The notes under the pieces: model-generated
Seen by the model: the letters and a program-made list of their open reading frames with translations, nothing else
Told to the model about the DNA's origin: nothing
The model's database searches: none
Shown here: positions 1 through 64,000 of the stretch, in pieces
How positions within the stretch are numbered: the stretch's first letter is position 1
Layout of the letters: each line of letters starts with the position of its first letter
Made by a program: the position numbers and the translations under genes
IMG/VR virus record: IMGVR_UViG_3300029286_000018
Coordinates: 1-64,000 of that record
Source: a virus
Reading direction: 5' to 3' (one strand)
Length of the DNA: 64,000 nucleotides

Positions 1-933
1 GGCACTTCTGTCCTTAATACTTCTACTCTTGGATCTACAGTTACTGATTCTGGTTTAACAAGAATCAACAGTTCAAACTTGAGATTAATCGGTAGCGTTG
101 AAGTTAATGGTGGTACTATCACGAGCTCTTCCACTACGTTTAACCTGCTTAACACCACAGTCACTAATGCAAACGTACTTGGCGCTGCTAATACTATTAA
201 TATTGGTTCATCCTTAGCCACTATCAATCTTGGTACTGGTACAACTGGCGCAAATGTCTACGTGAAAGGCAATCTGTTTGTTCAGGGTGCAACAACGACA
301 ATCAGCTCAACTACAGTTTCAATTGCTGATCTTAACATTACTCTTGCTGATGGCCAGTCCACTACTGCTGGCGTGAATGGTGCTGGAATTACACTTGGAT
401 CAACAGGTATTACTTGGCAGTATAATAACACCGGTAATAACTGGGAGTCTACAGAAAATATAAGTATAGCAACTGGTAAGACTTTCAAGATTAATAATAG
501 TGCAGTTCTTTCTTCTTCTGCTCTTGGATCTTCAGTTACTTCTGCTTCTGGAATAGTTCAGGTTGGCACAATAGGACTTGGTACATGGCAGGGAACAACC
601 ATAGGTGTTGCTTACGGCGGTACTGGCTTAACTACCTATACAACAGGTGCAGTTGTTTACGCAACTGCTGCAACAACACTTGCAAATCTTGCTCCGGTGT
701 CAACCTCTGGAGCTGTTCTGTCGAGCACTGGGCTCAACTCTAACCCAGAGTATAAGACAATAACACTTTCTTATGGAACAGTAACTTCTGCTTCCAATAG
801 CTTGAGTTTCACCATACAGAATGCAGCGGCAGATGGTACTACAAAGGGTGTGGCAACATTTAACTCAACTCAGTTCGATGATGCAAGTGGTGTTATAACA
901 CTAGATACTATTGACGGCGGAACATACGCTTAA
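1..933 (+). CDS. Tail fibre-like protein, C-terminal part (5' truncated by window)
   Basis: Frame open from base 1 (GTSVLNTSTLGS...). Thr/Gly/Ser-rich, with a ~160-aa block nearly identical to the middle of the 6310-11325 fibre; ends IDGGTY. Confidence 0.75.
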   Translation, partial: GTSVLNTSTLGSTVTDSGLTRINSSNLRLIGSVEVNGGTITSSSTTFNLLNTTVTNANVLGAANTINIGSSLATINLGTGTTGANVYVKGNLFVQGATTTISSTTVSIADLNITLADGQSTTAGVNGAGITLGSTGITWQYNNTGNNWESTENISIATGKTFKINNSAVLSSSALGSSVTSASGIVQVGTIGLGTWQGTTIGVAYGGTGLTTYTTGAVVYATAATTLANLAPVSTSGAVLSSTGLNSNPEYKTITLSYGTVTSASNSLSFTIQNAAADGTTKGVATFNSTQFDDASGVITLDTIDGGTYA

Positions 934-951
934 TACAAGCTTAAATCTATC

Positions 952-987
952 AATAACATAGCAGGCTATATGTTCTGCTATGTTATT
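952..987 (+). terminator. Hairpin, possible terminator or processing site
   Basis: Perfect 13-bp inverted repeat AATAACATAGCAG / CTGCTATGTTATT with 10-nt loop just after the fibre stop codon; U-tract is weak. Confidence 0.45.
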
Positions 988-1018
988 AATTTCCGATAAT
1001 GTAATAAAGGAGATTGAT

Positions 1019-1207
1019 ATGGAAGAAAAGATTCAATATTATGAAAATAGCTTGATACCAATATTTAAAAAAAAGCTATATGAAGCACAGGTAGTGATTC
1101 CTGAATTGGAAGCTAATATATTATTTTTACGTAATAGAGTTTCTCAATTAGAGGCTGAAAATTCAAAATTAAAAGTAGTTTCTGAAAACTCTAACACATA
1201 TGAATGA
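1019..1207 (+). CDS. Small coiled-coil protein (possible fibre chaperone), paralog 1
   Basis: AAGGAG RBS before ATG 1019; EEKIQYYENSLIP resembles next gene's EELVKFYETVLIP. Confidence 0.6.
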   Translation: MEEKIQYYENSLIPIFKKKLYEAQVVIPELEANILFLRNRVSQLEAENSKLKVVSENSNTYE

Positions 1208-1443
1208 GGAAAAATATGGAAGAATTAGTAAAATTTTATGAAACCGTTCTTATTCCGCATTTGAAAAATAAGTATGGTGAGTTAATGGTATTGGCCGCAG
1301 AAATGGAAGCAACTATAGTTTTTAAGGAAAATAAGATTAATAAGCTTGAAAATAAATTAAATTTATTGAACAGTAAAGGTGCAGATGGTTTACAGGACGA
1401 ATCAACTAATATTAAGAAAAATGTAAATAAGAAAAAGATGTAA
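1204..1443 (+). CDS. Small coiled-coil protein, paralog 2
   Basis: ATGA overlap with previous gene; similar sequence; heptad pattern. Confidence 0.6.
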   Translation: MRKNMEELVKFYETVLIPHLKNKYGELMVLAAEMEATIVFKENKINKLENKLNLLNSKGADGLQDESTNIKKNVNKKKM

Positions 1444-1449
1444 TTGTAA

Positions 1450-3801
1450 ATGGCTACAAATCCAACGATTAAACCAAAAAGAGGAACAATAGCGCCTGGC
1501 CCTGGGTCTATATCGCAGAATGAATTAGCAGTTAATACAGTCTCTCAATCTGTATACATTGGTTCTGTTAGTGGCTCTGGTATCCTTGTTGGTTCAGCTC
1601 CTCAGGGCTCAAATACTCAAGTTCAATTCAATAGTAGTGGAGTATTTGCAGGCTCTAGTAACTTTACATTTGATGGTTCTGGAGTAAACGTCAATGGTAT
1701 TGTTTCTTCAGGTTTAGGCATCTCTACAAGTGCTACTACATTTAATATAGTCACAAATACTGCATCTACCATTAATATAGGTACAACTTCTGGCAGCACT
1801 ATTTCAATAGGTAATGCTTCTGGTACTACGACGATCAGAAATGCTGGTACAAATCTCAACGGAACACTTACCGTTACTGGTGTTTCAGTACATCAAGGTG
1901 CTGGACACTTTAATAGTACTCTCACGGTCACTAGCACTTCTTCTCTTATTGGAGACGTTACTGCAAGCGGAGACATTGCAGTGAACGGTGGAGACATTAC
2001 TTCCACTGCTACTACGTTTAATTTACTTAATGCTACTGTTACCAATGCTAACGTTCTTGGTGCTTCTAACACAGTTGTTATAGGAGGTACGGGTGGATCG
2101 ACTACGATTAGAAATGCTGGCACAAATATAAATGGGACACTTACTGTTACTGGTGTTTCAGTACATCAAGGTGCTGGTTCTTTTAACAGTACTCTCTCAG
2201 TCACAGGTGAAGCAACATTTGTAGGCAGTATTCTTGCTAACGGTGGTACTATTACAAGCAGCGCTACCACTTTTAACTTACTGAATACCACCGTCACCAA
2301 TGCAAACGTTTTAGGTTCTGCCAATATCATCGTCTTAGGTGGTACTGCTGGCACAGCTACGATTAGAAACGCTGGCACTAACATCAACGGTACTCTCACT
2401 GTTACCGGCGCTAGTACGTTACAAGGAGCTGCATCTCTTAACAGTACTCTCACTGTTACTGGTGCTACAACACTTCAAAGTACTCTTGCAGTAGGTGGCA
2501 ATACTATTTCCAGTGCTTCTACTACATTCAACTTACTGAACACCACCGTCACCAATGCAAGCGTTCTTGGTGCTGCTGACACAGTTGTAATAGGATCAGC
2601 TGGAGGCTCAACTACAATTCGTAATGCTGCTACAAGATTTAACGGAACTCTTACCGTTACTGGTGCTACTGTCATTCAAGGTGCACTGTCTACTAACGGC
2701 GCTCTTTCTGTTACTGGCACATCTACTCTTATTGGTGATGTTACTGCAAGTGGAGATATTGCAGTGAACGGTGGAGACATTACCTCTACTGCAACTACGT
2801 TTAATCTTCTCAATTCTACGGTCACAGGTCTCAATGTAGGTGGTGGAGCTAACACTGTAGTTCTTGGTGGCACAGGTGGCACAGTTACGATAAGAAACGC
2901 TGGTACAAATATTAACGGTACTCTTACAGTTACAGGAAATACTACAACAGTTGGAGATGTTACTGTTCGTGGTGGAGATATTGGTCTTCTTGAGAAGGGC
3001 GGTGGTTCTGATATAGTTCATATCGCGTCTCCATCAGACGTTAGTCCCGGAGGAATTACATATACACTTCCAGGTTCTTATCCTGCGTCCTCTAACTATG
3101 TATTGCAATCTACAACTACTGGATTAATGTCGTGGGCAGCTCCTGCATCATCTTCATCAGTTGGAATTACTGCGACAAGTGCAAGTTCTAGCTATAATCT
3201 TGTGTTTACTGATGTATCTGCGACTAATACTTCTGCACCTTTGTATATTGACGGTGGTACAAATATTCAATATAATCCAAGTACAGATGTGCTCACTCTT
3301 GGCGGAGACATTGCAGTAAATGGTGGAGATATTACTTCAACAGTCACTTCATTTAATTTACTTAATGCAAACGTAACAACTTTGAATTTAGCTGGAGCAG
3401 CAGCTGTTATAAACGTAGGTGCATCTGGTGGAGATGTGACAGTTGCTGGTAATTTTTATGCAGTTAAGAAGTCATTCTTGATTAACCATCCTTCTAAGCC
3501 TGGTAGTAAGCTTGAGTACGCCTGCTTGGAAGGTCCAGAGAACGGAGTCTATCTGCGTGGCAGACTTGACGGTAAAAAAGAGATAAAGCTTCCTGATTAT
3601 TGGAAAGATCTAGTTCATGCAGACTCTATTACTGTCCAGTTAACTCCTATTGGGAGTTCTGATTGTCACTATGTTTCTAAATACACTTCTAAAAAGATTA
3701 CAGTAGATTGCGAATCCGGCAAAATAAATTGTTTTTATCTTGTGCAAGCTGAACGCAAGGATATTTCAAGGTTTGAAGTGGAAAGAAAAATAGTTAAATA
3801 G
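1450..3801 (+). CDS. Tail fibre protein (783 aa)
   Basis: N-terminal IKPKRG...NELAVN motif typical of phage fibres; repeats GDIAVNGGDITS/TFNLLNTTVT/NSTLTVTG; C-terminal KSFxIxHP...LEGPE..VYxRG...LPDYW...AERKD domain common at ends of phage tail proteins. Confidence 0.75.
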   Translation: MATNPTIKPKRGTIAPGPGSISQNELAVNTVSQSVYIGSVSGSGILVGSAPQGSNTQVQFNSSGVFAGSSNFTFDGSGVNVNGIVSSGLGISTSATTFNIVTNTASTINIGTTSGSTISIGNASGTTTIRNAGTNLNGTLTVTGVSVHQGAGHFNSTLTVTSTSSLIGDVTASGDIAVNGGDITSTATTFNLLNATVTNANVLGASNTVVIGGTGGSTTIRNAGTNINGTLTVTGVSVHQGAGSFNSTLSVTGEATFVGSILANGGTITSSATTFNLLNTTVTNANVLGSANIIVLGGTAGTATIRNAGTNINGTLTVTGASTLQGAASLNSTLTVTGATTLQSTLAVGGNTISSASTTFNLLNTTVTNASVLGAADTVVIGSAGGSTTIRNAATRFNGTLTVTGATVIQGALSTNGALSVTGTSTLIGDVTASGDIAVNGGDITSTATTFNLLNSTVTGLNVGGGANTVVLGGTGGTVTIRNAGTNINGTLTVTGNTTTVGDVTVRGGDIGLLEKGGGSDIVHIASPSDVSPGGITYTLPGSYPASSNYVLQSTTTGLMSWAAPASSSSVGITATSASSSYNLVFTDVSATNTSAPLYIDGGTNIQYNPSTDVLTLGGDIAVNGGDITSTVTSFNLLNANVTTLNLAGAAAVINVGASGGDVTVAGNFYAVKKSFLINHPSKPGSKLEYACLEGPENGVYLRGRLDGKKEIKLPDYWKDLVHADSITVQLTPIGSSDCHYVSKYTSKKITVDCESGKINCFYLVQAERKDISRFEVERKIVK

Positions 3802-3838
3802 ACTATTAGTGATTCTTAATAGAAAGGTTTTGTGTTTC

Positions 3839-4567
3839 ATGGCTATCTTATATAATCCCAGAATTATTACTGATGGATTGGCCATGTGCTTGGATGCAGC
3901 AAATACAAAAAGTTATCCTGGGTCTGGAACTGTTTGGACAGACTTGAGTGGTAATGGGTATAATTTTAATGTTAATAGTTCGGCATATTCTACAACTGAT
4001 GGGATTGCTAATATGAACTTTGAAGGTTCTTTTGGAGCAGCAAAAAGAGTAGTATCAAGTACTTTGACTGATGTTCCAAACTTTTCTAATGCAACTATAA
4101 TGTGTTTTAGTACTCTTTTGAATAGTACTGGAACTTGGAGAACTTTGGTTAGAGCATCTTCTACTGGTGATGACCACCAAGTAATTATTCAGACAGGAGC
4201 AAATACTCTTGGTATGTATGACAATAATGGAGCAGCATTTATTAGTGCTGGATTTGATATAACATCTTTACCAAGTCCATACACTCAATTTAATTGTTTA
4301 ACTTGGAGATTGTCGCAATCTTCTCCATATTATCAATTTCAATATAATAATGATCCAACAACATATTCAATCACAAATGCAAGTTCAACCTATACTCAAG
4401 GTTTTTCTATAATAGGTGCATATCATAATGGATCAACTGGAACTGGGTCTGGTGATAGTTCTCAATATTGGGGAAAAATAGCAGTATTTTTATATTATAA
4501 TCGTCATCTCACAGCAGCAGAAATCACACAAAACTATAACGCCCTCAGAGGAAGGTTTGGTATCTAA
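3839..4567 (+). CDS. LamG/concanavalin A-like lectin domain virion protein
   Basis: DGL..CLDAAN.KSYPGSG..WTDLSGNG start and YNR.L...EI.QNYNA..GRF end; ATG 3839 preferred over GTG 3809. Confidence 0.75.
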   Translation: MAILYNPRIITDGLAMCLDAANTKSYPGSGTVWTDLSGNGYNFNVNSSAYSTTDGIANMNFEGSFGAAKRVVSSTLTDVPNFSNATIMCFSTLLNSTGTWRTLVRASSTGDDHQVIIQTGANTLGMYDNNGAAFISAGFDITSLPSPYTQFNCLTWRLSQSSPYYQFQYNNDPTTYSITNASSTYTQGFSIIGAYHNGSTGTGSGDSSQYWGKIAVFLYYNRHLTAAEITQNYNALRGRFGI

Positions 4568-5253
4568 TGGCACTTTCTCATTCTCCATCAATTATTACTG
4601 ATAGTCTAATTTTATGTCTTGATGCAGCAAATACAAAAAGTTATCCTGGGTCTGGAGCCACTTGGACAGACTTGAGTGGTAATGGTAATAATGTAACACT
4701 TACAAATGGACCAACTTATAGTAGTGTGGATGGTGGGTCTATTGTTTTTGATGGGGCGAATGATTATGCTGATTTTTTTGCTCCAAATTTAGGAACAACT
4801 ACTACAGTAGAAATGTGGGTAAAACTTGGGGCAGGTTATTCTGGAAAGATGTTTTTTGGGTGGTTGGCTTATGATGTTTGGTGTGGTTCAGGTCATTTAG
4901 GATATAATACTGGTAACGGTGATATTTATGGTATATCATCTTCAACTATATCTTCTTTGGGTTTGGTGAATAATTGGAAACATTATGTGTTTGAAATGAG
5001 AAGTGATGTTTCTTATACAAATAACAAAATTTATATCAATACAATTTCACAAACTATATCTCAACAAAGCAGCAGTGAGAACGCGGGAGGTAGAACCTTC
5101 AATAGTGGAAATGGTAGAATTTCTGGATGGAGAAATGATACAAATTACCCTATTCCTATGAACTGTTCTTCTTTTAAAGTATACAACAGAGCACTCTCCT
5201 CAATAGAGGTCACACAAAACTACAATGCCCTTCGTGGTAGGTTTGGTTTATAA
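4567..5253 (+). CDS. LamG/concanavalin A-like lectin domain protein
   Basis: Same N- and C-terminal motifs as previous gene; FDG.NDY, TVEMWVK, WKHYV. Confidence 0.78.
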   Translation: MALSHSPSIITDSLILCLDAANTKSYPGSGATWTDLSGNGNNVTLTNGPTYSSVDGGSIVFDGANDYADFFAPNLGTTTTVEMWVKLGAGYSGKMFFGWLAYDVWCGSGHLGYNTGNGDIYGISSSTISSLGLVNNWKHYVFEMRSDVSYTNNKIYINTISQTISQQSSSENAGGRTFNSGNGRISGWRNDTNYPIPMNCSSFKVYNRALSSIEVTQNYNALRGRFGL

Positions 5254-5873
5254 TGGGAGTACATTCTGGACCAAATATAGTTCGTAGTAATTTGTCTATG
5301 TCTTTAGACTCTAGAAATAGAAAATCATTTTTAGGAGATAATTTTTATAATTTAACAAATTTACAAAACCTAGGCAACCCTTCGTGGTCTAATGGTGCTT
5401 CTGAATTAACTGTAATACTTATTATAAAAATTCTTGGATCTAATACGGAATACGCTTACCATCCTGTTAATAAATGGAATAGTGGAACTAATGATGCCAG
5501 CTTTGTTTTTTATCATTTTCAAAATTATCTGGGAACAAATCCACAAAATGAAAATCTTTTGGGATGGTATGCAAACGCTGGTGGTACTTGGCAAGGAATA
5601 AGTGGCCAATATAAGGCTAGTCAAAATACTTCATATTTTGTCGCTTTACAGTATAGTTCCCAGTCTGGTGGTCAATTATGGATTAACAATTCTAAGGTAG
5701 GATCAAGGACTGGTAGTGGGGTTTTAGGGTCTGGCAGTAGTGATATCTTAATAGATGGTAATGTTACTGGAAGAAGTAATATACATAAGGTGGAAATGTT
5801 AAAATTCTACAATAAAGATTTATCAGATAGTCAGATTCTAAGCATGTATGATTTATTTAAAAACAGATTATGA
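5253..5873 (+). CDS. LamG-like lectin domain protein (divergent)
   Basis: GPNIV..NL...LD..N.KS start; FYNK.LSD.QI end. Confidence 0.65.
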   Translation: MGVHSGPNIVRSNLSMSLDSRNRKSFLGDNFYNLTNLQNLGNPSWSNGASELTVILIIKILGSNTEYAYHPVNKWNSGTNDASFVFYHFQNYLGTNPQNENLLGWYANAGGTWQGISGQYKASQNTSYFVALQYSSQSGGQLWINNSKVGSRTGSGVLGSGSSDILIDGNVTGRSNIHKVEMLKFYNKDLSDSQILSMYDLFKNRL

Positions 5874-6013
5874 ATATTGTAAAAAATGACAATTTTTTAA
5901 TAGACTCTTCTACGAGTGAGCCTGTATATAAAATTATTGACATTAATGGTAATATTGTTTTTTATGGAGTAACAGAAGAAGAGTGTACCTTATATCTAAA
6001 TTCATTAAATTGA
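5870..6013 (+). CDS. Small hypothetical protein (47 aa, not in ORF track)
   Basis: ATGA overlap with previous stop; MNIVKNDNFLIDSSTSEPVYKIIDINGNIVFYGVTEEECTLYLNSLN fills the gap. Confidence 0.55.
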   Translation: MNIVKNDNFLIDSSTSEPVYKIIDINGNIVFYGVTEEECTLYLNSLN

Positions 6014-6043
6014 ATATGCATACAAACATTTTGGAGTTTTTAC

Positions 6044-6301
6044 ATGTTATATGATAATAGAAAATATATAATATTTAATATTTCAGAAATACATAAAATA
6101 AATTTTTCTGAAATTCTAGAAACTTCCGCAGATACTCTAAGAAAATCTGTTGATGGTAATAGTTCGTTTATTAAGTGGGAAGGGGAAGAGCCTTCGTTTG
6201 TTGAATTGTTATCAACAAAAAGCGTGCTTTATACTCATTTAGAAATTTTAGACATCTTGTCAACTTCAGAATGGACTGGACCAAACGTAATTAATATGTA
6301 A
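6044..6301 (+). CDS. Small phage protein of the kind found next to LamG genes
   Basis: GGAG RBS; motif INFSEILETS..TLRKS.DG...FIKW.G..P...EIL..L...EW. Confidence 0.65.
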   Translation: MLYDNRKYIIFNISEIHKINFSEILETSADTLRKSVDGNSSFIKWEGEEPSFVELLSTKSVLYTHLEILDILSTSEWTGPNVINM

Positions 6302-6309
6302 TTGTTAAA

Positions 6310-9300
6310 ATGGCAAACTCTGATAAAAACATTTCCATTATACCAAACAGGAGCCTTACCGGGCAGCCTCAGATCATATTTACTGGTCAAGGTAATGATC
6401 CAATTACTTTAAAGGTTTTGGATAGCACGATTGGGTCTTTGTCTTTTGAAGGATCTGCTGGTCAATTATTATCTATTACTGATTCTTTAAGTTCAGGATC
6501 CATATTTAGCGTAAACGATATATCTGGTATGCCAAGCATAGATGTTAATGCTGACGGCACTGTTGCTCTTGCTCCATTTTCTGGCAATATTGCAATAGGC
6601 GTAACAAGTGCTTCTTTTAAATTGCATGTGAACGGCACACTTTATACTGCTTCTGCTGCTACTTTTAATTCAAATGTTATATTAAGTAATGGCAATCTAC
6701 AAACAACTACATCTACATTTAATTTAATTACCAACACAGCTTCAACAATCAATATTGGTACAACTTCGGGAAGCACAATAAGTATTGCATCTACTACAGG
6801 TACTACAACAGTAAATAATTCTGCTATTATAACTGGAAATTTAACAGTTAATGGTGGAACAATTACATCCACTGCTACTACGTTTAATTTACTAAATACT
6901 ACTGTTACCAATGCTAACGTATTAGGCGCTGCTGATACAATTTTAATAGGATCAGCTGGTGGCTCGACTACAATTAGAAATGCTGCTACACGAGTTAATG
7001 GTACTCTCACCGTTACTGGCGTCTCAGTGCATCAAGGTGCGGGTGCTTTTAATAGTACTCTTTCTGTTACTGGTACATCTACTTTAATTGGTGACGTTAC
7101 TGCAAGCGGAGACATAGCAGTAAACGGTGGAGATATTACCTCTACTTCTACCACGTTTAATCTTCTTAATGCGACTGTAACAGGTCTCAATGTAGGTGGT
7201 GCTGCTAACACAGTATTGCTAGGTGGCACAGGTGGGACTACGACTATTAGAAACGCTGGAACAAATATAAATGGTACTCTTACTGTTACAGGCGTCTCAG
7301 TACATCAAGGTGCTGGTGCTTTTAACAGCACTCTCACCGTCACTGGTGCGACAGTGGTTCAGGGAGCACTGTCTGCTAACGGCGCTCTTTCTGTTACTGG
7401 TACTTCTACTCTTATTGGTGACGTTACTGCAAGTGGAGATTTAGCTGTCAATGGTGGAGACATTACCTCTACTGCTACCACGTTTAATTTACTGAATACT
7501 ACTGTAACAGGTCTCAATGTAGGTGGTGCTGCTAATACTGTAGTGCTTGGTGGCACAGGTGGAACTTCTACCATTCGTAACGCTGGAACAAATATCAATG
7601 GCACACTTACTGTCACTGGTGTCTCAGTGCATCAAGGTGCTGGTACATTTAATAGTACACTTTCTGTAACTGGCGTCACAACATTGCAAGGTGCTTCTAC
7701 CCTGCAGGGTGCAGTAAATATGAATAGCACACTTACTGTCACTGGTGTTTCAGTGCATCAGGGTGCTGGTGCTTTTAATAGTACACTTACAGTGACCGGT
7801 GTCACAACATTGCAAGGTGCTTCTACCCTACAGAGTGCAGTAAATATGAATAGCACTCTCACCGTTACTGGTGTCTCAGTTCATCAGGGTGCTGGTGCTT
7901 TTAATAGTACTCTTTCAGTTACAGGTGCATCTACTCTTATTGGTGATGTTACTGCAAGCGGAGACATAGCAGTGAACGGTGGAGACATTACTTCCACTGC
8001 TACTACGTTTAACTTACTGAATGCTACTGTTACCAATGCAAATGTATTGGGCGCTGCTAACACGGTATTGCTAGGTGGCACAGGTGGTACTGCTACCATC
8101 CGTAACGCTGGTACTAATATCAATGGCACTCTTACTGTTACTGGTGTTTCAGTACATCAGGGTGCTGGTGCTTTTAATAGTACTCTCACAGTGACAGGCG
8201 TCACAACATTGCAAGGTGCTTCTACACTACAGGGTGCAGTAAATATGAACAGCACCCTCACTGTGACTGGTGTTTCAGTACATCAAGGTGCTGGTGCTTT
8301 TAATAGTACACTTTCAGTCACAGGCGCTGCTACATTTGTTGATGACATCGCTGTCAACGGTGGAGACATTACCTCTACTGCTACCACTTTTAACTTACTG
8401 AATACCACCGTCACCAATGCAAACGTGTTAGGAGTAGCAAATACAGTAAACATTGGCTCATCCGTAGCAACTATTAATCTTGGTACTGGTACAACTGGTG
8501 CAAATATATATGTAAAGGGTAATTTGTATGTACAGGGCGCAACGACAACAATCAGTTCAACTACTGTATCTATAGCAGACCTAAATATTGTTCTTGCTGA
8601 TGGTCAGGCCACTACGGCTGGCGTTAATGGTGCTGGAATTAGTCTTGGATCTACCGGAATTACTTGGCAGTATAATAACACTGGCAATAATTGGGAGTCT
8701 ACAGAAAATGTAAGTATTGCAACTGGCAAGGCTTATAAAATAAATAATAGTGCAGTTCTTTCTTCCACAGTTCTTGGATCTTCAGTTACTTCTGCTTCTG
8801 GATTAGTGCAGGTTGGTACAATAGGTCTTGGCACATGGCAAGCAGGTACTATTGTGACTACGTATGGAGGCACTGGTCTCAGCTCATACACCGCTGGAGA
8901 TATATTATATTATGTTTCTGGCACAACATTATCTAAGCTTGCCATATCTGGTACAACAAATTATGTAATGACATCTGATGGTTCTATACCTGTTTGGACT
9001 GTTAACTCTGGAACTGGAAGTGTTGTTCGCGCAATTAGTTCCACGCTGACTGGTGCTACTTTAGTAAATCCAATATTCACTACTGTCACAGCTACAGATT
9101 TAACTCTGAGCGGAGACATAGCAGTAAACGGCGGAGACATTACCTCTACTGCTACCACGTTTAATTTACTGAATACTACTGTTACCAATGCAAACGTACT
9201 TGGAGCTGCTAACACTGTTGTCATTGGTGGCACAGGTGGTGCGACGACAATTAGAAACGCTGGAACAAATATAAATGGTACTCTTACTGTTACCGGTGTC

Positions 9301-11325
9301 TCAGTGCATCAAGGTGCTGGTACATTTAATAGTACACTTTCTGTAACTGGCGTCACAACATTGCAAGGTGCTTCTACCCTGCAGGGTGCAGTAAATATGA
9401 ACAGCACCCTCACTGTGACTGGTGTTTCAGTACATCAAGGTGCTGGTACATTTAATAGTACACTTTCTGTAACTGGCGTCACAACATTGCAAGGTGCTTC
9501 TACACTACAGGGTGCAGTAAATATGAATAGCACTCTTACTGTGACTGGTGTTTCAGTACATCAAGGTGCTGGTGCTTTTAACAGTACTCTTTCAGTTACT
9601 GGTGCATCTACTCTTATTGGTGACGTTACTGCAAGCGGAGACATTGCAGTGAACGGTGGAGACATTACAAGTACTGCTACTACATTCAATTTACTGAATA
9701 CTACTGTTACCAATGCAAACGTACTCGGTGCTGCAACAAGAGTTGTAATTGGTGCAAACAGTTCTGGTGCTGCTCTTATTAGAAACTCAAATATTTTGCT
9801 TGGTGGTACCGTTACTGGCACTACTACAATAAGCACTACTACTGGAACTGCTGCGCATTTAACGATATCTCCACAAGGAAATTTGACACTGAGTCCTTTA
9901 GGCTCTGTTGGAGCAGGTGGTATACGTCCGTCAGTTACTGTTCCTAATAATAGTGCTGGTACTGGTACCATTAGTATTAGCGGAGCTTATGTATTGATTG
10001 GAAATAGAAACGATGGTAGTGATTATAGCGGCGAAATAAGAATTCAAGAACAATCTGGAAATGATTATTTTGGATTAAAAGCACCTGACACTATGGCTGC
10101 AAGTACCACGTATACATTGCCATCTGCGTTTCCTGCATCTGCTGGCTACGTATTGCAATCTACAACTACCGGGTTAATGACATGGGCAGCTCCTGCACCA
10201 TCCGCAAATGTAGTAGTAACTGCCACGTCTGCAAGCTCAAACTACAAGTTGGTATTCACTGACGTTAATGCAACAAATACATCCGCTTCACTGTTAATTG
10301 ATACCACTTCTGGCATAGTGTATAATCCATCGACAGATGCATTAATTGTGAATGGTCCACTTTCTGCAAACAGTACTCTCTCTGTTACAGGTGATGCTAC
10401 TTTTGCAGGCAGTGTTATTGCTAACGGTGGCACTATTACAAGTAGCGCTACTACATTTAACTTGCTCAACACAACTGTTACTAATGCAAACGTACTCGGT
10501 GCTGCTAATACAATTTTAATAGGCTCTATTTCTGGCACTACGACAATTAGAAACGCTGGCACAAATATCAACGGTAATCTTACTGTTTCGGGTAGTTCTT
10601 CGTTTGGTGCTGCTGTTGACCATACATTTGGTTTGTCAAACAGAGGAGTGTTAATAAATGCAGGAAAAGGCACTAGTGAAATATTGAGTTATGGAAACGA
10701 AACTCTTGCTGTAAGTGGTATGGGTGGAAACGGAAGTTTAGAGTTGTTCGGGGGTAATGTTACTGTTGGCGATGATGGAAACAATGATGGCACGCAAATC
10801 GTTTTGGCTGACAATAGTAATCAAACCATAACATATTATGCATCCGGTGGGCATATATTTGGTGGTGTTGGATCTTTCGATGGACTCTTGACTGCAAGTG
10901 CGGGTATCTCTGTAAGTGGAGCAACCGCTGCCATTTTCAACGGTACGGTGAGTTGTAATAGTAACACCATATACAAGCCTACACTGCAGTACTACAACGA
11001 AGTATTAGCAAGTCCAGCCATTTCAGCCAATGTACTTACACTTGACTTGAGTACTGCACAGATGTTTACCGTATCTCTGAACGCCAACATTACCACATTC
11101 ACCATTACCAATACTCCTGCCACAGCAAACCGTTCCATTGGATTCACTCTTATCTTTACCGCAGACGGAACTGCACGAACCGTGACATGGGGTGCGGCTG
11201 TGAAGTGGGCAAACAACGATCCTCCTGCTTTAACTTCCACCAATGCCAAGAAAGATATTCTGTCGTTTGTTTCGCCTGATGGAGGCACAACCTTTTACGG
11301 CTTTATTGGAGGCTTGAATTTCTAA
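6310..11325 (+). CDS. Long tail fibre protein (1671 aa)
   Basis: Extensive Thr/Gly beta-repeats shared with the other two fibres; C-terminal LDLS...F...L..N.T...F...DGT.RTV.W...KW...P..T....DI..F...DGG domain typical of fibre tips that precede receptor-binding genes. Confidence 0.8.
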   Translation: MANSDKNISIIPNRSLTGQPQIIFTGQGNDPITLKVLDSTIGSLSFEGSAGQLLSITDSLSSGSIFSVNDISGMPSIDVNADGTVALAPFSGNIAIGVTSASFKLHVNGTLYTASAATFNSNVILSNGNLQTTTSTFNLITNTASTINIGTTSGSTISIASTTGTTTVNNSAIITGNLTVNGGTITSTATTFNLLNTTVTNANVLGAADTILIGSAGGSTTIRNAATRVNGTLTVTGVSVHQGAGAFNSTLSVTGTSTLIGDVTASGDIAVNGGDITSTSTTFNLLNATVTGLNVGGAANTVLLGGTGGTTTIRNAGTNINGTLTVTGVSVHQGAGAFNSTLTVTGATVVQGALSANGALSVTGTSTLIGDVTASGDLAVNGGDITSTATTFNLLNTTVTGLNVGGAANTVVLGGTGGTSTIRNAGTNINGTLTVTGVSVHQGAGTFNSTLSVTGVTTLQGASTLQGAVNMNSTLTVTGVSVHQGAGAFNSTLTVTGVTTLQGASTLQSAVNMNSTLTVTGVSVHQGAGAFNSTLSVTGASTLIGDVTASGDIAVNGGDITSTATTFNLLNATVTNANVLGAANTVLLGGTGGTATIRNAGTNINGTLTVTGVSVHQGAGAFNSTLTVTGVTTLQGASTLQGAVNMNSTLTVTGVSVHQGAGAFNSTLSVTGAATFVDDIAVNGGDITSTATTFNLLNTTVTNANVLGVANTVNIGSSVATINLGTGTTGANIYVKGNLYVQGATTTISSTTVSIADLNIVLADGQATTAGVNGAGISLGSTGITWQYNNTGNNWESTENVSIATGKAYKINNSAVLSSTVLGSSVTSASGLVQVGTIGLGTWQAGTIVTTYGGTGLSSYTAGDILYYVSGTTLSKLAISGTTNYVMTSDGSIPVWTVNSGTGSVVRAISSTLTGATLVNPIFTTVTATDLTLSGDIAVNGGDITSTATTFNLLNTTVTNANVLGAANTVVIGGTGGATTIRNAGTNINGTLTVTGVSVHQGAGTFNSTLSVTGVTTLQGASTLQGAVNMNSTLTVTGVSVHQGAGTFNSTLSVTGVTTLQGASTLQGAVNMNSTLTVTGVSVHQGAGAFNSTLSVTGASTLIGDVTASGDIAVNGGDITSTATTFNLLNTTVTNANVLGAATRVVIGANSSGAALIRNSNILLGGTVTGTTTISTTTGTAAHLTISPQGNLTLSPLGSVGAGGIRPSVTVPNNSAGTGTISISGAYVLIGNRNDGSDYSGEIRIQEQSGNDYFGLKAPDTMAASTTYTLPSAFPASAGYVLQSTTTGLMTWAAPAPSANVVVTATSASSNYKLVFTDVNATNTSASLLIDTTSGIVYNPSTDALIVNGPLSANSTLSVTGDATFAGSVIANGGTITSSATTFNLLNTTVTNANVLGAANTILIGSISGTTTIRNAGTNINGNLTVSGSSSFGAAVDHTFGLSNRGVLINAGKGTSEILSYGNETLAVSGMGGNGSLELFGGNVTVGDDGNNDGTQIVLADNSNQTITYYASGGHIFGGVGSFDGLLTASAGISVSGATAAIFNGTVSCNSNTIYKPTLQYYNEVLASPAISANVLTLDLSTAQMFTVSLNANITTFTITNTPATANRSIGFTLIFTADGTARTVTWGAAVKWANNDPPALTSTNAKKDILSFVSPDGGTTFYGFIGGLNF
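6850..10580 (+). repeat. Intragenic coding repeats of the tail fibre
   Basis: Many near-identical copies encoding NSTLTVTGVSVHQGAGAF, TGVTTLQGASTLQGAVNM and GDIAVNGGDITSTATTFNLLNTTVTNANVLGAANT; also in 1740-3420. Confidence 0.85.
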
Positions 11326-13412
11326 TGCTTGGTGGTCTTGGCAGCAACTCAGCGCGAAACGCAAAGAAAATTGTGCCTACGCTGTGGTTATGGGGACTCA
11401 ACTTCAGCGGTCGTTTGGGTCTTGGTGATACCAGCAGTCGCTCTAAACCTGTTGCGATTGATAGTGGAATGGCGTGGTCATCAGTAAGTGCGGGTGGTGG
11501 CCATACAATGGCAATTAAAAGCACAGGATCCCTGTGGGCGTGGGGATACAACGGCGAATCAACCTACTATGGCATCATTGGTGGTCAATTAGGTCTTGGT
11601 GATATCACCGCTCGCTCTTCTCCTGTTCAAGTGGGAACTGATACGAACTGGTCATCAGTAAGTGCGGGTAATCTCCATACAATGGCAATCAAATCCACAG
11701 GATCTTTGTGGGCTTGGGGGCAGAACTTCGTACCGTACTACTATGGCAATTTGGGTGACGGTCGTTTAGGTCTTGGTGATATCACCTATCGTTCTTCTCC
11801 TGTTCAAGTGGGAACTGATACGAATTGGGCATCAGTAAGTGCGGGTTATAGGCATACACTAGCCATCAGGACTACAGGATCTCTGTGGGCGTGGGGATTA
11901 AACACCAACGGGCAATTAGGTCTTGGTGATATCACCAATCGCTCTTCTCCTGTTCAAGTGGGAACAGATACGAATTGGTCATCGGTGAGTACGGGTACTT
12001 ATCATACACTAGCCATCAAAACCACAGGATCTTTGTGGGCATGGGGACTCAACAGCGGTCGTTTGGGTCTTGGTAATGCCACCAATCGCTCTTCTCCTGT
12101 TCAAGTGGGAACTGATACGAACTGGTCATCAGTAAGTGCGGGTGATTCCCATACACTAGCCATCAGGACTACAGGATCTCTTTGGGCATGGGGAAACAAC
12201 ACCAACGGTCAATTGGGTCTTGGTAATGCCACCAATCGCTCTTCTCCTGTTCAAGTGGGAACTGATACGAACTGGTCATCAGTAAGTGCGGGTAGTACCC
12301 ATACAATGGCAATCAGGACTACAGGATCTTTGTGGGCATGGGGATACAACGGCGACGGTCGTTTAGGGTTAGGAAACTCACCATCACTTTGTGAGTTTCC
12401 TGTTCAAGTGGGAACTGATACGAATTGGTCATCAGTAAGTGCGGGTGGTGCCCATACAATGGCAATCAGGACTACAGGATCCCTGTGGGCATGGGGAAGC
12501 AACCGCAACGCTCGTTTGGGTCTTGGTGATACCACCTATCGTTCTTCTCCTGTTCAAGTGGGAACTGATACGAATTGGTCATCGGTGAGTGCGGGTGATG
12601 GTGTGTTTGATTCCCATACACTAGCCATCAGGACTACAGGATCTCTTTGGGCATGGGGACACAACAACAGCGGTCGTTTGGGTCTTGGTGATACCGCCAA
12701 TCGCTCTTCTCCTGTTCAAGTGGGAACTGATACGAACTGGTCATCAGTAAGTACGGGTAATCTCCATACAATGACAATCAAATCCACAGGATCCCTGTGG
12801 GCTTGGGGATACAACGGCAGAGGTCAATTGGGTCTTGGTAATGCCACCAATCGCTCTTCTCCTGTTCAAGTGGGAACTGATACGAACTGGTCATCAGTAA
12901 GTGCGGGTAATACCCATACAATGGCAATCAGGACTACAGGATCTCTTTGGGCATGGGGATACCACAGCCTAGGTCGTTTGGGTCTTGGTGATGCCACCAA
13001 TCGCTCTTCTCCTGTTCAAGTGGGAACTGATACGAATTGGTCATCGGTGAGTGCGGGTGATTCCCATACACTAGCCATCAGGACTACAGGATCTCTTTGG
13101 GCATGGGGATACAACGTCAGCGGTCAATTGGGTCTTGGTGATTTTACCGCTCGCTCTTCTCCTGTTCAAGTGGGAACTGATACGAATTGGGCATCAGTAA
13201 GTGCGGGTTATAAGCATACACTAGCCCGCAAAACAGACGGCAGTTTGTGGAGTTGGGGGCTAAGGGGAGTTGGACAATCTGGTGTGCCTATTATACGATC
13301 CACTTCATCACCAGTTCAGGTACAAACAGCAACAAACTGGAAACGCCAATCATCCGCAGTTAATCATAACGCAGCAGTAAAGATTTTTACTACACAGAAT
13401 CCTACTACATAA
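11325..13412 (+). CDS. RCC1/BLIP-II repeat beta-propeller protein, probable receptor-binding protein
   Basis: About 13 repeats of consensus GSLWAWGxNxxGQLGLG...SSPVQVGTDTNWSSVSAGxxHT.AI; TAATG coupling to the fibre gene. Confidence 0.9.
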   Translation: MLGGLGSNSARNAKKIVPTLWLWGLNFSGRLGLGDTSSRSKPVAIDSGMAWSSVSAGGGHTMAIKSTGSLWAWGYNGESTYYGIIGGQLGLGDITARSSPVQVGTDTNWSSVSAGNLHTMAIKSTGSLWAWGQNFVPYYYGNLGDGRLGLGDITYRSSPVQVGTDTNWASVSAGYRHTLAIRTTGSLWAWGLNTNGQLGLGDITNRSSPVQVGTDTNWSSVSTGTYHTLAIKTTGSLWAWGLNSGRLGLGNATNRSSPVQVGTDTNWSSVSAGDSHTLAIRTTGSLWAWGNNTNGQLGLGNATNRSSPVQVGTDTNWSSVSAGSTHTMAIRTTGSLWAWGYNGDGRLGLGNSPSLCEFPVQVGTDTNWSSVSAGGAHTMAIRTTGSLWAWGSNRNARLGLGDTTYRSSPVQVGTDTNWSSVSAGDGVFDSHTLAIRTTGSLWAWGHNNSGRLGLGDTANRSSPVQVGTDTNWSSVSTGNLHTMTIKSTGSLWAWGYNGRGQLGLGNATNRSSPVQVGTDTNWSSVSAGNTHTMAIRTTGSLWAWGYHSLGRLGLGDATNRSSPVQVGTDTNWSSVSAGDSHTLAIRTTGSLWAWGYNVSGQLGLGDFTARSSPVQVGTDTNWASVSAGYKHTLARKTDGSLWSWGLRGVGQSGVPIIRSTSSPVQVQTATNWKRQSSAVNHNAAVKIFTTQNPTT
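11475..13260 (+). repeat. ~150-bp coding tandem repeat (RCC1 blades)
   Basis: 11 copies of CCTGTTCAAGTGGGAACWGATACGAAYTGG at ~150-bp spacing (e.g. 12096, 12246, 12711, 12861, 13011, 13161). Confidence 0.9.
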
Positions 13413-13439
13413 TTCAGTCTACACAATGGAGTTTATATT

Positions 13440-15233
13440 ATGAAATCACTACACTTTTTATCAGGTCTTCCTCGCAGCGGTTCCACCGTTCTTGCTGCGC
13501 TGTTGAATCAACATCCGCAAATTAAAGCCACATCCACAAGTGGACTCATAGACATTATGGGTGCGGTGTGTGCGGCATGGGAAGGTTCTCCAACAAAAGG
13601 AGATGCTTCCACAGCAGAAGTACACCGTTTGCTGCTTTCTGTGGTTGGGGGAAAATACGAAACCGAACCCAAACCAGTCATCATAGACAAGAGCAGAGGA
13701 TGGGCAAATCCTGTCATTATGAAAACCATGCACCAAGTGCTTGGTAGACCACCAAAAATTATTGCTACGGTTCGTCATCCTGCTGATTGTGCGGCATCGT
13801 TTGTGCGTTTAATCAAGCCAGACAATCTCACGGTATTCTTAAACGGCTCTCAGATTATTTCACACCTGAAGTCTTCGTATGCCACCCTGCAAGAAGGATA
13901 CGAAGACAATCCTGAATGCTTTCTGTTTGTGGACTATGACGAGTTGCTGCAATCACCACAGGCGCAAATGAATCGGGTCTTGGAATTCTTGGAATTGCCC
14001 CCGCACCAATTTGACTTTAACTGTATTGACACTCAAGTAGTGGCAGAGCGAGATGATGCTGCATGGGGCATTCCCAATCTACACACTATTGCTCCTCGTT
14101 TGGGCAGACAACACAACAAAACAGCAAAAGATATTCTTGGGTATCATTGGGACTCGTTTCACAAGCCACGATTCTGGATGGGTGAAACCCAAGCAGAGAT
14201 ACCAAAGAAGAAAATTGATATCTCCGTGGAACTTTCCAAACAAGGACAGTTTGAAGAGTCTTATCGTGTACTCCAAGCAGCACAGGCTGAACGCCCTGAG
14301 TGCAACAAGATTGCTTTTAACATGGGATGGTTTGCTCTGCGTGAAGGAAAACTTCAAGAGGGCATGAATCTTATGTCAAGGGGACGATACGAAAACGCTT
14401 TTGGAAATCCCAAGCCTGATGTGCCTACCCCGATATGGGACGGCAAGAGCATGGGAACTGTTCTTTATTACCTTGAAGGCGGTTTGGGTGATCAGATTCA
14501 TTCGTTAAAATATATTTCTGATCTGAATCGCCGTGGCTGTGATGTCATAGTGGCGTGTTCACCAGAACTGTGTCCCATCGTGAAGACTTGCACGGGCGTG
14601 AAAATGATTATTGATCATCGTGCCGCAGGATTGGTGTATCACAATTTTTGGATTCCTGCCATGTCTGTTCTCACGCCTTTGGGATACGAGTATTCAGACA
14701 TTAACGGCAAGGCGTATATTCCACGCACACATACGCCAAATGCTCCTCGTCCTGTGATTGGTGTGCGTTGGCAAGGAAATCCCAAGTTTGAGGACGAGCA
14801 GAATCGCAGGTTTCCATTGGAGCCGTTCTTTGAAGCACTACGAGACATAGACGCAGACTTTGTGTGTCTGCAACGGGATGAAGGTGAGGAGGACTGCCCT
14901 GATTTTATTCGTAAGGTAGCCTTGAATAATTGGGAACAAACACGGGAAGTCATATCAGGCTGTGATCTTGTAATATCGTCCTGCACAAGTATTGCCCATC
15001 TTTCGGGTGCTATGGGTGTGCCTACATGGGTGGTGTTACCTGTGCTGAATTATTATATTTGGAGTCCTGAAGGAGAGTCATCTCCCTTCTACGATTCCGT
15101 GCGGTTGTTCCGTCAAGAAAAATTCGGAGATTGGAATACTCCGATAGAAAAGTTAGGTACTGAACTTGTAACTACATACGGAAGGAGACAAGCAAATGAA
15201 GAAAATACGAATAGAAAACAACTCTGTGGTTGA
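13440..15233 (+). CDS. Sulfotransferase / TPR / GT9-like glycosyltransferase fusion
   Basis: PAPS-binding loop SGLPRSGST and R.P.D..AS; central helical repeat; C-terminal EGGLGDQI and DLVIS..TSIAHL.GAMG.P.W of GT9 heptosyltransferase-like GT-B enzymes. Confidence 0.8.
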   Translation: MKSLHFLSGLPRSGSTVLAALLNQHPQIKATSTSGLIDIMGAVCAAWEGSPTKGDASTAEVHRLLLSVVGGKYETEPKPVIIDKSRGWANPVIMKTMHQVLGRPPKIIATVRHPADCAASFVRLIKPDNLTVFLNGSQIISHLKSSYATLQEGYEDNPECFLFVDYDELLQSPQAQMNRVLEFLELPPHQFDFNCIDTQVVAERDDAAWGIPNLHTIAPRLGRQHNKTAKDILGYHWDSFHKPRFWMGETQAEIPKKKIDISVELSKQGQFEESYRVLQAAQAERPECNKIAFNMGWFALREGKLQEGMNLMSRGRYENAFGNPKPDVPTPIWDGKSMGTVLYYLEGGLGDQIHSLKYISDLNRRGCDVIVACSPELCPIVKTCTGVKMIIDHRAAGLVYHNFWIPAMSVLTPLGYEYSDINGKAYIPRTHTPNAPRPVIGVRWQGNPKFEDEQNRRFPLEPFFEALRDIDADFVCLQRDEGEEDCPDFIRKVALNNWEQTREVISGCDLVISSCTSIAHLSGAMGVPTWVVLPVLNYYIWSPEGESSPFYDSVRLFRQEKFGDWNTPIEKLGTELVTTYGRRQANEENTNRKQLCG

Positions 15234-15609
15234 GTGCATGAATGCAGACGAGGTTCCTGAAGGAGCCATGAACACAGGCGATTGGCGCGATGCGGTGGAG
15301 GTTCAACCTGAACTGGTTGCAGGAAAACAGATTACCGATGGGCATTGGTTTGACTTAACCAAGACTCCTGTAGAGATTCTTTGGAATGTTAAAGACTTGA
15401 GTGTGGAAGACCGAAAGCAGCCTCTGCTTTCTGCCGTAGATCAAAAGTATAAACAGCAACTCACAGATGTTGTGAACACCGCAAATGATCCAGCAGAAAG
15501 CACACAGGCGTTTCTGCAAGCCATGATGGACAAACAAGCCGATAAAGCGGTTGTGACTGCTCTTACCACCCACCAACAGATTGACGATTACATAGCAAAC
15601 AATCCTTAA
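15196..15609 (+). CDS. Hypothetical protein (possibly fibre-associated)
   Basis: GAAGGAG RBS; intact 137-aa ORF coupled to next gene. Confidence 0.6.
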   Translation: MKKIRIENNSVVECMNADEVPEGAMNTGDWRDAVEVQPELVAGKQITDGHWFDLTKTPVEILWNVKDLSVEDRKQPLLSAVDQKYKQQLTDVVNTANDPAESTQAFLQAMMDKQADKAVVTALTTHQQIDDYIANNP

Positions 15610-16430
15610 TGCGAATAGCGTTCACTATTATTCATAATGGGCTTCATCACCTGAAGCATAACGAGCAAGCAAAGTGCATACTTCGTGACTGTGATTGGTG
15701 GGTTGTGGTGGAAGGTGCTGCACGGTCAAACGGCAGTACTCGTTGGTGCAAGGAGTTTCCTTCGCATCTTCACGACAACGGCAGAAGCGTGGACGGAACG
15801 CATGATTACCTGTTGGAATTGCAACAGCAACACCCCAACTTGGTGTATGTTCAGTCTGACGGCTTTTGGCATTCCAAAGATGTACAGGTGAATCGTGCAG
15901 TAGAAGAAGTTCGTAAACTCACAGACTCGTGCTACCTGTGGCAGATAGACATAGACGAGCAATGGACTGCGGAATCCATGACCGCAGCAGAACAAGAACT
16001 CACCACAATTGCAGGATCGTTTCGTGCAGACTGTTATGTGGGAAAACAGTTGCGTGCAATTGGTGAATGGGGTGAGTGCAGGAGTTACGGATATATTCGT
16101 CTATGGCGTTGGGGTGGGCAGAATTTCATTTATCACGAACCACCACTACTCGATGGGGCAGGAAATGATGCTATACTATTAAAACCACGTTTCAAACATT
16201 TCAATTATTACTTTGAACAGGATGTTGCGTTCAAGGATGCGTGGTATGGTGGACACGATGGAATACTTGAACGGTGGCGACTATTAAACCAATTACCCCA
16301 ACGAAATTTTCCTTTGCATATTTCAAACCTGATAACAGGTGAGTGGGGTAAGACTAGCAGCGCAATTATTTATGATGAGGTGAATGATGGAAGAAACAGG
16401 ACAAATACAATTGGGAACTCCATTTGGTGA
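15609..16430 (+). CDS. GT-A fold glycosyltransferase-like protein
   Basis: WVVVEG, SVDGT..YL, QIDIDEQW (DxD), HEPP and KHFNY motifs. Confidence 0.65.
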   Translation: MRIAFTIIHNGLHHLKHNEQAKCILRDCDWWVVVEGAARSNGSTRWCKEFPSHLHDNGRSVDGTHDYLLELQQQHPNLVYVQSDGFWHSKDVQVNRAVEEVRKLTDSCYLWQIDIDEQWTAESMTAAEQELTTIAGSFRADCYVGKQLRAIGEWGECRSYGYIRLWRWGGQNFIYHEPPLLDGAGNDAILLKPRFKHFNYYFEQDVAFKDAWYGGHDGILERWRLLNQLPQRNFPLHISNLITGEWGKTSSAIIYDEVNDGRNRTNTIGNSIW

Positions 16431-17007
16431 TCACCTGTACAGTCTGTGTGCCAAAAATTCTGCTGTGAAAACCGTAGTGGAGATTGGCACATGGAAGGGA
16501 TTGGGCAGCACCAAGTGCATCATGCAAGGTTTATCTGATTCAGGTAAAGAAGGTGTATCTTTTTTTAGTCTTGAAGCAGAAAGGGGCATGCACGAAACTG
16601 CCTGTCGTGCATGGCAAGACAAACTGCCTCCGTGGGCGCATCTTATTCACGGACGAATAGTTGAGCGAACAGAAATGGATTCTGCTGATTTGGGGACAGG
16701 GCATCCTGACGAAGAGCGATGGTTCAAGCAGGATGAATCTGCATTTGAGTCCTGCCCAAATGTACTAAACTTCCTGCCCAACACCATTGATTTTCTGTTT
16801 TTAGATGGCGGTGAATTCTCGACTTATTCAGAGTACATTAAACTAAAGAATCGTTCGCAGTTCATTGGAATCGATGACAGTACTCAAAGAAAATGCAGAC
16901 GCATCCGAGAAGAGATTCTCTCAGATTCGGATCGGTACGAAATATTAATAGACAATCCGTGGTATCGCAACGGAGTACTCATTTGCAGAAACAGAAATCA
17001 CCAATGA
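16384..17007 (+). CDS. Class I SAM-dependent methyltransferase (Methyltransf_24-like)
   Basis: VVEIGTWKGLGS motif I; IDFLFLDGG; IDD. Confidence 0.7.
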   Translation: MMEETGQIQLGTPFGDHLYSLCAKNSAVKTVVEIGTWKGLGSTKCIMQGLSDSGKEGVSFFSLEAERGMHETACRAWQDKLPPWAHLIHGRIVERTEMDSADLGTGHPDEERWFKQDESAFESCPNVLNFLPNTIDFLFLDGGEFSTYSEYIKLKNRSQFIGIDDSTQRKCRRIREEILSDSDRYEILIDNPWYRNGVLICRNRNHQ

Positions 17008-17729
17008 AAAAGGTTCTTGTGATAGGCGATAGTTGCCGTGATGTATTTGTTTATTGTGAAACACAGAGACTGGCACCAGATGTGCCTGTTCCCGTATTGA
17101 ATGTGGTTCACCAAGTTGAAAATCCTGGAATGGCTGCAAATGTCCACCGAAACATTTCACGCTATGTTCCATGCGATTTACTGACAAACACAAACTGGCA
17201 CGAAACAACCAAAATGAGATATGTGGACGAGAAAACCAATCATATGTTTCTAAGAGTGGACAGTAATCAGCCCATACCTGTACTTGATACTCAAGACATT
17301 AATTTTGATTACGAGATGATTGTTGTTTCGGATTACAACAAGGGATTTATTTCAGAGTCACAAATTGAGTACATCTGCTCTCGTCATCCGTGTGTGTTTG
17401 TTGATACCAAGAAACTTATTGGGGCATGGGCAAGGAACGCTGCTGCAATCAAAATCAACGACAAAGAGTATAATCTGTCACGGCATACAATTAGTACAGA
17501 CATTGCACAGAAAATTATTCACACAATGGGGGATCGTGGTTGTGAATATCGTGAAAAGCATTACCCTGTCAAGAAAGTGGATGTGCGAGATGTTTCTGGT
17601 GCAGGAGACAGTTTTATGGCTGCTCTGTGTGTGAAATATATGGAAACTAAAGACATTGCAGCATCCTTGGATTTTGCCAATAGTTGTGCGGCTGAAACCG
17701 TGACACATCGTGGTGTTACCACCATCTAA
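17004..17729 (+). CDS. hldA: D-glycero-D-manno-heptose-7-phosphate kinase (HldE/RfaE domain I, PfkB family)
   Basis: VLVIGD..RD...RL.PD.PVPV, GMAANV, SDYNKG, VD.K, DVSGAGD; real start ATG 17004 (ATGA overlap). Confidence 0.85.
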   Translation: MKKVLVIGDSCRDVFVYCETQRLAPDVPVPVLNVVHQVENPGMAANVHRNISRYVPCDLLTNTNWHETTKMRYVDEKTNHMFLRVDSNQPIPVLDTQDINFDYEMIVVSDYNKGFISESQIEYICSRHPCVFVDTKKLIGAWARNAAAIKINDKEYNLSRHTISTDIAQKIIHTMGDRGCEYREKHYPVKKVDVRDVSGAGDSFMAALCVKYMETKDIAASLDFANSCAAETVTHRGVTTI

Positions 17730-17739
17730 AGGAGATATT

Positions 17740-18594
17740 GTGATTGTAGTAACAGGAGCGCAAGGTTTCATAGGTAGCACAATGGTGTCCCATCTAAACA
17801 ATATGGGCGCAGACAGCATTGTTGGAGTTGACGATTCGTCAATAGACACCAACAACTTGCAGGGCTGCAAACTGCACGGATTGCATCCAATATCCGTAAA
17901 CGAGGCAGACATTCTTCCTAGTGGTGACATTGAGGCAGTATTTCACTTTGGTGCAATCTCAAACACTTTGGAGCGAGATGTAACCAAGATGCACCACTAC
18001 AACACGCTGTACACTCAGGTGTTAAACAAGGTCTGCAAGCAACGGCGCATTCCGATGATTTTTAGTTCAACGGCAGCAATCTACGGAAATGGAAACGGTA
18101 CTCTGAATCTCTACGCCCAATCAAAACTTGAAAGTGAAAACGAGATAGCAGATCATGCTGTGTGCCTTCGTTTATTTAATGTGTACGGGCAGAGAGAATT
18201 CCATAAGGGCAGAATGGCATCGGTTGCTTTTAAGTGGCTGCAAGAGTTACGGGAGGCAAACACAATCCGTATCTTTGAAAATTCAAACCAATACATGAGA
18301 GATTTTGTATTTGTTGGTGATGTATGCAAGACCGCATATGCTCTTCTTTCAATGTACAAGCCAGGTGTGTATGACTTGGGAAGCGGAGTTAGTAGAAGTT
18401 TTGAGGAAGTTGCTGACCTCTTGATTGCGTATCATGGTAGCGGGACAAAGAATTATATTCCCATGCCCGAAGACCTGAAGGCGCAGTATCAGACAAGCAC
18501 TAGGGCAGACATGAGAAAATTACAGTCAATAGGAATAGCAGCACATACAACTTCGATTGAAGACGGTATCAAGACATACGGAGAGATGAAATGA
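17740..18594 (+). CDS. hldD: ADP-L-glycero-D-manno-heptose 6-epimerase
   Basis: IVVTGAQGFIGS, FHFGAISNT, SS.AA.YG, YAQSK, LRLFNVYG.REFHKGRMASV, RDFVFV.D; AAGGAG RBS before GTG 17740. Confidence 0.88.
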   Translation: MIVVTGAQGFIGSTMVSHLNNMGADSIVGVDDSSIDTNNLQGCKLHGLHPISVNEADILPSGDIEAVFHFGAISNTLERDVTKMHHYNTLYTQVLNKVCKQRRIPMIFSSTAAIYGNGNGTLNLYAQSKLESENEIADHAVCLRLFNVYGQREFHKGRMASVAFKWLQELREANTIRIFENSNQYMRDFVFVGDVCKTAYALLSMYKPGVYDLGSGVSRSFEEVADLLIAYHGSGTKNYIPMPEDLKAQYQTSTRADMRKLQSIGIAAHTTSIEDGIKTYGEMK

Positions 18595-18956
18595 AAAGCA
18601 AAAAAGAAAAAGCAACCATTGTTCCCAAGGGTTGGGGGCATGAGGTAATCTTTGTCAATAACGACAAGTACTGCGGCAAGTTGTTGAACTTCACGGCAGG
18701 AAAGAAATTTAGTATGCACTACCATACCCTCAAGGACGAAACATGGTATGTGGCAAAAGGAAGTTTTAATCTGTACTGGATTGACACAGAGAAAGGGGAA
18801 ACCGTTTGTGAGAAATTGACTGTTGGTGACATCATTCGCAACTTTCCTGGTCAACCACACCAACTAGAAGCACTAGAGGATTCCACGGTGTTTGAAGTGT
18901 CAACACAGCACTTTGATCACGATAGTCACAGAATAACTTTAGGAGATGTTCTTTAA
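18591..18956 (+). CDS. Cupin protein (mannose-6-phosphate isomerase-like)
   Basis: KGWG.E, SMHYH..KDETWYV, PG.PHQ, EVST. Confidence 0.75.
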   Translation: MKSKKEKATIVPKGWGHEVIFVNNDKYCGKLLNFTAGKKFSMHYHTLKDETWYVAKGSFNLYWIDTEKGETVCEKLTVGDIIRNFPGQPHQLEALEDSTVFEVSTQHFDHDSHRITLGDVL

Positions 18957-19681
18957 TGAGGTACGCATTTGACATTGACAATACCTTGGTGAAAACCAAT
19001 GGCAGCGACTACGAGAATTCCGTGCCTATACAGCACAGAATAGATCGGGTTAATCTTTTGTTTGATGAAGGGCATACCATCTACCTGTTCACGGCAAGAG
19101 GCATGGCTTCGGGCAGGGACTTATATGAGTTCACGGTAAACCAAATGCGAGAATTTGGAATCAAGCATCACCAACTCATCATGGGAAAACCTGATGTGGA
19201 TGTATTTGTAGATGACAAGGCTATCTCTGTGAATGATTGGGATCAGAAAGATTTATTTTCAAAATCTCCTGTGATATGGACAAACGGATGTTATGACATT
19301 ATCCATGTCGGGCATATTTGCCTTTTTGAAAAGTGCCAAGAACTTGCTGCTTCTTGCAATGGTAAATTCGTAATTGGCATAGACTCAGACAAAAGAGTAA
19401 AAAAAATGAAAGGTAATTCTCGTCCTTTCAATACAGAAAATGACCGCGCAAGAGTACTTTTGAGTATAAAAGGGGTTGATTCTGTATGGATATATGATAG
19501 TGATGAAGAATTGGAAAATTTAGTAAAAACATTTTCACCTGAAGTAATGGTATTGGGGGATGAATACAAAAACAGCCTAGTGATTGGTGCTAGTCATGCA
19601 AAAAGTGTAATGTACTTTCCAAAATTGAGTGAGTATTCTACCAGCAAAATTTTGAAGATATATCAAAATGAGCATGAATAG
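18956..19681 (+). CDS. Fusion: HAD phosphatase + heptose-1-phosphate adenylyltransferase (HldE domain II)
   Basis: N-terminal FDIDNT, TARG, MGKP..D.FVDDK (HAD); C-terminal NGCYDIIHVGH (HxGH), GIDSD..V..MKG..RP.N...R, G.EY, YSTS. Confidence 0.85.
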   Translation: MRYAFDIDNTLVKTNGSDYENSVPIQHRIDRVNLLFDEGHTIYLFTARGMASGRDLYEFTVNQMREFGIKHHQLIMGKPDVDVFVDDKAISVNDWDQKDLFSKSPVIWTNGCYDIIHVGHICLFEKCQELAASCNGKFVIGIDSDKRVKKMKGNSRPFNTENDRARVLLSIKGVDSVWIYDSDEELENLVKTFSPEVMVLGDEYKNSLVIGASHAKSVMYFPKLSEYSTSKILKIYQNEHE

Positions 19682-19745
19682 TTTTTGAAATAATAATATT
19701 TTGTTTTTGTCGAAATGAGATAACTTTGCCGATATAGTAATTACT

Positions 19746-20531
19746 ATGGCAAAGAAAATATCTAAGAAAACATCTAATAAAAATAATAAAACAGTAGTTT
19801 CTGCACCGGCAATTCTTAAAAAGCAGCGTCGTGTAATGATAGCTACTCCAGCATATGATGGTCGCATTGACGCATGGTATAACCACTCAATGCTTCTTAC
19901 TGAACGTGCTTGTGCACAGCAGAACATTCTCATAGATCCCATTTACGTATGTTATGATGCTCTCGTAGAAAAGGCTCGTAATGATCTTTTTGCATATGGC
20001 TATGAAAATGAATATGATGACATATTCTATATTGATTCTGATATATCTTGGGACCCACAGCAGTTTTTGAGAATACTTAATCATCCAGTTGATTTTGTTG
20101 CTGGAATATATCCCAAGAAGTCTGAAGTTGAAGACTATCCAGTAAATCTTATGGGTGAAGTTAAGACTGAAAAGGGACTAATTGAAGTAGCTTCTGTTCC
20201 AACTGGCTTCCTGCGATTAAGTAAGAATGCTGTTAATATTCTCTGGAAGTCTTGTCCAGCTTATACTATCAGTCAAGACCCGAAAGTTTTTAAGCACGTT
20301 TTCCAAACTGGTGTTGTTGGAGGTCGTTATATAAGTGAAGATATATTGACGTGCTTAAAGTGGAGAGAACTTGGTCATAAGGTTTGGCTTGATCCATTCG
20401 TAACCTTGGCTCACAGTGGTCATCGTACATGGCGTACAAACTTTATTGATTTCTTAAAGAGAGCTACGGTGCTCAGACAAGATGGTACTGTTGTTCCAGC
20501 ACTTTCCAATGCAGATGCTTTGCAATCTTAA
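19746..20531 (+). CDS. GT-A fold glycosyltransferase-like protein
   Basis: IATPAY, ARN.L, IDSDISW (DxD), YPKK, TGF, SED, LAHSG. Confidence 0.7.
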   Translation: MAKKISKKTSNKNNKTVVSAPAILKKQRRVMIATPAYDGRIDAWYNHSMLLTERACAQQNILIDPIYVCYDALVEKARNDLFAYGYENEYDDIFYIDSDISWDPQQFLRILNHPVDFVAGIYPKKSEVEDYPVNLMGEVKTEKGLIEVASVPTGFLRLSKNAVNILWKSCPAYTISQDPKVFKHVFQTGVVGGRYISEDILTCLKWRELGHKVWLDPFVTLAHSGHRTWRTNFIDFLKRATVLRQDGTVVPALSNADALQS

Positions 20532-20937
20532 AAATGCTATTTTATCTCTAGTAGGAAAAATAGCCAATTTGTTTAAAATAAATGGTGTGGAGTACGCATA
20601 CCATATAATTATCCCCAAAAACAAAGCGCTTAAGGTTAATGATTGTTTCGGTAAATTATGCAAAACTCGCGCTAAACCATTTGTATTACAATTTGCATCT
20701 AAGGGCGTCTCCAGGCAAACGCATGTAGGCGCCCTTTCTTTATCAGAAGACGAGTTAAAAATATTTGAGATCATATTAAAGTTAGATGATTCAAGCATAT
20801 TCTGGTGGAAGGTCGAAAAAGAAACTAATAAGTTAGATGAATGTAATGATGCAGATTGTGTTGTTTACGTTGGTGAAGTACTAGATCCAAAACTGCTCTT
20901 TAAGAAAGCTGGATTTATTTTGCTGAGTCAGGAATAA
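20482..20937 (+). CDS. Hypothetical protein (start uncertain)
   Basis: ORF fills the gap before terminase. Confidence 0.5.
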   Translation: MVLLFQHFPMQMLCNLKNAILSLVGKIANLFKINGVEYAYHIIIPKNKALKVNDCFGKLCKTRAKPFVLQFASKGVSRQTHVGALSLSEDELKIFEIILKLDDSSIFWWKVEKETNKLDECNDADCVVYVGEVLDPKLLFKKAGFILLSQE

Positions 20938-20947
20938 TTATAAAAAA

Positions 20948-23900
20948 ATGGCTAAAGCAGGTAGGCCAAAAAAGAGGAATGATTTGCTATTGGATCTTGA
21001 AAGCTTAAAGCAAGCTGTCAAGAATGTTGTCATTACTGCAACAGACACTGGACGTGCTCCAAGCATAATTGAGTTTGTAGAATCAGAAAAGTATTTAGGA
21101 TTGCCTGTTAAAAAACCAACTCCTATTGATCTATATCCTATGCAAAGAATAATGTTAAAAGCATTTTATTCTGGCAGTATAGGCAATGAAGATTTGTATT
21201 TAACAGACGAAGAGCTAGAGTTATGTAAGAATAACAATTTTGAAGATGAAGAAGTAAGTGATATCTTCATGAAAAAAGATAATGGAAAAATGAAGAGTGA
21301 GCTCGTGCTGGTTTGGGGGCGTCGTTGCTTGTCAGAAGATAACAATATAGTAGACATTAATACAAATAAAATTTATACATTTGGTTCAATGTGGGATTCT
21401 GGAAAGAGAACAATAGACTCATGGACTTATAATGAAAAAAGTAAGAGGATGGAATGTGTATCTAACTGCGATATTATATATCAGGGAATAAGAGATGTAT
21501 ATAAAGTTCAAACTTACAATGGTCATTTTATAGAGGCTACATCAAATCATCCTGTACTGACATCAAATGGATGGAAGCAAGTTAAAGATCTTGATATGAA
21601 TAATGATATGATAGCGATTAGCGAGTCTTTTCCATTTGGTTTAGAAGTAAAAACTGAAATGACGGAAGAACAAGCAAGACTTCTAGGATATATGATAGGT
21701 GATGGAAACTGTTCAAAAGCTGCAACATTTTTGACTTGTTCAAATAAGTCTGTATTGAAAGATTTCAAATTATGCTTGAGCGCACTTGGCGATAACATAA
21801 AAATTTTCAAAGATCCATGGACTGGAGCAAAAAGCAAAAAATATCAATATAAAGTAACTTCTAAGTATTATGAAAACGAGTCTTTAGGAGTAAAAGATTA
21901 TAGAAACAGAACTTTAACGCGTAGAAAAAAGAATTTGCTTATGCAGCTTTTGGTAAAGTATGGTGTAAGCGGTAAGACATGTCATCACAAAAGAACTCCA
22001 AAAGAAATACTCGAAGCACCTAAAAATATCGTCTCTAATTATTTAAAGGCTTTATTTAGCTGTGATGGATCTATTTATATTAAAAAGAGAAAGAAATATG
22101 TCAATCATTGTCAAATAGAATTTTGTACTGTAAATAAACAGCAGGCTTATGATGTTCAGTATTTATTAAGTAAGTTTGGAATATTATCAAGCCTAAGGTT
22201 AAAGTCTGGAAAAACTTTTATAGTTGATGAAAAGCATAATAAAAGAACTTATAACTCAAATTCTTATGTTGTGTCTTTTGTACGCAAGAAGTATATAAGT
22301 ATATTTTTACAAGAAATAGGTTTTATTGGTAAAGATAAAACAGTTAAATTATGCGAGTCTACGTTAAGTAAAATAATTGATAAAGACTCAAACCATGACA
22401 GCTCATTGCCGTATTCATGTTTTAATATAAGGTCTATAGAGCATGTCGGTAAAAAAAGAACATTTGATTTGCAGGTGAGTGATCAAAAGCATTTGCAAAA
22501 TTTTGTAAGTCAGGGATTCATATGTCACAATAGCGGCAAGGACTTCATTGTTTCAATATTGGCATGCTATGAGGCAGCAAAACTTCTTGAGTCTCCTTAT
22601 GGAGATCCATACAGGCTTTATAACTTGGGATCTGGTGCTCCTTTTACTATTTTAACTGTCGCAAATAGTTCGACACAGGCGCAAGTCTTATTTAACGAAA
22701 TAAAAGATAAAATCATTAATAGCAATTATTTTGCTGATAAAATTATACCAGAAGGTATTCTTTCTGATCAAATACATCTTCTGACTCCTGCTGATAAGAT
22801 TAAAAACGCAGAGCTGGAAGCTCGTGGTCTTCCTAAGAATCCAGGGTCTGTTATCATTCGATGCGGTCACAGTAACTCTGATTCATTGGCAGGTATTTCT
22901 TGCTATTGTCTTTTGCTGGACGAGATCGGTCTGTATAAGCAGACGGCGGGTAGTAGTGGTGGTGAAAGTATATATAGGACGCTTGCTCCTGCAACGGCTA
23001 CGTATGTTCGTAAACAAACTTCTATTGATCCATATGGCAACGAAGTGGTAAATGATATTTATGATGGTAAAATTATTTGCATTAGTTCTCCTCGTGGTAA
23101 GGAAGGAATTTTTTATGATCTTTATCGTAAGTCTTCATCAGTTTCTCATCGTGTGATGTGTAAGTTGCCAACGTGGATAGTGAATCCAACACAGACTAGA
23201 GAATTGCTTCGTGAAAAGTTCTCTAACATGACAGAAGAAGAATTCATGATGGAGTTCGGTGGGGAATTTAGTGGTACTGCTGGTCAAACATTCTTTACAA
23301 GAGATATGGTCGAAAAGTGTTTTTATAACAACATGAAGCTGAAAGATCATGGAGAAAGTGGTTTTAGTTATTTCTGTCATCTTGATCCAGCAACTTCATC
23401 TCATAATTATGCACTGTGTGTTTGTCACAGAGAAATGTTTTTAAATCCAGAGACACATAAAACGGATTTTAAAGTAGTAGTAGACCACCTTAAGTACTGG
23501 CAACCATTAGATGGCAAGCCTATTCTTAATGAAGAAGTTGATAATTATATAATTAATCTGAGTCGCAAATTTAATTTTGAAATGGTTACATTTGACCAGT
23601 GGAATTCACAACATAGTATTGATCATTTACGCAAACATAGTATTCCAGCAAAAATGACTCGGTTTACTAAAAGATATAAAATTATTATATATGATAATCT
23701 TTACGATTTAGCATCAGCATCACGTATTCAAATACCAAATCATGATCTTTTGCGAGATGAAATGCTTTATTTGCAGCGTCGTTACACCCCCACTGGTTAT
23801 AGAGTATTTGCTAAGAAAGATGGATTAGTCAAAACTGACGATGTTGTTGACGCCCTTGCAGGTGCAGCGTATGCCTGTATGCATGAAACGTTTGAACGTC

Positions 23901-24025
23901 TCCCTCAAGGATTATTAGTTAGAATGGGAGTAAATTCAATGACAGACGGAGTCGTATTCCGTGGGATGCAGGGTATTCCACTTGATTCTACTTCGGAACA
24001 AAGAAAATGGAGCACAAGATTCTAA
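20948..24025 (+). CDS. terL: Terminase large subunit with intein
   Basis: LYPMQ; Walker A GRR|SGK split by the intein; Walker B LLDE; ISSP; RNase H-like nuclease HLDPA, FDQW, DDVVDA. Confidence 0.92.
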   Translation: MAKAGRPKKRNDLLLDLESLKQAVKNVVITATDTGRAPSIIEFVESEKYLGLPVKKPTPIDLYPMQRIMLKAFYSGSIGNEDLYLTDEELELCKNNNFEDEEVSDIFMKKDNGKMKSELVLVWGRRCLSEDNNIVDINTNKIYTFGSMWDSGKRTIDSWTYNEKSKRMECVSNCDIIYQGIRDVYKVQTYNGHFIEATSNHPVLTSNGWKQVKDLDMNNDMIAISESFPFGLEVKTEMTEEQARLLGYMIGDGNCSKAATFLTCSNKSVLKDFKLCLSALGDNIKIFKDPWTGAKSKKYQYKVTSKYYENESLGVKDYRNRTLTRRKKNLLMQLLVKYGVSGKTCHHKRTPKEILEAPKNIVSNYLKALFSCDGSIYIKKRKKYVNHCQIEFCTVNKQQAYDVQYLLSKFGILSSLRLKSGKTFIVDEKHNKRTYNSNSYVVSFVRKKYISIFLQEIGFIGKDKTVKLCESTLSKIIDKDSNHDSSLPYSCFNIRSIEHVGKKRTFDLQVSDQKHLQNFVSQGFICHNSGKDFIVSILACYEAAKLLESPYGDPYRLYNLGSGAPFTILTVANSSTQAQVLFNEIKDKIINSNYFADKIIPEGILSDQIHLLTPADKIKNAELEARGLPKNPGSVIIRCGHSNSDSLAGISCYCLLLDEIGLYKQTAGSSGGESIYRTLAPATATYVRKQTSIDPYGNEVVNDIYDGKIICISSPRGKEGIFYDLYRKSSSVSHRVMCKLPTWIVNPTQTRELLREKFSNMTEEEFMMEFGGEFSGTAGQTFFTRDMVEKCFYNNMKLKDHGESGFSYFCHLDPATSSHNYALCVCHREMFLNPETHKTDFKVVVDHLKYWQPLDGKPILNEEVDNYIINLSRKFNFEMVTFDQWNSQHSIDHLRKHSIPAKMTRFTKRYKIIIYDNLYDLASASRIQIPNHDLLRDEMLYLQRRYTPTGYRVFAKKDGLVKTDDVVDALAGAAYACMHETFERLPQGLLVRMGVNSMTDGVVFRGMQGIPLDSTSEQRKWSTRF
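21326..22531 (+). mobile_element. Intein with LAGLIDADG homing endonuclease (402 aa)
   Basis: Starts CLSED, block B AT.NHP, LAGLIDADG motifs LLGYMIGDG and LKALFSCDG, ends FDLQV...NFV..G.ICHN followed by Ser; removal restores GRRSGK. Confidence 0.93.
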
Positions 24026-24026
24026 A

Positions 24027-24743
24027 ATGTTTAACTTAAATAAGTGGGTCAAATCCTGGTTTTCTGGAAGCGATATTACTAAAACTGCTTCTCATCACAA
24101 TGTTGGCTTAGAGAATTCCCGTAAGGATCAAGGCACATATGCTGAAGAAGATCCGATGATTGTTGAAAAAAACTTCGAGCGTAAGGATAAAGAAGAGTCA
24201 AAAGCTATAATTGAAGCACGTATGAGCAAGGAGAGTAATTCTGATCATCAGATTGCAGAAGCTCGTATGGACAAAGAGCTTGAATATTCTGTGCGCAAAA
24301 ACGATGATTTCCGCGAGGAAGTTCCTCGTATCTCTGTTGCTACTGAAAAGCATGATCAGGCATATCGTGAAGCATACGCCAAGGCAGAAAAAGAGCTTAC
24401 AAAGCAACACGACTTGTTTGAAAAATATATGGGTAAAGGCGGCAAAAAAGTGCCCGCCAATGTGCCTGCGTCTGCAAATGGTTTAGTAACAAATCCAGAA
24501 AGATTCCAGAATTTTGATGGCGTTCCTGGAGAAGATGTTCAGAAAAATTTAAAAAATATTAGTGAACGCTCTGCAGTAAAACCAATGCATACCGTTGGAG
24601 ATTTAGACTCTATTAAAAAGCTTGATGCTGCTGCATATTATGTTGCATTTAAGGCTGCTTCATCAGGTCGTGAAATGAATGAAGAAGAGACTAACGTAAT
24701 TCAATCTATCATTCAGAAAAAGCGCAAAATACTGCAATCATAA
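24027..24743 (+). CDS. Hypothetical protein, putative internal head protein
   Basis: Start MFNLNKW right after terL stop; KTAS/KAAS motifs; repeated I.EARM. Confidence 0.6.
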   Translation: MFNLNKWVKSWFSGSDITKTASHHNVGLENSRKDQGTYAEEDPMIVEKNFERKDKEESKAIIEARMSKESNSDHQIAEARMDKELEYSVRKNDDFREEVPRISVATEKHDQAYREAYAKAEKELTKQHDLFEKYMGKGGKKVPANVPASANGLVTNPERFQNFDGVPGEDVQKNLKNISERSAVKPMHTVGDLDSIKKLDAAAYYVAFKAASSGREMNEEETNVIQSIIQKKRKILQS

Positions 24744-25177
24744 TGATCAAAATTGCTAGACGCGGTACAGGTTGGCCAGCAGCATTTGAAAATCCTCTCG
24801 ACAGAGGGGATCCTTATAGGCGTTATATACCTCCTAATAGCGGAGAGTCTCCCAAACTTACTATGCTTGGCAATCAGGGTATTGGCCTAGAACCGCCTGA
24901 TGCTTCTGGTTCGATTGGCGGAGACAGTACTCTCGATCATATTTTACCTTCGGACTACGTGCATCCTTGGGCTGACCAAGATCCCGACCATCCATTTAAT
25001 TCCGTATCTGACCGTGACGATGGAGTTTTACCGTATGGTGAGTCTGGTCAGGAATTAAATTTTACTACAGACGACAATCCTCTTTCTAGGCGTAGACGTG
25101 TTTTTTCATTGATGTCTGACGACAAAGATAGAAAGCCAGGTCAATTGACGGGCGATCTTTCTAAGAAAAGGATATAA
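24743..25177 (+). CDS. Hypothetical protein, putative head protein
   Basis: TAATG coupling; starts MIKIAR. Confidence 0.6.
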   Translation: MIKIARRGTGWPAAFENPLDRGDPYRRYIPPNSGESPKLTMLGNQGIGLEPPDASGSIGGDSTLDHILPSDYVHPWADQDPDHPFNSVSDRDDGVLPYGESGQELNFTTDDNPLSRRRRVFSLMSDDKDRKPGQLTGDLSKKRI

Positions 25178-25179
25178 TC

Positions 25180-25758
25180 ATGCAATTTAAGACTACAGAT
25201 AAAGTTGTTGGCGAGATTGTTCTCGGCGGTTTAAGTTTAATTCTAAAAAAGAATTCTACTTTTGATGTATCAAAAGATAAAACTGGTCATCATGAGCTTG
25301 TTTGGGCAATACATAATGGGTACATTTCTGCTGTTGATGTTGATGCTCAGATCGCAGCTGGTGCAAAAAAGAAAATTTATGTTAACAATTCAAAGAAGAC
25401 TATTGTTAGTGCTAGTCTAAAGAGTCCAATTATGCCTGGCAATCGTGTTGTTGTGCTCGAAGATGATCCAACTTGCTATGAGCTTAATAAGCTAGTAGAA
25501 ATGAAATTGATTAGCGTTGAAGAGGAAGTCACTGTTGCTACTCCTCCTGTCGTCGTAAAGGATGAAGGCAAGGTGTCTATTGATGAAACTTCCGATTCTC
25601 GCAAAAGTTTTAAGAAAAAGCCAACATCGCTTAAGCCTAAAACAAAGGAAAAAGTTAGTAATTCTGACAAATTAATCTCGGAGTCCAAGCCTACAGTATT
25701 CAAACCAGAATCTGATACAATATTTGTAGGTGAGAACAACGAGGAAATAGATATTTGA
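25180..25758 (+). CDS. Hypothetical protein
   Basis: AAGGA RBS; intact ORF. Confidence 0.6.
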   Translation: MQFKTTDKVVGEIVLGGLSLILKKNSTFDVSKDKTGHHELVWAIHNGYISAVDVDAQIAAGAKKKIYVNNSKKTIVSASLKSPIMPGNRVVVLEDDPTCYELNKLVEMKLISVEEEVTVATPPVVVKDEGKVSIDETSDSRKSFKKKPTSLKPKTKEKVSNSDKLISESKPTVFKPESDTIFVGENNEEIDI

Positions 25759-25901
25759 CAAAACTAACATCTTCCAATTTTAAAAATAAACTTAAAAAAG
25801 TAAAGCAAAATAACAAGCGTAATTTATGCCGTTATTTTACTTTATTATATTCTGAAGATTACGCATCTGATCTAATCGGGCAAAAGTGCGAAAATGCATG
25901 A
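25755..25901 (+). CDS. Possible small basic protein (48 aa, TTG start)
   Basis: Open frame spanning the gap and overlapping both neighbours, GAGG upstream; region also holds an imperfect inverted repeat, so it may be non-coding. Confidence 0.3.
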   Translation: MTKLTSSNFKNKLKKVKQNNKRNLCRYFTLLYSEDYASDLIGQKCENA

Positions 25902-26685
25902 ATCTCTTTTGCGTGCAATCGAAGCAGAACTGACCTACTATGGCTATGTAATAGCTAATGGACAAGTTGTATCTTTAGACGGTTCTACATCAGACTCTAT
26001 TGATTTGTTTGAATCTAGAATGAAGATGTTGGAAGATGAACAGATAGAAAAATTAAAGAATTCTTGGGATATGGTCGAGACTCATGTCAAGGCTTTGGCT
26101 GGAGGAATTACAGTTCATGGTCTTCGTGTGCTTCAAAAGGCGATGATAAGACTTTATCGCAAGACGCACAATTCTGTAATCAATGTTAGTCCATCTGCTT
26201 CTCATATAAAAAAACTAACGCAAATTGCTGCGGATAGATTAAGTCAATCTACTGCAGAGCAGGCTGCTGTCGTTTTATCTATGATTGAGATATATGAATA
26301 TAACCTTAAAAAAATAGGATATTTGAAGTATCTCATCAAGAGACATAAAAGATCTTCTTCTCAGTTGATGCCAAAGATTGCATCTGGGACTGGCATTAGC
26401 ATGAACTCTTCCATTCAAGGCTCATATTCCAATCTTGATCTTCCTATGGCAGAAAGAGTATTTGAATGGAATGACATTAATGATGAGACATACGGCAGGC
26501 AGGACTTAAAGCAAAATCAGAGACGTTATAAATTGGGTCTAGAAGATAATGCACCAAGTGATACAAAAATTGGTTTTTATTGGCGTGAATTGCGCAATGA
26601 GCCGTACTTAATGCCAGGTGGCTCGCAGGAAGCTGGCTACGAGACTTCGTATCCATATAGAGCAAACATGTGGGGTAATCCATGA
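25894..26685 (+). CDS. Hypothetical protein, putative head protein
   Basis: Intact ORF; internal KIAS motif precedes a distinct C-terminal segment. Confidence 0.6.
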   Translation: MHESLLRAIEAELTYYGYVIANGQVVSLDGSTSDSIDLFESRMKMLEDEQIEKLKNSWDMVETHVKALAGGITVHGLRVLQKAMIRLYRKTHNSVINVSPSASHIKKLTQIAADRLSQSTAEQAAVVLSMIEIYEYNLKKIGYLKYLIKRHKRSSSQLMPKIASGTGISMNSSIQGSYSNLDLPMAERVFEWNDINDETYGRQDLKQNQRRYKLGLEDNAPSDTKIGFYWRELRNEPYLMPGGSQEAGYETSYPYRANMWGNP

Positions 26686-27089
26686 AAAAGCATAATCAAT
26701 CTTCTATTGTCGATTTTCTCATGCAGCGTGGAACATTCACGTTAAACGGCATGAATGTTATTAGCATAAATTCAAATCAAGCTAAAAATTTGTATTCAAT
26801 ATTTGTGTCTGCAATGAGCGAAGACGGTCATATTAAAATGGCAAAGCCTCTTGCAATGCCAACTACTGATTTTATTGAATTACAAATGGCTGGTCTCATA
26901 GCTGGCGATACATCAAATGTTCATATCACAAAAAATGGTAGTAAGTTACTTGAAAAAATGATTCTATCAGATGATGACTGCACTTTTGCATTAAAGACAA
27001 ATATTGGTGGTCAGTCTATGAATAAGAGTAGTATTGAATCGCATCAGGAAGGTTTATTGCCGAGAACAGCTGGCATATTCAGATTATGA
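26682..27089 (+). CDS. Hypothetical protein (winged-helix-like)
   Basis: L...GLI......ITKNG..LL pattern; ATGA coupling. Confidence 0.5.
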   Translation: MKKHNQSSIVDFLMQRGTFTLNGMNVISINSNQAKNLYSIFVSAMSEDGHIKMAKPLAMPTTDFIELQMAGLIAGDTSNVHITKNGSKLLEKMILSDDDCTFALKTNIGGQSMNKSSIESHQEGLLPRTAGIFRL

Positions 27090-27295
27090 TACAGTTGTAT
27101 TATAAATACAAAAATGAGAGAGATCGCTCTTCTTGTATGGATTTTTTAAAGCATAGTGGTTTTTGGAATGATATTGATATTGATATTTCAAGGTCTGTTT
27201 CTCATAGATTAACAATATCTATGGAGGCAGACGGTGCTGACGATTTTAGTATAAGGGCAAAATATAAAGGCTTTAAATTTCATGAAGTCGATTAA
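27086..27295 (+). CDS. Small hypothetical protein
   Basis: ATGA-coupled ORF. Confidence 0.5.
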   Translation: MIQLYYKYKNERDRSSCMDFLKHSGFWNDIDIDISRSVSHRLTISMEADGADDFSIRAKYKGFKFHEVD

Positions 27296-28136
27296 AGACA
27301 GCAAGAAAATTTTTGTAGAGTTAGCAAAGACTCCTTATAAACAGAGCCAAGGGCTTATGTTTAGAAAAGAACTTCAACCTGATTCTGGTATGTTGTTTGT
27401 TTTTGATGATCCAAAACCATTAAGCTTTTGGGGAATGAATACTTTTATCCCTCTTGATATTGCTTTCATTGATGAGCATGGAATTATAAAAGATTTAAAA
27501 AGAATTAAGCAGCATGATTTAACAAGCGTAAAATCAAGTTGTCCTTGCAAGTTTGCTCTTGAAGTTTCTGATGGATGGTTTAAGGAAAATGGATTCGTAG
27601 TAGGTGATTTCATGGAATCTTTGCTTAAAGATTCTGATGGTCATATTATGCTTATAAAAAATAAACTTAGTCAAAAAACTGCACAAGTTGTTCCTGATGA
27701 AGAGTTAGAAGATGTTGAGCCAGAAGTTGTCAGTCCAGAAAAAGAAGAAGAACCAATTCTGGAAAAAGAAAAACCTGAAGCTACACCTACTCCAGTCGCC
27801 CCTGAAGAAGTAGCTCCAGTCGCTGCACCTGAATTAGAAGAACCTGGTATATCTGTCCCAAAATTTGATAGCATTTTTGACGCATTGAGGTGGTCTATGG
27901 CTAATCTGCAAGTTATGAGAGTTACCTATAAAACAGTAAAAGGTCATGTCGTTACTAAGGACATTGAGCCTCATAAAGTATTTTTCTCTAGATCTAGCAA
28001 GAGACAGGTTTTAAAAGCATATGATGAAACGGCAGACCATGCCAGTCAATATATTATTATGAATATTGTTTCATATGGTTTTCCTGGAAGGAATTTTGCT
28101 CCTAGAAGCATATTATTATCACGGAGACTTATATGA
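27282..28136 (+). CDS. DUF192 domain + acidic linker + WYL-like domain protein
   Basis: ELA.TP....GLMFR..L....GMLFVF, FW..NT.IPLDIAF, ALEV (DUF192); C-terminal VTY....G.....IEP.......L.AYD (WYL-like). Confidence 0.7.
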   Translation: MKSIKDSKKIFVELAKTPYKQSQGLMFRKELQPDSGMLFVFDDPKPLSFWGMNTFIPLDIAFIDEHGIIKDLKRIKQHDLTSVKSSCPCKFALEVSDGWFKENGFVVGDFMESLLKDSDGHIMLIKNKLSQKTAQVVPDEELEDVEPEVVSPEKEEEPILEKEKPEATPTPVAPEEVAPVAAPELEEPGISVPKFDSIFDALRWSMANLQVMRVTYKTVKGHVVTKDIEPHKVFFSRSSKRQVLKAYDETADHASQYIIMNIVSYGFPGRNFAPRSILLSRRLI

Positions 28137-28735
28137 TAGAATTAATTAAAGAAATTATTTTAACAGCACAAAGCTTAGAGGTTAAGGGTCTAAGTAAGTA
28201 TGCAGATAAACTAGATTCTGCTGCAGAGTCTTTGACTTTGGTCAAGCAGGCTCAATACGATGGCATTCAAGGCTATTGGATTCGCAATGGGCGTTGTTTT
28301 GATAATTGCTATAGAGAAAAACGCACCAATCAAGCTAAGAAAAGCGCTCAAGAGGTATGGACTGAATGTCACAGTGAGTGGCTTGATTCTCTTATGAAAA
28401 ACAGTTCTGACTGGGATAAGTATGCTTCAGACTCTTCTGGAGAAATGCGAAAAGTGGCATCTGTAAAAACAGCTCAAGTTTCTGATGAAGTTATGAATAG
28501 TGAAATTATGGAAAAAGTTACTAATGGCATTTCTATTTCTGATGCTGTTCCAATGACTGTGGCAGAGCGCATGTTTAGCGTTCCCTGGAAATTGGCTCAA
28601 GTTAGCAATGATGTGCTTGATATTGCGCGTGAAGTTTCCGACAAGGATCCAGCAGTGTCTGAACGTCTTTACGGGTTTGCGGATAGAATTAGGCAAGAAA
28701 GTCTTAATAATTATAAAGACTGCCTGATATCATAA
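28133..28735 (+). CDS. Hypothetical protein, putative head protein
   Basis: Five KxA[SQ] motifs (KQAQ, KYAS, KVAS, KTAQ, KLAQ). Confidence 0.6.
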   Translation: MIELIKEIILTAQSLEVKGLSKYADKLDSAAESLTLVKQAQYDGIQGYWIRNGRCFDNCYREKRTNQAKKSAQEVWTECHSEWLDSLMKNSSDWDKYASDSSGEMRKVASVKTAQVSDEVMNSEIMEKVTNGISISDAVPMTVAERMFSVPWKLAQVSNDVLDIAREVSDKDPAVSERLYGFADRIRQESLNNYKDCLIS

Positions 28736-28768
28736 AGGAAAATGTAAAAAATTTAACAAACATAATAC
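28736..28768 (+). promoter_or_regulatory. Candidate late promoter AAGGA-N23/24-AATA
   Basis: Same spacing recurs at ~34275, ~43875, ~60631 and (AATG variant) ~36102, each upstream of a gene start. Confidence 0.4.
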
Positions 28769-28786
28769 ATTACGGAGGTATTAAAA

Positions 28787-29482
28787 ATGCAATTCTTTTC
28801 TAACAAAATTTATGTGAACGGTTCTAACAAGTCCTTTCAGGACATCATCAACGATGTGAAAGGCACAGGTATGGTCAAAGAAGCATCCAAGAAGATGCCA
28901 GCTGAGCTTATAGAGAATTTTAAGTCAGACAAGTCTGACAAGTCTGGCAAGTCAGGTGTTTCTGGCAAGTCAGGTGTTTCTGGCAAGTCTGGCAAGTCAG
29001 GCGTTTCTGGCAAGTCAGGTAAGTCAGAGCTAACTTCTGCTCAAAAGAAGCTTCCTCCTGCATTGCAGAAGGCAATAATGAACAAGAAGAAGGCAGATTC
29101 AGAATCTAGTCTTAAGATCGCTTCTATTGAAAAGGTTAACGATAATGAAGTTCTTTTAACCTTGGCTCAATGCAAGCCAATGTCTGGCAAGGTTGAATCA
29201 GACGTTGTTATCGATAGCGGTGATTTTGAAGAGTCTGACATGTCTGGTCACTCAGGCAAGTCAGGCAAGTCAGGTCATTCTGGAATGCATTCTGGAATGC
29301 ACAAGGAAGAGTGCGGTAGTAATATGGTGATGTCTGATTATTCTGCCAAGTCTGCTGGCGCAGAGCCAAAGTTTGTCAAAATTGCTAATCTAACAGACAA
29401 GCAAAAGGGACATTTCCGTAAGTATTGGGGAGATGTATGGCCGAAGGAATTTATTGACGCAATCTTATCCACACAGAACTGA
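28787..29482 (+). CDS. Low-complexity putative internal head protein
   Basis: GGAGG RBS; SGK/SGV/SGH tripeptide runs; KEAS, KIAS, KIAN motifs. Confidence 0.65.
   Translation: MQFFSNKIYVNGSNKSFQDIINDVKGTGMVKEASKKMPAELIENFKSDKSDKSGKSGVSGKSGVSGKSGKSGVSGKSGKSELTSAQKKLPPALQKAIMNKKKADSESSLKIASIEKVNDNEVLLTLAQCKPMSGKVESDVVIDSGDFEESDMSGHSGKSGKSGHSGMHSGMHKEECGSNMVMSDYSAKSAGAEPKFVKIANLTDKQKGHFRKYWGDVWPKEFIDAILSTQN
28924..29027 (+). repeat. 9-bp coding tandem repeat (SDK/SGK/SGV)
   Basis: TCTGGCAAG / TCAGGTGTT units; a second run at ~29243-29302. Confidence 0.8.
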
Positions 29483-29491
29483 GAGGTTTGA

Positions 29492-30103
29492 ATGGCAATT
29501 CTGCCTGTAGGAATTAGAAAACAAATGCAAACACAGATGTTCAGGACGGCGCAGCAATCTGCGCCTCCTGAACCATCTTCTGTTTATATGCAAACCGGAG
29601 CATCTGCTCCAATGAGTTCGTCTCAGAATCTAAATGACGATTCTTCTAGCAAATCTGGAGACATTGACATTCGAGAGTTTGTCACTAATGTTCTTGTACA
29701 AGAGTTAGGAGTCCCTCAAAGAATTCTTGATAAAAAACTCGATAATTTAGTTAGTTATTCAATTGATTCAAACGGCGAAGTGAAAGGCTTTTTTATAATT
29801 CCAGTTCATACTGGTCAAAAGAAAGTCACACTCAGTGAAGCTCAAAAAATTGTTTCTTCTTTCTGCTCACAGTTTAATGTTGATTGTGATATTGAACACG
29901 GTAAAAATTTCAAAGTTAATTTTAAGAGTGTCCCCAAGTCAAAGCCAGCAGATATGAGTGGAGATGATGAGGGTAGCTTGCAGTTCGTGCCAGATGAAAA
30001 ATCTGGTACTAAAAAGGTTGCTTCAAGTATTTTTGAAGAACAGTTCGAAATGCGCAAGAATATGCTTGCAGATACGCTCAAAAGACTAGGATACACCAAA
30101 TGA
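29492..30103 (+). CDS. Hypothetical protein, putative head protein
   Basis: GAGG RBS; RTAQ and KVAS motifs flank a globular core. Confidence 0.6.
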   Translation: MAILPVGIRKQMQTQMFRTAQQSAPPEPSSVYMQTGASAPMSSSQNLNDDSSSKSGDIDIREFVTNVLVQELGVPQRILDKKLDNLVSYSIDSNGEVKGFFIIPVHTGQKKVTLSEAQKIVSSFCSQFNVDCDIEHGKNFKVNFKSVPKSKPADMSGDDEGSLQFVPDEKSGTKKVASSIFEEQFEMRKNMLADTLKRLGYTK

Positions 30104-30744
30104 TTTTTAAGAATAAAGACTTCAGTATATCTTCTTTGTTTGGAGAAAAGCCTCAACCGAAAGAGTCAAAACCAGTTGACCCAGCTATTTTGGAGGCTTT
30201 TTTTAGAAAGCAAACTAGCAAGTCTGCTGGTGGGGATCAAGGTGGATTAATATCCAAAAGTATATTGAGATCATCTTCATCGCAGGACTTAAATGTTCCT
30301 GGAGAAGCTTTTGTTGGTAAAAGTTCTGCTCGTTCAATTTTTTCTCCACAGTCTACCCCAATTGAAAAATCTGTTGATCGTTCAGTTTCTCGTATCTCTG
30401 AGTTTCTTCCTGATATTAAGCAAGAAGTCCCATCAGATGTTGCTGATGACTTGATGAAGTTCAAGGGTAATTTTTCTGAAGCTTCAAAAGCTGCAGGTTC
30501 TCACGGTTCTGTGCGCACAGATCGAATAAGTATGTTTGACGAGGGTGCTTTTGATAGATTGCAGAAACCAGAGACAGAGAAGAAAGCAGCAAAGGTTGTT
30601 GAAGAAAAGAAAATTTCTAAGGCGATGAGAGCGACAGATATTGCTAACTCAATGTGGTCAAAACTTTCTGATGACAATTCAGCAAAAGGCAAGATGTCGA
30701 GAGAGCGTGCAATCGATAAATTATTTGGAGACAATAATGCCTAA
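30100..30744 (+). CDS. Hypothetical protein
   Basis: ATGA-coupled intact ORF, Ser/Lys-rich. Confidence 0.6.
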   Translation: MIFKNKDFSISSLFGEKPQPKESKPVDPAILEAFFRKQTSKSAGGDQGGLISKSILRSSSSQDLNVPGEAFVGKSSARSIFSPQSTPIEKSVDRSVSRISEFLPDIKQEVPSDVADDLMKFKGNFSEASKAAGSHGSVRTDRISMFDEGAFDRLQKPETEKKAAKVVEEKKISKAMRATDIANSMWSKLSDDNSAKGKMSRERAIDKLFGDNNA

Positions 30745-31795
30745 ATTTAATCTTTTTAAGTTGGCACAAGCACAGCCTGGCCAGTTTAATATGAGCCAGC
30801 CAGTGATTCAAGGAGCCATGGAATCTGTTACTCCAGAGGGAACTACTGAGGAGTCGCTAGAAGATGGTGCTGGTATGGGCATGGAAGGTGATACTCAGCT
30901 GTTGATGAATCCCGGTCAGTCTGATGTTGACTCAGAAATAGAGACTTTGTCAGTTCCACTATTTGAAAACCATGTGCAGATGTATGAAAAGTTAAAATCT
31001 ATGTCTACCGGAGATACAAAATCTTCGATGAACGCTGCATGGAATAATTATTTTGCACCTACTATCGGTGAAACTGAAATTGGCGATGATTTTAAATCTG
31101 GTTTGGGACAATTTTTTGACACTGATCCTGATTCTGAAGATGCAGTTGATATTGCTAATCGCCTTTATGACATGTACGCCAAGATTCATCCTTCCCATAA
31201 GGGTTCAGAGGCTGAGCAAGAGACAATTAATGAAGAGTTAGATGTAGCTACTGCTAGTACATTAGATGTCATCAAAATGGCTCAAAAAATGGCTAAGTCA
31301 CAAGTGCAAAAAATGGCAACAGGATCTTTTAATCTTAAGAAGATTGCTCAGCATAAGGGACTTGACTCTTCTAATGTTATTACTGGTCCATCTCAGACAT
31401 CTTTAAGCCCATTCACTCGTGACATTCAGGGCGGTATGCACTTAATCGAGCAGAACAAAGGGTTTGGACTTAAGATTGATGACATTCTTGACATTAACTT
31501 TGAAGCAATTTGGCGTGGTAATATTATGGATAAATATAATCAGCCATATCGTGACGAACAAGGTAATTATGTTGGTGGTTATATAAATAGAAGATTTGAA
31601 GTTGATCGTAATATTCCAGTTGGTAATAATTTGCAGCTTCTTCCAGGAACCCGTCATCGTCCATGGATGCCAGAATATTCTATTCTTGAGTCTCGCATGG
31701 AGTCTGCTAGAGGAAATAAGGATAAGTTAATTAATCCTTTTACTTTTGCAAAAGTCTCTATTGGCCCATTTAACTTAAAAAAAAAGAGCAAGTAA
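30737..31795 (+). CDS. Putative head protein upstream of portal; ends in slippery A-run
   Basis: GGAG RBS before ATG 30737 (MPKFNLFKLAQ); FNLKKIAQ internal; ends TTA AAA AAA AAG AGC AAG TAA. Confidence 0.7.
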   Translation: MPKFNLFKLAQAQPGQFNMSQPVIQGAMESVTPEGTTEESLEDGAGMGMEGDTQLLMNPGQSDVDSEIETLSVPLFENHVQMYEKLKSMSTGDTKSSMNAAWNNYFAPTIGETEIGDDFKSGLGQFFDTDPDSEDAVDIANRLYDMYAKIHPSHKGSEAEQETINEELDVATASTLDVIKMAQKMAKSQVQKMATGSFNLKKIAQHKGLDSSNVITGPSQTSLSPFTRDIQGGMHLIEQNKGFGLKIDDILDINFEAIWRGNIMDKYNQPYRDEQGNYVGGYINRRFEVDRNIPVGNNLQLLPGTRHRPWMPEYSILESRMESARGNKDKLINPFTFAKVSIGPFNLKKKSK

Positions 31796-32004
31796 AAATT
31801 AAGACTGCCAGTAAGTCTGGTTACAACAGAGCTCTGGACAGAGCTTTCTCTTTTGGGGCACCCGATAAAAGTACTATGTATGCAAGGCAGAAAAAAGTCT
31901 GCCCTGTATGCAATTCGGATAATTCTGCGGACACATCTAAAAACCAAGGAAAATGTGTCAACTGCGGATTTGATTTAAGTAAAGTTCAGGTCACAAGAGT
32001 ATAA
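31786..32004 (+). CDS. -1 frame extension encoding a Zn ribbon (not in ORF track)
   Basis: Open frame EQVKIKTASKSGYNRALD...KVCPVCNSDN...GKCVNCGFDLSKVQVTRV starting at A_AAA_AAG (31780-31786) and ending 3 nt before the portal ATG. Confidence 0.6.
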   Translation, partial: EQVKIKTASKSGYNRALDRAFSFGAPDKSTMYARQKKVCPVCNSDNSADTSKNQGKCVNCGFDLSKVQVTRV

Positions 32005-32007
32005 TAA

Positions 32008-34260
32008 ATGGCAAAACAAACTAAAACACCTCAAGATAATATCGTTGAGCTCAATATTACTGACAATAAAAGATATGCTTCATCTGGCTCTGTGCATCTA
32101 CCATTGACAAAAGCTGCACAATATATGGGTGGTAATGCTGGTACGATTTTTACACAGCCAATGTTTTTCAGTCCGTTGCATACGCCACAAAATTGGCAAA
32201 TTGCAAGTAAGCGCAAAGAAGTTTATCAATGGGCTCGTTTCTATTATGAGAATGAACCAAAGGCTGCTGCAGGTATAGACTTCTACGCTGGTTTCCCAAT
32301 GAATGGCTTATCTTTGGAATGCAAGGACAAAAAGATTCTTGCATATTACGAGCATACAATTGAAAAAATAAATCTTGAGTATTGGCTAAGAAAAATAAGC
32401 CATGAATACTTTTTGCTTGGTGATGCATTTGTGTTTACGGAAATTGCATGTCCAGTATGTAATGGGGTAGGTCATCTTTCTAACGGCAATATATGTAATC
32501 ACCCTGATGGTACTATCAAGAGACTTTTAGTTTTAAACCCAGATTTTATTGAAGTTCAAAGTACTCAGTTAGCTGACGAGCCAAGCGTTGCTCTTATCCC
32601 AGATGATGACTTAAAGAGAGTTTGTCAGCAAAAGAAGCCTAAGCAAGTTTATGATCGTATTCCAGAAAATATAAAAGAGTACGTTATGTCTGGTAGGCCA
32701 ATCCCATTAAGTCCTAGATGTATTAGTCACTTAAGACATAAGGGCTCACCATACGGTACTTATGGTGAAAGTTTGTTGCGTAGACTATTTACTATTATTG
32801 CTTATAAAACTAAATTAATGACAGCAAACTGGATTATGGCAGAGCGTCATATTCTTCCTGTAAGAGTTGTTAAAGTTGGTAATGCAGAGCGTCCTGCTTC
32901 TGAAATTGACATTGCAGACGTTCAGGGTCAGCTCGCTGCTGTTGCAAACGATCCTAATTTGACTATTGTTACACACCATGCATTTGAAATGGATTTCATA
33001 GGAGCTACAGGCAAGATACATGATATCAGCAATCAGATGGAGATGATTGGTAAAGAAATGCTCGATGGTCTTATGCTTCCCCAGACGTTGTTGAATGGCG
33101 AAATGGCTGCATATAGTGCTGCTGCAGTGGGCGTTGAGACTCTTATCCGTAGATTAGAAACATGGAGACTAGAGCTTGGCGAATGGGTTGCTAAAAATGT
33201 ATTCCTGCCAATAGCACAGATGCAGGGTTTTGTTGATACTCAAAAGAGCAAGCTAGTTGGTGAAACAGTTTGGCTATACCCTACAATCAAATGGAACGAC
33301 TTACGCCTAAGAGACAACTCTCAGTATTTGCAGTCACTCATGCAGCTCCACGACAAAGGTCTTATTTCAACTCAGAAATTGCTTACTGAATTCAATATTG
33401 ACTTTGATCAAGAAGTTAATCGCTTGCGGGAAGAACAGATCACTGCAGGTAAGGGCGGTCAGGTCGTTGGCGGACCTCCGGGTGGCGGCGGCGGTGGTCT
33501 TGACCTTGGCTTGGGCGGTGCTCCTAGCGCTGGTGGACTTGATCTTGGCTTAGGTGGCGGTGGTGGTCTTCCTCCTGGGCTGGGAGCGCCTCCTGGTGGC
33601 GGTCCTCCGGGTGGCGATGCCCTAATGGGTGGCCAACCACCAATGGGGGCACCAATGGGAGCGGCAGCAGCTTCTGAGGAAGATATGACCAAGGTCGCAC
33701 AAATGATGCCAGATCCATCTGGTATGTCTATAGAGTCTGGCCGTATCTATAAAAAGGGCAGGGAGCCAAAAAAGAAAAAGGACGAACAGGTTGACCAGTC
33801 TCAAAAAATATTTCTAACAAAGCCTGAGCAAAAGCTTTATCAAATAATTCGTTCTTTAAATATTCCATTGCGTTTGTTTGCTCAATATCAGCAGCATGTT
33901 GCTGGCAATCAGAATGCGTTTATGCTTGACTTTGCATTCCCGGATATTATGTTAAATTTGGAAGCTGATGGAGATTTCTGGCACTCAGACTTTGATGCTT
34001 TAGAAAGAGATAAGGAACGTGATCTAAAGCTTGCATCGCTCGGATGGCGTGTGGTTCGTATACGCGAAAGTGCGCTAAATACAAACGCTCAAATGGTAAC
34101 GCAGGTTGTTATAAATAATATTAAAGAAGCAATTGCACAGCGTAAGGCAATGATGGCTAAACGTGCAAGCGTTGAGGACGAAAGTATTGCCTACGAAGAC
34201 GGAGAAGACGTAAAAATTGCGTTTCAAAATTTAATATATCATAATGAGGATAATGATTAA
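32008..34260 (+). CDS. Portal protein with Gly/Pro linker and C-terminal DUF559/Vsr-like endonuclease domain
   Basis: Position between terL and protease; portal-like EYFLLGDAF, LNPD.IEV, HL....SPY..YG.S; C-terminal TKPE...LDFAF...LEADGDFWH...D.ERD..L..LGWRVVRI.E. Confidence 0.8.
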   Translation: MAKQTKTPQDNIVELNITDNKRYASSGSVHLPLTKAAQYMGGNAGTIFTQPMFFSPLHTPQNWQIASKRKEVYQWARFYYENEPKAAAGIDFYAGFPMNGLSLECKDKKILAYYEHTIEKINLEYWLRKISHEYFLLGDAFVFTEIACPVCNGVGHLSNGNICNHPDGTIKRLLVLNPDFIEVQSTQLADEPSVALIPDDDLKRVCQQKKPKQVYDRIPENIKEYVMSGRPIPLSPRCISHLRHKGSPYGTYGESLLRRLFTIIAYKTKLMTANWIMAERHILPVRVVKVGNAERPASEIDIADVQGQLAAVANDPNLTIVTHHAFEMDFIGATGKIHDISNQMEMIGKEMLDGLMLPQTLLNGEMAAYSAAAVGVETLIRRLETWRLELGEWVAKNVFLPIAQMQGFVDTQKSKLVGETVWLYPTIKWNDLRLRDNSQYLQSLMQLHDKGLISTQKLLTEFNIDFDQEVNRLREEQITAGKGGQVVGGPPGGGGGGLDLGLGGAPSAGGLDLGLGGGGGLPPGLGAPPGGGPPGGDALMGGQPPMGAPMGAAAASEEDMTKVAQMMPDPSGMSIESGRIYKKGREPKKKKDEQVDQSQKIFLTKPEQKLYQIIRSLNIPLRLFAQYQQHVAGNQNAFMLDFAFPDIMLNLEADGDFWHSDFDALERDKERDLKLASLGWRVVRIRESALNTNAQMVTQVVINNIKEAIAQRKAMMAKRASVEDESIAYEDGEDVKIAFQNLIYHNEDND

Positions 34261-34319
34261 AATATTTCAAAACAAAGGAAAAATTTTAATTATTATAAAA
34301 TGAATACCTTAGATTCATT

Positions 34320-34733
34320 ATGATAAAAATAGCTGGTAAGCGTATAAAAGATCGCCATATTAATTGGCAAGAGCACTACTCGGAAAGAACAGAACCTTTG
34401 CGTGATCGTTATTGGTCTGAATTAGGCACTGGTTCTTATCGTAGATGGGAAGGTCATGACTATACAACGAATAGTGATTATTACGTTGTTTGCAGTCCTG
34501 CTCAAACTAAATACGGAGAAAAATCTTACTTTGCTGGTATTAAAAAATTACCACCCGCTTCGGTTCGTGAAACTACAAAAGTGTATTCTCCATATGGTAA
34601 GTACTTTAGTAGCATGGCTGCTGCTTTGAGTTTTTTAAAAGACAAGTATGGTGTACCTTGGCCAAAAGATCAAGTGAATTACATGTCAGCGCAATTGCAA
34701 AATATTGAAATCCCTAGATTCGTGAAGGCATAA
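34320..34733 (+). CDS. Hypothetical protein, putative head protein
   Basis: Starts MIKIAG; lies between portal and protease. Confidence 0.6.
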   Translation: MIKIAGKRIKDRHINWQEHYSERTEPLRDRYWSELGTGSYRRWEGHDYTTNSDYYVVCSPAQTKYGEKSYFAGIKKLPPASVRETTKVYSPYGKYFSSMAAALSFLKDKYGVPWPKDQVNYMSAQLQNIEIPRFVKA

Positions 34734-34739
34734 AATATT

Positions 34740-37700
34740 ATGGATAAATTTACAATAACTACTGAACGTCAAATTGAACCTTTGAACATTCCACAGCATT
34801 GGGATGAAATAAATATTTCTCCTATTACAAAATATGCATCAAATGATAAGGTCTTTGAGGAGAGAGTGAAGGGCATGGATTTAGGCGGCTTTAACATTGT
34901 AAAAGAAGTCAAAGAACATCCAGAGCATTTATTTGTAAAAGTATTTGCAATTAAGAAAGATGAAGTAAATGATAATGGAGATTACTTTAGTGAAAAAGAA
35001 CTAAAGAAAGCTGCAAAAACATTTATTGGTGTTCCTGTATTTGTCAATCATCAGAACGATGATATTGAAAAAGCAAGAGGAAAAGTTGTACATGCTTGGT
35101 GGGATGATGAGCGTGGTGGTATTTATACAATTAATATGGTTGATAAAGTTGCATATCCACGTCTTGCAAGAGGAATAGAGGCTGGATACGTCACAGGTAG
35201 CTCCATGGGGTGTTCAGTCAAGTATAGCGCCTGTTCAGTTTGCCATACTCGTGCAGCAAATGCAAAAGAATATTGCTCACATATTAAGGAAAGAAAAAAG
35301 AAGAATTTTACTGGAGAACATGAGTGTCTTTATCACAAAAGCGCTAACTCTGGTGATGAACCATGTCCTGTTTGTGGTTCTGAAAAAGGAAAGAAGAAAT
35401 TAAACAAGTACGCAAGTCAACAGATATTTGAGCATAATTATGATGTTAAGTTTATTGAGGATAGCTTTGTAGTTAATCCTGCATGTCATGATTGCTTGGT
35501 AAGTGACATCATAAATCCAAGCGCTTTGTTTAAGAAAGTTGCCGACATTAGAGAGACTATTTCAAAGCTTGGTTTTGTAGTCGAATCAGATTCATCTTTT
35601 GGCATAGAATGCTCTACTGGCCAGTGCGGCTTACACAAGGCTGCTGGTAAGCAGGAGTTAAATGAACTTAATGATGCCATGAATCAATTGGAGCGTGTCG
35701 CTCGTTCAATGATGGCTCAGAAAAATAAGGTTAGCTTAGAGTATGTTTCTGATATTATTAAAGTTACTGCAGATATACAGAAAATATCAGATGAATTAGT
35801 TGAAATGGGTTATGCAGTATTACCAAGTCCAACTTCTGAGCAGGTTGCTTATGGAACAAACGTGCAGGCAAGTCCTGTTGTTGGTCCATCTTCTGCAGTA
35901 CAAACACCTATTTCAGCTATGCCAAAGCCGTCTTCAGGAGCTCAGCCCTCTGCTCAGCCATCATTAGCAATGCCACCACAACAGGCTGCTCCGATGATGA
36001 AAACTGTTCCCGGCACAGTGTCTCCACAGGTTCAGGATCTTGGTGATGACATTGGACGAGTAACAAGACCAAATTTTGTTCCAGTTCGTGCAGATTCCGC
36101 AAAGGATTTTATTAAAATATCTAATAGTATAATGAACAGGCTCTCGGAAATTGCGGGAGTTTTAAATATTAATGGAGAGTTTATGTCTGAAAATTCAGGA
36201 TACAAATACACACAAGGTGATGATACAATTGTAATTTCCTCTGATGTAGATGGGGAAATTCACGTTGCTCATCTGAACCAGGATCGCTTGCTCAAGTGGG
36301 CAAGCATAGATTCATTTGATAATGAAACTCAAAGTTTAATAACTCACAATCCGCAACAAGCCGCTCGTAAAATACTTTCTTCATATATGAACAACAATAA
36401 TTCAGAGGAGTCAATTATTTCCATGGAAAACAACAATAAGATCGCACAGTCTCAGACTAATGATGTACACGAAGTTACCACCGAATCCCAACTCAATAGT
36501 GTTAAGGGTCTTGGCAGGCGTCAAGGAGAAGCCCCCACTGGTACTACTGAGAGCAAAGAGCAGCTTGGCTCTGGCAAGGTTTACTTCAAGGACGTGAACA
36601 GCGAGTCTCCCACCGCTCATCGTGGAACCTATGATTCCATCGTTGAGTCTACTCTGAATTCTAAGACTGGTGGATACATGGCGAGATGGGGTTCTTTCCC
36701 AGAGGTCATTACTGAGGCTCAATGGGACGACTTGTCTCGCGAAGTTAAGGCCAACATTCCTTCTGACTGGACATCCGTTGCTAAGGAAGGTCAGCTCGAT
36801 GCCTTGCGCTCCACATTCAGCTGGTCAGAGCCAACAGCAACCACAGAATCACAACTGTCAGGAAAGATGAAAAAGAAGGCTTCTGCCAAGGATCTTATTA
36901 AGGTCGCTCAGTCTGCAGTTGCTGATGCCATGGCATTCTATGGTGTTGGAATTGAAGACATTCAGAAGAGTGTCCAATTTGTGAACTCAGATTCTTCTCG
37001 TAAGTTTAAGTCAAAGGTTATGGTTGCACTAAATGCTGCTCCATGGGCAGTTAACGCACGTAAGGCTTACAATAGTCGTCTTGCTTCATTCTCTAAGGTT
37101 GCTTCAGAAGTTTATGGACTTGAGCCAGTTGATGCAGTTCTTGCAGCAATTGGAGACAGTCTCGACAACAATGGCGCAGAGGACGTTCTCGCTGCAGTTA
37201 CATTTGTTGCAGGCAACAAGTTGGCAATGCAGCAGGCAGAAGATTTGGCAGTTGAAAGATTTGAGTCTACTGTTTCTGGAAATAGTAATGAAGAAGACAT
37301 GTTCCGTCAGGCCTTCAGTGAGCTTTCTCTCCCAGAGGATGGTCTTATTAAGGTTTGTATGAGCGCTCAAGATGATTTGGGAATGGATGTTTCAGGAGAC
37401 AAGTCATTCATTGATGCAGTTCATAAGTTTGCGCAGAATATGGTCAGCGAAAATCTTGGCAAGCAAGTTGAAGTCGTTCCAGTCGCAGTTGATGTTGATG
37501 AGGAAAACGGACTTGTTGAAGCTACTTGCAAGCTTGCATCTAAACTCACTGATCAGGAAAAACAAGCTTTTAGCAAGTGGGCATCTTCCGCTGAGGAAGC
37601 AACCAAGCAGGCTGAAGTAATAGAAGAAGTCGAAGAAACCAAGTTTGAGAATAAGCGTGCTTCCTTGATTAAGGAACTTAATCAACTAGAGAAGCGTGCT

Positions 37701-40541
37701 CAGCTTGCTGGTGGACAGATGCCAGCTAATTTAAATCCTGCTGGCATGGGAATGGGCATGCAGCTTCCAGGTGGAGCAGCTCCCGCTGGTGGTCCAGGCA
37801 TTGAAGCTCTCACTGGTGAACTACCAATGGATGCTGGCGGTGCTGGTGCTGATCCTCTTGCTGGAGGAGATATGGGCATGGAAGACGCTGAATCTAAGCC
37901 AAAGCCACCAGGTGCAGTTTGCATTGTTTGCGGAGGAAATGACGTTGATGTCCAGAGTGGCAAATCGAAGTGCAACGGCCCAGGCTGCGGCATGAACTAC
38001 ACCATCAAGATTGTCCCAGATGCATCCTTGCTTGACAAGATTACAGACGGAGATGTTGATCAAGAAGATGTTACAGCTGGTCCAGAATCCCCAGAGAAGG
38101 GCCTTGGCGGCTATGGTCCAATGGGCGCTCTTGACGCTGGCGCTGCAGGAATGCCAGCTCCAGCAGGAATGCCAGCAGGCGGAATGGCAGTTGCTGCATC
38201 TGCCAAGATCAGTGCTGATACCATGAAGAAGTTTGCATCTCGCCATGCTTTTGGATCAATCAGTCCAATCACTGGCGCAAGTAACACTATTCGTCTTGAC
38301 CAGGAACACTGGCAGTGCCTAGATAGTGGTCAGATCTACCGTGTTCGTTTGGCTGCAAAGCAAAATGATTCAAAGCACGTTTATGCTCAATGGGAATGGG
38401 TTCCATTAGTAAAGAAGGCTTCTTGCGCTCCATGTCAGCGTCGTAAGAACGCGATTGTCAGCGCTCTTTCTTCAGTTGGAATTTCTGAGAGCAAGTTTGA
38501 CGGTATGTCTATGACTGACAAGGCAAATGCTTTGAATTCAATTAATGAGCGTGGATTGCTCGGCACAGTCAAGGAGGCTTCCTCCGATGGTGTGCGCAGC
38601 TTCTTTAAGCAGGCATTCACTGTTCACGGTGAATTCCCAATGGAAATGTGCATACACAAGCTTGCCAATCGCTATGGAGATAACGCTCTTGCTTTGAGCG
38701 GTCCATGCGAAGGTAAGAATCTTGCTGAGTGCGTATGCAGTTCTTTGTCCGATGAGAAGGTTTACACTACCGACTTGGCTCGCAAAGTAGCTTCTGCATG
38801 GTCTGAGCGTGATGGAATGTATGAATGCGTCGAAGACTTCGTGCGCGATGGCCTTTCATTGAATAAGTCTGCTCAGGCATGTGAAGATCTGAAGACCAAA
38901 TACATCAGTGCAGAGGAAATGTTTGCAGAAACTATTTCTAATGATGCAGTTGTTAAGGCTGCTCAGCTTGAAAATGAGGAGCCTATCGAAGAAGAAGATC
39001 CATTTGACTCATCAGATGAAATGTCTGATTCTTCTGAGGACGCTGATGTCGATTTTGAAGACATGTCAGACGATTCTGAAGGTATGGAAGATGACGATTC
39101 TGAAATGGACGGCGACGATGATTCGGGTATGCCATCTGGATACCACGATGAATCTGAAGGTGGAGATGAAGACGAAAGCGAAGGCGATGAAGATTTTGAA
39201 GTTGAGATCAGCCTAGACAGTGGTTCTGCTGATGAAATTGAACACGGTCTTTCTCAGGTCCCTGAAGAAGAGGGTGGAGAAGAGATGGATTTGGATATGG
39301 AGATGTCAGAAGAAGAGATGGACGGCGAGTCCGATCATTCAGACGAGTCTGGTCATTCAGGTCATTCAGCTCATGAGGAGGGCAGCATGGAAGAATCAGG
39401 TATGGTTAGCGAGGCAGACCTTTATAAGGAGTCTCCAAAGCAGGCAAATGAACTTGAAAAGTTTGAAAAAGAAGCTCATTCATTGCGTCGTGGTCGCATA
39501 GTCGGCGTCAACAAGCTAAACATTGATGTTGACAGCATCCGTGCAGCCCTCAATAAGAAGGCTGGCAAGGTTGAGCAGACCAGTGCCCAAGATACCGTGA
39601 AGGGTATTGCTAACGGCAAGCCTCACTCAGAGAGCACTCAGGAAGGTTTCGATGCAGAGACTCCAGACGTTCCGACACAGAACGGAAAAGTCCTGAGTAA
39701 TGAGCATGGCGATGGATTTGATGCTGATATGCCAGAGATCCCATCCGGTAAGGGTAAGTTCCCAAATGAGACCAATGAAGGCGAAATGCAGGACACTGTA
39801 AGTGGTGGAACAGCTGGTCAGGGTTCAAACCATACTGGTAAATACCGCAAGGCTTCCAATATGTTTGACCAGGCACTTGCCAAACTCGCCAAGGACATGA
39901 ACCTTGAAATCGGAGCAGCTCAAAATGATCCAGACATCGCACCAATTGCTGATGGTAAGGCTCATCCAGATGCTGCAACTGAGGAAGGCTTCAGCGCAGA
40001 TTCGCCAGACGTTCCAGACAATGGTGGAAAGCCACTGAGCTCTGAGCACGGCGAAGGATTCAAGGTTGATGGTCCATCAATCCCAGCTGGTGACGGCAAG
40101 ATGGGGCATGAATCCAATGAAGGTGAAAAACAAAATGGAATCACTGGTGGTGGGCTCGGTCAGGGCAATCACACCCAGTATAAGTCTAAGAAGGCCAATA
40201 GTGCCAATAAAGAGGTTGCATTAAAGCTTGCAGCAAAAATGGTTGAAGGAGGCTTAATTAAGGCCGACCAGATGCCAGGCAAGATTTCGGAGTTGCAGAG
40301 ATACGAGGTATCTCAGCTCCGTGACCTCGAGAAGGCGATGTTTAATCGCCCGAGTGCTATGAAGGGCCTGAAGATTGCGTCGAGTGGGGTAGAGCAGCCA
40401 CTCGTCATCAGCGAAGCAAGCAGTCACAAAAATGCTTCGGTTGATCTAAAAGGTAAAATTGCTTCTCTGTTCCGCTTGCAACAGCAGGTCGAAGCGGCAG
40501 ATGAGAGCGAGGCTGCTAAGTTACGTAGTGCGTTTAAATGA
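34740..40541 (+). CDS. Prohead maturation protease / scaffold polyprotein (1933 aa)
   Basis: N-terminal NDNGD.F...EL...TF.G.P.FVNH, G.V, SMG, CxxC..CxH, F.E.S.V..PA resemble HK97/herpes-fold prohead proteases; followed by acidic, Gly/Pro, Cys-rich and coiled-coil segments; directly upstream of capsid genes. Confidence 0.8.
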   Translation: MDKFTITTERQIEPLNIPQHWDEINISPITKYASNDKVFEERVKGMDLGGFNIVKEVKEHPEHLFVKVFAIKKDEVNDNGDYFSEKELKKAAKTFIGVPVFVNHQNDDIEKARGKVVHAWWDDERGGIYTINMVDKVAYPRLARGIEAGYVTGSSMGCSVKYSACSVCHTRAANAKEYCSHIKERKKKNFTGEHECLYHKSANSGDEPCPVCGSEKGKKKLNKYASQQIFEHNYDVKFIEDSFVVNPACHDCLVSDIINPSALFKKVADIRETISKLGFVVESDSSFGIECSTGQCGLHKAAGKQELNELNDAMNQLERVARSMMAQKNKVSLEYVSDIIKVTADIQKISDELVEMGYAVLPSPTSEQVAYGTNVQASPVVGPSSAVQTPISAMPKPSSGAQPSAQPSLAMPPQQAAPMMKTVPGTVSPQVQDLGDDIGRVTRPNFVPVRADSAKDFIKISNSIMNRLSEIAGVLNINGEFMSENSGYKYTQGDDTIVISSDVDGEIHVAHLNQDRLLKWASIDSFDNETQSLITHNPQQAARKILSSYMNNNNSEESIISMENNNKIAQSQTNDVHEVTTESQLNSVKGLGRRQGEAPTGTTESKEQLGSGKVYFKDVNSESPTAHRGTYDSIVESTLNSKTGGYMARWGSFPEVITEAQWDDLSREVKANIPSDWTSVAKEGQLDALRSTFSWSEPTATTESQLSGKMKKKASAKDLIKVAQSAVADAMAFYGVGIEDIQKSVQFVNSDSSRKFKSKVMVALNAAPWAVNARKAYNSRLASFSKVASEVYGLEPVDAVLAAIGDSLDNNGAEDVLAAVTFVAGNKLAMQQAEDLAVERFESTVSGNSNEEDMFRQAFSELSLPEDGLIKVCMSAQDDLGMDVSGDKSFIDAVHKFAQNMVSENLGKQVEVVPVAVDVDEENGLVEATCKLASKLTDQEKQAFSKWASSAEEATKQAEVIEEVEETKFENKRASLIKELNQLEKRAQLAGGQMPANLNPAGMGMGMQLPGGAAPAGGPGIEALTGELPMDAGGAGADPLAGGDMGMEDAESKPKPPGAVCIVCGGNDVDVQSGKSKCNGPGCGMNYTIKIVPDASLLDKITDGDVDQEDVTAGPESPEKGLGGYGPMGALDAGAAGMPAPAGMPAGGMAVAASAKISADTMKKFASRHAFGSISPITGASNTIRLDQEHWQCLDSGQIYRVRLAAKQNDSKHVYAQWEWVPLVKKASCAPCQRRKNAIVSALSSVGISESKFDGMSMTDKANALNSINERGLLGTVKEASSDGVRSFFKQAFTVHGEFPMEMCIHKLANRYGDNALALSGPCEGKNLAECVCSSLSDEKVYTTDLARKVASAWSERDGMYECVEDFVRDGLSLNKSAQACEDLKTKYISAEEMFAETISNDAVVKAAQLENEEPIEEEDPFDSSDEMSDSSEDADVDFEDMSDDSEGMEDDDSEMDGDDDSGMPSGYHDESEGGDEDESEGDEDFEVEISLDSGSADEIEHGLSQVPEEEGGEEMDLDMEMSEEEMDGESDHSDESGHSGHSAHEEGSMEESGMVSEADLYKESPKQANELEKFEKEAHSLRRGRIVGVNKLNIDVDSIRAALNKKAGKVEQTSAQDTVKGIANGKPHSESTQEGFDAETPDVPTQNGKVLSNEHGDGFDADMPEIPSGKGKFPNETNEGEMQDTVSGGTAGQGSNHTGKYRKASNMFDQALAKLAKDMNLEIGAAQNDPDIAPIADGKAHPDAATEEGFSADSPDVPDNGGKPLSSEHGEGFKVDGPSIPAGDGKMGHESNEGEKQNGITGGGLGQGNHTQYKSKKANSANKEVALKLAAKMVEGGLIKADQMPGKISELQRYEVSQLRDLEKAMFNRPSAMKGLKIASSGVEQPLVISEASSHKNASVDLKGKIASLFRLQQQVEAADESEAAKLRSAFK

Positions 40542-40575
40542 CTTGCAAATTAATTCTTAAAAGGAGAATATAAAA

Positions 40576-41151
40576 ATGGCTTTAATAGTATCATATCACA
40601 CAATAGCAACCCAGCTTCCAACAACTTCCACAACCATTGTTGAGGGCATGGGCGTTAAGTTCTCTGCTGTATCCGGTGCAGAGTCAAAGGTGGCCCTTGC
40701 TGATGCAACTACCTTCACTTTTGGTATCGCTGGCGATAGTTCAGTTTCAACTGGTCCAAACAAGCCCTACGGTGCTTCAGTTGTAGTGAACGGCGCTGGC
40801 GGAACTCGTGGAACTAGTAACCGTGTTTCTGACTTTTTCAATGAAACAGTTGGCTCAGGTAAGATCACAGTTTATACTGGTATTGGAGAATTTTACACTG
40901 ACCAATATAACACTAGTGGTTCATATACACCAGGCGCTAAGTTGTTTACCAACAGTGTTGGTAAGTTGACCAATACTGATGGTGGCGGTAACTCAATTGG
41001 TTTCACCATGGACGGCCCACGCGCTTATCCAAGCGGTGTTCCTGGCGTTGATGACGGTGGCGTTACTGGCGCAAACACGACTATTAACGGTAGCTTGTCT
41101 TTAGGTAGCTACCTTCGTTTCTACATGAACATTTCTGGTATAGATTTATGA
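40576..41151 (+). CDS. Head decoration / minor capsid protein
   Basis: AAGGAG RBS; position before MCP; G.AGD, SGKITVY...GEF.TDQY, G.KL....GKLT pattern. Confidence 0.65.
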   Translation: MALIVSYHTIATQLPTTSTTIVEGMGVKFSAVSGAESKVALADATTFTFGIAGDSSVSTGPNKPYGASVVVNGAGGTRGTSNRVSDFFNETVGSGKITVYTGIGEFYTDQYNTSGSYTPGAKLFTNSVGKLTNTDGGGNSIGFTMDGPRAYPSGVPGVDDGGVTGANTTINGSLSLGSYLRFYMNISGIDL

Positions 41152-41222
41152 TCGTAACTATATATTGGTATTCTCGTTGAGATCAATATATATAATATAA
41201 AATTTTGAAAGGATTTACAAAC

Positions 41223-42095
41223 ATGTCACTAAATAAAGATGGTTTGACCTATGATGAGAAAGAGGCAGTAATTGCCCAAGCTCTCGCTACAGAAGAGGGC
41301 CGTACTGCTCTCGCACAGGCAATGGTGGAGCCAATCCGCCGTTCTTTGGAGTATCAAGCTGTTGGTCGTAAGTTGCTCATGGTTGACGAGCTCCCACAAG
41401 GTGCTCTTCCTCGCTATGAGCGCGACGTAGCTTCTACCGCCACTGTCATTGCTCGTCAGGGTGCAGTCCCTGACCAGATTCAGCAGGGCGAAGAAGTCCT
41501 TGTTCCAACATTCGAGATTGCTGCTCACCCAACAATCCGTTTGTCTGAAATCAAGGCTCGTCGTTTCTACATTGTTGACCGCGCCCAGATCAAGGCAAAG
41601 GAAGCCATTCAGAAGGAAGAAGATCGCAATATCTTCAACGCTCTGATTGCTGCTGCCGATACCCGTAATGATCAGGTCGTTGGCAACAGTGGTGATCTTA
41701 CTACTGATTCACTTAACGTTGCATACCGTTTGATTGAGACCCACGATCTTGTCGCAAGCAAGGTTGTTGCTCACCCACTTCAGTATGCTCGCTTCCGCGT
41801 TTTCGGCAAGACTTTCTACGATGAGGCTACAACTCGTGAAATCCTCACCACTGGTCTCTATGGTCACCTCTGGACCGCTGACATTCACGTCAGCTCCCAG
41901 CTTGACCCTCAGACCATATTGGTGTGCGCTTCTCCCGACACCGTTGGAGCCTTCCCAATCCGCCAGGACATCACTGTCCTCCCAGCGGACGATCCGAAGA
42001 AGCTTCGCCTCGGTTGGGTAATTTATGAAGAGATCGGCATCGTTGTAATGAACGATTACGCTCTCTCGAAGATTGAAGTTTACCGCACAAGCTAA
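41223..42095 (+). CDS. Major capsid protein (HK97 fold)
   Basis: GR.ALAQAM.EPIR..L.YQ.VGRKLL.VDELPQG...RY..D, P.FEIA..P.I...EI..RRF..VDRAQ, GWV.YE.IG; high-expression codon bias; AAGGA RBS. Confidence 0.88.
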   Translation: MSLNKDGLTYDEKEAVIAQALATEEGRTALAQAMVEPIRRSLEYQAVGRKLLMVDELPQGALPRYERDVASTATVIARQGAVPDQIQQGEEVLVPTFEIAAHPTIRLSEIKARRFYIVDRAQIKAKEAIQKEEDRNIFNALIAAADTRNDQVVGNSGDLTTDSLNVAYRLIETHDLVASKVVAHPLQYARFRVFGKTFYDEATTREILTTGLYGHLWTADIHVSSQLDPQTILVCASPDTVGAFPIRQDITVLPADDPKKLRLGWVIYEEIGIVVMNDYALSKIEVYRTS

Positions 42096-42124
42096 TAGCT
42101 GGGTAAATATAGGTTTTTTGAATT

Positions 42125-42162
42125 GCGACCCGCTCTCCGAAAGGAGGGCGGGTTGTTTTTTT
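42125..42162 (+). terminator. Rho-independent terminator after the major capsid gene
   Basis: GCGACCCGCTCTCC-GAAA-GGAGGGCGGGTTGT stem-loop followed by a T-run. Confidence 0.9.
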
Positions 42163-42216
42163 GTTGTAAATAATTCTCATAGATAATATGACGACATATT
42201 CGTATATGAGGTTTTT

Positions 42217-43866
42217 ATGAGTGAACGCAAGATATTTAACTTTGAATCAAAAATATTAGATAATGAAACTCTTAGTAAATTTGGATATTATCCAGAATCT
42301 ATTGGAAGATCATCTGCAAAGTTTGTAGTTGCTATATGTAGATTTTGTGGATATCAAATGGATATAAGGAAGGGCTTTTATAATAAATCTGGATCGGCTT
42401 GTCATAAAGATTGTAAGCTAAAAGAAATGAGTCTTTCTGGGTCCCCATTTTGTCTTGATAAAACAAGGGAAAAAGCAAAGGTCACAAACTTAAAAAAATG
42501 GGGTAATGAATGTCCTCAAAAAACAGAAGTGATTCGCAATAAGATAAGTGTGTCAAAAAAAGATGCAGAGTATCAAGCAAATTTTAAAGAAACCATGAGA
42601 TCAAGGCACGGTGTTGATAATCCTGCTAAGATGTCCGATCATGCAGAAAAAGTTAAGAATACTTCATTAATTAAGTATCAAAAAGAACATTTTAATTTAA
42701 ATGAATCAGTTCAAGCAAAAAGACAAAACACAAACATTGAAAAGTATGGATGTGCTTTTCCTACGCAGAATGACTCTGTAAAACAAAAGATAAAAGATTC
42801 TTGGAAACAAGTTGTTTCACAAGACGATGAGAAATATTTTATGTTTAATTTTGTTTCTAACTCTAAAGAGCTATGGAACGACATTGAGGCAGGTATGTCT
42901 TTATCTGACATATCTCAGCATTATCAAATTGATCGTATTGCCTTAAATAAAGTTCTTTTAAGTCAGCAATTTAAAAATAAATACCAAAAGATTTATTCGT
43001 ATCCAAAACATCAAAAACAAAAAGAAATATATGATTACTTAAAATCGATTGGTCTATCAGATATTGTTATGGATGATAAAGGTGTAATTGGTTTAGAACT
43101 AGATATTTATTCTCCGTCAAAAAAGATGGCAATAGAATTTAACGGTTCATATTGGCACTCAGAAGCAATCTTAGATCCTGATATTGCTAGAAAAAAACAT
43201 ATCAATAAGACAAAGATGTGTGGAAAAATTGGTGTTAGGCTAATTCATATTTTTGAAAAACAATGGGAAGAAAGAAAGGCTCAATACGAATCCTTTTTGA
43301 CATCAGCGTTTGGATTGAATCTGGTTAATCTACATGGAAGATCTTGTTCTATTGATTTTAGTCCTGAGTACTCATTTATGGAAAATTATCACATACAGGG
43401 CAAGCCTAGAGGCGTTGAATTTTGGGTAAACTTAAAGTATGATGGAGAAACGGTTGGGTCAATGTCTTTATCATCTCATCATAGACAGAATGGATCTGTA
43501 AATGAGGCTGTTTTAAGTAGAATGGCATTTAAGGCAGGGGTTACTATTCGCGGCGGAGCCTCTAGGATGCTTTCCTATGCAATAAAGTTGGCAAAAGCAA
43601 ACGGATTTGATAGTATTATTACTTGGTCAGATGAAATGATTACAAGTGGGAATGTATATCAAAAAATGGGATTTATATCAGATAAAACTTATGGTCCAGA
43701 TTATTTTTATTGGGATTTAAATAATAATCAGTATCGTTCAAAACAGTCTCAGAAAAAATCTGCAACTGGATGCCCTAAGGATAAGACAGAACGAGACTGG
43801 TGTTATGAAAATAATTTATATAGAATGTGGGACTGTGGTAAAAGACGTTGGAGGATAAAGGTTTAA
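42217..43866 (+). CDS. Hef-like free-standing endonuclease (KYG repeats + Vsr/DUF559-like nuclease + Mom-like GNAT domain)
   Basis: Repeats T...K[YW]G...P; ELDIY....AIEFNG.YWHS...H..K...C...G..LIHIFE..W; C-terminal H.QG, LSR, GGAS, SD...G.VY...GF, DCG. Confidence 0.75.
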   Translation: MSERKIFNFESKILDNETLSKFGYYPESIGRSSAKFVVAICRFCGYQMDIRKGFYNKSGSACHKDCKLKEMSLSGSPFCLDKTREKAKVTNLKKWGNECPQKTEVIRNKISVSKKDAEYQANFKETMRSRHGVDNPAKMSDHAEKVKNTSLIKYQKEHFNLNESVQAKRQNTNIEKYGCAFPTQNDSVKQKIKDSWKQVVSQDDEKYFMFNFVSNSKELWNDIEAGMSLSDISQHYQIDRIALNKVLLSQQFKNKYQKIYSYPKHQKQKEIYDYLKSIGLSDIVMDDKGVIGLELDIYSPSKKMAIEFNGSYWHSEAILDPDIARKKHINKTKMCGKIGVRLIHIFEKQWEERKAQYESFLTSAFGLNLVNLHGRSCSIDFSPEYSFMENYHIQGKPRGVEFWVNLKYDGETVGSMSLSSHHRQNGSVNEAVLSRMAFKAGVTIRGGASRMLSYAIKLAKANGFDSIITWSDEMITSGNVYQKMGFISDKTYGPDYFYWDLNNNQYRSKQSQKKSATGCPKDKTERDWCYENNLYRMWDCGKRRWRIKV

Positions 43867-43915
43867 TGTTTGTCAAGGAATGTTTTTCATAAATAAATGA
43901 GTAATATTTTATATC

Positions 43916-45481
43916 ATGAATTGGTATAAGTTCGCTGCAAAGATATCATCATCTATTTCTCCTACTGCAAGTGAAGAAGCAATATTTAAAGTAATTAGAG
44001 CTGGCCGAGACGCATACGCTCCAGGTGTGCAGCTTCGAATTGCTGGTGGTTGGGTACGTGACAGGCTGCTTGGTAGCGTTTCCGATGATATTGATATCGC
44101 GGTAAGCGGTGGAGACGGCAATGCTGTAGCTGAAGCAATTAGGCGCTATGATGTTGAAAACACTGGTGGTAAGCACACTAAAGATCCTTATGCAGTGAGC
44201 TTAGAAAAGACTCAAGCTGGTGATAAGAAAAGCAGCGCAGGTCTTCGAGTGGGTGCTATTGATATAAATGGCGTCAAAATAGAATTTGTACCAATGCGTA
44301 CTGAAGTTTATAGTCAAGGAAGTAGAATTCCAGGGATAACAGCCACTGATGACCCCAAAGAAGACGTGAAGCGTAGAGATTTGACGATTAACGCAATTTA
44401 TTACAATATTGATACAGGCAAGGTTGAGGATTATGCTGGTGGCGTGAGCGACTTGGAAAAAGGTGTTCTTCGAACTCCTGTCAACCCCGTTGAAACACTG
44501 AAGGAAGATCCCTTGCGTGCACTTCGAGCATTGCGTTTTCTTTCTCAAATGCATGGTTTTGAATTGGATGAATCTTTAGTTGAAGCACTAAAGCACCCAG
44601 AGGTTCATAAGGCATATCTTGAAAAAGTTGCCCCTGAGCGAGCCAGAAAAGAAATAGAAAAACTTGCACTTGGAAATAGGCCAGCCGAAGCTATTAGACA
44701 TTTCTTTTCCAGCGGTCTATACTTACCTGTTTTTCATCATGATAAACTTTATGGATTTAAGCCAATACATATGGACCAGAATAATCCAAAGCATCAATAC
44801 AATCTTCTTGAGCACACTGTTCACGTAGTAAAGAATTTGAACGATATGTTATTGGAGTCTGGTGTTTCCAAGAATGAAAGATTGGTTGCTGTGCTTTCTG
44901 CTATATTTCATGATTTTGGCAAAATGGATCCAGATTTAGTTCGTCCAAGCAAGTCAATGCCAGGTGCTTCTTCATATCCTGGTCATGAGAATGTATCTGC
45001 TGAATTAGCTGTTGATATATTAAAGCGTCTTGGTTTTGGATCTGAAAGAGATCTTGTAGCCAAAGTTGTTAAGGAGCATATGCGCCCTCATGGTGAAATG
45101 CATAGTCCAAAATCAATTGGCAAATTTTTACGTGATTTTGATGATCTTCCATCTGGTGACGATACAAAACCTCGTCTTTGGTGGCTAACTTTTATGCATG
45201 CTATTGCAGATTCTATGAGTAAGGGTGGCATGGACTATCATGAAGACGTGAAGGGCAAGCACGATCAAATTAAGACAATTGAGCAGTTCATAGAAGAGCG
45301 TTCCAAGATTGGTTCAAAACCATTGTTAAATGGTAAGGAAATTATGGACATTTTCCCAGACAAAAATCCTAAGACAGGCTTTATAGCAGATATGCAAAAA
45401 GCACTACTTGATGCTCAAGATTCTGGGCAAGTAAAAGATAAAGATGCTGCAAAACGGTTGCTTCAATCTTTATTCTCTTAA
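43916..45481 (+). CDS. cca: tRNA nucleotidyltransferase (CCA-adding enzyme, class II) with HD domain
   Basis: AGGWVRD.LLG..SDDIDI, R.E.Y...SR.P loop, DV.RRDLTINA, EDPLR.LRA.RF, ER...E..K, HT, HDFGK, GHE, LNG..I; poly(A) polymerase G[RK]RF signature not seen. Confidence 0.9.
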   Translation: MNWYKFAAKISSSISPTASEEAIFKVIRAGRDAYAPGVQLRIAGGWVRDRLLGSVSDDIDIAVSGGDGNAVAEAIRRYDVENTGGKHTKDPYAVSLEKTQAGDKKSSAGLRVGAIDINGVKIEFVPMRTEVYSQGSRIPGITATDDPKEDVKRRDLTINAIYYNIDTGKVEDYAGGVSDLEKGVLRTPVNPVETLKEDPLRALRALRFLSQMHGFELDESLVEALKHPEVHKAYLEKVAPERARKEIEKLALGNRPAEAIRHFFSSGLYLPVFHHDKLYGFKPIHMDQNNPKHQYNLLEHTVHVVKNLNDMLLESGVSKNERLVAVLSAIFHDFGKMDPDLVRPSKSMPGASSYPGHENVSAELAVDILKRLGFGSERDLVAKVVKEHMRPHGEMHSPKSIGKFLRDFDDLPSGDDTKPRLWWLTFMHAIADSMSKGGMDYHEDVKGKHDQIKTIEQFIEERSKIGSKPLLNGKEIMDIFPDKNPKTGFIADMQKALLDAQDSGQVKDKDAAKRLLQSLFS

Positions 45482-45513
45482 GCAAATCTAGACTTAGTTG
45501 CATTACAGCTTTA

Positions 45514-46071
45514 TTAAACAACAGTGCTATCTATGAGTGCAACTGGAGAGAATCCATCGTTGCACTCTCCGCACACAAGAAGTTTATTGCCAAACATAAA
45601 TTTCTTAAATGCGATTGGCTGTTGTGTTGTTGTTACTACCGCTAATGATTTATTTGTATCTAATAGCCATGTAAACCCTGAAAAGTCTGTAAAGCTTGAT
45701 TGGGGTACCGTTGAAGTTTGATTAAGCTTTTGCAGGCTTAGTATGTAGTCATTTCTTTCGTTTCCTGCCACTAAGACGGAGCATCCATTAAGAGTAGTTT
45801 TCTCATTATTTGACGTAGAAAATGTTCCGTGTAACCCAGAAATTGTTGTTACGTCAATTATTCTTATTGCAGAACGTCCATTGGACATTCTGTGCGCCAC
45901 CATTGGTATTCCTCCAATATAATATCTATCCATGTCATATACATGTGATGTAAATTCTGTACATGTTAGCTTTTTGTAGTTCTTGGTTGTACTATCCAAA
46001 GTAAATACCTTAGAAGAGCCCAGCATCATGAATTTTTCTTCATAACTGGATGTGTCGTATGTGTAAGCCAT
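45514..46071 (-). CDS. Hypothetical protein (only convincing minus-strand gene)
   Basis: Fills the gap between cca and the GT gene; likely start MAYTYD. Confidence 0.6.
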   Translation of the reverse strand: MAYTYDTSSYEEKFMMLGSSKVFTLDSTTKNYKKLTCTEFTSHVYDMDRYYIGGIPMVAHRMSNGRSAIRIIDVTTISGLHGTFSTSNNEKTTLNGCSVLVAGNERNDYILSLQKLNQTSTVPQSSFTDFSGFTWLLDTNKSLAVVTTTQQPIAFKKFMFGNKLLVCGECNDGFSPVALIDSTVV

Positions 46072-46118
46072 ATAATTTATTAAGATAAAACAAACCATTA
46101 ACCTCTCGATAAATACTT

Positions 46119-47477
46119 ATGAAGATTGAAAATAGGACTGGACATTCTGTCAATATTTCAGATATAGAAAGAAATTTTGCTCCTAAAGAAGAAGTATCAT
46201 TTTATGAAATATCTAAACAAGAGCTTTTAAAAAGTATGTCTCTCCGAAATCTTATTAGGTCTTCTAGGTTCTATCCAATTGAAATTGATAATGAGTCATC
46301 ATTGGAAGTAAATTTAAAAAAAGAAAGCGACATTGTCTTATCTATGTCATCATCAGAAAAAGAGCAAAAAAATTCTGGAGTTATTTTAAGAGGTCAATTT
46401 TTGGATTATAGTGGTTATGCTAAAGTGAATCGCAATTTAGCAGCCGTTATTAAGAAAAATAAGATACCAATTTCTATTAATGCCGTTGATTCTGCACATC
46501 CTAGATTGATAGGGTCTGATTTGGTTCTTAGCTCAAGCTTTACGTATACTAATAGTTCATTTGGTGATGTTGTTATTGATAGTGTTGTCCCTTCGTTTGA
46601 CTCTGGTCGTGGTAGGAAGAAATCCATTCTTTACACAACAGTAGAGGCGTATACTGTGCCTGACAGCTTTTCTAAAATATTTGATCAATATGATGAAATA
46701 TGGACAACTTCTAATTTTTGTAAAACTGTTATTTCTGGCAAGACTAATAAGCCAGTGCATGTAGTTCCAGGAATCGTTGATTTTGAAAACTATACAGCTT
46801 CAGGTGAAAAATTTGACCTCCATGGCAAGGCAAAGTCATTTAAATTTATAAGTGTTTTTAATTGGAATCATCGTAAGGGTGCAGATGCACTTATTAGGGC
46901 ATATTGTCAGGCGTTTAGCGGAACTGATGATGTTTCTCTTATATTGGTCTGTAGGAAAAGGCGTGTTTCAGGTCCAGCTCGGGGGGTAAAGGACGAGGTT
47001 GAAAAAGAAATAGCAAATGTCAAAATGGCCAACCCTCCACACATTGTACGTTTAACAAAAGAGATTAATGAGATACAGTTGGCTTCTTTGTATCGTAGTT
47101 GTGATGCGTTTGTCTTGCCTACTCGTGGAGAGGGCTACGGCTTGCCTTATTTGGAAGCTGGCTTGTGTGGCATACCTGTAATTGGCACAAAAGTTTCTGC
47201 AGTTCAAGATATCTTATCAGAAGACACAAGTCTGCTTATTGATATAGATGGTTTTAGAAAAGTGCCAGAAAATGCCACTGGTTGTTATTTTTGGGATGGA
47301 CAGATGATGGCTGATTTAACTTCTAAAGATTTTATAAATAGGCTAGCAGAGGGCATGAGGGATATGGTTAATAATTATCACAAGTATGCCGAAAAAAATA
47401 AAGCATTTCAGAATTTTATTTACACAAAGTGTTCATCACATGCTGTATTTAATACCGTAAAGGACCTATTACCTTGA
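46119..47477 (+). CDS. GT-B glycosyltransferase (family 4-like) with N-terminal extension
   Basis: SGYA...R, DEIW.TS.F, RKG.D.LI.A...AF...DDV.L, AFVLPTRGEGYGLP.LEA (E-x7-E). Confidence 0.85.
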   Translation: MKIENRTGHSVNISDIERNFAPKEEVSFYEISKQELLKSMSLRNLIRSSRFYPIEIDNESSLEVNLKKESDIVLSMSSSEKEQKNSGVILRGQFLDYSGYAKVNRNLAAVIKKNKIPISINAVDSAHPRLIGSDLVLSSSFTYTNSSFGDVVIDSVVPSFDSGRGRKKSILYTTVEAYTVPDSFSKIFDQYDEIWTTSNFCKTVISGKTNKPVHVVPGIVDFENYTASGEKFDLHGKAKSFKFISVFNWNHRKGADALIRAYCQAFSGTDDVSLILVCRKRRVSGPARGVKDEVEKEIANVKMANPPHIVRLTKEINEIQLASLYRSCDAFVLPTRGEGYGLPYLEAGLCGIPVIGTKVSAVQDILSEDTSLLIDIDGFRKVPENATGCYFWDGQMMADLTSKDFINRLAEGMRDMVNNYHKYAEKNKAFQNFIYTKCSSHAVFNTVKDLLP

Positions 47478-48091
47478 TAGCTATAATTGATCATTCAGAA
47501 AATAAAGTTGTCATTATTGGCGACAAGTTATATCGTATTTCTTTTGACGAATTTAGTCGTGTTCAAAATTATTTAAATGAGTGTGGGTTAGTTATTATTA
47601 ATGGTGACAAAGCAAGTGGACAGCACTTTTCACATAAACCTCAACTATCATCTCAATCACTTGTATCACAAGTTAATGCTGCGCCATCTTCACGGACTGA
47701 ATCTATTAAAGAATATGTGGCATGTAAAAATGGGCAGTACCTTGTAGTGAATGGGCTAGAGCCTAAGCTTCAGTTCATGGGACTTGATGATTTTAAGACT
47801 ATTGATTACTTGAATACCACATATGGAAAAGTTCCTAGTCAAGTTAAAAGTCTTATAGATAGTGGCGTTCTTATTTTAATAGATGAATCAGAAAAGGTTA
47901 ATCGAATAAGTAAGATGAAAGAAAAGCAATCAGTGAAAGGCAAGCGAGTCCAGCAGTCTTCAAGCAAGTCTGTGAGGCTTGCAGAAACTTCTGGTCAAGA
48001 CGATATGTCTTCAGATGTTAGTGATGCTGATTATGCAGATCTTGATCCAGAAGATAGGGTTTTGAGAAATGCCGTAAAAATAGACTTATAA
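47474..48091 (+). CDS. Hypothetical protein
   Basis: TTG start overlapping the previous stop; intact ORF. Confidence 0.55.
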   Translation: MIAIIDHSENKVVIIGDKLYRISFDEFSRVQNYLNECGLVIINGDKASGQHFSHKPQLSSQSLVSQVNAAPSSRTESIKEYVACKNGQYLVVNGLEPKLQFMGLDDFKTIDYLNTTYGKVPSQVKSLIDSGVLILIDESEKVNRISKMKEKQSVKGKRVQQSSSKSVRLAETSGQDDMSSDVSDADYADLDPEDRVLRNAVKIDL

Positions 48092-48092
48092 T

Positions 48093-48806
48093 ATGAAAAA
48101 AATATTACTATCATTGCCCCAGACTGAGTGGTCTTGTTTTTTGGCTTCGCATACACAGGGAGTCATGCGTAAATTTGTTGATGGCCCTGTATCTTTTGAC
48201 TTGCTTGAAAAAAACGTCATGGATAGTTTGACCTTTCCACATGTCGTTGGAATTCATTCTTGTGTTGAAATGTGTAGTCTTAATCAACCTTACGATATGG
48301 TAGTAAATTTTGATACTGATCCCATGCTTGCGGAATATTTTAATAGCAAGTACGAAAATGTAGTGAATATGCAAGCTGCTATATACGGGAATGAAAATAA
48401 ATCTATTTGGTCGTCTATTTCTGATGCCTTTCAGGTTCAGTGTGAGTTTCCTATTTTTCAATTTTCTTTTTTGAATAAGACTCGCAATAATAGATCGGAA
48501 TCTGGCGTGGCTATTAAAAATGATAGTTTGCGCATGCATATTAAAAACGCATTTTTTGCAGACGACAACAGGCTTTGGCATATCCCTGTAAGAATAAATC
48601 TTATTAAAAGATATGATGAGTGCAACACTGCAAAAAATATCGTGACTGATGATATATTTTGTGCATTAAGTGCTTGTCATATGGGCAAGGATGTTATATT
48701 TTTAAAAACCAATAGCGCAGTCCCTAATATAGCTGTTGCAAATAAAATACATGTACAAAATGTTGATAATTTTATAAATGCAACTTATACTAAAAAAACT
48801 TCTTGA
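48093..48806 (+). CDS. Hypothetical protein, possibly degenerate GT9-like fold
   Basis: YD.VVN.D and IVTDD....LSA..MGK.V resemble eroded GT9 motifs. Confidence 0.45.
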   Translation: MKKILLSLPQTEWSCFLASHTQGVMRKFVDGPVSFDLLEKNVMDSLTFPHVVGIHSCVEMCSLNQPYDMVVNFDTDPMLAEYFNSKYENVVNMQAAIYGNENKSIWSSISDAFQVQCEFPIFQFSFLNKTRNNRSESGVAIKNDSLRMHIKNAFFADDNRLWHIPVRINLIKRYDECNTAKNIVTDDIFCALSACHMGKDVIFLKTNSAVPNIAVANKIHVQNVDNFINATYTKKTS

Positions 48807-49629
48807 TAAGAAAAAAGCAGTTAAGCAAATAAAAAGTGCTGTACATTATTTGCCAACTAATTTTGATTTTAATATACCAAATGTTAATCCAACAAATATA
48901 AAGATTGCAATTCTTGACACTGGAGTGCCTGGGCATACTGACATGGCCAATATTGGAAGCAAGACAGAAGTTACTTGTGTTGACTTACTTGCATCCAAGA
49001 CTAGCGTGTGGGACGAGCATGGTCACGCTACATTAGTGACTGGTATTTTGGCAAGTTCAAATCCAGGAGCAGTGATGGGTATGGCTCCATCTGCGCGTTA
49101 CTATTTCTGCAAAGTCATGGACGACTTTGGAGACGGCGATACAAATAACTTAACTGCTGGAATTATATGGGCACTTTCTCACAATGTAGATATTATTTTG
49201 ATATGCGCAGGCTCTCCTATCTATGATAGGTATCTTGAAAAGATGGTTAAAAAAGCTTTTGATTTAGGATGCATCATCATTGCTTCTTCCGGCAAAGAAG
49301 TAACACGTGGAAATAGAATTTTATATCCAGCAGCATTTGACGGAGTAGTGTGTTGTAGCTCTACAAAAGATAAAAAATGTGAATACGATAGTAAGAAAAA
49401 TAGACTGAATGTTGACATAGATGCATCGTCGGTGTGGTCAGTTTTTCCACCAGATATTTTTATGAAATCATCTGGCAGTAGCATGGCTGCGGCAATTATG
49501 TGTGGCTGTGCGATCAACTTTATTGGCGACTGTCGGATGAGGAATATTCCCATTAATGGTGTAGGAGAATTTATGGAAAATTTTGCGAAGACTTTCCGGG
49601 CAGAAGACAATGGCAGCAATAAGCTTTAA
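48778..49629 (+). CDS. Subtilisin-like S8 serine protease
   Basis: IAILDTG (Asp), HGHAT...GI (His), G.AP.A, YPAAF, SGSSMAA (Ser). Confidence 0.85.
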   Translation: MQLILKKLLDKKKAVKQIKSAVHYLPTNFDFNIPNVNPTNIKIAILDTGVPGHTDMANIGSKTEVTCVDLLASKTSVWDEHGHATLVTGILASSNPGAVMGMAPSARYYFCKVMDDFGDGDTNNLTAGIIWALSHNVDIILICAGSPIYDRYLEKMVKKAFDLGCIIIASSGKEVTRGNRILYPAAFDGVVCCSSTKDKKCEYDSKKNRLNVDIDASSVWSVFPPDIFMKSSGSSMAAAIMCGCAINFIGDCRMRNIPINGVGEFMENFAKTFRAEDNGSNKL

Positions 49630-50425
49630 TTTTACTACTCAGTACCCAGGCACATATTATGCCTTGGTTCATGACCAAAAGAATGCATTTTATAATAAAA
49701 CAACTAGACTAGTGTCAGTTGATATAACCATTTTAAATAATTTTGTTATTTCTCTTACAAAAGACAAATTAAACTCATATGTTGCTTCAATTGTATCTGA
49801 CAATCTTGAATCTGGTGTTTATACTTTTAGAATTTATAAGCAAAATGGATCTTCTCCTGATATTACAAAAGATGATTTAATATCAGTTGGCCAAACTGGG
49901 TGGAACAAAACTTTAAATATTCAAGAAAACCCCAATGACATCATAAGATCTATCCAAGCTTATGAAGATCGTCAAGACAGCATATGGAGAATAGACATTC
50001 TTCTTGATTCTGTCCAGCTTGGATTAAGAAATGGGGAAACTGGATTTGCTCGCTTAGATGTAGACCAGATATCCTCTAGTCTTAAAATAAAGGCATTTTG
50101 GAATTTGCAGGCAAACGTCTCTGCGACTTTTTTAAGTATTCGTGGCCCTGCTTCTCTTGGTCAGCGCACAAGTCAATTATTGAGTTGGCCGTTAAGGCAA
50201 GGCACTAAAGAGTTTACTATCACATCAAATTTACCATCTGACGTAAAACAGATGCTATTATCTAAAGCATTCTATGTAACTATAGAAACTGCAGGTTTTC
50301 CATTTGGTCGTGTGGGAGGATATCCAATCTACACTCCATCGTCTCCAGTTGGAGCAAGTGGCACGGTCTCTTTTTCTGTTCAGCCAGGAAATCTGTCTAC
50401 AGGAGTTTCGTTCAGGACTGTATAA
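49610..50425 (+). CDS. Hypothetical virion protein with CHRD-like C-terminal domain
   Basis: TG.A, IRGPA..G, YVTIET..FP.G...G resemble the CHRD motifs HIHGPA/YVNIHT..FP.GEIRG with the His residues lost. Confidence 0.5.
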   Translation: MAAISFNFTTQYPGTYYALVHDQKNAFYNKTTRLVSVDITILNNFVISLTKDKLNSYVASIVSDNLESGVYTFRIYKQNGSSPDITKDDLISVGQTGWNKTLNIQENPNDIIRSIQAYEDRQDSIWRIDILLDSVQLGLRNGETGFARLDVDQISSSLKIKAFWNLQANVSATFLSIRGPASLGQRTSQLLSWPLRQGTKEFTITSNLPSDVKQMLLSKAFYVTIETAGFPFGRVGGYPIYTPSSPVGASGTVSFSVQPGNLSTGVSFRTV

Positions 50426-50433
50426 AATATATT

Positions 50434-51444
50434 ATGACAAATTATGGACAAATCGCAGAACATATAGGCAATTTTTCACAAGCTACTGCCAACAATCTTT
50501 TTCTTAAATTAACAGACATTGATGGTGTAGCAAAGTCTGCTGAAGATGTTAAAATAACAATTTCTAAAGATGACGCATATGGAGATCCTGTTATTGACAT
50601 GGCGACTGCCTCTGCAGTACAACAGGGCTATTATTTTTACGATTGGGAAATAGCTCCAGATGCTACAGTTGGCTCTTACACCATCATATGGACATACACA
50701 CTAGACGGCGAGGAACAGAGTACTTTGCAGTCTGTTATTGTAAGTAAAGCTCCTGAATTAGAGAGTCCATATTGGGGCCCAGTTAACGATTTACGAATTG
50801 CGCTTGAATTTCATATTCGTCCAGCAATGAATATTCCAGTTTATTTTGAACAGGCAAAGCCAAGTCGTGATAAGAAGACTTATAGGTTTGGATTCCCTCG
50901 TTGGAACCAAAGTGCTGGCGTTAGAGTGTATAGAAATCAAGAAATTGTTGATTCTGGTGTGACTGTTAATTATTTTAAGGGCGAAGTTACTTTTGAAAGC
51001 CCACTATCTACATATGATGTAGTAAATTGTGACTATAATTTTAGATGGTTTGAAGACTCTCAGCTTTATAGATTCTTGCAATCTGGAGTTCAAAGATATA
51101 ATTCTTTTCCTGCTGTATCTTATTATGGGTTACATGCATTGCCAGAACGTGCTATAACGCCAGTTATTTATGCTGCAGTTACCGATGCGCTTCGAGAAAT
51201 GCTTATGTCTTTACAGTTCCAGGAGCCACAAATGGTATTTGGAAGTCCAGAGAGAGCTCAAAATGTGTTTAGTAATCTAGATAATTTGAAGAAAAATTAC
51301 GAAGAAAGTCTTAAGGGTCTGCTCGACGCCAAGAAAAATGGTCCTTACACTGGCCTTACAAAGGCTATCGTAGTTCCAGAATACACGCTACCTGGTGGAC
51401 GCAGCAGATGGTTCCGTTACTTATTCACAGGTTCAAATGTCTAA
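50434..51444 (+). CDS. Putative head-tail adaptor / neck protein
   Basis: Ig-like N-terminus (G.YFYDW......G.Y...W); helical C-terminus (WFED.QL..FL..G...YN..P); lies between head and tail genes. Confidence 0.55.
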   Translation: MTNYGQIAEHIGNFSQATANNLFLKLTDIDGVAKSAEDVKITISKDDAYGDPVIDMATASAVQQGYYFYDWEIAPDATVGSYTIIWTYTLDGEEQSTLQSVIVSKAPELESPYWGPVNDLRIALEFHIRPAMNIPVYFEQAKPSRDKKTYRFGFPRWNQSAGVRVYRNQEIVDSGVTVNYFKGEVTFESPLSTYDVVNCDYNFRWFEDSQLYRFLQSGVQRYNSFPAVSYYGLHALPERAITPVIYAAVTDALREMLMSLQFQEPQMVFGSPERAQNVFSNLDNLKKNYEESLKGLLDAKKNGPYTGLTKAIVVPEYTLPGGRSRWFRYLFTGSNV

Positions 51445-51730
51445 TATGGAAAATAAAAACAATCAAATAAGAAACGCTATTTTGGATAGCCGCGCTACTA
51501 TCTTTATACTTCCTAAACAAGAAATAAAAGATGCTATTATTAAATGCAGTGATCCAGACATCAATGCATTGTCTACAGAATTAAAAAGTATTTTTTTAGA
51601 AGGCAAAGGGCTTGCAGTAGAGAACAAAATGGTCGCAGATTATATTGAAGGTAAGCTTGATTCTAAAAATGCCAAAGTAATTTCAATGTGTGAGCTTAGG
51701 GTCGTAGAGGATACAGTCAAAATTAATTAA
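51437..51730 (+). CDS. Hypothetical protein
   Basis: ATG overlapping the previous stop. Confidence 0.5.
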   Translation: MSNMENKNNQIRNAILDSRATIFILPKQEIKDAIIKCSDPDINALSTELKSIFLEGKGLAVENKMVADYIEGKLDSKNAKVISMCELRVVEDTVKIN

Positions 51731-51740
51731 AACATACATC

Positions 51741-52151
51741 GTGATCACTGGCCGTACTGATCAACTTATATTTAAAGACTATGGTGAGTATTTTCACCAT
51801 ACAAGGCCGCTCAGTCTATATCAAAAAACTAAATTGTTCGAACACTTCCCACATGATCTTCGTTATTTTTTAGAATCTAGTTATGAAAGTGACGGATGGG
51901 ACGAAGTCGTAGAGTCTAACCTATTTGAGCAAAAACTTGAAGCCATTAAAAGACAATTCAACAAAAATTTGTTTCAAATGAGAGTTAAGCTAAATAATGG
52001 TTTTAGCATAAGAGTAAAAGAGATTTTTTGGAAATTTGTCCAGCAAGAGCTGTCTGACATTTCCGATTCTCGCAAAGAGCCACTTATCGGCGGGTTAAAC
52101 TATCGTTCTGATCCAAAAGATAAAAGGTGGATAATTATTAAAAAGAGGTAA
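51741..52151 (+). CDS. Hypothetical protein
   Basis: Intact ORF in operon. Confidence 0.55.
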   Translation: MITGRTDQLIFKDYGEYFHHTRPLSLYQKTKLFEHFPHDLRYFLESSYESDGWDEVVESNLFEQKLEAIKRQFNKNLFQMRVKLNNGFSIRVKEIFWKFVQQELSDISDSRKEPLIGGLNYRSDPKDKRWIIIKKR

Positions 52152-52155
52152 TTTT

Positions 52156-52869
52156 ATGAGTAAGACAACTAAGACTAAGAAAAAGGCTGTTCAGGAGATA
52201 AAGACGGGAGGCACTTACACCTACAGTGCGTTCAAGCCTCGTGACAATTTTCAAAAACTTGCAGTAGATACTGTTATGAATAACCCAGTATCTTTTATCT
52301 ATGGTGTTGCTGGCACTGGTAAGACGACAGTCGCGGTTGGCTGCGCCTTGCGCTTGCTGCTGACAGATCAAATTACTAACATTGTCGTTACTCGTCCATA
52401 TGTTACTGCTGGTGAAAAATTAGGGTATTTACCTGGTAATATTGAGGATAAATTTGATCCTTTTATCATGCCTATTAAGATGATTTTAGAAAAATTGGTT
52501 GGCAAGTCTACTGCTGGTCGCTATTTTGCGAGCAATAAGATCATGATGTTACCACTTGCATACATGCGTGGTCTGACTTTTGAAAAGTCTTTCGTTATTA
52601 TGGACGAGGCTCAAAACAGTACTTGCGAGCAAATGCACCTTATTCTAACAAGACTAGGAAAAGATAGCAAGCTTTGCATTACTGGAGATGAGTTCCAAAC
52701 AGACATTGATAAAAGTCATAAGAACGGCCTCACAGACGCCATTAGAAGGCTTGGTAACATAGAAGGCATTGGTTTGTTTGAATTCCCTCCAGAGAGCTGT
52801 CAGCGTCATGCCTTGGTTGCGCAGATCGATTCTCGCTACAAGGATGGGGTAAAGAATTTTAGGCAATAA
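52156..52869 (+). CDS. phoH: PhoH-like ATPase
   Basis: G.AGTGKT, TRP, LGYLPG...K, PLAYMRGLTF, DEAQN, LTRLG, TGD..Q.D, RH.LV. Confidence 0.93.
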   Translation: MSKTTKTKKKAVQEIKTGGTYTYSAFKPRDNFQKLAVDTVMNNPVSFIYGVAGTGKTTVAVGCALRLLLTDQITNIVVTRPYVTAGEKLGYLPGNIEDKFDPFIMPIKMILEKLVGKSTAGRYFASNKIMMLPLAYMRGLTFEKSFVIMDEAQNSTCEQMHLILTRLGKDSKLCITGDEFQTDIDKSHKNGLTDAIRRLGNIEGIGLFEFPPESCQRHALVAQIDSRYKDGVKNFRQ

Positions 52870-52951
52870 GGCTTATTGCTAAAATGTATTTATGGCAATG
52901 TCCTGGAGGGCATATGCTATAAATTTCGAAATATAATTGTTAGGAGATATT

Positions 52952-55882
52952 ATGAAAAATTTATTCCACATAAACAGTATTTATCATACAGCCGCTAAAA
53001 ATAGCAAGGGCTTAGGGTCTTCTGAAAAAGGCATTAATGTCAATGCCCTTAAACAAGAAGCTATTGCTATGATTAAACAACACCTAAATGAAAAAAAAAC
53101 TGTTAACTCTATTCAGGCTGATCCTCGATTTACGGCAATCCAAGAGTTATTGGCGATGGATGGATCTGACGATGCCAATGATGCTCTAGATACGATATTG
53201 ACCATGTTAACTTCACATTATGTGGACCCAACGAGTGAGCCGGTAGAAGACTGGAGGAAAGCTACTGAACTTAGTATTAACGTAAATAGTGATCCCTATA
53301 AACTTCTTACTAGATTAAATCAGGTTGCATCTGAAAAAATTTCTATAGTTATTAATGACTTTAGGAATTTTAACACTGCTCCATATGTAAACTGCGCTGA
53401 CCCAGGAACTCGTAATTGGGCGTTATCTTATGCTAATACTAAAGCGAGACATCAGGACGAGTATTATCAAGCGCTGGGTGACTTAGAAGGCCGAAAATTA
53501 TGGTTTGTTGCAGAAGACTTTTTTAGTGCTAATGCTCCTGTTGTGTATACGTATTACGCTCATGACCCATCAAAGCTTGCCGCTATAAATAACTATATGC
53601 TACAACGTTTTAATCTTTATGCAAATCGTAGCACATCATCAGGAGGTTACGATGCAGAAAAGTTGCGTAAATCTTTACAGGGCGCGGTAGATGGCCCTTT
53701 GAAGGCTGCTCCTTGGCATCTGAATAGGTATTTTGAAAATGGTAAGGAACATTTATTTGCTGAAAAATTACTTGCAGACTTTACTGAAAGATTAGCTCAA
53801 GAAGATCCTCAGGCAATGTGTGCCTTAATGGCTCGTATGCGAATTTACTTACACGGACATGAAGACGTGAAAAAATTATTTACTAAAGAACCTGAGTCAA
53901 CTGATGGAGGATTAGCTGATTTTGATGAAAAAGCGCGATTTAGAAAAGATGAAGCAAAAGAAAATCTATCTTTATCGGAATCTCTTCACGGCAGGGCTAC
54001 TAAAGAAGTCGCTAAAACAGGCATAGTGGTTGGCGACAATTTGCTATCTGATGGCCCTGATTCTATTTCATATGAGTTTAATAAAGTATTCACAGAATAT
54101 AATGAAGGCTTGCAAGGGATGCTTAATCTTACAAATCAGCAAGCGCATCCAATAAAATACGCACAGCTTGTTGCTCATAATGCAGATTTTCAAGATGCTG
54201 CTGCGCAGGCGCAAGAGAAAATAAATACTTGGAAATACAACTACAAGTATGAAAAAAATATGAGAACTCAAAACGGCCAGTATGATAATAGATGGCGTGC
54301 ATCTAATGTTGATATAATGTTCAATAGGGCCTTCTCGTCCGGATACATTGATGACCAGAATAGATTAAGATTTATGTTTAGTGGTAAAAATAAAATAGTC
54401 AACATAAAAATATATTTAAAGCCTAGTGCTAGTATTGTCAAGCATGACTCTAATGGCAGGGTTATTCGTAACACCAAACCAAGAACATGGACAGTAGATT
54501 TAATTGATGTAAGCTTTAGCTGGGCGTCACTTGATAAAAATGGGCTGACTGGCAATACTGCAACTGGCTTTTTAATTCGTGATGCGTCAAAGGGCGATAA
54601 TCAAATATCGGTAAATAATGCGTCCGTTTTTAAATCTAATGATCAAGTTTTTATTGCCTCTTCTCAATCTGTTGGAAGTGAAAATGTAGATGAGGCTGTT
54701 TATGAAGCTGATTTGGTTGTATCAAAAATTATTGATAACCAAAATATTTTGTTAAAATCTCCATTGCGTTTTAATTGGGATATGACTAGAAATCCATTTG
54801 TGCGCTTGAAGTCTGATAAATCGAAAAAAATTCCTGAATATATTTCTGAGGTAGGTGGTGATTGTTTGGAAGACGAGATTACTGTCTCTAAAAACATAAA
54901 AAATACTGCAAATCCTGCGGATTTTCCAAGTGGTCCATTTACCACTTTAAGTTCTTCTTATTTAGAGGATAAGGATAGGGAAGACATCTCATTAGCTGCT
55001 AGTATAGTTCGTGAAGAGCTAGCAGAAAATTTTCATTTATTGAAACCATTATCTGCTGGTTTCAAGCAAGGTTGGGGAGACAAAACTCCTGCAGATGGTA
55101 TGCGTAACCTGCAGAGAAATAATCCTGCAGAATACGCAAGCTATGTATCTTTGGTGAACGTAATAGTCGGGTACCTTAAGAGAAAACTAGTACATTTTCA
55201 AGAGAAGTCTGGGCTGACAGATGAGGCGATTGAATGCTATGTATCAATTGGAAATCCGTCTTTGCAAGCATCAATAAAAAAGCTTAATGACGCCATCGCC
55301 GATCCATCGAATGCAGATGATAAGAATAGACTCCAAGTTTCCTTAAAAGAGCTAACTATGGCAAAAGATCTATTTGATATAGTATTGATTGGTGGCAAAG
55401 ACTCTTCATTTAAAGGTAAGCCTGGTGCAATGGATATCATAAAATGGTTTGAAACAAGTGTAATAGCTTTGATAGAAAGTGACAAACTTGAAAAAATACT
55501 TAAAAATACTCAAAATAGACAATTATATGAAATGATTCAAAGGCAATCAGCTGTGATTATGAAAAAGGAGCTTGAAAAAATTGATGATTTTCATGTACTA
55601 GATTTTGCTGCAACGATAATGCGTGGATCAAATGCTTCTGCAGAAAAACAAGCTTGTAGAGTTGAAAGAAAAAACTTTGAGCCATACATGCTTAGATATC
55701 TTGAGTCAAACCCAAATGTTAAAATCTTGTACAATGCAATGTTTGGAGGATGCAAACCTGATGAGAATAAGCAAGCAGATTGCGAAGACTGTTATAAAAA
55801 GACATCTAGCTTGTCTTCTGGCATTTATGAAAGTATTGATCAGTGGTTAAGACATATTGCTAGAAAGACATACCTTGAATGA
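52952..55882 (+). CDS. Large hypothetical protein (~976 aa)
   Basis: AGGAG RBS; contains one copy of a beta module shared with neck proteins; ends WLRHIARK. Confidence 0.65.
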   Translation: MKNLFHINSIYHTAAKNSKGLGSSEKGINVNALKQEAIAMIKQHLNEKKTVNSIQADPRFTAIQELLAMDGSDDANDALDTILTMLTSHYVDPTSEPVEDWRKATELSINVNSDPYKLLTRLNQVASEKISIVINDFRNFNTAPYVNCADPGTRNWALSYANTKARHQDEYYQALGDLEGRKLWFVAEDFFSANAPVVYTYYAHDPSKLAAINNYMLQRFNLYANRSTSSGGYDAEKLRKSLQGAVDGPLKAAPWHLNRYFENGKEHLFAEKLLADFTERLAQEDPQAMCALMARMRIYLHGHEDVKKLFTKEPESTDGGLADFDEKARFRKDEAKENLSLSESLHGRATKEVAKTGIVVGDNLLSDGPDSISYEFNKVFTEYNEGLQGMLNLTNQQAHPIKYAQLVAHNADFQDAAAQAQEKINTWKYNYKYEKNMRTQNGQYDNRWRASNVDIMFNRAFSSGYIDDQNRLRFMFSGKNKIVNIKIYLKPSASIVKHDSNGRVIRNTKPRTWTVDLIDVSFSWASLDKNGLTGNTATGFLIRDASKGDNQISVNNASVFKSNDQVFIASSQSVGSENVDEAVYEADLVVSKIIDNQNILLKSPLRFNWDMTRNPFVRLKSDKSKKIPEYISEVGGDCLEDEITVSKNIKNTANPADFPSGPFTTLSSSYLEDKDREDISLAASIVREELAENFHLLKPLSAGFKQGWGDKTPADGMRNLQRNNPAEYASYVSLVNVIVGYLKRKLVHFQEKSGLTDEAIECYVSIGNPSLQASIKKLNDAIADPSNADDKNRLQVSLKELTMAKDLFDIVLIGGKDSSFKGKPGAMDIIKWFETSVIALIESDKLEKILKNTQNRQLYEMIQRQSAVIMKKELEKIDDFHVLDFAATIMRGSNASAEKQACRVERKNFEPYMLRYLESNPNVKILYNAMFGGCKPDENKQADCEDCYKKTSSLSSGIYESIDQWLRHIARKTYLE

Positions 55883-56069
55883 TAGTCAAATTAATTTATC
55901 TTGTGTGTGCGAGCATTGTTCAAAAACAGTGAGTGATAATATCAAGATAGAGCTTAATTTTGCAAGTAAGATTATTTACTGGTATTGCCCTGAGTGTAAG
56001 CAAATGAACGAAATAGATTTTAAGTCTCTTAAGGATTTAAAAGCACTTCCCAAGATGAGGTTAATGTAA
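55857..56069 (+). CDS. Small Zn-ribbon protein
   Basis: CEHC...CPEC; start uncertain. Confidence 0.6.
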   Translation: MLERHTLNDSQINLSCVCEHCSKTVSDNIKIELNFASKIIYWYCPECKQMNEIDFKSLKDLKALPKMRLM

Positions 56070-56572
56070 TGTACAGTATAGTAAACACTTCTGGAAGATA
56101 TTTGAGCATACAGGATTTAAGAATAATGCTTTCTCCAAGAGAGCGTATTGATTTAGATAATGTTTGTGAGAGAAGAGAGATTGAGAGTAGCGTTCATCTT
56201 AAATCTGCGCTTAAAAAAGGTTACATTAAGGTGGTGATTAAAGATCGCGAAGGCTTTGATCCTAACCAGTCAGTTAGCTCTCCTAGTGTGATCACAAAAG
56301 ATGACCTTGACAGAGTTAAGCAGGACATTGCTGGCATTATTAAAGAGGCTCTTTCTTCCATAAAAGTTGTTGGGTCTTCCAATGAGACAGTTCCTCAAGT
56401 AAACGTCAATGTTGGTGGGATAGAAATGTCAGATACTATTTTAGAAGCAATACATAAAAAAACAGTTGATAGGTTAATGATAAATTCTGAAAAAGCAGTT
56501 GAAGTAAAGCAATCAAAAACTAACAATGTTAATATGGATAAAAATCTCGACGAGCTTGAGGGCTTATTATAG
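56069..56572 (+). CDS. Hypothetical protein
   Basis: TAATG coupling; N-terminal module shared with the 46119 GT. Confidence 0.6.
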   Translation: MYSIVNTSGRYLSIQDLRIMLSPRERIDLDNVCERREIESSVHLKSALKKGYIKVVIKDREGFDPNQSVSSPSVITKDDLDRVKQDIAGIIKEALSSIKVVGSSNETVPQVNVNVGGIEMSDTILEAIHKKTVDRLMINSEKAVEVKQSKTNNVNMDKNLDELEGLL

Positions 56573-56580
56573 GAGTAGTT

Positions 56581-57636
56581 ATGTCAATATCAGTAGGCTA
56601 TGATGTCGGTACAATGTTTTGTCAAATGGCTAAGCAGGACTCAGGTGGATCCACTGCCATGTCCACTATTCGCAATGCTTTCGTTGAAATTCCAGAATCA
56701 GAAGATGTTGAGGAAGTTCTTTCTCGCAATGGATGGCAATGGGTTCGTGACGGGAAAAGTGTTTTTGTTATTGGAGAAGATAGCGTTCAGGTTGCAAAGT
56801 TATTTCCAGGCAAAGTTGAGATACGTCGCCCTCTTCAGGATGGAGTTTTGAACAAGAACGAAGAGAAGAAAAATATAGTTCTCGCTTCTATCATAGAAAG
56901 TCAGTTAGGTAAGGCTATAGGTGAAGGTTCTGTTGTTGCAACTTGTATATCTTCTCCGTGCATAGATGGTAGCGGAGACAGCACTTTTCATACTGCTCGT
57001 TTGAAGGGCATGTTCTCTAGACTTGGTTGGAACGTAAAGGTAATTGAGGAGGCTCTTGCTGTAGTTCTTAGCGAAAGACCTTGCGTAATTGATGACGATG
57101 GATCTGAAGTTCCTTATTCAGGTATAGGTATGAGTTTTGGAGCTGGTAGGGCTAACTGCATGCTAGCGTTTAAGGGAATGCCAATACTGGGAATGAGTGT
57201 TTCAAGATCTGGCGACTGGATTGATAAAATGGTTAGCGAACAGACTGGAGTTCCTATTGCTCAGGTAATGGAGACAAAAGAAAAGAAACTAGATTTTAAT
57301 AAAATTGATATGGATAATGATGTAATGTTTGCCCTTGATGCTTATTATGACGCCATGCTTAAGCATGTTTTCTCTTTATTTGCTAAAAAATTCAAAGAAG
57401 TAAAAAGCGATTTTAACAAACCGCTCGACATCGTTTTGGCTGGCGGAACAAGCATGCCAAGTGGATTTGATAAAAAAGTTGATTCTATTGTAAGGTCTTT
57501 TGATCTTCCTTTCAAAATAAACTCAGTTAGAAAAAGTAAAGACCCAAGAAATTCAGTTGTTACTGGCTTGCTAACTCAGGCAGAAATAGTAAGACGTAAG
57601 TTGGAAAAAGGACAAATAACAAAGGATAGCATTTAA
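56581..57636 (+). CDS. Actin-like ATPase (MreB/ParM superfamily)
   Basis: Phosphate-1 GYDVGT, RRPL.DGV, connect-1 EE.LA, phosphate-2 SFGAG, SGD.ID, KE, adenosine VLAGGT. Confidence 0.8.
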   Translation: MSISVGYDVGTMFCQMAKQDSGGSTAMSTIRNAFVEIPESEDVEEVLSRNGWQWVRDGKSVFVIGEDSVQVAKLFPGKVEIRRPLQDGVLNKNEEKKNIVLASIIESQLGKAIGEGSVVATCISSPCIDGSGDSTFHTARLKGMFSRLGWNVKVIEEALAVVLSERPCVIDDDGSEVPYSGIGMSFGAGRANCMLAFKGMPILGMSVSRSGDWIDKMVSEQTGVPIAQVMETKEKKLDFNKIDMDNDVMFALDAYYDAMLKHVFSLFAKKFKEVKSDFNKPLDIVLAGGTSMPSGFDKKVDSIVRSFDLPFKINSVRKSKDPRNSVVTGLLTQAEIVRRKLEKGQITKDSI

Positions 57637-58361
57637 TGGGATATTGTACTCCACAACTTGTTCAGCGCATTTTAGTGCAATCTTTAACGTCTGCCACTAC
57701 TCCTACGACTACTGGTAAAGGTTCTTTGCTGAACTTTGGCAACAGTATTGATAAGAATCTCATCACAGATGAAATAATGAATCAGCACATCAATATTGCT
57801 GATACTTTCATTAACAGTACTCTGAGTGTTCTTTATAAAACTCCGTTAAGAGAAATTGCTGACATTGAGTGCAAGCTCGCTGTTGACATTGATGTATACA
57901 ATAATGAGGTGATACTTGTTTCTCCTCAAGCTAATGTATTTGTCCCAGGAGATATCATCGTAATTAATGATGGTGTTTATGAAGATAAGCTGACAGTATC
58001 AAGTATTATTGGTGATAATATTCTAAAGTTTGATGACATTATAGCGGGTATTTTCTCAGCAGATTCTACAAGAATCTTAAGAGTTAGATTCCCAGACCCT
58101 ATCCCAAATACGAGCGCAAGATTGGCTGCAGCAAGTATCTATGACAGATATTTTTCTGCACAATCAACAAGCCAGCAGTCTGATTTTGCCAAGACTCTTA
58201 AGAGTATGTGTAGGGCTGATTTGAATAATATCTTAAACGGACGTGCAGTTCTTCATGGTCAGCATAGAATTGGCGATAGATTCTTAAACTCGCACCTTAA
58301 GGACCGTTATGGCCTCAGGGGTATGGAGAGTGATTCTACAAGAGATGTGGGTGAATTCTAA
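57636..58361 (+). CDS. Putative head-tail connector
   Basis: GYCT...V, I..AD..IN..L...Y..P, P..I....ARLAA..IY pattern of gp6/gp15-type connectors, with an inserted beta module. Confidence 0.6.
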   Translation: MGYCTPQLVQRILVQSLTSATTPTTTGKGSLLNFGNSIDKNLITDEIMNQHINIADTFINSTLSVLYKTPLREIADIECKLAVDIDVYNNEVILVSPQANVFVPGDIIVINDGVYEDKLTVSSIIGDNILKFDDIIAGIFSADSTRILRVRFPDPIPNTSARLAAASIYDRYFSAQSTSQQSDFAKTLKSMCRADLNNILNGRAVLHGQHRIGDRFLNSHLKDRYGLRGMESDSTRDVGEF

Positions 58362-58654
58362 TGCCTTCACAAGATATAAGTAACTTGCAAAAAGAATTAA
58401 AACAGCTGCATGACTCATTGAATGTGCTGAAAGAAATTAAAATGAATAAGCCTATTTCATCAATGTCTTCTTCTGTGTTCTCTACCAGAGAAGCCGCTAA
58501 AGCTTCTGCTCCTTTTAGACCAGAACCTACAAAATCGCTATCCACCGAAGAAGTGGAAAAATTAGTGACAAATGAATCTGATATGGTTGATTATGTTGAA
58601 AATTTAGTATCTAAAAATTTGGATGATGTTATTGGAAAAATGTTAGGCGATTAA
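58361..58654 (+). CDS. Hypothetical protein
   Basis: TAATG coupling. Confidence 0.55.
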   Translation: MPSQDISNLQKELKQLHDSLNVLKEIKMNKPISSMSSSVFSTREAAKASAPFRPEPTKSLSTEEVEKLVTNESDMVDYVENLVSKNLDDVIGKMLGD

Positions 58655-58657
58655 TAT

Positions 58658-59557
58658 ATGGAAGAAGTACTTGATAGTCTTAGAAAAATAATCAACAGGT
58701 GGGTAAATACAGAAGTCGATCTCACTGAAGACGCTGAGGTCGGTGACGTACTATTAAAAGTAAAAACTGCGATGCGCTTTAGAGATGGTGACGAGGTAAT
58801 GCTAACTGATGGAAATGAATTTGAGCACCCTCTCTACGTAAAGAGTGTAGTTGATGAAACTACCATTGAGTTGGCTTCTTCTCTTAAGTTTGTGTGGTCT
58901 GTTTCTAAAGGAAGTAAAGTTAAAAAAGCAGTTGCTGGCAAGCTTGTTCAGAGTATTTTCTTAGGTGAGCCAAATGTAATTCAAAGATTCCCAGCCATCG
59001 TGGTGGTTGGAGATAATCAAAATTCACAATGGACTACTTTTGAGTCAACGACTGAAACATATGATGTAAGTATATCTTCATATATTGAAGACAGTACTTT
59101 AGAAGATGGATATAGGGCATTGATGCGGATGACAAAGCTTATTGAATTTGGATTAAAAAGAAATATGTTTCCATTAGTGGGTGAACGTTCTCATGCTTCA
59201 ATTATTCAGCCTATTGCTCCAGGTGATATATATTTAAAAGTTGATAGCACTGCAGGAATGGTCTCAGAGCAGCTAATACTTCTTGAAAGTACCTTCCGAG
59301 CAGAGCAGGTTGTCATTAAGAGTATCCTTGATGAAAGCACAATCGAATTGGTGCAGGGCGCATATTACCCATATCCTTTAATTGACGATCCTCGTGCAAT
59401 AATAGTGACAAGGTTCTTGTATAAGTGTTGGCCAAAAACAATTAATTATGGATTTGTCCATAAGGACACATTACTTAAGGCTAGCAAAATTAGTTGGTCT
59501 GGCGAAGAAATTCAACAGCATGGCCCTATCGGATGGTGGGATACTCCGAGAAATTAA
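58658..59557 (+). CDS. Putative tail terminator / completion protein
   Basis: I..G.P....FPAI.V pattern, two inserted beta modules, upstream of the tube gene. Confidence 0.55.
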   Translation: MEEVLDSLRKIINRWVNTEVDLTEDAEVGDVLLKVKTAMRFRDGDEVMLTDGNEFEHPLYVKSVVDETTIELASSLKFVWSVSKGSKVKKAVAGKLVQSIFLGEPNVIQRFPAIVVVGDNQNSQWTTFESTTETYDVSISSYIEDSTLEDGYRALMRMTKLIEFGLKRNMFPLVGERSHASIIQPIAPGDIYLKVDSTAGMVSEQLILLESTFRAEQVVIKSILDESTIELVQGAYYPYPLIDDPRAIIVTRFLYKCWPKTINYGFVHKDTLLKASKISWSGEEIQQHGPIGWWDTPRN

Positions 59558-59562
59558 TATCT

Positions 59563-60711
59563 ATGAAGATATTAATAATTGGTCCATCGCCCTACATGCA
59601 TCATGATCCTGGTTTAATAGTAAGAGATGTTCTTGAGCAAGCAAGTGCTGACCATACATTGTATGGGTGTTTTTTTCATCACGATTTTTCTAAACATCCA
59701 GTTGATCACGTACAAAACTATGTACACGGAGAAGTTTCTGTGCCATCTAAGTGGATAGACAATTCGCAGGCTAATGCTGCGGTTATAGATACTTATGACT
59801 GCATTATGGATAATGAAATTGAAGCAGTTGTAAGTGTTGGTTCTACAATGGAGTCAGAATTTATTAGAGCTGCAATAGAAACTTCTGGTAAATCTTTACC
59901 GTGGTTTCATGTAATGTCCATGTCAAATCACATGCATGATGATCGTTATTCTGAAACTTTAAATGCGATTTCTCACATATGGACTTATTCTGAATCTCAG
60001 AAAGAAAACATACAGTCAAAGTGTGGAGTGTTAGAAGATAATATTTCTGTGTTGTCAAGACGTAGTGAGCTTTTATCTCAATCTAATAGTGAGAAAAAAT
60101 GTGATCTCGTCTTTGGTGGATGGAATACCGAATCCTACAACTTGCGGTCAATCTTCGAAGCTGCATCATTAACCACATCATCTGTTAAGTGTTTGACAAA
60201 TTATTTCGAGCATGGCGATTTCGATCTTGACAAGATGGGAAATTATTTTTTCCCAAAGATTAATCTATTCCCATCCGATTTTGCAAGCTTATTTGAAAAG
60301 CCATCGTTTTCTCAGTGGGATGATTTTATAGAAAATTCATATGTATTTGTTGATATGAGCATGACTCAGAACGGTTGCTCTACCCTAAAAAGGGCATGGA
60401 AGTCTGGTGCTCAATGCGTGGTTATAGATACACCTAGACACAGAGAGATGGCTAGCCAGATGCCTGGTATCATTTTAGTAAAATCCTCTGTGTTTTTTAG
60501 TTTATCTGGGATTAAGCTGTATGTTCCAGATCATCTATTATTAAATCTAATATTGTCAGACATTTTGCAGGATAAACATACAAAAGTCTGCAAACCATCT
60601 ATAAGTAACGAATCTAAAGAAAAAGAACAGAAGGAATTCAGCAATTTATTAAATAAATTAATACGAATAGCATCTTTAGGAAGGTTTCTAGATCTAGAGT
60701 CAATAACATAG
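59563..60711 (+). CDS. Degenerate GT-B glycosyltransferase-like protein
   Basis: MKILIIG.SP....G start; late FVD.S...G...L..A...GA..V mirrors the GT4 motif but lacks the E-x7-E glutamates. Confidence 0.5.
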   Translation: MKILIIGPSPYMHHDPGLIVRDVLEQASADHTLYGCFFHHDFSKHPVDHVQNYVHGEVSVPSKWIDNSQANAAVIDTYDCIMDNEIEAVVSVGSTMESEFIRAAIETSGKSLPWFHVMSMSNHMHDDRYSETLNAISHIWTYSESQKENIQSKCGVLEDNISVLSRRSELLSQSNSEKKCDLVFGGWNTESYNLRSIFEAASLTTSSVKCLTNYFEHGDFDLDKMGNYFFPKINLFPSDFASLFEKPSFSQWDDFIENSYVFVDMSMTQNGCSTLKRAWKSGAQCVVIDTPRHREMASQMPGIILVKSSVFFSLSGIKLYVPDHLLLNLILSDILQDKHTKVCKPSISNESKEKEQKEFSNLLNKLIRIASLGRFLDLESIT

Positions 60712-60730
60712 GGTGGAGGAATTAATCAAA

Positions 60731-61117
60731 ATGGCAAGCATCTCTTTTAGTAAGTATAAAATAATTTCTGACAACATAGGTGACGCTCGCACTTCCATAC
60801 TGTCGGCAATCGACAATATGTTTGCCGCCGTTTATGAGGTAGCTGTACTTGACGATGTCCAGTCTACTCTAGATCTTCTACAGCCCATGTTTGCCGCCTA
60901 TCAGCTGGCAGATCAGACGCTTCGTAGTATCAATACTTTTACTTCTGCAGTCACAGCTTTGAATAACCACGTTGTGCGTAGAAATTCGTCTTATACAACA
61001 GTCAATGATTTTTTGGCTGCAAATAATGCGGATCAAGTAGGCAACAAGCTAGATCCAGAGTTTATAGATATTTCAAACACGCTTGGATACGCAGTTCAAT
61101 CTAAGTATTCTGCGTAA
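60731..61117 (+). CDS. Hypothetical virion protein
   Basis: GGAGG RBS; helical; directly before the tube gene. Confidence 0.6.
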   Translation: MASISFSKYKIISDNIGDARTSILSAIDNMFAAVYEVAVLDDVQSTLDLLQPMFAAYQLADQTLRSINTFTSAVTALNNHVVRRNSSYTTVNDFLAANNADQVGNKLDPEFIDISNTLGYAVQSKYSA

Positions 61118-61136
61118 TTAATAATAGAGGAGTAGC

Positions 61137-62246
61137 ATGTCAGTAGAAGGACAACCATCATTTAGCGTTCCTCCACCGTTGGGTCTTGCAGATCCAACGG
61201 CTCGTCCAGCATATGCTGGATATTCAGGCTTTGTAACATACGAGGCCACTCTTGGCGGTGCACTTAAGAAATATTTGCTACGCGCAGATCGCTGCAGCTT
61301 GAAGGGCACGCAAGCGATTGATACTGTCAAAGATATTGATGGTTCTATTGATTCAACCAGATATGCTTTAAAGTCTTTTGAAGTAAACGGGGACGTATCA
61401 TTCAATCTAGACTCTGCTCCAGACAGCGTTGGGTATAAAGCTTTTGCTCAGCTTTATTCAGATACAGTGTTGCGCAGTGCAGATGGTAGACTAAAGATTA
61501 GAGAGGTTCCTGGATCTCGCAATATGCTGGTGCGCTACAACAGCGAAGTTTCTTATAGATATCTTGATATAGTTCCAAGCAAAATGAGCATTGAATGTGC
61601 TGCTGGTGAAGCATTGCGTGTCTCCGTATCCTTCATGGGTAGAGGCCGTGAGGGGCCATTTGATGGCACTACAGCTGTCATGGGTGATGGTCTTGGCGCT
61701 ACCGTGGACGGTAGTGTCAATGTTGCTCCCGTGCGCGTAGTCACATATAACGACGTTACTATTGACATAGAGTCTGCCCCTATTTCAACAGGCGTTGTTG
61801 TCAATACTCCTCCTAGCATTACTCGTCTCCCTTTAGTTAAGAGCTTTAAAGTTGATATCGACAACGCTGTTGAGGCTGTTCATACGCTCAGCGGAACTCT
61901 CGCTGCATATGACCTTGTTGCTAAGAAAAGAACAATTAGTGGAAGCATAACATTCTTGGGTAGAAACAGAGACATTGGTGACTACGCATTGTATAATGAA
62001 ATTGGTCAAACTTCACGTGCCAACTTGCTGTTTAATGTAAGATTTGGCAACGTGACAAAGACTTTGTTCAAGTTACGTGGCGTGGTCTTTAAGATTGAGT
62101 CTATGGATCTCACTAATGACGTTCTAAACTCAACTATGGAATTTATGGCTCTTGGAGATCAAGCATTTAACTATGAATCTATTTCAGCTCTTGAAACTCC
62201 AAACACCAGTGCCAACGGATCTCAACATCCGTACCCATTCATTTAA
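61137..62246 (+). CDS. Major tail (tube) protein
   Basis: GAGGAG RBS; beta-rich with V.GD.SF, F...IDN.VE, R.ISGSI; followed by frameshifted chaperones and tape measure. Confidence 0.7.
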   Translation: MSVEGQPSFSVPPPLGLADPTARPAYAGYSGFVTYEATLGGALKKYLLRADRCSLKGTQAIDTVKDIDGSIDSTRYALKSFEVNGDVSFNLDSAPDSVGYKAFAQLYSDTVLRSADGRLKIREVPGSRNMLVRYNSEVSYRYLDIVPSKMSIECAAGEALRVSVSFMGRGREGPFDGTTAVMGDGLGATVDGSVNVAPVRVVTYNDVTIDIESAPISTGVVVNTPPSITRLPLVKSFKVDIDNAVEAVHTLSGTLAAYDLVAKKRTISGSITFLGRNRDIGDYALYNEIGQTSRANLLFNVRFGNVTKTLFKLRGVVFKIESMDLTNDVLNSTMEFMALGDQAFNYESISALETPNTSANGSQHPYPFI

Positions 62247-62280
62247 AATGTCGATAGAACATTGAGGTTCTATCGTATTT

Positions 62281-62688
62281 GTGAATAACTTAGTTATCAA
62301 TCAAGACGTAAAGGCTTATATAATAAGCGGTGGCTTTGTTTCCGCTGAGCTATTGGCTGAGCAGCCAGAATATCCTCTCCCAGAAAATGTTTTTATATTA
62401 AAATTAGAGTCTACTTGGAAATATCCAACTATATCAAGTAGAAAAACCTTGGTAAAAGAACTTGAGGTTTTTGATCCAATCAAGGTTGAGATAACAGTAG
62501 ATAATATTACATATAAAAATGCTTTTATTAAGCATTATATCCAATCTTGGAACATACGTGGTCCAGACATAGATGAAGGCGGCGACGCAAGTAAGATAGA
62601 AGACTTGCCATGCGACCTAGTTGACATCATGTATCAGGGTATTATGGGAGTGTCAAAAAAGGCGGAGGAAGAGCTGGGAAAAGTCTAA
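62281..62688 (+). CDS. Tail assembly chaperone (lambda gpG-like)
   Basis: I.SWNI, I.DLP; ends EEELGKV over the slippery site G_GGA_AAA. Confidence 0.7.
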   Translation: MNNLVINQDVKAYIISGGFVSAELLAEQPEYPLPENVFILKLESTWKYPTISSRKTLVKELEVFDPIKVEITVDNITYKNAFIKHYIQSWNIRGPDIDEGGDASKIEDLPCDLVDIMYQGIMGVSKKAEEELGKV

Positions 62689-62915
62689 AGGCGCTTCGTG
62701 ATATGATGACAGAATCCAAGTTTGATGAAGCGCCTGAAATGTTAAAAGAGTATATCCTAGCTCAAGACTTAGGATGGTCTTTAGAATATATTAGATCTTT
62801 ATCCGAAAATGATAGAGATAAATTTTTTATGTTAGCCATTACAAAAATGTCATATAAAAATTTCGATATCATGAATATGATGGCTATCACAACTACAGGT
62901 AAATCACTTATTTAA
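62676..62915 (+). CDS. Tail chaperone -1 frameshift extension (gpGT-like)
   Basis: -1 frame from GGG AAA AGT CTA AAG GCG CTT CGT GAT runs in frame into ATG 62703; LA..LGWS..YI..L motif. Confidence 0.75.
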   Translation, partial: GKSLKALRDMMTESKFDEAPEMLKEYILAQDLGWSLEYIRSLSENDRDKFFMLAITKMSYKNFDIMNMMAITTTGKSLI

Positions 62916-62925
62916 AGGAGAAAAT

Positions 62926-63312
62926 ATGGGAATTTTTATAACAGACAATGACACAGTAGACGTTTCTTTTTTTGTTGGGGCAGTTGACAATGAGATGCTT
63001 TGTTCAGAGACAGAGGCAGAGGCCAAGGACAAATTTAAAGAAAATGCTTTTGAAAAGCATTTCATCAGTTTTAAGAAAATGAATTATGGTACAATGAAAA
63101 AAGTACAAGCTGCATGCATGCAGGAATCAGACGGTAAGTTTGTATTTAATCCATTAAGATTTAGAGCAGAAAGATTTATGCAGTCTATTAAAAAGTGGTC
63201 ATTCAAGGACGCGGCTGGCAATACTGTTCCGATTAGTTCTCAAACAATCGACAGTTTGTCTGACGTAGTAGCAAACTTTTTAATTGACTTGTTTGAAAGG
63301 AAAACAGGTTAA
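62926..63312 (+). CDS. Second tail chaperone-like protein
   Basis: AAGGAG RBS; I..WSF.D..G..VPI....ID.L...VA pattern; directly before the tape measure gene. Confidence 0.55.
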   Translation: MGIFITDNDTVDVSFFVGAVDNEMLCSETEAEAKDKFKENAFEKHFISFKKMNYGTMKKVQAACMQESDGKFVFNPLRFRAERFMQSIKKWSFKDAAGNTVPISSQTIDSLSDVVANFLIDLFERKTG

Positions 63313-63316
63313 ATAA

Positions 63317-64000
63317 ATGGGTGCAGGTGAGCAAATCTCCGGGTTATTAGTATCACTTGACGCTTTATCCAAGGGCCTTGGAGGCGTTGGTATAAATGCG
63401 CAAGCCATCACGGGAAGACTCACTACTCTTTATCAAAGCTTTGTTGCTCTGTCTGTAGTTACAAATACTACAGGCAAAGAAATGGATGCTCTTGCTGCTA
63501 GAACTCTGCAAATTTCTAAGCAGATGGGTTATACCCAAGAGTCAGTCATTTCAATGCAAAAAACCTTGATGGTTGGATTTCAAAAACCAATTGATGACGT
63601 TGATACATTTAATAATCTTCTGGCAAGATCAGAGCAATTATTTGGAAGAAATGAGGAGTCTGCCAGCCGATTTATAGATACACTTGCAAAACAAAGTAAG
63701 GAAATGTCTTCTCTTAGAGATCTTACTCTAGAGATATCTAACATTCAGGGTCGTGCAGCCAAAGAAGGCAGGGAATTAAATGCCAGAGAGCTTCAGGGCT
63801 TGGAGGCTCAAGTAGGCTTAAGCCAGCAGATTTTAGAGATGAAGTTCATGACCGGCGAGATTGATATAGACAAATATAATACAAGCATGAGAATTATAGA
63901 ACAGCAAAAAGATGATCAGAGTAATATACTAAACGGGGCCAAGGCCTATACCGAGATACAACAAAAGCAGCTTGCCTATACGGTTGCTGAAGGCAATGCT
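63317..64000 (+). CDS. Tape measure protein, N-terminal part (3' truncated; not in ORF track)
   Basis: Open frame from ATG 63317 (MGAGEQISGLLVSLDALSKG...) to window end; helical Ala/Gln/Leu-rich; follows the chaperones. Confidence 0.7.
   Translation, partial: MGAGEQISGLLVSLDALSKGLGGVGINAQAITGRLTTLYQSFVALSVVTNTTGKEMDALAARTLQISKQMGYTQESVISMQKTLMVGFQKPIDDVDTFNNLLARSEQLFGRNEESASRFIDTLAKQSKEMSSLRDLTLEISNIQGRAAKEGRELNARELQGLEAQVGLSQQILEMKFMTGEIDIDKYNTSMRIIEQQKDDQSNILNGAKAYTEIQQKQLAYTVAEGNA

What the first reader, a model, noticed from the sequence alone, without database searches (positions are those of the whole stretch)
24027..45481. A [K/R]-x-A-[S/Q/G/N] 'code' marks head-region proteins and enzymes: candidate capsid-protease processing and cargo-loading system
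Seen: the motif recurs densely in proteins between terminase and capsid: KTAS/KAAS (24027), MIKIAR (24743), KIAS (25894), KTAQ (27282), KQAQ/KYAS/KVAS/KTAQ/KLAQ (28133), KEAS/KIAS/KIAN (28787), RTAQ/KVAS (29492), KLAQ/KMAQ/KIAQ (30737), RYAS/KAAQ/KVAQ/KRAS (portal), MIKIAG (34320), and more than 20 copies in the 1933-aa protease (KYAS, KIAQ, KKAS, KVAQ, KFAQ, KRAS, KRAQ, KFAS, KEAS, KIAS...). It is scarce by eye in the fibre, sugar and tail genes. It often sits a few residues from the N-terminus or at domain borders, sometimes after FNL-x-K. Established: T4 gp21 (I/L-x-E) and phiKZ gp175 (S/A/G-x-E) cut internal head proteins at short motifs that also end capsid-targeting propeptides. Inference: this phage uses an Ala-P1/Lys-P3 version to load and release a large set of internal proteins.
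Basis: partly seen in the sequence, partly recalled or inferred. Interest (0 to 1): 0.85.

Follow-up and report, generated by a model that had tools for sequence, protein, structure and literature searches.

The report
Lys-x-Ala cutting motif in megaphage heads
A short Lys-x-Ala-Ser/Gln motif occurs about eight times more often than chance in the head-assembly proteins of this uncultured relative of Bacillus phage G, and it is most likely the cutting site of the phage's own capsid-maturation protease, though no cut has been measured.

Summary
K-x-A-[S/Q] occurs 41 times against about 5 expected in the 17 head-module proteins (P about 1e-24). In the rest of the 94-kb contig it occurs 6 times against 11 expected. 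Scrambled versions of the motif are not enriched, codons at the sites vary, and the flanks are unrelated.

The enrichment recurs in 47 related viral loci, in 150 database representatives of the giant protein, and in the head module of Bacillus phage G. Key sites stay aligned across homologues only 33-40% identical, while the x residue varies freely.

The 1933-aa protein begins with a herpesvirus-assemblin/T4 gp21-fold serine protease. Conserved sites sit where herpesvirus release and maturational sites sit. I read the motif as K(P3)-x-A(P1)|S/Q/G/N, which dismantles a giant protease-scaffold polyprotein and trims 10-40-residue N-terminal propeptides from the portal and several small head proteins.

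Cargo loading is only partly supported. A shared N-terminal MFNLxK tag is suggestive, but no packaging data exist. Some cited examples fail: the fibre RNAG hits, MNWYKFA, and the CCA-enzyme RIAG.

The scan already reached the same reading on related genomes. I found no published report.

The parts
34740..40541 (+). 1933-aa protease-scaffold polyprotein with 21 K.A[SQ] and 30 [KR].A[SQGN] sites
   Evidence: Homologues of 1835-2451 aa are present in 28 related loci. 86 of the 150 best database representatives are over 1400 aa, and 78 of those are enriched more than 3-fold.
34878..35519 (+). Prohead serine protease domain (residues about 47-260) with invariant His104 and Ser155
34830..34841 (+). 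KYAS (residues 31-34): candidate N-terminal propeptide cut of the polyprotein
   Evidence: Motif present in 22 of 27 homologues. Lies in the disordered stretch 1-37.
35637..35648 (+). KAAG (residues 300-303): candidate release site behind the protease domain
   Evidence: K.AG in 26 of 27 homologues, always Gly at P1'. Lies at the edge of the pLDDT<50 stretch 287-300, between two helices.
36438..36449 (+). KIAQ (residues 567-570): conserved internal site
   Evidence: 16 of 27 homologues. Lies inside the low-confidence segment, model residues 12-105.
36873..36884 (+). KKAS (residues 712-715): conserved internal site at the end of the ITExQL repeat segment
   Evidence: 17 of 27 homologues. Lies at the border of a low-confidence segment, model residues 156-173.
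37095..37106 (+). KVAS (residues 786-789): conserved internal site
   Evidence: 22 of 27 homologues. Lies in a low-confidence loop, model residues 245-253.
37692..37703 (+). KRAQ (residues 985-988): conserved internal site before the Gly/Met/Pro-rich linker
   Evidence: [KR].AQ in 26 of 27 homologues, always Gln at P1'. Lies at the end of a helix, just before the disordered stretch at model residues 452-514.
38571..38582 (+). KEAS (residues 1278-1281): conserved internal site in the Cys-rich domain region
   Evidence: K.AS in 25 of 27 homologues. Lies in a low-confidence loop, model residues 740-743.
40455..40466 (+). KIAS (residues 1906-1909): last site, 25 residues from the C-terminus; candidate maturational site ahead of a conserved tail (LF.L...LR..FK)
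   Evidence: The last site lies a median of 35 aa from the end in 27 homologues and 41 aa in 86 representatives, and within 60 aa in 71% of the representatives.
24027..24743 (+). 238-aa head-region protein starting MFNLNK, with KTAS at residues 19-22 (24081-24092) and KAAS at 24651-24662
   Evidence: Sites conserved in 9 of 12 and 7 of 13 homologues. MFNLxK N-terminus conserved.
28133..28735 (+). 200-aa protein with six sites; KQAQ at residues 38-41 (28244-28255)
   Evidence: 6 sites vs 0.56 expected. K.AQ at this column in 33 of 36 homologues.
28787..29482 (+). 231-aa protein with SGKSG repeats; KEAS at residues 31-34 (28877-28888); KIAN near the C-terminus
   Evidence: 4 sites vs 0.66 expected. 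Conserved in 15 of 22 and 17 of 22 homologues.
29492..30103 (+). 203-aa protein; RTAQ at residues 18-21 (29543-29554); KVAS at residue 175
   Evidence: Conserved in 9 of 16 and 6 of 16 homologues.
30737..31795 (+). 352-aa protein just upstream of the portal: MPKFNLFKLAQ N-terminus (30758-30769), FNLKKIAQ at 31340-31351, and a C-terminal FNLKKKSK
   Evidence: Internal site present in 40 of 40 homologues; N-terminal site in 21 of 37. FNL.[KR] 84 vs 4.5 expected.
32008..34260 (+). Portal protein with KAAQ at residues 35-38 (32110-32121). Its C-terminal DUF559-like nuclease (residues 603-720) is preceded by KVAQ (33691-33702), and KRAS (34159-34170) lies at its C-terminal edge
   Evidence: phrog_16240 E 2.8e-42. 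DUF559 at 28.8 bits vs a 20.6 cut-off. KAAQ column conserved in 33 of 38 homologues, KVAQ in 6 of 6, KRAS in 20 of 37.
34320..34733 (+). 137-aa protein starting MIKIAG|KRIKD
   Evidence: Homologues begin M-x-FNLSKQAG-PRRIKD (L045) or carry K.AG slightly upstream in 9 of 24.
27282..28136 (+). DUF192-domain protein with KTAQ (residues 132-135) between the domain and an acidic/Pro linker
   Evidence: PF02643 E 2e-26. Site conserved in 13 of 32 homologues.
41223..42095 (+). Major capsid protein, motif-free, with no delta domain
   Evidence: phrog_2522 E 7.6e-63. 51.6% identity to phage G gp27. No site in the window or in 15 homologues.
40576..41151 (+). 191-aa protein in the position of the phage G decoration gene, motif-free
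   Evidence: No site here and none conserved in 25 homologues. Gene order matches phage G gp26-gp27.

Best explanation
K-x-A followed by S, Q, G or N is the recognition site of the phage's own capsid-maturation serine protease, cut between Ala (P1) and the next residue, with Lys at P3 and often Leu/Met at P5.

The protease is the first ~300 residues of a 1933-aa protease-scaffold polyprotein encoded between the portal and the capsid gene. The proposed sequence inside the assembled procapsid is:
1. The protease removes its own 33-residue leader.
2. It frees itself at the conserved K-x-A|G site behind the protease domain, like a herpesvirus release site.
3. It cuts the long body at many sites. 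Some are fixed at domain borders and many turn over in evolution.
4. It cuts about 25 residues from the C-terminus, like a herpesvirus maturational site that detaches the scaffold from the shell.
5. It trims 10-40-residue N-terminal propeptides from the portal and from at least five small head-region proteins. Three families of these begin with an MFNLxK tag that may act as a docking or targeting signal.

The capsid and decoration proteins carry no site and stay intact.

Shown: the enrichment, its specificity, its conservation, the protease fold, and the placement of sites in predicted linkers. Inferred: that cutting happens, the exact scissile bond, the scaffold role of the body, and any packaging of the small proteins.
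For: - Enrichment and specificity: 41 vs ~5 expected, with permuted motifs at chance. K.AS and K.AQ rank 1st and 3rd in an unbiased pattern scan. P = 1.7e-24.
- Protein-level signal with independent origins.
- Recurrence: 3.3-8.5-fold enrichment in the 46 of 47 related loci longer than 7 kb; the 6.5-kb L033 has 2 vs 1.2. 3-7-fold in all blocks of 150 representatives. K.AS is the top pattern in the phage G head module, including its protease gp19.
- Positional conservation: sites at A33, A302, A788, A987 and A1280 are kept in 22-26 of 27 homologues with x free. Joint retention in homologues under 40% identical is 0.27 vs 0.08 background, P 1e-8. K and A are conserved at 0.47 vs 0.28 background, while P2 and P4 fall below background. 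N-terminal sites are conserved in the portal and small proteins.
- Geometry: the A33 and A302 sites lie in disordered stretches. Five of six highly conserved body sites lie in or next to low-confidence segments.
- Precedent: A-x-E at P3-P2-P1 with Ser preferred at P1' in SPN3US (PMC10052503). HCMV protease substrates cut after Asn-Ala, before Ser (PMC13486704). The release-site/maturational-site architecture of pUL26 (PMC4498786).
- The last site lies a median 35-41 aa from the C-terminus, ahead of a conserved tail.
Against: - No proteomic or biochemical evidence of any cut exists for this phage or for phage G in the papers I could read.
- Several sites lie inside confidently predicted helices or strands (for example A1351 and KYAS 221-224), so not every occurrence can be a cut site.
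- Pfam S78 models match only below their cut-offs.
- The body of the polyprotein has no recognisable scaffold or enzyme fold.
- Mycobacteriophage cluster C phages share the giant protease gene and gene order but show no clear enrichment of the motif. The specificity is therefore not a property of the whole protease family.
Confidence: 0.8

Rival explanations
1. The motif is a short linear binding or modification motif that is not cut. For example, it could dock onto the capsid interior, portal or scaffold, or be a site of Lys modification or cross-linking. It would be shared by head proteins because they must co-assemble.
For: - FNLxK occurs without the Ala-Ser part at the extreme C-terminus of the 30737 family, and at the N-terminus of the 24027 family. 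At least that element can therefore act without cleavage.
- Some K-x-A-S sites sit in well-folded elements.
Against: - The motif has the P3-x-P1 form of cleavage sites of the same protease fold (PMC10052503, PMC13486704).
- It is densest in the protease's own polypeptide.
- It sits at the release-like and maturational-like positions and in disordered linkers.
- It sits 10-40 residues from N-termini.
- The shell proteins that would need to co-assemble (capsid, decoration) lack it.
Confidence: 0.1
2. The sites are cut, but by a host protease rather than the phage protease. The model would be host Prp cutting the L27-like leader of Staphylococcus phage 80alpha capsid and scaffold proteins.
For: FNLxKxA-S resembles the L27/80alpha leader LNLQFFA-S in its N-L...A-S spacing. 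This rests on my own recollection of that sequence and was not tested. The phage G host is a Firmicute, a group that has Prp.
Against: - The contig encodes no Prp-like protein.
- It does encode a dedicated assemblin-fold protease whose own polyprotein carries the densest set of sites.
- The Phe-Phe of the Prp site is absent, and most sites lack N-L.
- Lys at P3 is the best conserved residue.
Confidence: 0.05
3. The excess is an artefact of composition, low-complexity sequence or internal sequence repeats.
For: - Head proteins are rich in Lys, Ala, Ser and Gln.
- The fibre RNAG hits are indeed repeats.
- The 28787 protein has SGKSG repeats.
Against: - Global and local shuffles give about 5 against 41 observed, and nine permutations of the same residues are at chance.
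- Flanks of the 40 sites are no more alike than random windows.
- The excess recurs in homologues with only 33-40% identity, at aligned columns.
Confidence: 0.01

Closest known systems
Herpesvirus assemblin precursor (HSV/PrV pUL26, HCMV pUL80a; MEROPS S21)
   Same: - The protease is at the N-terminus of a long assembly protein.
- A conserved site lies directly behind the protease domain, and another lies a few tens of residues from the C-terminus (PMC4498786).
- Ala sits at P1 with a small polar P1' residue (PMC13486704).
- The capsid protein itself is not cut.
   Different: - Lys rather than Val/Leu/Ile at P3.
- About 20-30 sites per polyprotein instead of 2-4.
- The body is about 1600 residues with Zn-ribbon/Cys-rich domains and repeat modules.
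- Other head proteins (the portal and small ORFs) also carry sites.
- The host is bacterial.
- A nested scaffold gene was not looked for.
T4 gp21 (I/L-x-E), phiKZ gp175 (S/A/G-x-E) and SPN3US gp245 (A-x-E) processing of head and internal proteins
   Same: - Same P3-x-P1 motif logic.
- Many head proteins lose N-terminal propeptides.
- Multiple motif copies occur within propeptides or scaffold.
- Ser is preferred at P1' in SPN3US (PMC10052503).
   Different: - P1 is Ala, not Glu, and P3 is Lys.
- The capsid protein is apparently not processed here.
- The protease is fused to a giant body.
- No proteomic proof exists.
Bacillus phage G head module (gp14 portal, gp19 protease, gp26 decoration, gp27 capsid)
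   Same: - Capsid protein 51.6% identical and protease 36% identical.
- K.AS is the top enriched pattern in its head-module proteins, with sites near both ends of the portal and of gp19.
   Different: The phage G protease is a separate 300-aa protein. The giant fusion is absent, and the sites are spread over gp4, gp7, gp11 and others.
Giant protease-led proteins of cluster C mycobacteriophages (e.g. I3 gp103, 1408 aa, annotated hypothetical)
   Same: - Homologous protease domain (34% identity).
- Same gene order: giant protease, a ~180-aa protein, the capsid protein, then an HNH endonuclease.
   Different: No clear K-x-A-[S/Q] enrichment: 9 loose sites, with no pattern standing out.

Membership tests
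Assemblin-fold capsid maturation serine proteases (MEROPS clan SH: S21, S77, S78, S80) | Characteristic protease fold | tested here: met
   [not shown]
Assemblin-fold capsid maturation serine proteases (MEROPS clan SH: S21, S77, S78, S80) | Conserved catalytic His and Ser | tested here: met
   H104 (VNHQN) and S155 (SSMG) are invariant in 27 sequences and align with the same motifs of phage G gp19. Structural equivalence to the catalytic residues of solved proteases is inferred and was not superposed residue by residue.
Assemblin-fold capsid maturation serine proteases (MEROPS clan SH: S21, S77, S78, S80) | Match to curated family models (Pfam Peptidase_S78 / S78_2) | tested here: not met
   14.6 bits vs a 21 cut-off, and 16.1 vs 24. 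The PHROG head-maturation-protease profile does match at E 1.4e-12.
Assemblin-fold capsid maturation serine proteases (MEROPS clan SH: S21, S77, S78, S80) | Proteolytic activity on head proteins | not testable with these tools
   Needs biochemistry or virion proteomics.
Herpesvirus-type protease-scaffold precursor | Release site directly after the protease domain | tested here: met
   K.AG in 26 of 27 homologues at residues 300-303, in a disordered linker. Met as a motif only; cleavage is not shown.
Herpesvirus-type protease-scaffold precursor | Maturational site near the C-terminus, ahead of a capsid-binding tail | tested here: inconclusive
   The last site is 25 aa from the end here, a median 35-41 aa elsewhere, and is followed by a conserved tail. 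Binding of the tail to the capsid protein is untested.
Herpesvirus-type protease-scaffold precursor | Body acts as an internal scaffold; nested in-frame scaffold gene | not tested
   No fold or family was found for the body. Internal starts were not examined.
T4/phiKZ-type capsid-targeting propeptides of internal head proteins | Short N-terminal propeptide ending in the protease motif | tested here: met
   Conserved sites lie 10-40 residues from the N-terminus in 24027, 28133, 28787, 29492, 30737, the portal and the giant protein. Met at sequence level only.
T4/phiKZ-type capsid-targeting propeptides of internal head proteins | Shared targeting sequence | tested here: inconclusive
   MFNLxK begins three families (24027, 30737, 34320). 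FNL.[KR] is 84 vs 4.5 expected, and 29 of those lie within the first 40 residues. The other propeptides lack it.
T4/phiKZ-type capsid-targeting propeptides of internal head proteins | Proteins present inside the virion and ejected | not testable with these tools
   No virion data for this uncultured phage. The phage G proteomics supplements are not held.
Prp/L27-type host processing (phage 80alpha) | Prp protease and an LNLQFF|A-type site | tested here: not met
   No Prp family match in the contig. The sites lack Phe-Phe. The host genome is unknown.

The most novel reading that the evidence does not exclude
The head uses a two-part, portable address system. An N-terminal (or C-terminal) FNLxK tag docks proteins to the protease-scaffold core. 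K-x-A|S/Q/G/N then releases them, and the site-specific, strictly conserved P1' residue (Gly behind the protease, Gln at 987, Ser at 1280) sets an order of cuts. On this reading the 1933-aa protein is a true polyprotein whose conserved Zn-ribbon/Cys-rich middle domains survive as functional internal or ejected proteins, rather than being mere scaffold debris.
Probability: 0.3. Interest if true: 0.75.

Novelty: new variant of a known kind. Interest (0 to 1): 0.6.

Why it matters
Capsid-maturation proteases of tailed phages with a mapped specificity mostly cut after Glu (T4, phiKZ, SPN3US).

A Lys-x-Ala|Ser rule in the phage G lineage would matter for four reasons:
- It would link phage and herpesvirus proteases not only by fold but also by P1 Ala specificity and by precursor architecture.
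- It would give a simple rule for predicting mature ends of head proteins in hundreds of uncultured megaphage genomes. There are 1303 protease relatives at E<=1e-10, many of them 1500-2700 aa.
- It would flag the ~2000-aa 'hypothetical' head genes as self-dismantling protease-scaffold polyproteins.
- It would offer a candidate tag-plus-cut-site pair for loading proteins into very large capsids.

It can be tested directly in cultivable phage G.

Tried and rejected
- Near-identical DNA in cultured phages: none.
- PDB sequence search with the protease region: nothing useful.
- Pfam on the whole giant protein and on eight segments: only sub-threshold S78 hits.
- ESM Atlas on residues 430-1000: no usable hit.
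- Foldseek with the 881-residue body model (mean pLDDT 64): no meaningful match.
- Literature: I found no statement of a K-x-A specificity or of processed head proteins for phage G or its relatives. The key 2020 phage G structure paper and the 1991 assemblin paper are not held, and the supplement tables are not held.
- A motif shared with cluster C mycobacteriophages: rejected.
- Significant depletion of the motif outside the head module: not shown (6 vs 11.2, P 0.07).
- CCA-enzyme leader as a cargo tag: no homologue in the related loci, and K-F-A-A is outside the motif class.
- A DNA-level explanation: rejected by codon diversity.

Full report
**Context.** The window is the first 64 kb of a single 94,349-bp viral contig. 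CheckV rates the contig only 23% complete. Its capsid protein is 51.6% identical to the capsid protein gp27 of the 498-kb Bacillus phage G. Several related IMG/VR contigs are 330-500 kb. The contig is therefore probably a fragment of a very large phage of the phage G lineage.

The head module reads as follows:
- large terminase, 20948-24025
- about twelve small ORFs, 24027-31795
- portal, 32008-34260, with a C-terminal DUF559-like nuclease domain
- a 137-aa ORF
- a 1933-aa protein, 34740-40541
- a 191-aa protein in the position of the phage G decoration gene
- the capsid protein, about 41223-42095
- a homing endonuclease and a CCA-adding enzyme

- Per-gene shuffles show the excess in the giant protein (30 [KR].A[SQGN] vs 5.3, z = 11), in 28133 (6 vs 0.56), in 28787 (4 vs 0.66), in the portal (6 vs 1.5) and in others.
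- The core motif is K.A[SQ]. It occurs 41 times in the head proteins, against 4.9 expected from global shuffles and 5.3 from local 30-residue shuffles. Nine permutations or shifts of the same residues are at chance. K.A[GN] (11 vs 4.4) and R.A[SQ] (5 vs 2.3) are weaker.
- In a blind scan of all gapped three-residue patterns, K.AS ranks first and K.AQ third; the pattern between them (S..SG) comes from the SGKSG repeats of 28787. L.K.A and M.K.A follow, which gives Leu/Met two residues before the Lys.
- The head module has P = 1.7e-24. The remaining 24,000 residues of the contig have 6 sites vs 11.2 expected.
- Codons at the sites use both Lys, three Ala, six Ser and two Gln codons, so the signal is in the protein.
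- The 21 flanking residues of the 40 sites are no more alike than random windows (7.0% vs 6.2%). The nine RNAG hits in the two fibre genes, by contrast, have 82% identical flanks and are simply repeats.
RIAG in the CCA enzyme sits immediately before GWVRD at the start of the tRNA-nucleotidyltransferase match, so I read it as enzyme core (inference). KIAS in 25894 is not conserved.

**Comparative evidence.**
- A portal search returned 47 related loci. K.A[SQ] is 3.3-8.5-fold enriched in 46 of them; the 6.5-kb L033 has 2 vs 1.2. Each locus long enough carries a 1835-2451-aa homologue of the giant protein, which has 7-23 sites against about 2 expected.
- A full-library search with the first 330 residues found 1303 relatives at E<=1e-10. 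Of the 150 best, 86 exceed 1400 aa, and 78 of those are enriched more than 3-fold.
- In phage G itself, K.AS is the top pattern in the head-module proteins (12 vs 2.45). Sites lie near both ends of the portal and of the separate 300-aa protease gp19.
- In an alignment of 27 giant homologues (33-74% identity), the following Ala columns keep the motif: A33 in 22, A302 in 26 (always K.AG), A788 in 22, A987 in 26 (always [KR].AQ), A1280 in 25 (always K.AS) and A1351 in 21. The x residue varies freely.
- Among the 18 homologues below 40% identity, joint retention of the three motif residues is 0.27, against 0.08 for all triplets and 0.04-0.16 for partial-motif controls (P 1e-8). Lys and Ala are kept in 47%, against a 28% background, while P2 and P4 fall below background.
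- Many other sites are not positionally fixed although the density is maintained. That is what redundant degradation sites would look like.
- In the small proteins and the portal, the conserved sites lie 10-40 residues from the N-terminus: 24027 A21 (9/12), 28133 A40 (33/36), 28787 A33 (15/22), 29492 A20 (9/16), 30737 A10 (21/37) and portal A37 (33/38). One internal site in 30737 is present in 40 of 40 homologues.
- The capsid and decoration-position proteins have no site here, and none is conserved in their homologues.

**The enzyme.**
- Residues about 47-193 match a PHROG head-maturation-protease profile (E 1.4e-12).
- An AlphaFold model built on 27 sequences is confident over residues 50-240.
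- His104 and Ser155 are invariant, and the domain is 36% identical to phage G gp19.
- Pfam S78 models match only below their cut-offs. I therefore file the domain by fold and PHROG, not by Pfam family.

**Where the sites sit.**
- The model leaves residues 1-37 and 287-300 disordered. The KYAS and KAAG sites lie in or at the edge of these stretches.
- In a model of residues 540-1420 (mean pLDDT 64), five of the six most conserved body sites fall in or within three residues of segments with pLDDT below 50: A569, A714, A788, A987 and A1280. A1351 and several non-conserved sites lie inside helices (positions converted by subtracting 539).
- The last site is 25 residues from the C-terminus here. 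The median is 35 aa in the 27 homologues and 41 aa in 86 representatives. It precedes a conserved tail of the form LF-x-L...LR..F-K/R.

**Mechanism.**
- Proteases of this fold read a P3-x-P1 motif. SPN3US gp245 cuts after A-x-E, with Ser preferred at P1', and produces N-terminal propeptides (PMC10052503). HCMV protease substrates are cut after Asn-Ala, before Ser (methods of PMC13486704).
- Herpesvirus pUL26 is a protease-scaffold fusion cut at a release site behind the protease and at a maturational site near the C-terminus, which detaches the scaffold from the capsid protein (PMC4498786).
- The herpesvirus consensus (V/L/I)-x-A|S is established knowledge that I could not re-read here.
- The layout found here is the same, with Lys at P3. 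I therefore read the motif as K(P3)-x-A(P1)|S/Q/G/N.
- I read the 1933-aa protein as a self-dismantling protease-scaffold polyprotein, and the small-protein and portal sites as propeptide removal.
- All cutting is inferred.

**Cargo loading.**
- F-N-L-x-K/R is itself strongly over-represented in the related loci (84 vs 4.5). It directly precedes x-A-[SQGN] in 50 cases.
- It begins three different protein families: 24027 (MFNLNKW...), 30737 (MPKFNLFKLAQ) and 34320. In 34320, relatives read M-x-FNLSKQAG-PRRIKD where this window has the shortened MIKIAG-KRIKD.
- It also ends the 30737 family (…FNLKKKSK) without an Ala-Ser.
- This fits a docking tag separable from the cut site, as with T4 capsid-targeting sequences. 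No evidence shows that these proteins are packaged.
- Recognisable enzymes among the motif-bearing proteins are few: DUF192 with a site behind the domain (13/32), and the portal-tethered DUF559 nuclease, preceded by KVAQ (6/6 where the linker exists) with KRAS (20/37) at its C-terminal edge.

**Rivals.**
- Composition or repeats are excluded.
- A non-cleaved binding motif remains possible, mainly for FNLxK.
- A host Prp-type protease is unlikely. The contig has no Prp, the Phe-Phe of that site is missing, and the phage protease's own chain carries the densest set of sites.
- Cluster C mycobacteriophages share the giant protease gene and gene order but not the motif. The Lys-x-Ala rule is therefore specific to the phage G-like clade.

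**Novelty.**
- I found no paper stating this specificity (see Tried and rejected).
- Follow-ups of this scan on related genomes reached the same reading (e1-5632285, e1-5894712, e1-3451888; e1-5786675). I saw these only after my own tests, and they are not independent evidence.
- The finding is a new variant of a known kind: prohead-protease site codes and protease-scaffold fusions.
- It is of moderate to good interest because phage G is cultivable and the prediction is sharp.

Noticed in passing
window 36440-36880 (giant protein residues ~570-714): There are three to five copies of a short repeat [IVT]-T-E-x-Q-[LW] (consensus PEVITEKQL). It occurs 89 times in giant homologues against 3 times in all other ORFs of the 47 loci. 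Function is unknown; the copies may be docking repeats.
   Followed up: partly
window 24027-24045, 30737-30769, 31322-31351, 31769-31792; related loci L001-L047: An F-N-L-x-K/R tag is found at N-termini, before internal K-x-A-Q sites, and at the extreme C-terminus of the 30737 family (84 vs 4.5 expected).
   Followed up: partly
whole contig (G000, 94,349 bp): CheckV completeness is only 23%, and relatives reach 330-500 kb. The contig is probably a fragment of a megaphage. Downstream of the window lie ORFs of 934, 1539, 1285, 1222 and 3279 aa with no motif excess.
   Followed up: partly
window 20948-24025: The large terminase is 1025 aa, but terminase profiles match only residues ~441-984. The N-terminal ~440 residues are unexplained, apart from weak primase-like and head-protein hits.
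   Followed up: no
window 33449-34260: The portal carries a Gly/Pro-rich tether and a C-terminal DUF559/Vsr-like nuclease domain (PF04480, 28.8 bits). This fusion is present in only some relatives.
   Followed up: partly
window 28940-29030 and 29230-29290 (28787 protein): SGKSG(V/K)SG low-complexity repeats, with a sub-threshold collagen-like hit, account for the enriched S..SG pattern.
   Followed up: no
L049 (Mycobacterium phage I3, record 45365-49591): Cluster C mycobacteriophages encode a 1408-aa 'hypothetical protein' that starts with a homologous prohead protease domain. The gene order is the same: giant protease, a ~180-aa protein, the capsid protein, then an HNH endonuclease. The gene is under-annotated.
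   Followed up: partly
P0029-P0055 and loci L028, L035, L046 etc.: Many homologues of the protease domain match in two or three separated stretches, and some portals span about 3 kb. This suggests inteins or other insertions inside the protease and portal genes.
   Followed up: no
window 1450-3801 and 6310-11325: The fibre proteins contain nine near-identical ~25-residue repeats (…GGTGGTTTIRNAGTNINGTLTV…).
   Followed up: no

Follow-up and report, generated by a model that had tools for sequence, protein, structure and literature searches.

The open reading frame (ORF) at the centre of the window, by which we mean the whole 64,000-nucleotide stretch of DNA that was analysed, encodes a portal protein that carries a nuclease domain at its C-terminus. 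The source is an uncultivated giant phage of aquatic, specifically marine, origin; its record spans 94 kb with a completeness of ~23% according to CheckV, contigs bearing related portals span 250–550 kb, and the closest isolate is phage G. The portal ORF lies within a head-morphogenesis module, with the large terminase gene upstream and the genes for the protease/scaffold and the major head protein downstream (Table 1). To our knowledge, portals are viewed as passive rings that act as sensor and valve, and the DNA cuts made during packaging are all credited to terminase or to separate accessory proteins.

Table 1. Features of the portal–linker–nuclease ORF and of neighbouring head genes (positions in the window; amino acid numbers refer to the respective protein).
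Feature	Position	Strand	Basis
Portal–linker–nuclease ORF, 750 aa	32008..34260	+	ORF call; portal and DUF559 matches
Disordered N-terminal leader, aa 1–57, with candidate maturation cleavage site T-K35-A-A-Q38	32008..32178	+	AF2 pLDDT <50
Portal body, aa 58–483, ending in C-terminal crown helices, aa 438–483	32179..33456	+	phrog_16240, AF2, Foldseek
Zn-knuckle-like insertion in portal body, C148-P-V-C151...C163-N-H165	32449..32502	+	Conserved ligand positions
Disordered Gly/Pro(/Met)-rich linker, aa 484–560	33457..33687	+	AF2 pLDDT 35–43; composition
Candidate protease site K562-V-A-Q565 at linker/nuclease boundary	33691..33702	+	Motif
Basic motif R-I-Y-K-K-G-R-E-P-K-K-K-K, aa 579–591, immediately N-terminal of nuclease fold	33742..33780	+	Recurrence in family
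Vsr/DUF559-fold nuclease domain, aa 601–717	33808..34158	+	PF04480, AF2, structural matches, conserved active site
Candidate protease site K718-R-A-S721, directly C-terminal of nuclease	34159..34170	+	Motif
Acidic disordered C-terminal tail, aa 722–750	34171..34257	+	pLDDT <50 for aa 724–750; charge
Prohead protease (N-terminal part) fused to scaffold-like protein, 1933 aa	34740..40541	+	phrog_18299
Major head protein	41205..42095	+	phrog_2522, E 7.6e-63
Large terminase split by LAGLIDADG intein (about aa 156–528)	20948..24025	+	phrog_2, phrog_9, phrog_17415; Pfam Intein_splicing, LAGLIDADG_3

The portal body was matched by the PHROG family phrog_16240 ('portal protein') with an E-value of 2.8e-42, and Pfam Portal_Mu (PF06074) scored 29.6 bits on the ORF, above its cut-off of 23.9. 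In an AF2 model the body was predicted with pLDDT mostly >85. Foldseek matched it to solved portals with E-values of 1.6e-12 to 1e-8; the best match was that of the Pakpunavirus P7-1 (E 1.6e-12), and the portals of HFTV1, G20c, T4, lambda, HK97 and SPP1 were also recovered. As modelled, the body has the canonical portal fold of wing, stem, clip and C-terminal crown. A preliminary description of this DNA had pointed to a Zn-binding insertion (CPVC..C.H) within the body, and this insertion is both real and clade-specific: the CxxC...CxH arrangement was found in 211 of 224 portals with the nuclease versus 2 of 15 portals without it, and its four putative Zn-ligand positions are at least 90% conserved in relatives.

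Residues 483–579, which follow the crown, were disordered in the AF2 model (pLDDT <50). The Gly/Pro linker that had been described here at ~75 aa is present, measures about 80 aa and is disordered as modelled; its richest 60-aa window starts at aa 488 and is 67% Gly+Pro, and linkers across the family have a median length of 69 aa and a Gly+Pro content of 56%. Ahead of the nuclease fold, the majority of the family members sampled share a K-I-x-K-[KR]-G-K motif, and the 40 aa N-terminal of the fold are net positive in 91% of the family. At the far end of the ORF, the last 37 aa have a net charge of about −7. The median C-terminal tail in the family measures 45 aa, 60% of members have a tail with net negative charge, and for most of the distant members sampled the tail is about 5 to 23 aa long. 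AF2 did not place the tail confidently on the nuclease (tail pLDDT 46–58), and a tail docked there as an inhibitor consequently found no support.

The nuclease domain was detected by DUF559 (PF04480) over aa 603–705, with 28.8 bits for the whole protein and 32.3 bits for the domain alone (cut-off 20.6), and PF18741 reached 34.5 to 37.4 bits on it, slightly below its cut-off of 38.2. The core was predicted with pLDDT 95–98. Structural comparison of the model gave Z-scores of 12.5 with I-Bth0305I (3r3p), 12.2 with the DUF559 protein 3hrl and 10.5 with Vsr (1cw0), at rmsd 1.9–2.3 Å over 93–101 residues, and the Foldseek probability for the matches to this fold was 1.00. What had been read from the letters as a PD-(D/E)xK-type domain therefore does model as a nuclease, namely as the Vsr/DUF559 fold, a divergent form of PD-(D/E)xK, with an intact active site. 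Its motifs D641, E652-x-D654-G-x-x-W658-H659 and D668..R671-D672 are all present, and in relatives they are invariant or at least 90% conserved. Of the active-site residues (E607, D641, E652, D654, H659 and D668), E607/D641/D654/H659/D668 align to E170/D196/N208/H213/D222 of I-Bth0305I and to E25/D51/H64/H69/D97 of Vsr (catalytic residues from PMC3239194). Vsr proper has a structural zinc site and is a free-standing repair enzyme that partners a Dcm methylase; the domain is not a Vsr orthologue, because it has no Cys ligands around G-D-F-W-H-S-D and is fused to a portal.

The tetrapeptides K-V-A-Q and K-R-A-S, on either side of the nuclease, lie where the preliminary description had placed them (from nt 33691 and nt 34159, respectively), and it had proposed that proteolysis at these sites releases the domain. 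The portal has four copies of the pattern that they share, K-x-A-[S/Q], where 0.35 would be expected, a count reached by none of 300 shuffles. The pattern occurs 21 times in the protease/scaffold ORF against 1.9 expected, and six and three times in two further head-module ORFs (0.23 and 0.19 expected). The four head-module ORFs with the greatest enrichment thus exceed expectation about tenfold or more, and just two further instances were found in the whole window outside positions 23961–40541. The enrichment is repeated across 80 related loci, and includes the homologous protease/scaffold ORF of most of them. The head maturation protease family phrog_18299 matches aa 76–192 of the 1933-aa ORF (E 8.7e-13), making this protein the likely source of the cleavage activity, and K-x-A-[S/Q] is plausible as the site recognized by the protease. 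Of 220 family members, 127 have the motif in the N-terminal leader that precedes the conserved body (consensus TKxAQ), and 115 have it within the tail, after the nuclease. At the linker/nuclease boundary it was present in only 33 (15%), all from the closer relatives sampled.

These counts bear on a model in which the protease frees the nuclease at K-V-A-Q and K-R-A-S, so that ~12 copies of a fragment of ~150 aa are ejected with the DNA and attack host DNA or that of a competitor. The motif is indeed strong and specific to the head module, two sites flank the nuclease in the source phage, and K-[VT]-A-Q is conserved in place at the boundary in relatives down to about 73% identity. Moreover, capsid-internal effectors that are processed and injected exist, such as the T4 internal proteins and Alt and the ejection proteins of phiKZ and SPN3US, and we count these in favour of the model. 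However, by the same motif logic, the rarity of the boundary site compared with the leader and tail sites would leave the nuclease permanently tethered in most of the clade and unable to leave the capsid. Proteolytic release would thus be at best lineage-specific: the candidate cleavage motif on which the earlier proposal was built stands, but the site needed for release is confined to a minority of the family, and we consider ejected cargo an unlikely, though not far-fetched, explanation for the domain.

An alignment of 36 diverse members showed that E607, D641, E652, H659 and D668 are invariant and that D654, R671 and D672 are at least 90% conserved. The motif E-x-D-G-x-x-W-H was found in 116 of the 120 best 90%-cluster homologues, and in the four exceptions an intein interrupts it. 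Between sequences that share only 20–40% identity in the rest of the domain, every metal-binding and general-base residue is invariant. This is the pattern expected of catalysis, and it argues against a non-cutting DNA-binding or structural module, such as a holder of the genome end at the portal or an organizer of the DNA spool. A binding role would suit the conserved stretch of basic residues that precedes the fold and the position beside the channel; in addition, binding-only Vsr-fold domains exist, and the fold search also matched RAP/FASTKD-type RNA-binding modules. On balance we regard a module that does not cut as very unlikely, and we infer active, metal-dependent cleavage or nicking of DNA with low sequence specificity.

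The fusion pervades the clade. PF04480 was present in all 120 of the best 90%-cluster homologues, both linker and nuclease were seen in each complete 50%-cluster representative whose portal body is at least about 37% identical, and the complete portals of the clade yielded no empty (nuclease-less) allele. Outgroup portals, including phage G gp14, have a Gly/Pro tail only and no nuclease, and Pfam detected no other C-terminal domain on the long-tailed outgroup portals P0253, P0255 and P0260. Pairwise identities of portal and nuclease are correlated (Mantel r 0.749; none of 2000 permutations as high), which points to co-divergence of the two parts through vertical inheritance. Thirteen representatives have an intein in the E-x-D-G motif of the nuclease, beginning with Cys right after the motif Glu. 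In the 12 of these for which the downstream junction was found, the inteins are 361–389 aa long and end in Asn (His-Asn in nine), followed by the +1 Cys, giving the order Glu, intein, Cys-Asp-Gly; a Pfam check for the motif intein was made on P0097. The invariant or nearly invariant active site, the co-divergence and the placement of inteins exactly inside E-x-D-G together point to a working, vertically inherited domain.

A captured homing endonuclease had been offered as an alternative. This fits the origin of the domain, which is most closely related to EDxHD/Hef homing endonucleases: when 50,697 deposited phage genomes were searched, the domain matched only I-Bth0305I and Hef-like homing endonucleases, at 23–32% identity and never as a portal fusion. 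The only free-standing close homologues, in a word-index search limited in length and reach, were six short proteins that are apparent fragments of fused genes. As an account of the present state, in which a selfish element would sit in frame on an essential gene, cut portal alleles without the insert and spread by gene conversion, it misfits a domain that is fixed and co-diverges with its portal. The genome and the clade are certainly rich in mobile elements, namely the terminase intein, inteins at several portal sites in relatives and a free-standing HEG-like gene (42217–43866) that adjoins the capsid gene. However, searches with Pfam and PHROGs found no N-terminal NUMOD/HTH or other DNA-recognition module between portal and nuclease, where there is only the disordered Gly/Pro linker and a 13-aa basic patch. 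Furthermore, the absence of empty alleles leaves no homing target, and the catalytic motif is intact in every member checked, with no decayed copy of the kind that a homing cycle leaves. Selfish homing is thus highly improbable, and with neither a DNA-binding module nor empty alleles, the nuclease domain looks domesticated. A recent copy of the neighbouring HEG-like gene was also considered as its source and rejected, as the two share only a 22-aa, motif-level match (E 0.003).

Finally, the chance that the fusion is an artefact, whether through misassembly, loss of a stop codon or faulty gene calling, is negligible. In one related locus (L078) the linker does contain a TGA in frame, and two short representatives have ends that resemble frameshifted linker sequence. 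However, the identical 750-aa protein occurs on 27 contigs (JGI, ENA, Logan), portal and nuclease share one frame in 77 of 80 independent related IMG/VR loci, and the architecture is common to more than 100 50%-identity clusters, which rules out misassembly and stop-loss and shows that the fusion is conserved in related portals.

The explanation that we favour, which as a whole we hold to be about evenly poised between right and wrong, is an ancestral fusion whose nuclease stays tethered and acts at the portal, combined with trimming by the prohead protease. According to this model, a homing endonuclease of the EDxHD/Hef type (Vsr fold) would have supplied the catalytic domain that was joined, in an ancestor of the clade, to the end of a pre-existing Gly/Pro-rich portal tail. 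In all solved portals known to us, the C-terminal crown faces the capsid interior; since the linker exits the crown, twelve nuclease domains would lie within ~10–25 nm of the point where the DNA channel opens into the capsid. The presence of twelve copies on the crown, within the head, would follow from the modelled canonical fold combined with general knowledge of portal topology. Tethering would supply the 'targeting' of a low-specificity nuclease, which in most of the clade would remain attached and work on portal-proximal DNA while packaging proceeds or once it is over. The portal would be trimmed by the prohead protease at its K-x-A-[S/Q] sites in the N-terminal leader and in the tail directly after the nuclease, and loss of the often acidic tail may activate the enzyme only within the maturing head. 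More distant members lack this tail together with its K-x-A-S site, so activation by tail removal cannot hold clade-wide. In the source phage and its close relatives, the extra K-V-A-Q could free ~12 copies able to exit with the DNA. Activity, cleavage and location of the nuclease domain are what we infer for all members alike.

Further difficulties weigh against the tethered-fusion model. A nuclease placed amid packaged DNA should harm the genome unless the enzyme is inhibited or structure-specific, or the genome is protected. In addition, the terminase seems to span its own nuclease-domain region, with PHROG terminase profiles reaching aa 984 of 1025, so that no missing packaging activity is evident; the idea that the portal nuclease substitutes for a missing terminase nuclease is unsupported. 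A PDB sequence search with the C-terminal half of the terminase gave no match. A more specific version of the model, in which a capsid-internal enzyme is armed by the prohead protease and works on DNA passing the portal's inner mouth, either nicking the incoming half-megabase genome against torsional strain or serving as a filter that degrades unprotected foreign DNA (of host, satellite or competitor) on its way into the capsid, strikes us as distinctly unlikely. If true, such protease-armed nicking or filtering would constitute a new step in tailed-phage packaging, performed by the portal itself.

It appears that a widespread clade of aquatic giant phages keeps a catalytically intact-looking nuclease on the portal end that is predicted to face the capsid interior, and its retention would imply a further step in packaging, genome protection or infection. 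The fusion would also be a clean example of domestication, in which a structural gene has taken over the catalytic domain of a homing endonuclease. K-x-A-[S/Q] offers a candidate maturation-protease code, with weaker hints of it in phage G, the sole cultivated relative.

Literature searches on portals with DUF559/Vsr and on jumbo phages and megaphages turned up neither an account of the fusion nor cleavage-site data for phage G. The closest portal from an isolate is gp14 of phage G (Donellivirus gee, Bacillus/Lysinibacillus), with 31% identity over aa 51–477 (E 2e-67). Phage G has a similar head module, and gp14 has a long Gly/Pro-rich tail as well as K-x-A-S motifs close to either end of the protein, at aa 55–58 and 625–628; however, gp14 is 649 aa long and lacks both the nuclease domain and the CxxC...CxH insertion. 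For the nuclease itself, I-Bth0305I (3r3p) is the best structural match (rmsd 2.2 Å over 96 residues), and I-Bth0305I/Hef-like enzymes are the best sequence match in deposited phages (31.6% identity), with the same catalytic residues. EDxHD homing endonucleases have N-terminal NUMOD/HTH DNA-binding modules and are encoded within introns or inteins or by mobile genes that stand alone (PMC3239194), whereas the portal version is the catalytic domain alone, carried on a structural protein and fixed in the clade. Vsr (1vsr/1cw0) and the bacterial DUF559 protein 3hrl have the same fold, G-x-x-W-H motif and catalytic Asp/His/Asp residues, but the portal nuclease differs from Vsr in having no Cys/His zinc site and in not being a free repair enzyme. 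I-Bth0305I likewise lacks the Vsr-type Cys/His zinc site (PMC3239194). In the automatic annotation by JGI, these portals are labelled 'very-short-patch-repair endonuclease'.

Nucleases are also associated with the portal vertex in other phages. T4 endonuclease VII binds the portal gp20, and HK97-type HNH proteins adjoin the terminase and portal genes. The T4 head-completion nuclease gp4 is a TnsA-like REase-fold DNase needed for packaging (PMC7824862). All of these resemble the present case in being accessory nucleases with a physical or genetic link to the portal vertex. They are, however, separate polypeptides with other folds, located outside or on the neck side of the portal, whereas the nuclease described here is covalently joined to the portal, presumably on the end within the capsid. 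Head proteins of the MuF/SPP1 gp7 type carry C-terminal toxin or nuclease fusions, are capsid-internal and portal-associated, and are thought to be packaged; there, the carrier is an ejected minor head protein and not the portal, and its domains are polymorphic, unlike the one conserved nuclease of this clade.

Over its N-terminal two thirds, the 750-aa protein hit phrog_16240 (E 2.8e-42) and, over cut-off, Pfam Portal_Mu, both of them portal families; its best isolate relative was phage G gp14 (31% identity across aa 51-477). A full-length AlphaFold2 model based on 42 sequences comprised a confident portal body (aa 58-483), matched by many solved portals (Foldseek, best E 1.6e-12) and ending in the crown helices (aa 438-483), followed by a disordered region (pLDDT <50 over aa 483-579). 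The C-terminal domain beyond it was again modelled with confidence (aa ~601-723), and the tail as disordered. A basic patch, R-I-Y-K-K-G-R-E-P-K-K-K-K, is conserved upstream of the nuclease, with the family motif K-I-x-K-[KR]-G-K. The linker end (window 33640-33780, + strand, and relatives) often reads M-G-A-A-A-[A/S/G/Q], with the family motif ~10-25 residues further on.

The C-terminal domain exceeded the Pfam threshold for DUF559. A separate model of aa 562-750 (core pLDDT 95-98) superimposed on the I-Bth0305I catalytic domain (Z 12.5; rmsd 2.2 A over 96 residues), the DUF559 protein NGO0050 (3hrl; Z 12.2; 1.9 A over 93 residues) and DNA-bound Vsr (1cw0; Z 10.5; 2.3 A over 101 residues). 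By fold, the domain belongs to the PD-(D/E)xK superfamily, in its Vsr branch, as the preliminary description had anticipated. Residues were mapped using a HMMER alignment to 3r3p, interpreted with the I-Bth0305I paper (PMC3239194). E607, D641, D654, H659 and D668 correspond to I-Bth0305I E170, D196, N208, H213 and D222, and to Vsr E25, D51 (a metal ligand), H64, H69 (the general base) and D97; E652, at the position of Vsr F62, matches an extra acidic residue conserved in the homing family. The alignment to these catalytic residues bears out the D, E-x-DG-x-x-WH and D..RD motifs earlier described as intact.

The fusion is kept in related portals. All 120 best homologues (90% clusters, with best local alignments down to ~58% identity; JGI, ENA, NCBI, Tara and Logan contigs of up to 516 kb) carry PF04480 together with portal similarity. 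The portal body alone was also searched against 1.84 billion 50%-cluster representatives, and 145 newly returned ones were scored with body and nuclease HMMs. Among these, every complete portal at >= ~37% body identity had a G/P-rich linker and then the nuclease, whereas below ~36% the nuclease was absent, several portals still ending in a G/P-rich tail. The outgroup phage G gp14 (L002:5791-7737) likewise has a ~130-aa G/P-rich C-terminal tail but no nuclease. Portal 3' end and nuclease shared one frame at 77/80 related IMG/VR loci; two others were cut by a contig end, and in one (L078) a lone in-frame TGA interrupts the linker. Past this TGA (L078:10534-10536), which could be a sequencing error, readthrough/recoding or a genuine split, the nuclease follows without a change of frame, and K-F-A-S comes soon after. 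Two 'short' clade portals have ends resembling frameshifted linker sequence. A zinc-type insertion in the portal body, C148-x-x-C151...C163-x-H165 (at least 90% conserved), tracks the nuclease, being present in 211/224 portals with it and 2/15 without, both of the latter probable frameshifted clade members; insertion and nuclease together mark the clade.

The window covers the initial 64 kb of a 94,349-bp IMG/VR virus record, ~23% complete according to CheckV. The terminase intein, at ~aa 156-528, is of LAGLIDADG type (Pfam Intein_splicing, 45.8 bits; LAGLIDADG_3, 62.4 bits), and neither Pfam nor PHROG matched the 137-aa ORF after the portal.

Features of the portal locus, with counts of K-x-A-[S/Q], the candidate recognition motif of the prohead protease
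Feature	Position	Strand	Observed	Expected
Large terminase with intein, 1025 aa (head module)	20948-24025	+		
Several small ORFs between terminase and portal (head module)				
200-aa protein	28133-28735		6	0.23
ORF	30641-31795		3	0.19
Portal-linker-nuclease ORF, 750 aa	32008-34260	+	4	0.35
137-aa ORF between portal and protease/scaffold gene	34320-34733	+		
1933-aa protein, N-terminal head-maturation protease, scaffold-like	34740-40541	+	21	1.9
Major head protein	41205-42095	+		
549-aa homing-endonuclease-like protein	42217-43866	+		

In each of the four head-module ORFs richest in the motif, all within 23961-40541 (+), enrichment was ~tenfold or more and 0/300 shuffles reached the observed count; just two copies lay in all window ORFs outside that stretch. 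The giant homologous ORF was likewise enriched at most of the 80 related loci, and the distribution fits a maturation-protease recognition motif. Suggestive only are the K-x-A-S sites of phage G, near the ends of gp14 (K-M-A-S, aa 55; K-I-A-S, aa 625) and near the C-terminus of its head protease gp19 (K-V-A-S and K-I-A-S; L002:10295-11197). Within family portals, the motif occurred in an N-terminal leader before the conserved body in 127/220 (consensus TKxAQ) and immediately past the nuclease in 115/220. Post-nuclease tails had a median of 45 aa and were net negative in 60% of members, shrinking to ~5-23 aa in most of the distant ones sampled.

Going by the topology of solved portals, the linker probably exits the crown into the capsid interior, which would place twelve nuclease domains near the inner channel opening. 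Our preferred reading, to which we give roughly even weight, is a working nuclease or nickase of low specificity: the tether would localise it at the portal, the prohead protease would trim the portal and possibly arm the nuclease, and the nuclease would work on DNA there, perhaps also being released in this subclade. Any such activity inside the capsid faces one main difficulty, namely how damage to the packaged genome is avoided. Alternatively, the nuclease may be a released, ejected effector, one of the roles raised with the earlier proposal that proteolysis at K-V-A-Q and K-R-A-S frees it. The motif signal behind that proposal is real, and the candidate site K562-V-A-Q may also permit release in this phage; however, a site between linker and nuclease was found in only 33/220 portals, all among the closer relatives sampled, and by motif logic the nuclease would stay on the portal in most clade members. 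Release is thus lineage-specific at best, and we consider an effector role unlikely.

A non-catalytic DNA-binding or structural module seems very unlikely beside the conservation of the active site. Across a 36-sequence alignment in which nuclease domains were 20-78% identical pairwise, E607, D641, P645, E652, H659, D668 and G679 were invariant, and T604, Q626, D654, R671, D672, W680 and R684 were at least 90% conserved. E-x-D-G-x-x-W-H was found in 116/120 close homologues; the four apparent exceptions, and nine further representatives, carry an intein exactly between the motif Glu and the next residue. All 13 begin with Cys, and the 12 with a located downstream junction span 361-389 aa with a final Asn before a +1 Cys (His-Asn in 9/12), so splicing would restore E-C-D-G-x-x-W-H; a motif intein was checked against Pfam in the homologue P0097. 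Inteins typically occupy conserved functional sites of needed proteins. The clade portal gene is an intein hot spot, with recurrent sites that map near aa 76, 93, 333 and 370 of the window's portal and at the nuclease E-xDG junction (homologues P0121-P0240), and some genes hold several, giving precursors of 2-3 thousand aa (P0168, 3003 aa; P0167, 2602 aa).

A homing endonuclease that is still selfish would account for the sole domain matches in 50,697 deposited phage genomes, which were I-Bth0305I and Hef-like homing endonucleases (23-32% identity) from Campylobacter, Rhizobium and other phages. None of these matches was portal-linked, however, and no nuclease-less allele was found within the clade. 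Homing endonucleases have a NUMOD/HTH region, whereas the portal nuclease has solely linker and basic patch upstream. Inheritance is vertical across the clade: portal-body and nuclease pairwise identities were correlated (Mantel r 0.749, reached by 0/2000 permutations), which fits one ancient fusion. A currently selfish element is therefore highly improbable, and the evidence is best read as domestication of a catalytic domain. The free-standing homing-endonuclease-like gene directly after the major head gene is a relative at motif level only; its product (phrog_3339, E 5e-80) oddly pairs a weak Vsr/MTES_1575-type core (LDIY...IEFNGSYWHS) with a GNAT acetyltransferase domain (aa 382-486). Finally, an artefactual fusion can be set aside almost completely, since 27 contigs (longest 281 kb) record the identical protein and relatives conserve the fusion, which is thus not unique to this assembly.

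Automatic pipelines name these portals 'very-short-patch-repair endonuclease', and no description of a portal-nuclease fusion was found in the literature searched. The nearest functional analogies include endo VII, which binds gp20, and HK97-type HNH proteins, both separate packaging-associated nucleases. T4 gp4 is another (PMC7824862). In contrast to these separate proteins, the nuclease described here is fused to the portal itself.

Follow-up and report, generated by a model that had tools for sequence, protein, structure and literature searches.

A class II tRNA nucleotidyltransferase of a phage-G-like megaphage bears a portable N-terminal peptide, a candidate capsid-loading tag

The window is the 64,000-nucleotide stretch of viral DNA that was analysed. 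On its plus strand, positions 43916..45481 encode a protein of 521 aa with the N-terminus MNWYKFAAKISSS. The start codon is secure, because just six in-frame sense codons lie upstream of it and relatives keep the same start. Pfam detected three domains in the product. The nucleotidyltransferase head (PF01743, PolyA_pol head, aa 40-186, E 1.8e-24; 44033..44473, plus strand) carries the GGWVRD motif and the carboxylates D58 and D60. The neck or RNA-binding domain (PF12627, PolyA_pol_RNAbd, aa 214-273; 44555..44734, plus strand) is directly preceded by the EDPLR nucleotide-selection motif at aa 197-201, with D198, P199, L200 and R201 invariant. An HD phosphohydrolase domain occupies aa 298-393 (PF01966, E 3.8e-8; 44807..45094, plus strand). 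The PHROG match was likewise a tRNA nucleotidyltransferase (E 8e-45). In an alignment of 25 homologs, the head-domain residues G44, G45, W46, R48, D49, D58, D60, R153, R154 and D155 were invariant, as were H300, H332-D333, H357, H388 and D432 of the HD part. Thus motif B (RRD), motif D (EDxxR), GGxVRD, DxD and H..HD..D are all found in the protein.

The AlphaFold2 model had a pLDDT of 90.2 and a pTM of 0.87. In a Foldseek search with this model, the top PDB match was the Arabidopsis CCA-adding enzyme 9kma (TM 0.70), and further matches comprised Aquifex 3wfo-3wfs, 3h38 and 1miv, all with probability 1.00. Model and matches display the head-neck-body-tail fold of class II enzymes. Among the NCBIfam models, the protein aligns over its full length with the actinobacterial CCA model TIGR02692, below the cut-off. 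It stays under every equivalog cut-off (143.7 versus 438.8 bits) and therefore belongs to a divergent viral branch. CCA-, CC- and A-adding enzymes and PcnB match about equally well in sequence and fold. The gene is accordingly read as encoding a full class II CCA-type tRNA nucleotidyltransferase with HD phosphohydrolase, predicted to add CCA, CC or A. The first-pass annotation had called a full enzyme of this type, and Pfam, PHROG, the AlphaFold2 model and the invariant catalytic residues all agree. The combination of nucleotidyltransferase and HD domains is that of CCA addition and repair enzymes, which rebuild and clean tRNA 3' ends.

Phage CCA enzymes are widespread, with 406 matching phage records. 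The enzyme of Bacillus phage G has 431 aa, no HD domain called and weak similarity to the window protein (31% identity over aa 110-274). No tRNA genes were found in the 94-kb record, which covers about 23% of a genome.

The gene lies in the neighbourhood of the head module, which runs in the order TerL, portal, a 137-aa protein, a 1933-aa protease-scaffold, a 191-aa protein and the major capsid protein (MCP). The MCP (41223..42095, plus strand) is 51.6% identical to gp27 of Bacillus phage G and shares 70-78% identity with its counterparts in four complete phages of 461-548 kb. Judged by sequence, the source phage is related to the giant Bacillus phage G. The 191-aa protein (40576..41151, plus strand) takes the position of the phage G decoration protein gp26 and has an ortholog in a close relative of the window phage, L002; no Pfam or PHROG family matched it. 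Behind the MCP gene follows an intrinsic terminator with a 14-bp stem, nine G-C pairs and a T run (42125..42156, plus strand), which is conserved in L002. Between this terminator and the CCA gene, the window contains a gene for a homing-endonuclease-like protein of 549 aa that includes a GNAT domain (42217..43866, plus strand).

This insertion is absent from L002, whose MCP is 97% and whose CCA enzyme is 78% identical to those of the window. There, about 30 nt separate the same terminator from the start codon of the CCA gene, and the gene is most likely transcribed by read-through of the late capsid transcript. The first-pass annotation had placed the CCA gene just after the capsid gene. This holds for L002, where it directly follows the MCP terminator; in the window itself, the terminator and the 549-aa gene intervene. 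A candidate late promoter had been proposed as well, a claim that we do not maintain. The scan for the promoter consensus remained at chance level (18 sites versus 17.1 in shuffles), and no motif common to the regions upstream of genes was seen by eye. In three complete relatives (G001-G003), a long form of the CCA gene is located 175-280 kb away from the MCP gene, and the capsid-adjacent position is therefore limited to the close kin of the window phage. The surroundings of the CCA gene in these three genomes look replication-like, with clamp-loader-, RuvC- and J-domain-like motifs (ORF N-termini, read by eye).

The enzyme is preceded by an N-terminal tag, MNWYKFAAKISS (43916..43951, plus strand). 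Its address-like part is NWYK; behind it lie two motifs at which the tag might be cut, K-F-A (aa 5-7) and K-I-S (aa 9-11). In the AlphaFold model aa 1-9 stay below a pLDDT of 50, and residue 18 opens the first long helix. The family models start to align only at residues 14-40. The first ~10 residues (MNWYKFAAK) are thus, as modelled, an add-on outside the enzyme fold, just as the first-pass annotation had described a leader ahead of the normal fold. The enzyme part behind the tag is ordinary.

Conservation of the tag was surveyed in 115 retrieved homologs with a recognisable core, 51 of them short and 64 long (about 630-910 aa). NW[YF]K is found upstream of the catalytic core in 31 of the 51 short forms, so that the leader is conserved in the CCA family. 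Within an otherwise variable N-terminal stretch, M-N-W-Y-K is the best-conserved piece in the CCA relatives. In 49 of the 64 long forms, the related motif M-x-x-N-W-[FY]-K-K-[VI]-K-[VI]-[SA] stands behind the enzyme body and ahead of a C-terminal module of ~100 aa. CCA-GNAT fusions have NWYK ahead of the GNAT domain. In CCA fusions of 800-900 aa, the tag thus marks the junctions between domains. Three proteins of the survey carry a truncated tag at the C-terminal end. Relatives without the tag exist in phage G, in Tunturi_5 and among P0029-P0035, and the exact tag was not found in the cultured phages examined (Bacillus phage G, Tunturiibacter phage Tunturi_5 and LR745208).

Most long forms (60 of 64, compared with 25% of background windows) also contain a K-x-A/S element, which typically reads K-T/I-A-Q. 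It precedes the first CCA-domain helix by 10-14 residues, the position that K-x-A has in the short forms. Since the distance to the first helix is equal in both, cutting at this element would yield an identical mature enzyme, short or long. The shared spacing is a specific argument for cleavage of the tag.

The tag is not confined to CCA enzymes. A back-translated pattern scan of IMG/VR detected the start MNWYKxA on 73 different ORFs with a length of 45 aa or more, a lower bound for the number of tagged unrelated ORFs. Pfam recognised among them a polyvalent-protein ADP-ribosyltransferase (ART-PolyVal), SLT transglycosylases, P-loop kinases and multi-HTH regulators, and further DUF5661, G6PD, aldo/keto reductase, DnaJ-domain and PGDYG proteins. 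Other enzymes thus bear the leader too. The four complete 461-548 kb relatives contain 1 to 10 exact copies each, and the reversed control pattern gave none. Tagged genes cluster in arrays of 3-10 (L027, L038, L090 and L162). Just downstream of the MCP gene, there are four tagged genes in G003 and one in G004. As far as these genomes tell, the tag is a portable element common to unrelated proteins in a clade of phage-G-like megaphages of 460-550 kb. No relevant paper was retrieved with the motif string MNWYK in the literature searched.

Synonymous codons vary freely in the 73 tags (AAC 43 and AAT 30, TAT 56 and TAC 17, AAA 50 and AAG 23), and selection therefore acts on the peptide. A role of the tag at the nucleotide level, as a translation or recombination element, was rejected on account of this variation. 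An SD-like sequence precedes 23 of the 73 tagged genes, a raw count without a control set. The position x of K-x-A is often K, Q or R. The residue behind the A is Q in 28, S in 11 and N in 8 tags, together 47 of 73; in the CCA tag of the window an A takes this place instead of one of these three.

The second half of the tag recurs in the head module. Of the 71 called genes of the 94-kb record, just three show an enrichment of K-[hydrophobic]-A, and all three lie between TerL and MCP. The largest is the giant head protease-scaffold of 1933 aa (34740..40541, plus strand; PHROG 18299/2774), which is prohead-protease-like at aa 47-193. It has 19 such sites against 3.66 expected, a value that none of 300 shuffles reached, and the next residue is mostly S or Q. 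The L002 ortholog (73% identity) keeps 18 of the 19 sites, with a tripeptide background of 44%. The second is a 200-aa head-module protein (28133..28735, plus strand) with 4 sites observed and 0.41 expected. The third is the pre-portal protein P0121 (30737..31795, plus strand), which starts MPKFNLFKLAQAQ, contains a further FNLKKIAQ and has a C-terminal FNLKKKSK; for the gene as called (30641-31795), 5 sites were counted against 0.42 expected. Two small proteins have a short K-x-A leader. One of 137 aa (34320..34733, plus strand) lies between portal and protease-scaffold and starts MIKIA'G; the other (24743-25177) starts MIKIA'R.

The extended motif K-x-A-[QSN] was found 34 times in the three head proteins against 3.3 expected (z 17), these proteins having been selected with one motif and then examined again with another that is related to it. 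All remaining proteins together had 23 against 20.8 expected, that is, no enrichment. The control motifs A-hydrophobic-K, R-hydrophobic-A and K-hydrophobic-S were flat. Scaffold sites favour a hydrophobic x; sites with non-hydrophobic x still amount to 14 versus 2.2 in the head proteins. In phage G the signal is weaker: its gp19 protease has 5 sites against 0.79 expected, and a few leaders were seen, for instance MSKKLNWLDKFAQ. Within the window phage, K-x-A is a motif specific to head-assembly proteins, and a matching protease specificity is putative. The first-pass annotation had likened the KxA leader of the CCA enzyme to head proteins. This likeness stands, with K-x-A-[QSN] enriched solely in the three proteins of the head module.

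These data bear on a simple explanation, in which the CCA enzyme is an ordinary cytoplasmic protein that matures or maintains phage and host tRNAs, and its N-terminus is mainly a footprint of cassette recombination with no sorting role. CCA enzymes are indeed common in phages, untagged relatives exist, and the variable arrays of small accessory genes do contain tagged genes. We nevertheless regard this explanation as very unlikely. Freely varying synonymous codons make a poor nucleotide substrate for recombination, CCA relatives that share about 40-80% identity, and fusion junctions too, preserve the motif at the protein level, and the head-specific enrichment of K-x-A would be left unexplained.

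We lean slightly towards another reading, in which the tag would be an address-plus-cut signal that works like the capsid-targeting sequence (CTS) of phage T4 and makes the CCA enzyme a cargo of the head. It is proposed because the tag resembles the T4 CTS and the list of tagged proteins overlaps with proteins that are known or argued to be packaged and injected, namely T4 Alt and the polyvalent proteins. The tag would have two parts, the address-like N-W-[YF]-K and a K-x-A/S element matching the repeat motif of the protease-scaffold. It would dock the enzyme in the core of the assembling prohead. The prohead protease may then cut at K-x-A, after A7, or after S11, and thereby free the enzyme inside the capsid. 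Upon infection, the enzyme would enter the next host along with the DNA and could act on tRNA ends ahead of phage gene expression.

For this capsid-cargo reading speak the tagged ADP-ribosyltransferase, comparable to T4 Alt, the SLT transglycosylases and the P-loop kinases, all of which have packaged or injected precedents. The CCA gene directly past the MCP terminator in L002 and the tagged genes downstream of MCP in G003 and G004 fit its timing. Against it stand the distance of the CCA gene from MCP and its replication-like surroundings in G001-G003, and in the window the terminator and the mobile gene between the two. The A behind K-F-A in the CCA tag also counts against it, as do the many tags with K, Q or R at x, whereas scaffold sites prefer a hydrophobic residue there. 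Some of the tagged proteins would be odd cargo, such as G6PD, aldo/keto reductase, the DnaJ-domain protein and HTH regulators.

The last group and the non-structural region that houses the CCA gene in the three complete genomes agree with a tag that acts outside the capsid. Such a tag might serve docking or degradation, as an N-degron of the ClpX type or as a peptide that directs proteins to a different hub or compartment of the phage, and so time or localise many enzymes during infection. The activity of the CCA enzyme would in that case be confined to the producing cell. The ClpX N-motif-1, which Flynn and colleagues are said to have defined in 2003, reportedly follows the consensus polar, hydrophobic, hydrophobic, basic, hydrophobic. 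N-W-Y-K-F loosely fits this pattern. ClpX N-terminal degron classes exist (PMC12723719), phage G encodes ClpP and ClpX, and two ClpP genes were found in G004. G6PD, the reductase, DnaJ and the HTH regulators resemble cytoplasmic proteins. We consider a signal of this kind unlikely. Although most tags are N-terminal, the motif is conserved at internal junctions and at some C-termini, places at which an N-degron would have no function. Its second half equals the motif that is enriched solely in head-assembly proteins, and three of the four complete relatives lack ClpP.

Carried further, the capsid-cargo reading would make NW[YF]K...K-x-A a load-and-release tag, the set of tagged genes a readout of the injected proteome, and the phage a carrier that delivers a tRNA 3'-end repair enzyme and so sustains translation against tRNA-end damage by the host. 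We rate this extended form as evenly poised between right and wrong. If the tag does load heads, sequence data would suffice to list the effectors that uncultivated megaphages inject. The earliest steps of infection would then include repair of tRNA ends, besides ADP-ribosylation and wall digestion. A peptide of 8-12 residues would moreover be at hand for putting foreign proteins into very large capsids.

With the known CCA addition and repair enzymes (E. coli Cca type; actinobacterial TIGR02692; Aquifex 3wfo-3wfs), the phage protein shares the head-neck-body architecture plus HD domain. It differs from the HD-bearing enzymes by the additional N-terminal tag and by scores below all equivalog cut-offs.

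The leaders cleaved by the protease Prp from ribosomal protein L27 and from capsid and scaffold proteins of Staphylococcus phage 80alpha (PMC5744158, PMC9405229) are similar in that a short leader ending in hydrophobic-A is placed on non-homologous proteins, phage proteins included. This suggests another origin of the tag, as a leader that a host protease removes in Prp/L27 style for control of folding or assembly rather than for cargo loading. The FNL variant of the window, MPKFNLFKLA'QAQ, is close to KFNLQFF'A and resembles the 80alpha scaffold leader MEENKLKFNLQFF'ADQ and MLKLNLQFF'ASKK of L27, and NWYKFA can be written in register with NLQFFA. Compared with the full motif MLxx(D/N)LQ(F/L)F'A(S/H)KK (PMC9405229), the LQ(F/L)F core is absent from the tags. 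They have neither its conserved Q nor the F/L that precedes the scissile bond, and the residue at the corresponding position varies. A phage-encoded Prp (PF04327) was not found in the genome of the window phage (G000) or in five relatives. Known Prp leaders belong to structural proteins, not to dozens of enzymes. Such a leader is in our view decidedly improbable as an account of the tag.

In encapsulins, cargo-loading peptides dock enzymes inside an HK97-fold shell. They are short terminal peptides that may sit at either terminus, they remain uncleaved, and the encapsulin shell holds no DNA. The phage-G-like tag has no sequence relation to them.

The polyvalent proteins of phages and conjugative elements, which like T4 Alt are packaged and injected (PMC9026906; Iyer et al. 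2017, PMC5512222), resemble the tagged set in their content of ART-PolyVal, lytic transglycosylase, kinases and RNA-acting enzymes. They are also multi-enzyme polypeptides that are packaged and then processed into units. In the tagged set, by contrast, most units are encoded by genes of their own, and every one bears a tag. Polyvalent proteins have an embedded zincin-like peptidase, whereas for the tag a short peptide would putatively be cut by the prohead protease.

The closest parallel is the CTS of T4, which is found on the internal proteins IPI-III and on Alt (Mullaney and Black 1996; reviewed in PMC9026906). Like the phage-G-like tag, it is an N-terminal peptide of ~10 residues on unrelated proteins, an ADP-ribosyltransferase among them. 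Both are bipartite, with targeting residues first and processing determinants last, roles that are putative in the phage-G-like tag. Both end in a prohead-protease motif that is also frequent in core or scaffold proteins, which for the phage-G-like tag is the presumed site. Phages related to T4 exchange cargo behind a constant leader. The two differ in sequence, MKTYQEFIAE and MNWYKxAQ having no similarity, and in the cut, which is L/I-x-E in T4 and putatively K-x-A here. The phage-G-like tag further occurs internally at fusion junctions and sometimes C-terminally, and its lineage has a protease-scaffold fusion. On these comparisons, the tag would be an analogue of the T4 CTS and is not a homologue.

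Truncated copies of the tag that opens the CCA-adding enzyme (43916-45481, plus strand) were found at the C-terminus of some proteins, which end in NWYKISR, NWYNYAK or NWYLRSK (IMG/VR locus L153, 18152-21133, minus strand; protein homologs P0100 and P0101). Since a C-terminal copy is incapable of serving as an N-terminal leader, these proteins point to a docking role for the tag. The scan for the tag pattern also retrieved a 19-codon frame, MNWYKPARSSPCLSSRHAA, which is common to about 40 IMG/VR contigs, mostly of 16-45 kb (for example L003, L004 and L010). This frame has the look of a conserved element distinct from the tag, one that just fits the search pattern. A second candidate for the protease that would process the tag is an S8 subtilase-like protease, whose gene (48778-49629) follows the CCA gene at a distance of 3 kb; it is kept in the close relative L002 and in L162.

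The neighbours of the CCA gene were compared with those in related loci. The interval between the terminator of the major capsid protein gene and the CCA gene carries an insertion (42217-43866) that is absent from L002; the inserted gene is homing-endonuclease-like and includes a GNAT domain. Downstream lies a gene of 194 aa without a family match (45514-46098, minus strand), the sole minus-strand gene among those called in the 94-kb record. Its L002 counterpart is 60% identical and has the same orientation. Next in the window comes a family 4 glycosyltransferase (46119-47477), for which Pfam also gives a match to 'GT4 in conflict systems'. In the relatives L162 and L164-L166, too, a family 4 glycosyltransferase lies no more than about 10 kb from the CCA gene. 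Because this proximity holds though the CCA enzymes there are only 33-35% identical, a conserved linkage of the two genes is suggested. At locus L163, a long-form CCA gene is followed, about 8 kb further on, by an untagged polynucleotide kinase-phosphatase (17977-20007; AAA_33 and HAD_PNKP), next to which is a small ORF that contains a KYPRTFH motif. These surroundings hint at a tRNA-repair gene set.

The portal ORF (32008-34260, 750 aa) has a DUF559/MTES_1575 endonuclease-like region on its C-terminal side (aa ~580-722). This region may be a fused mobile endonuclease, since the L002 ortholog aligns over aa 49-491 only. Family matches to the large terminase ORF (20948-24025, 1025 aa) are confined to aa ~440-984, leaving an unexplained N-terminal extension of ~440 aa.

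In Bacillus phage G (NC_023719.1), K-hydrophobic-A is enriched in the head-maturation protease gp19 (5 versus 0.79 expected), and a few ORFs have tag-like N-terminal leaders (MSKKLNWLDKFAQ, MSRLKKLA and MSRLRKLA); loci with such signals are 16840-17742 and 94824-96083. The pre-portal protein of the window (30737-31795) contains three FNLxK repeats, the third of which, FNLKKKSK, forms its C-terminus. Its N-terminus, MPKFNLFKLAQAQPG, is similar to the leader of the Staphylococcus phage 80alpha scaffold that is cleaved by the host protease Prp, KFNLQFF'ADQ.
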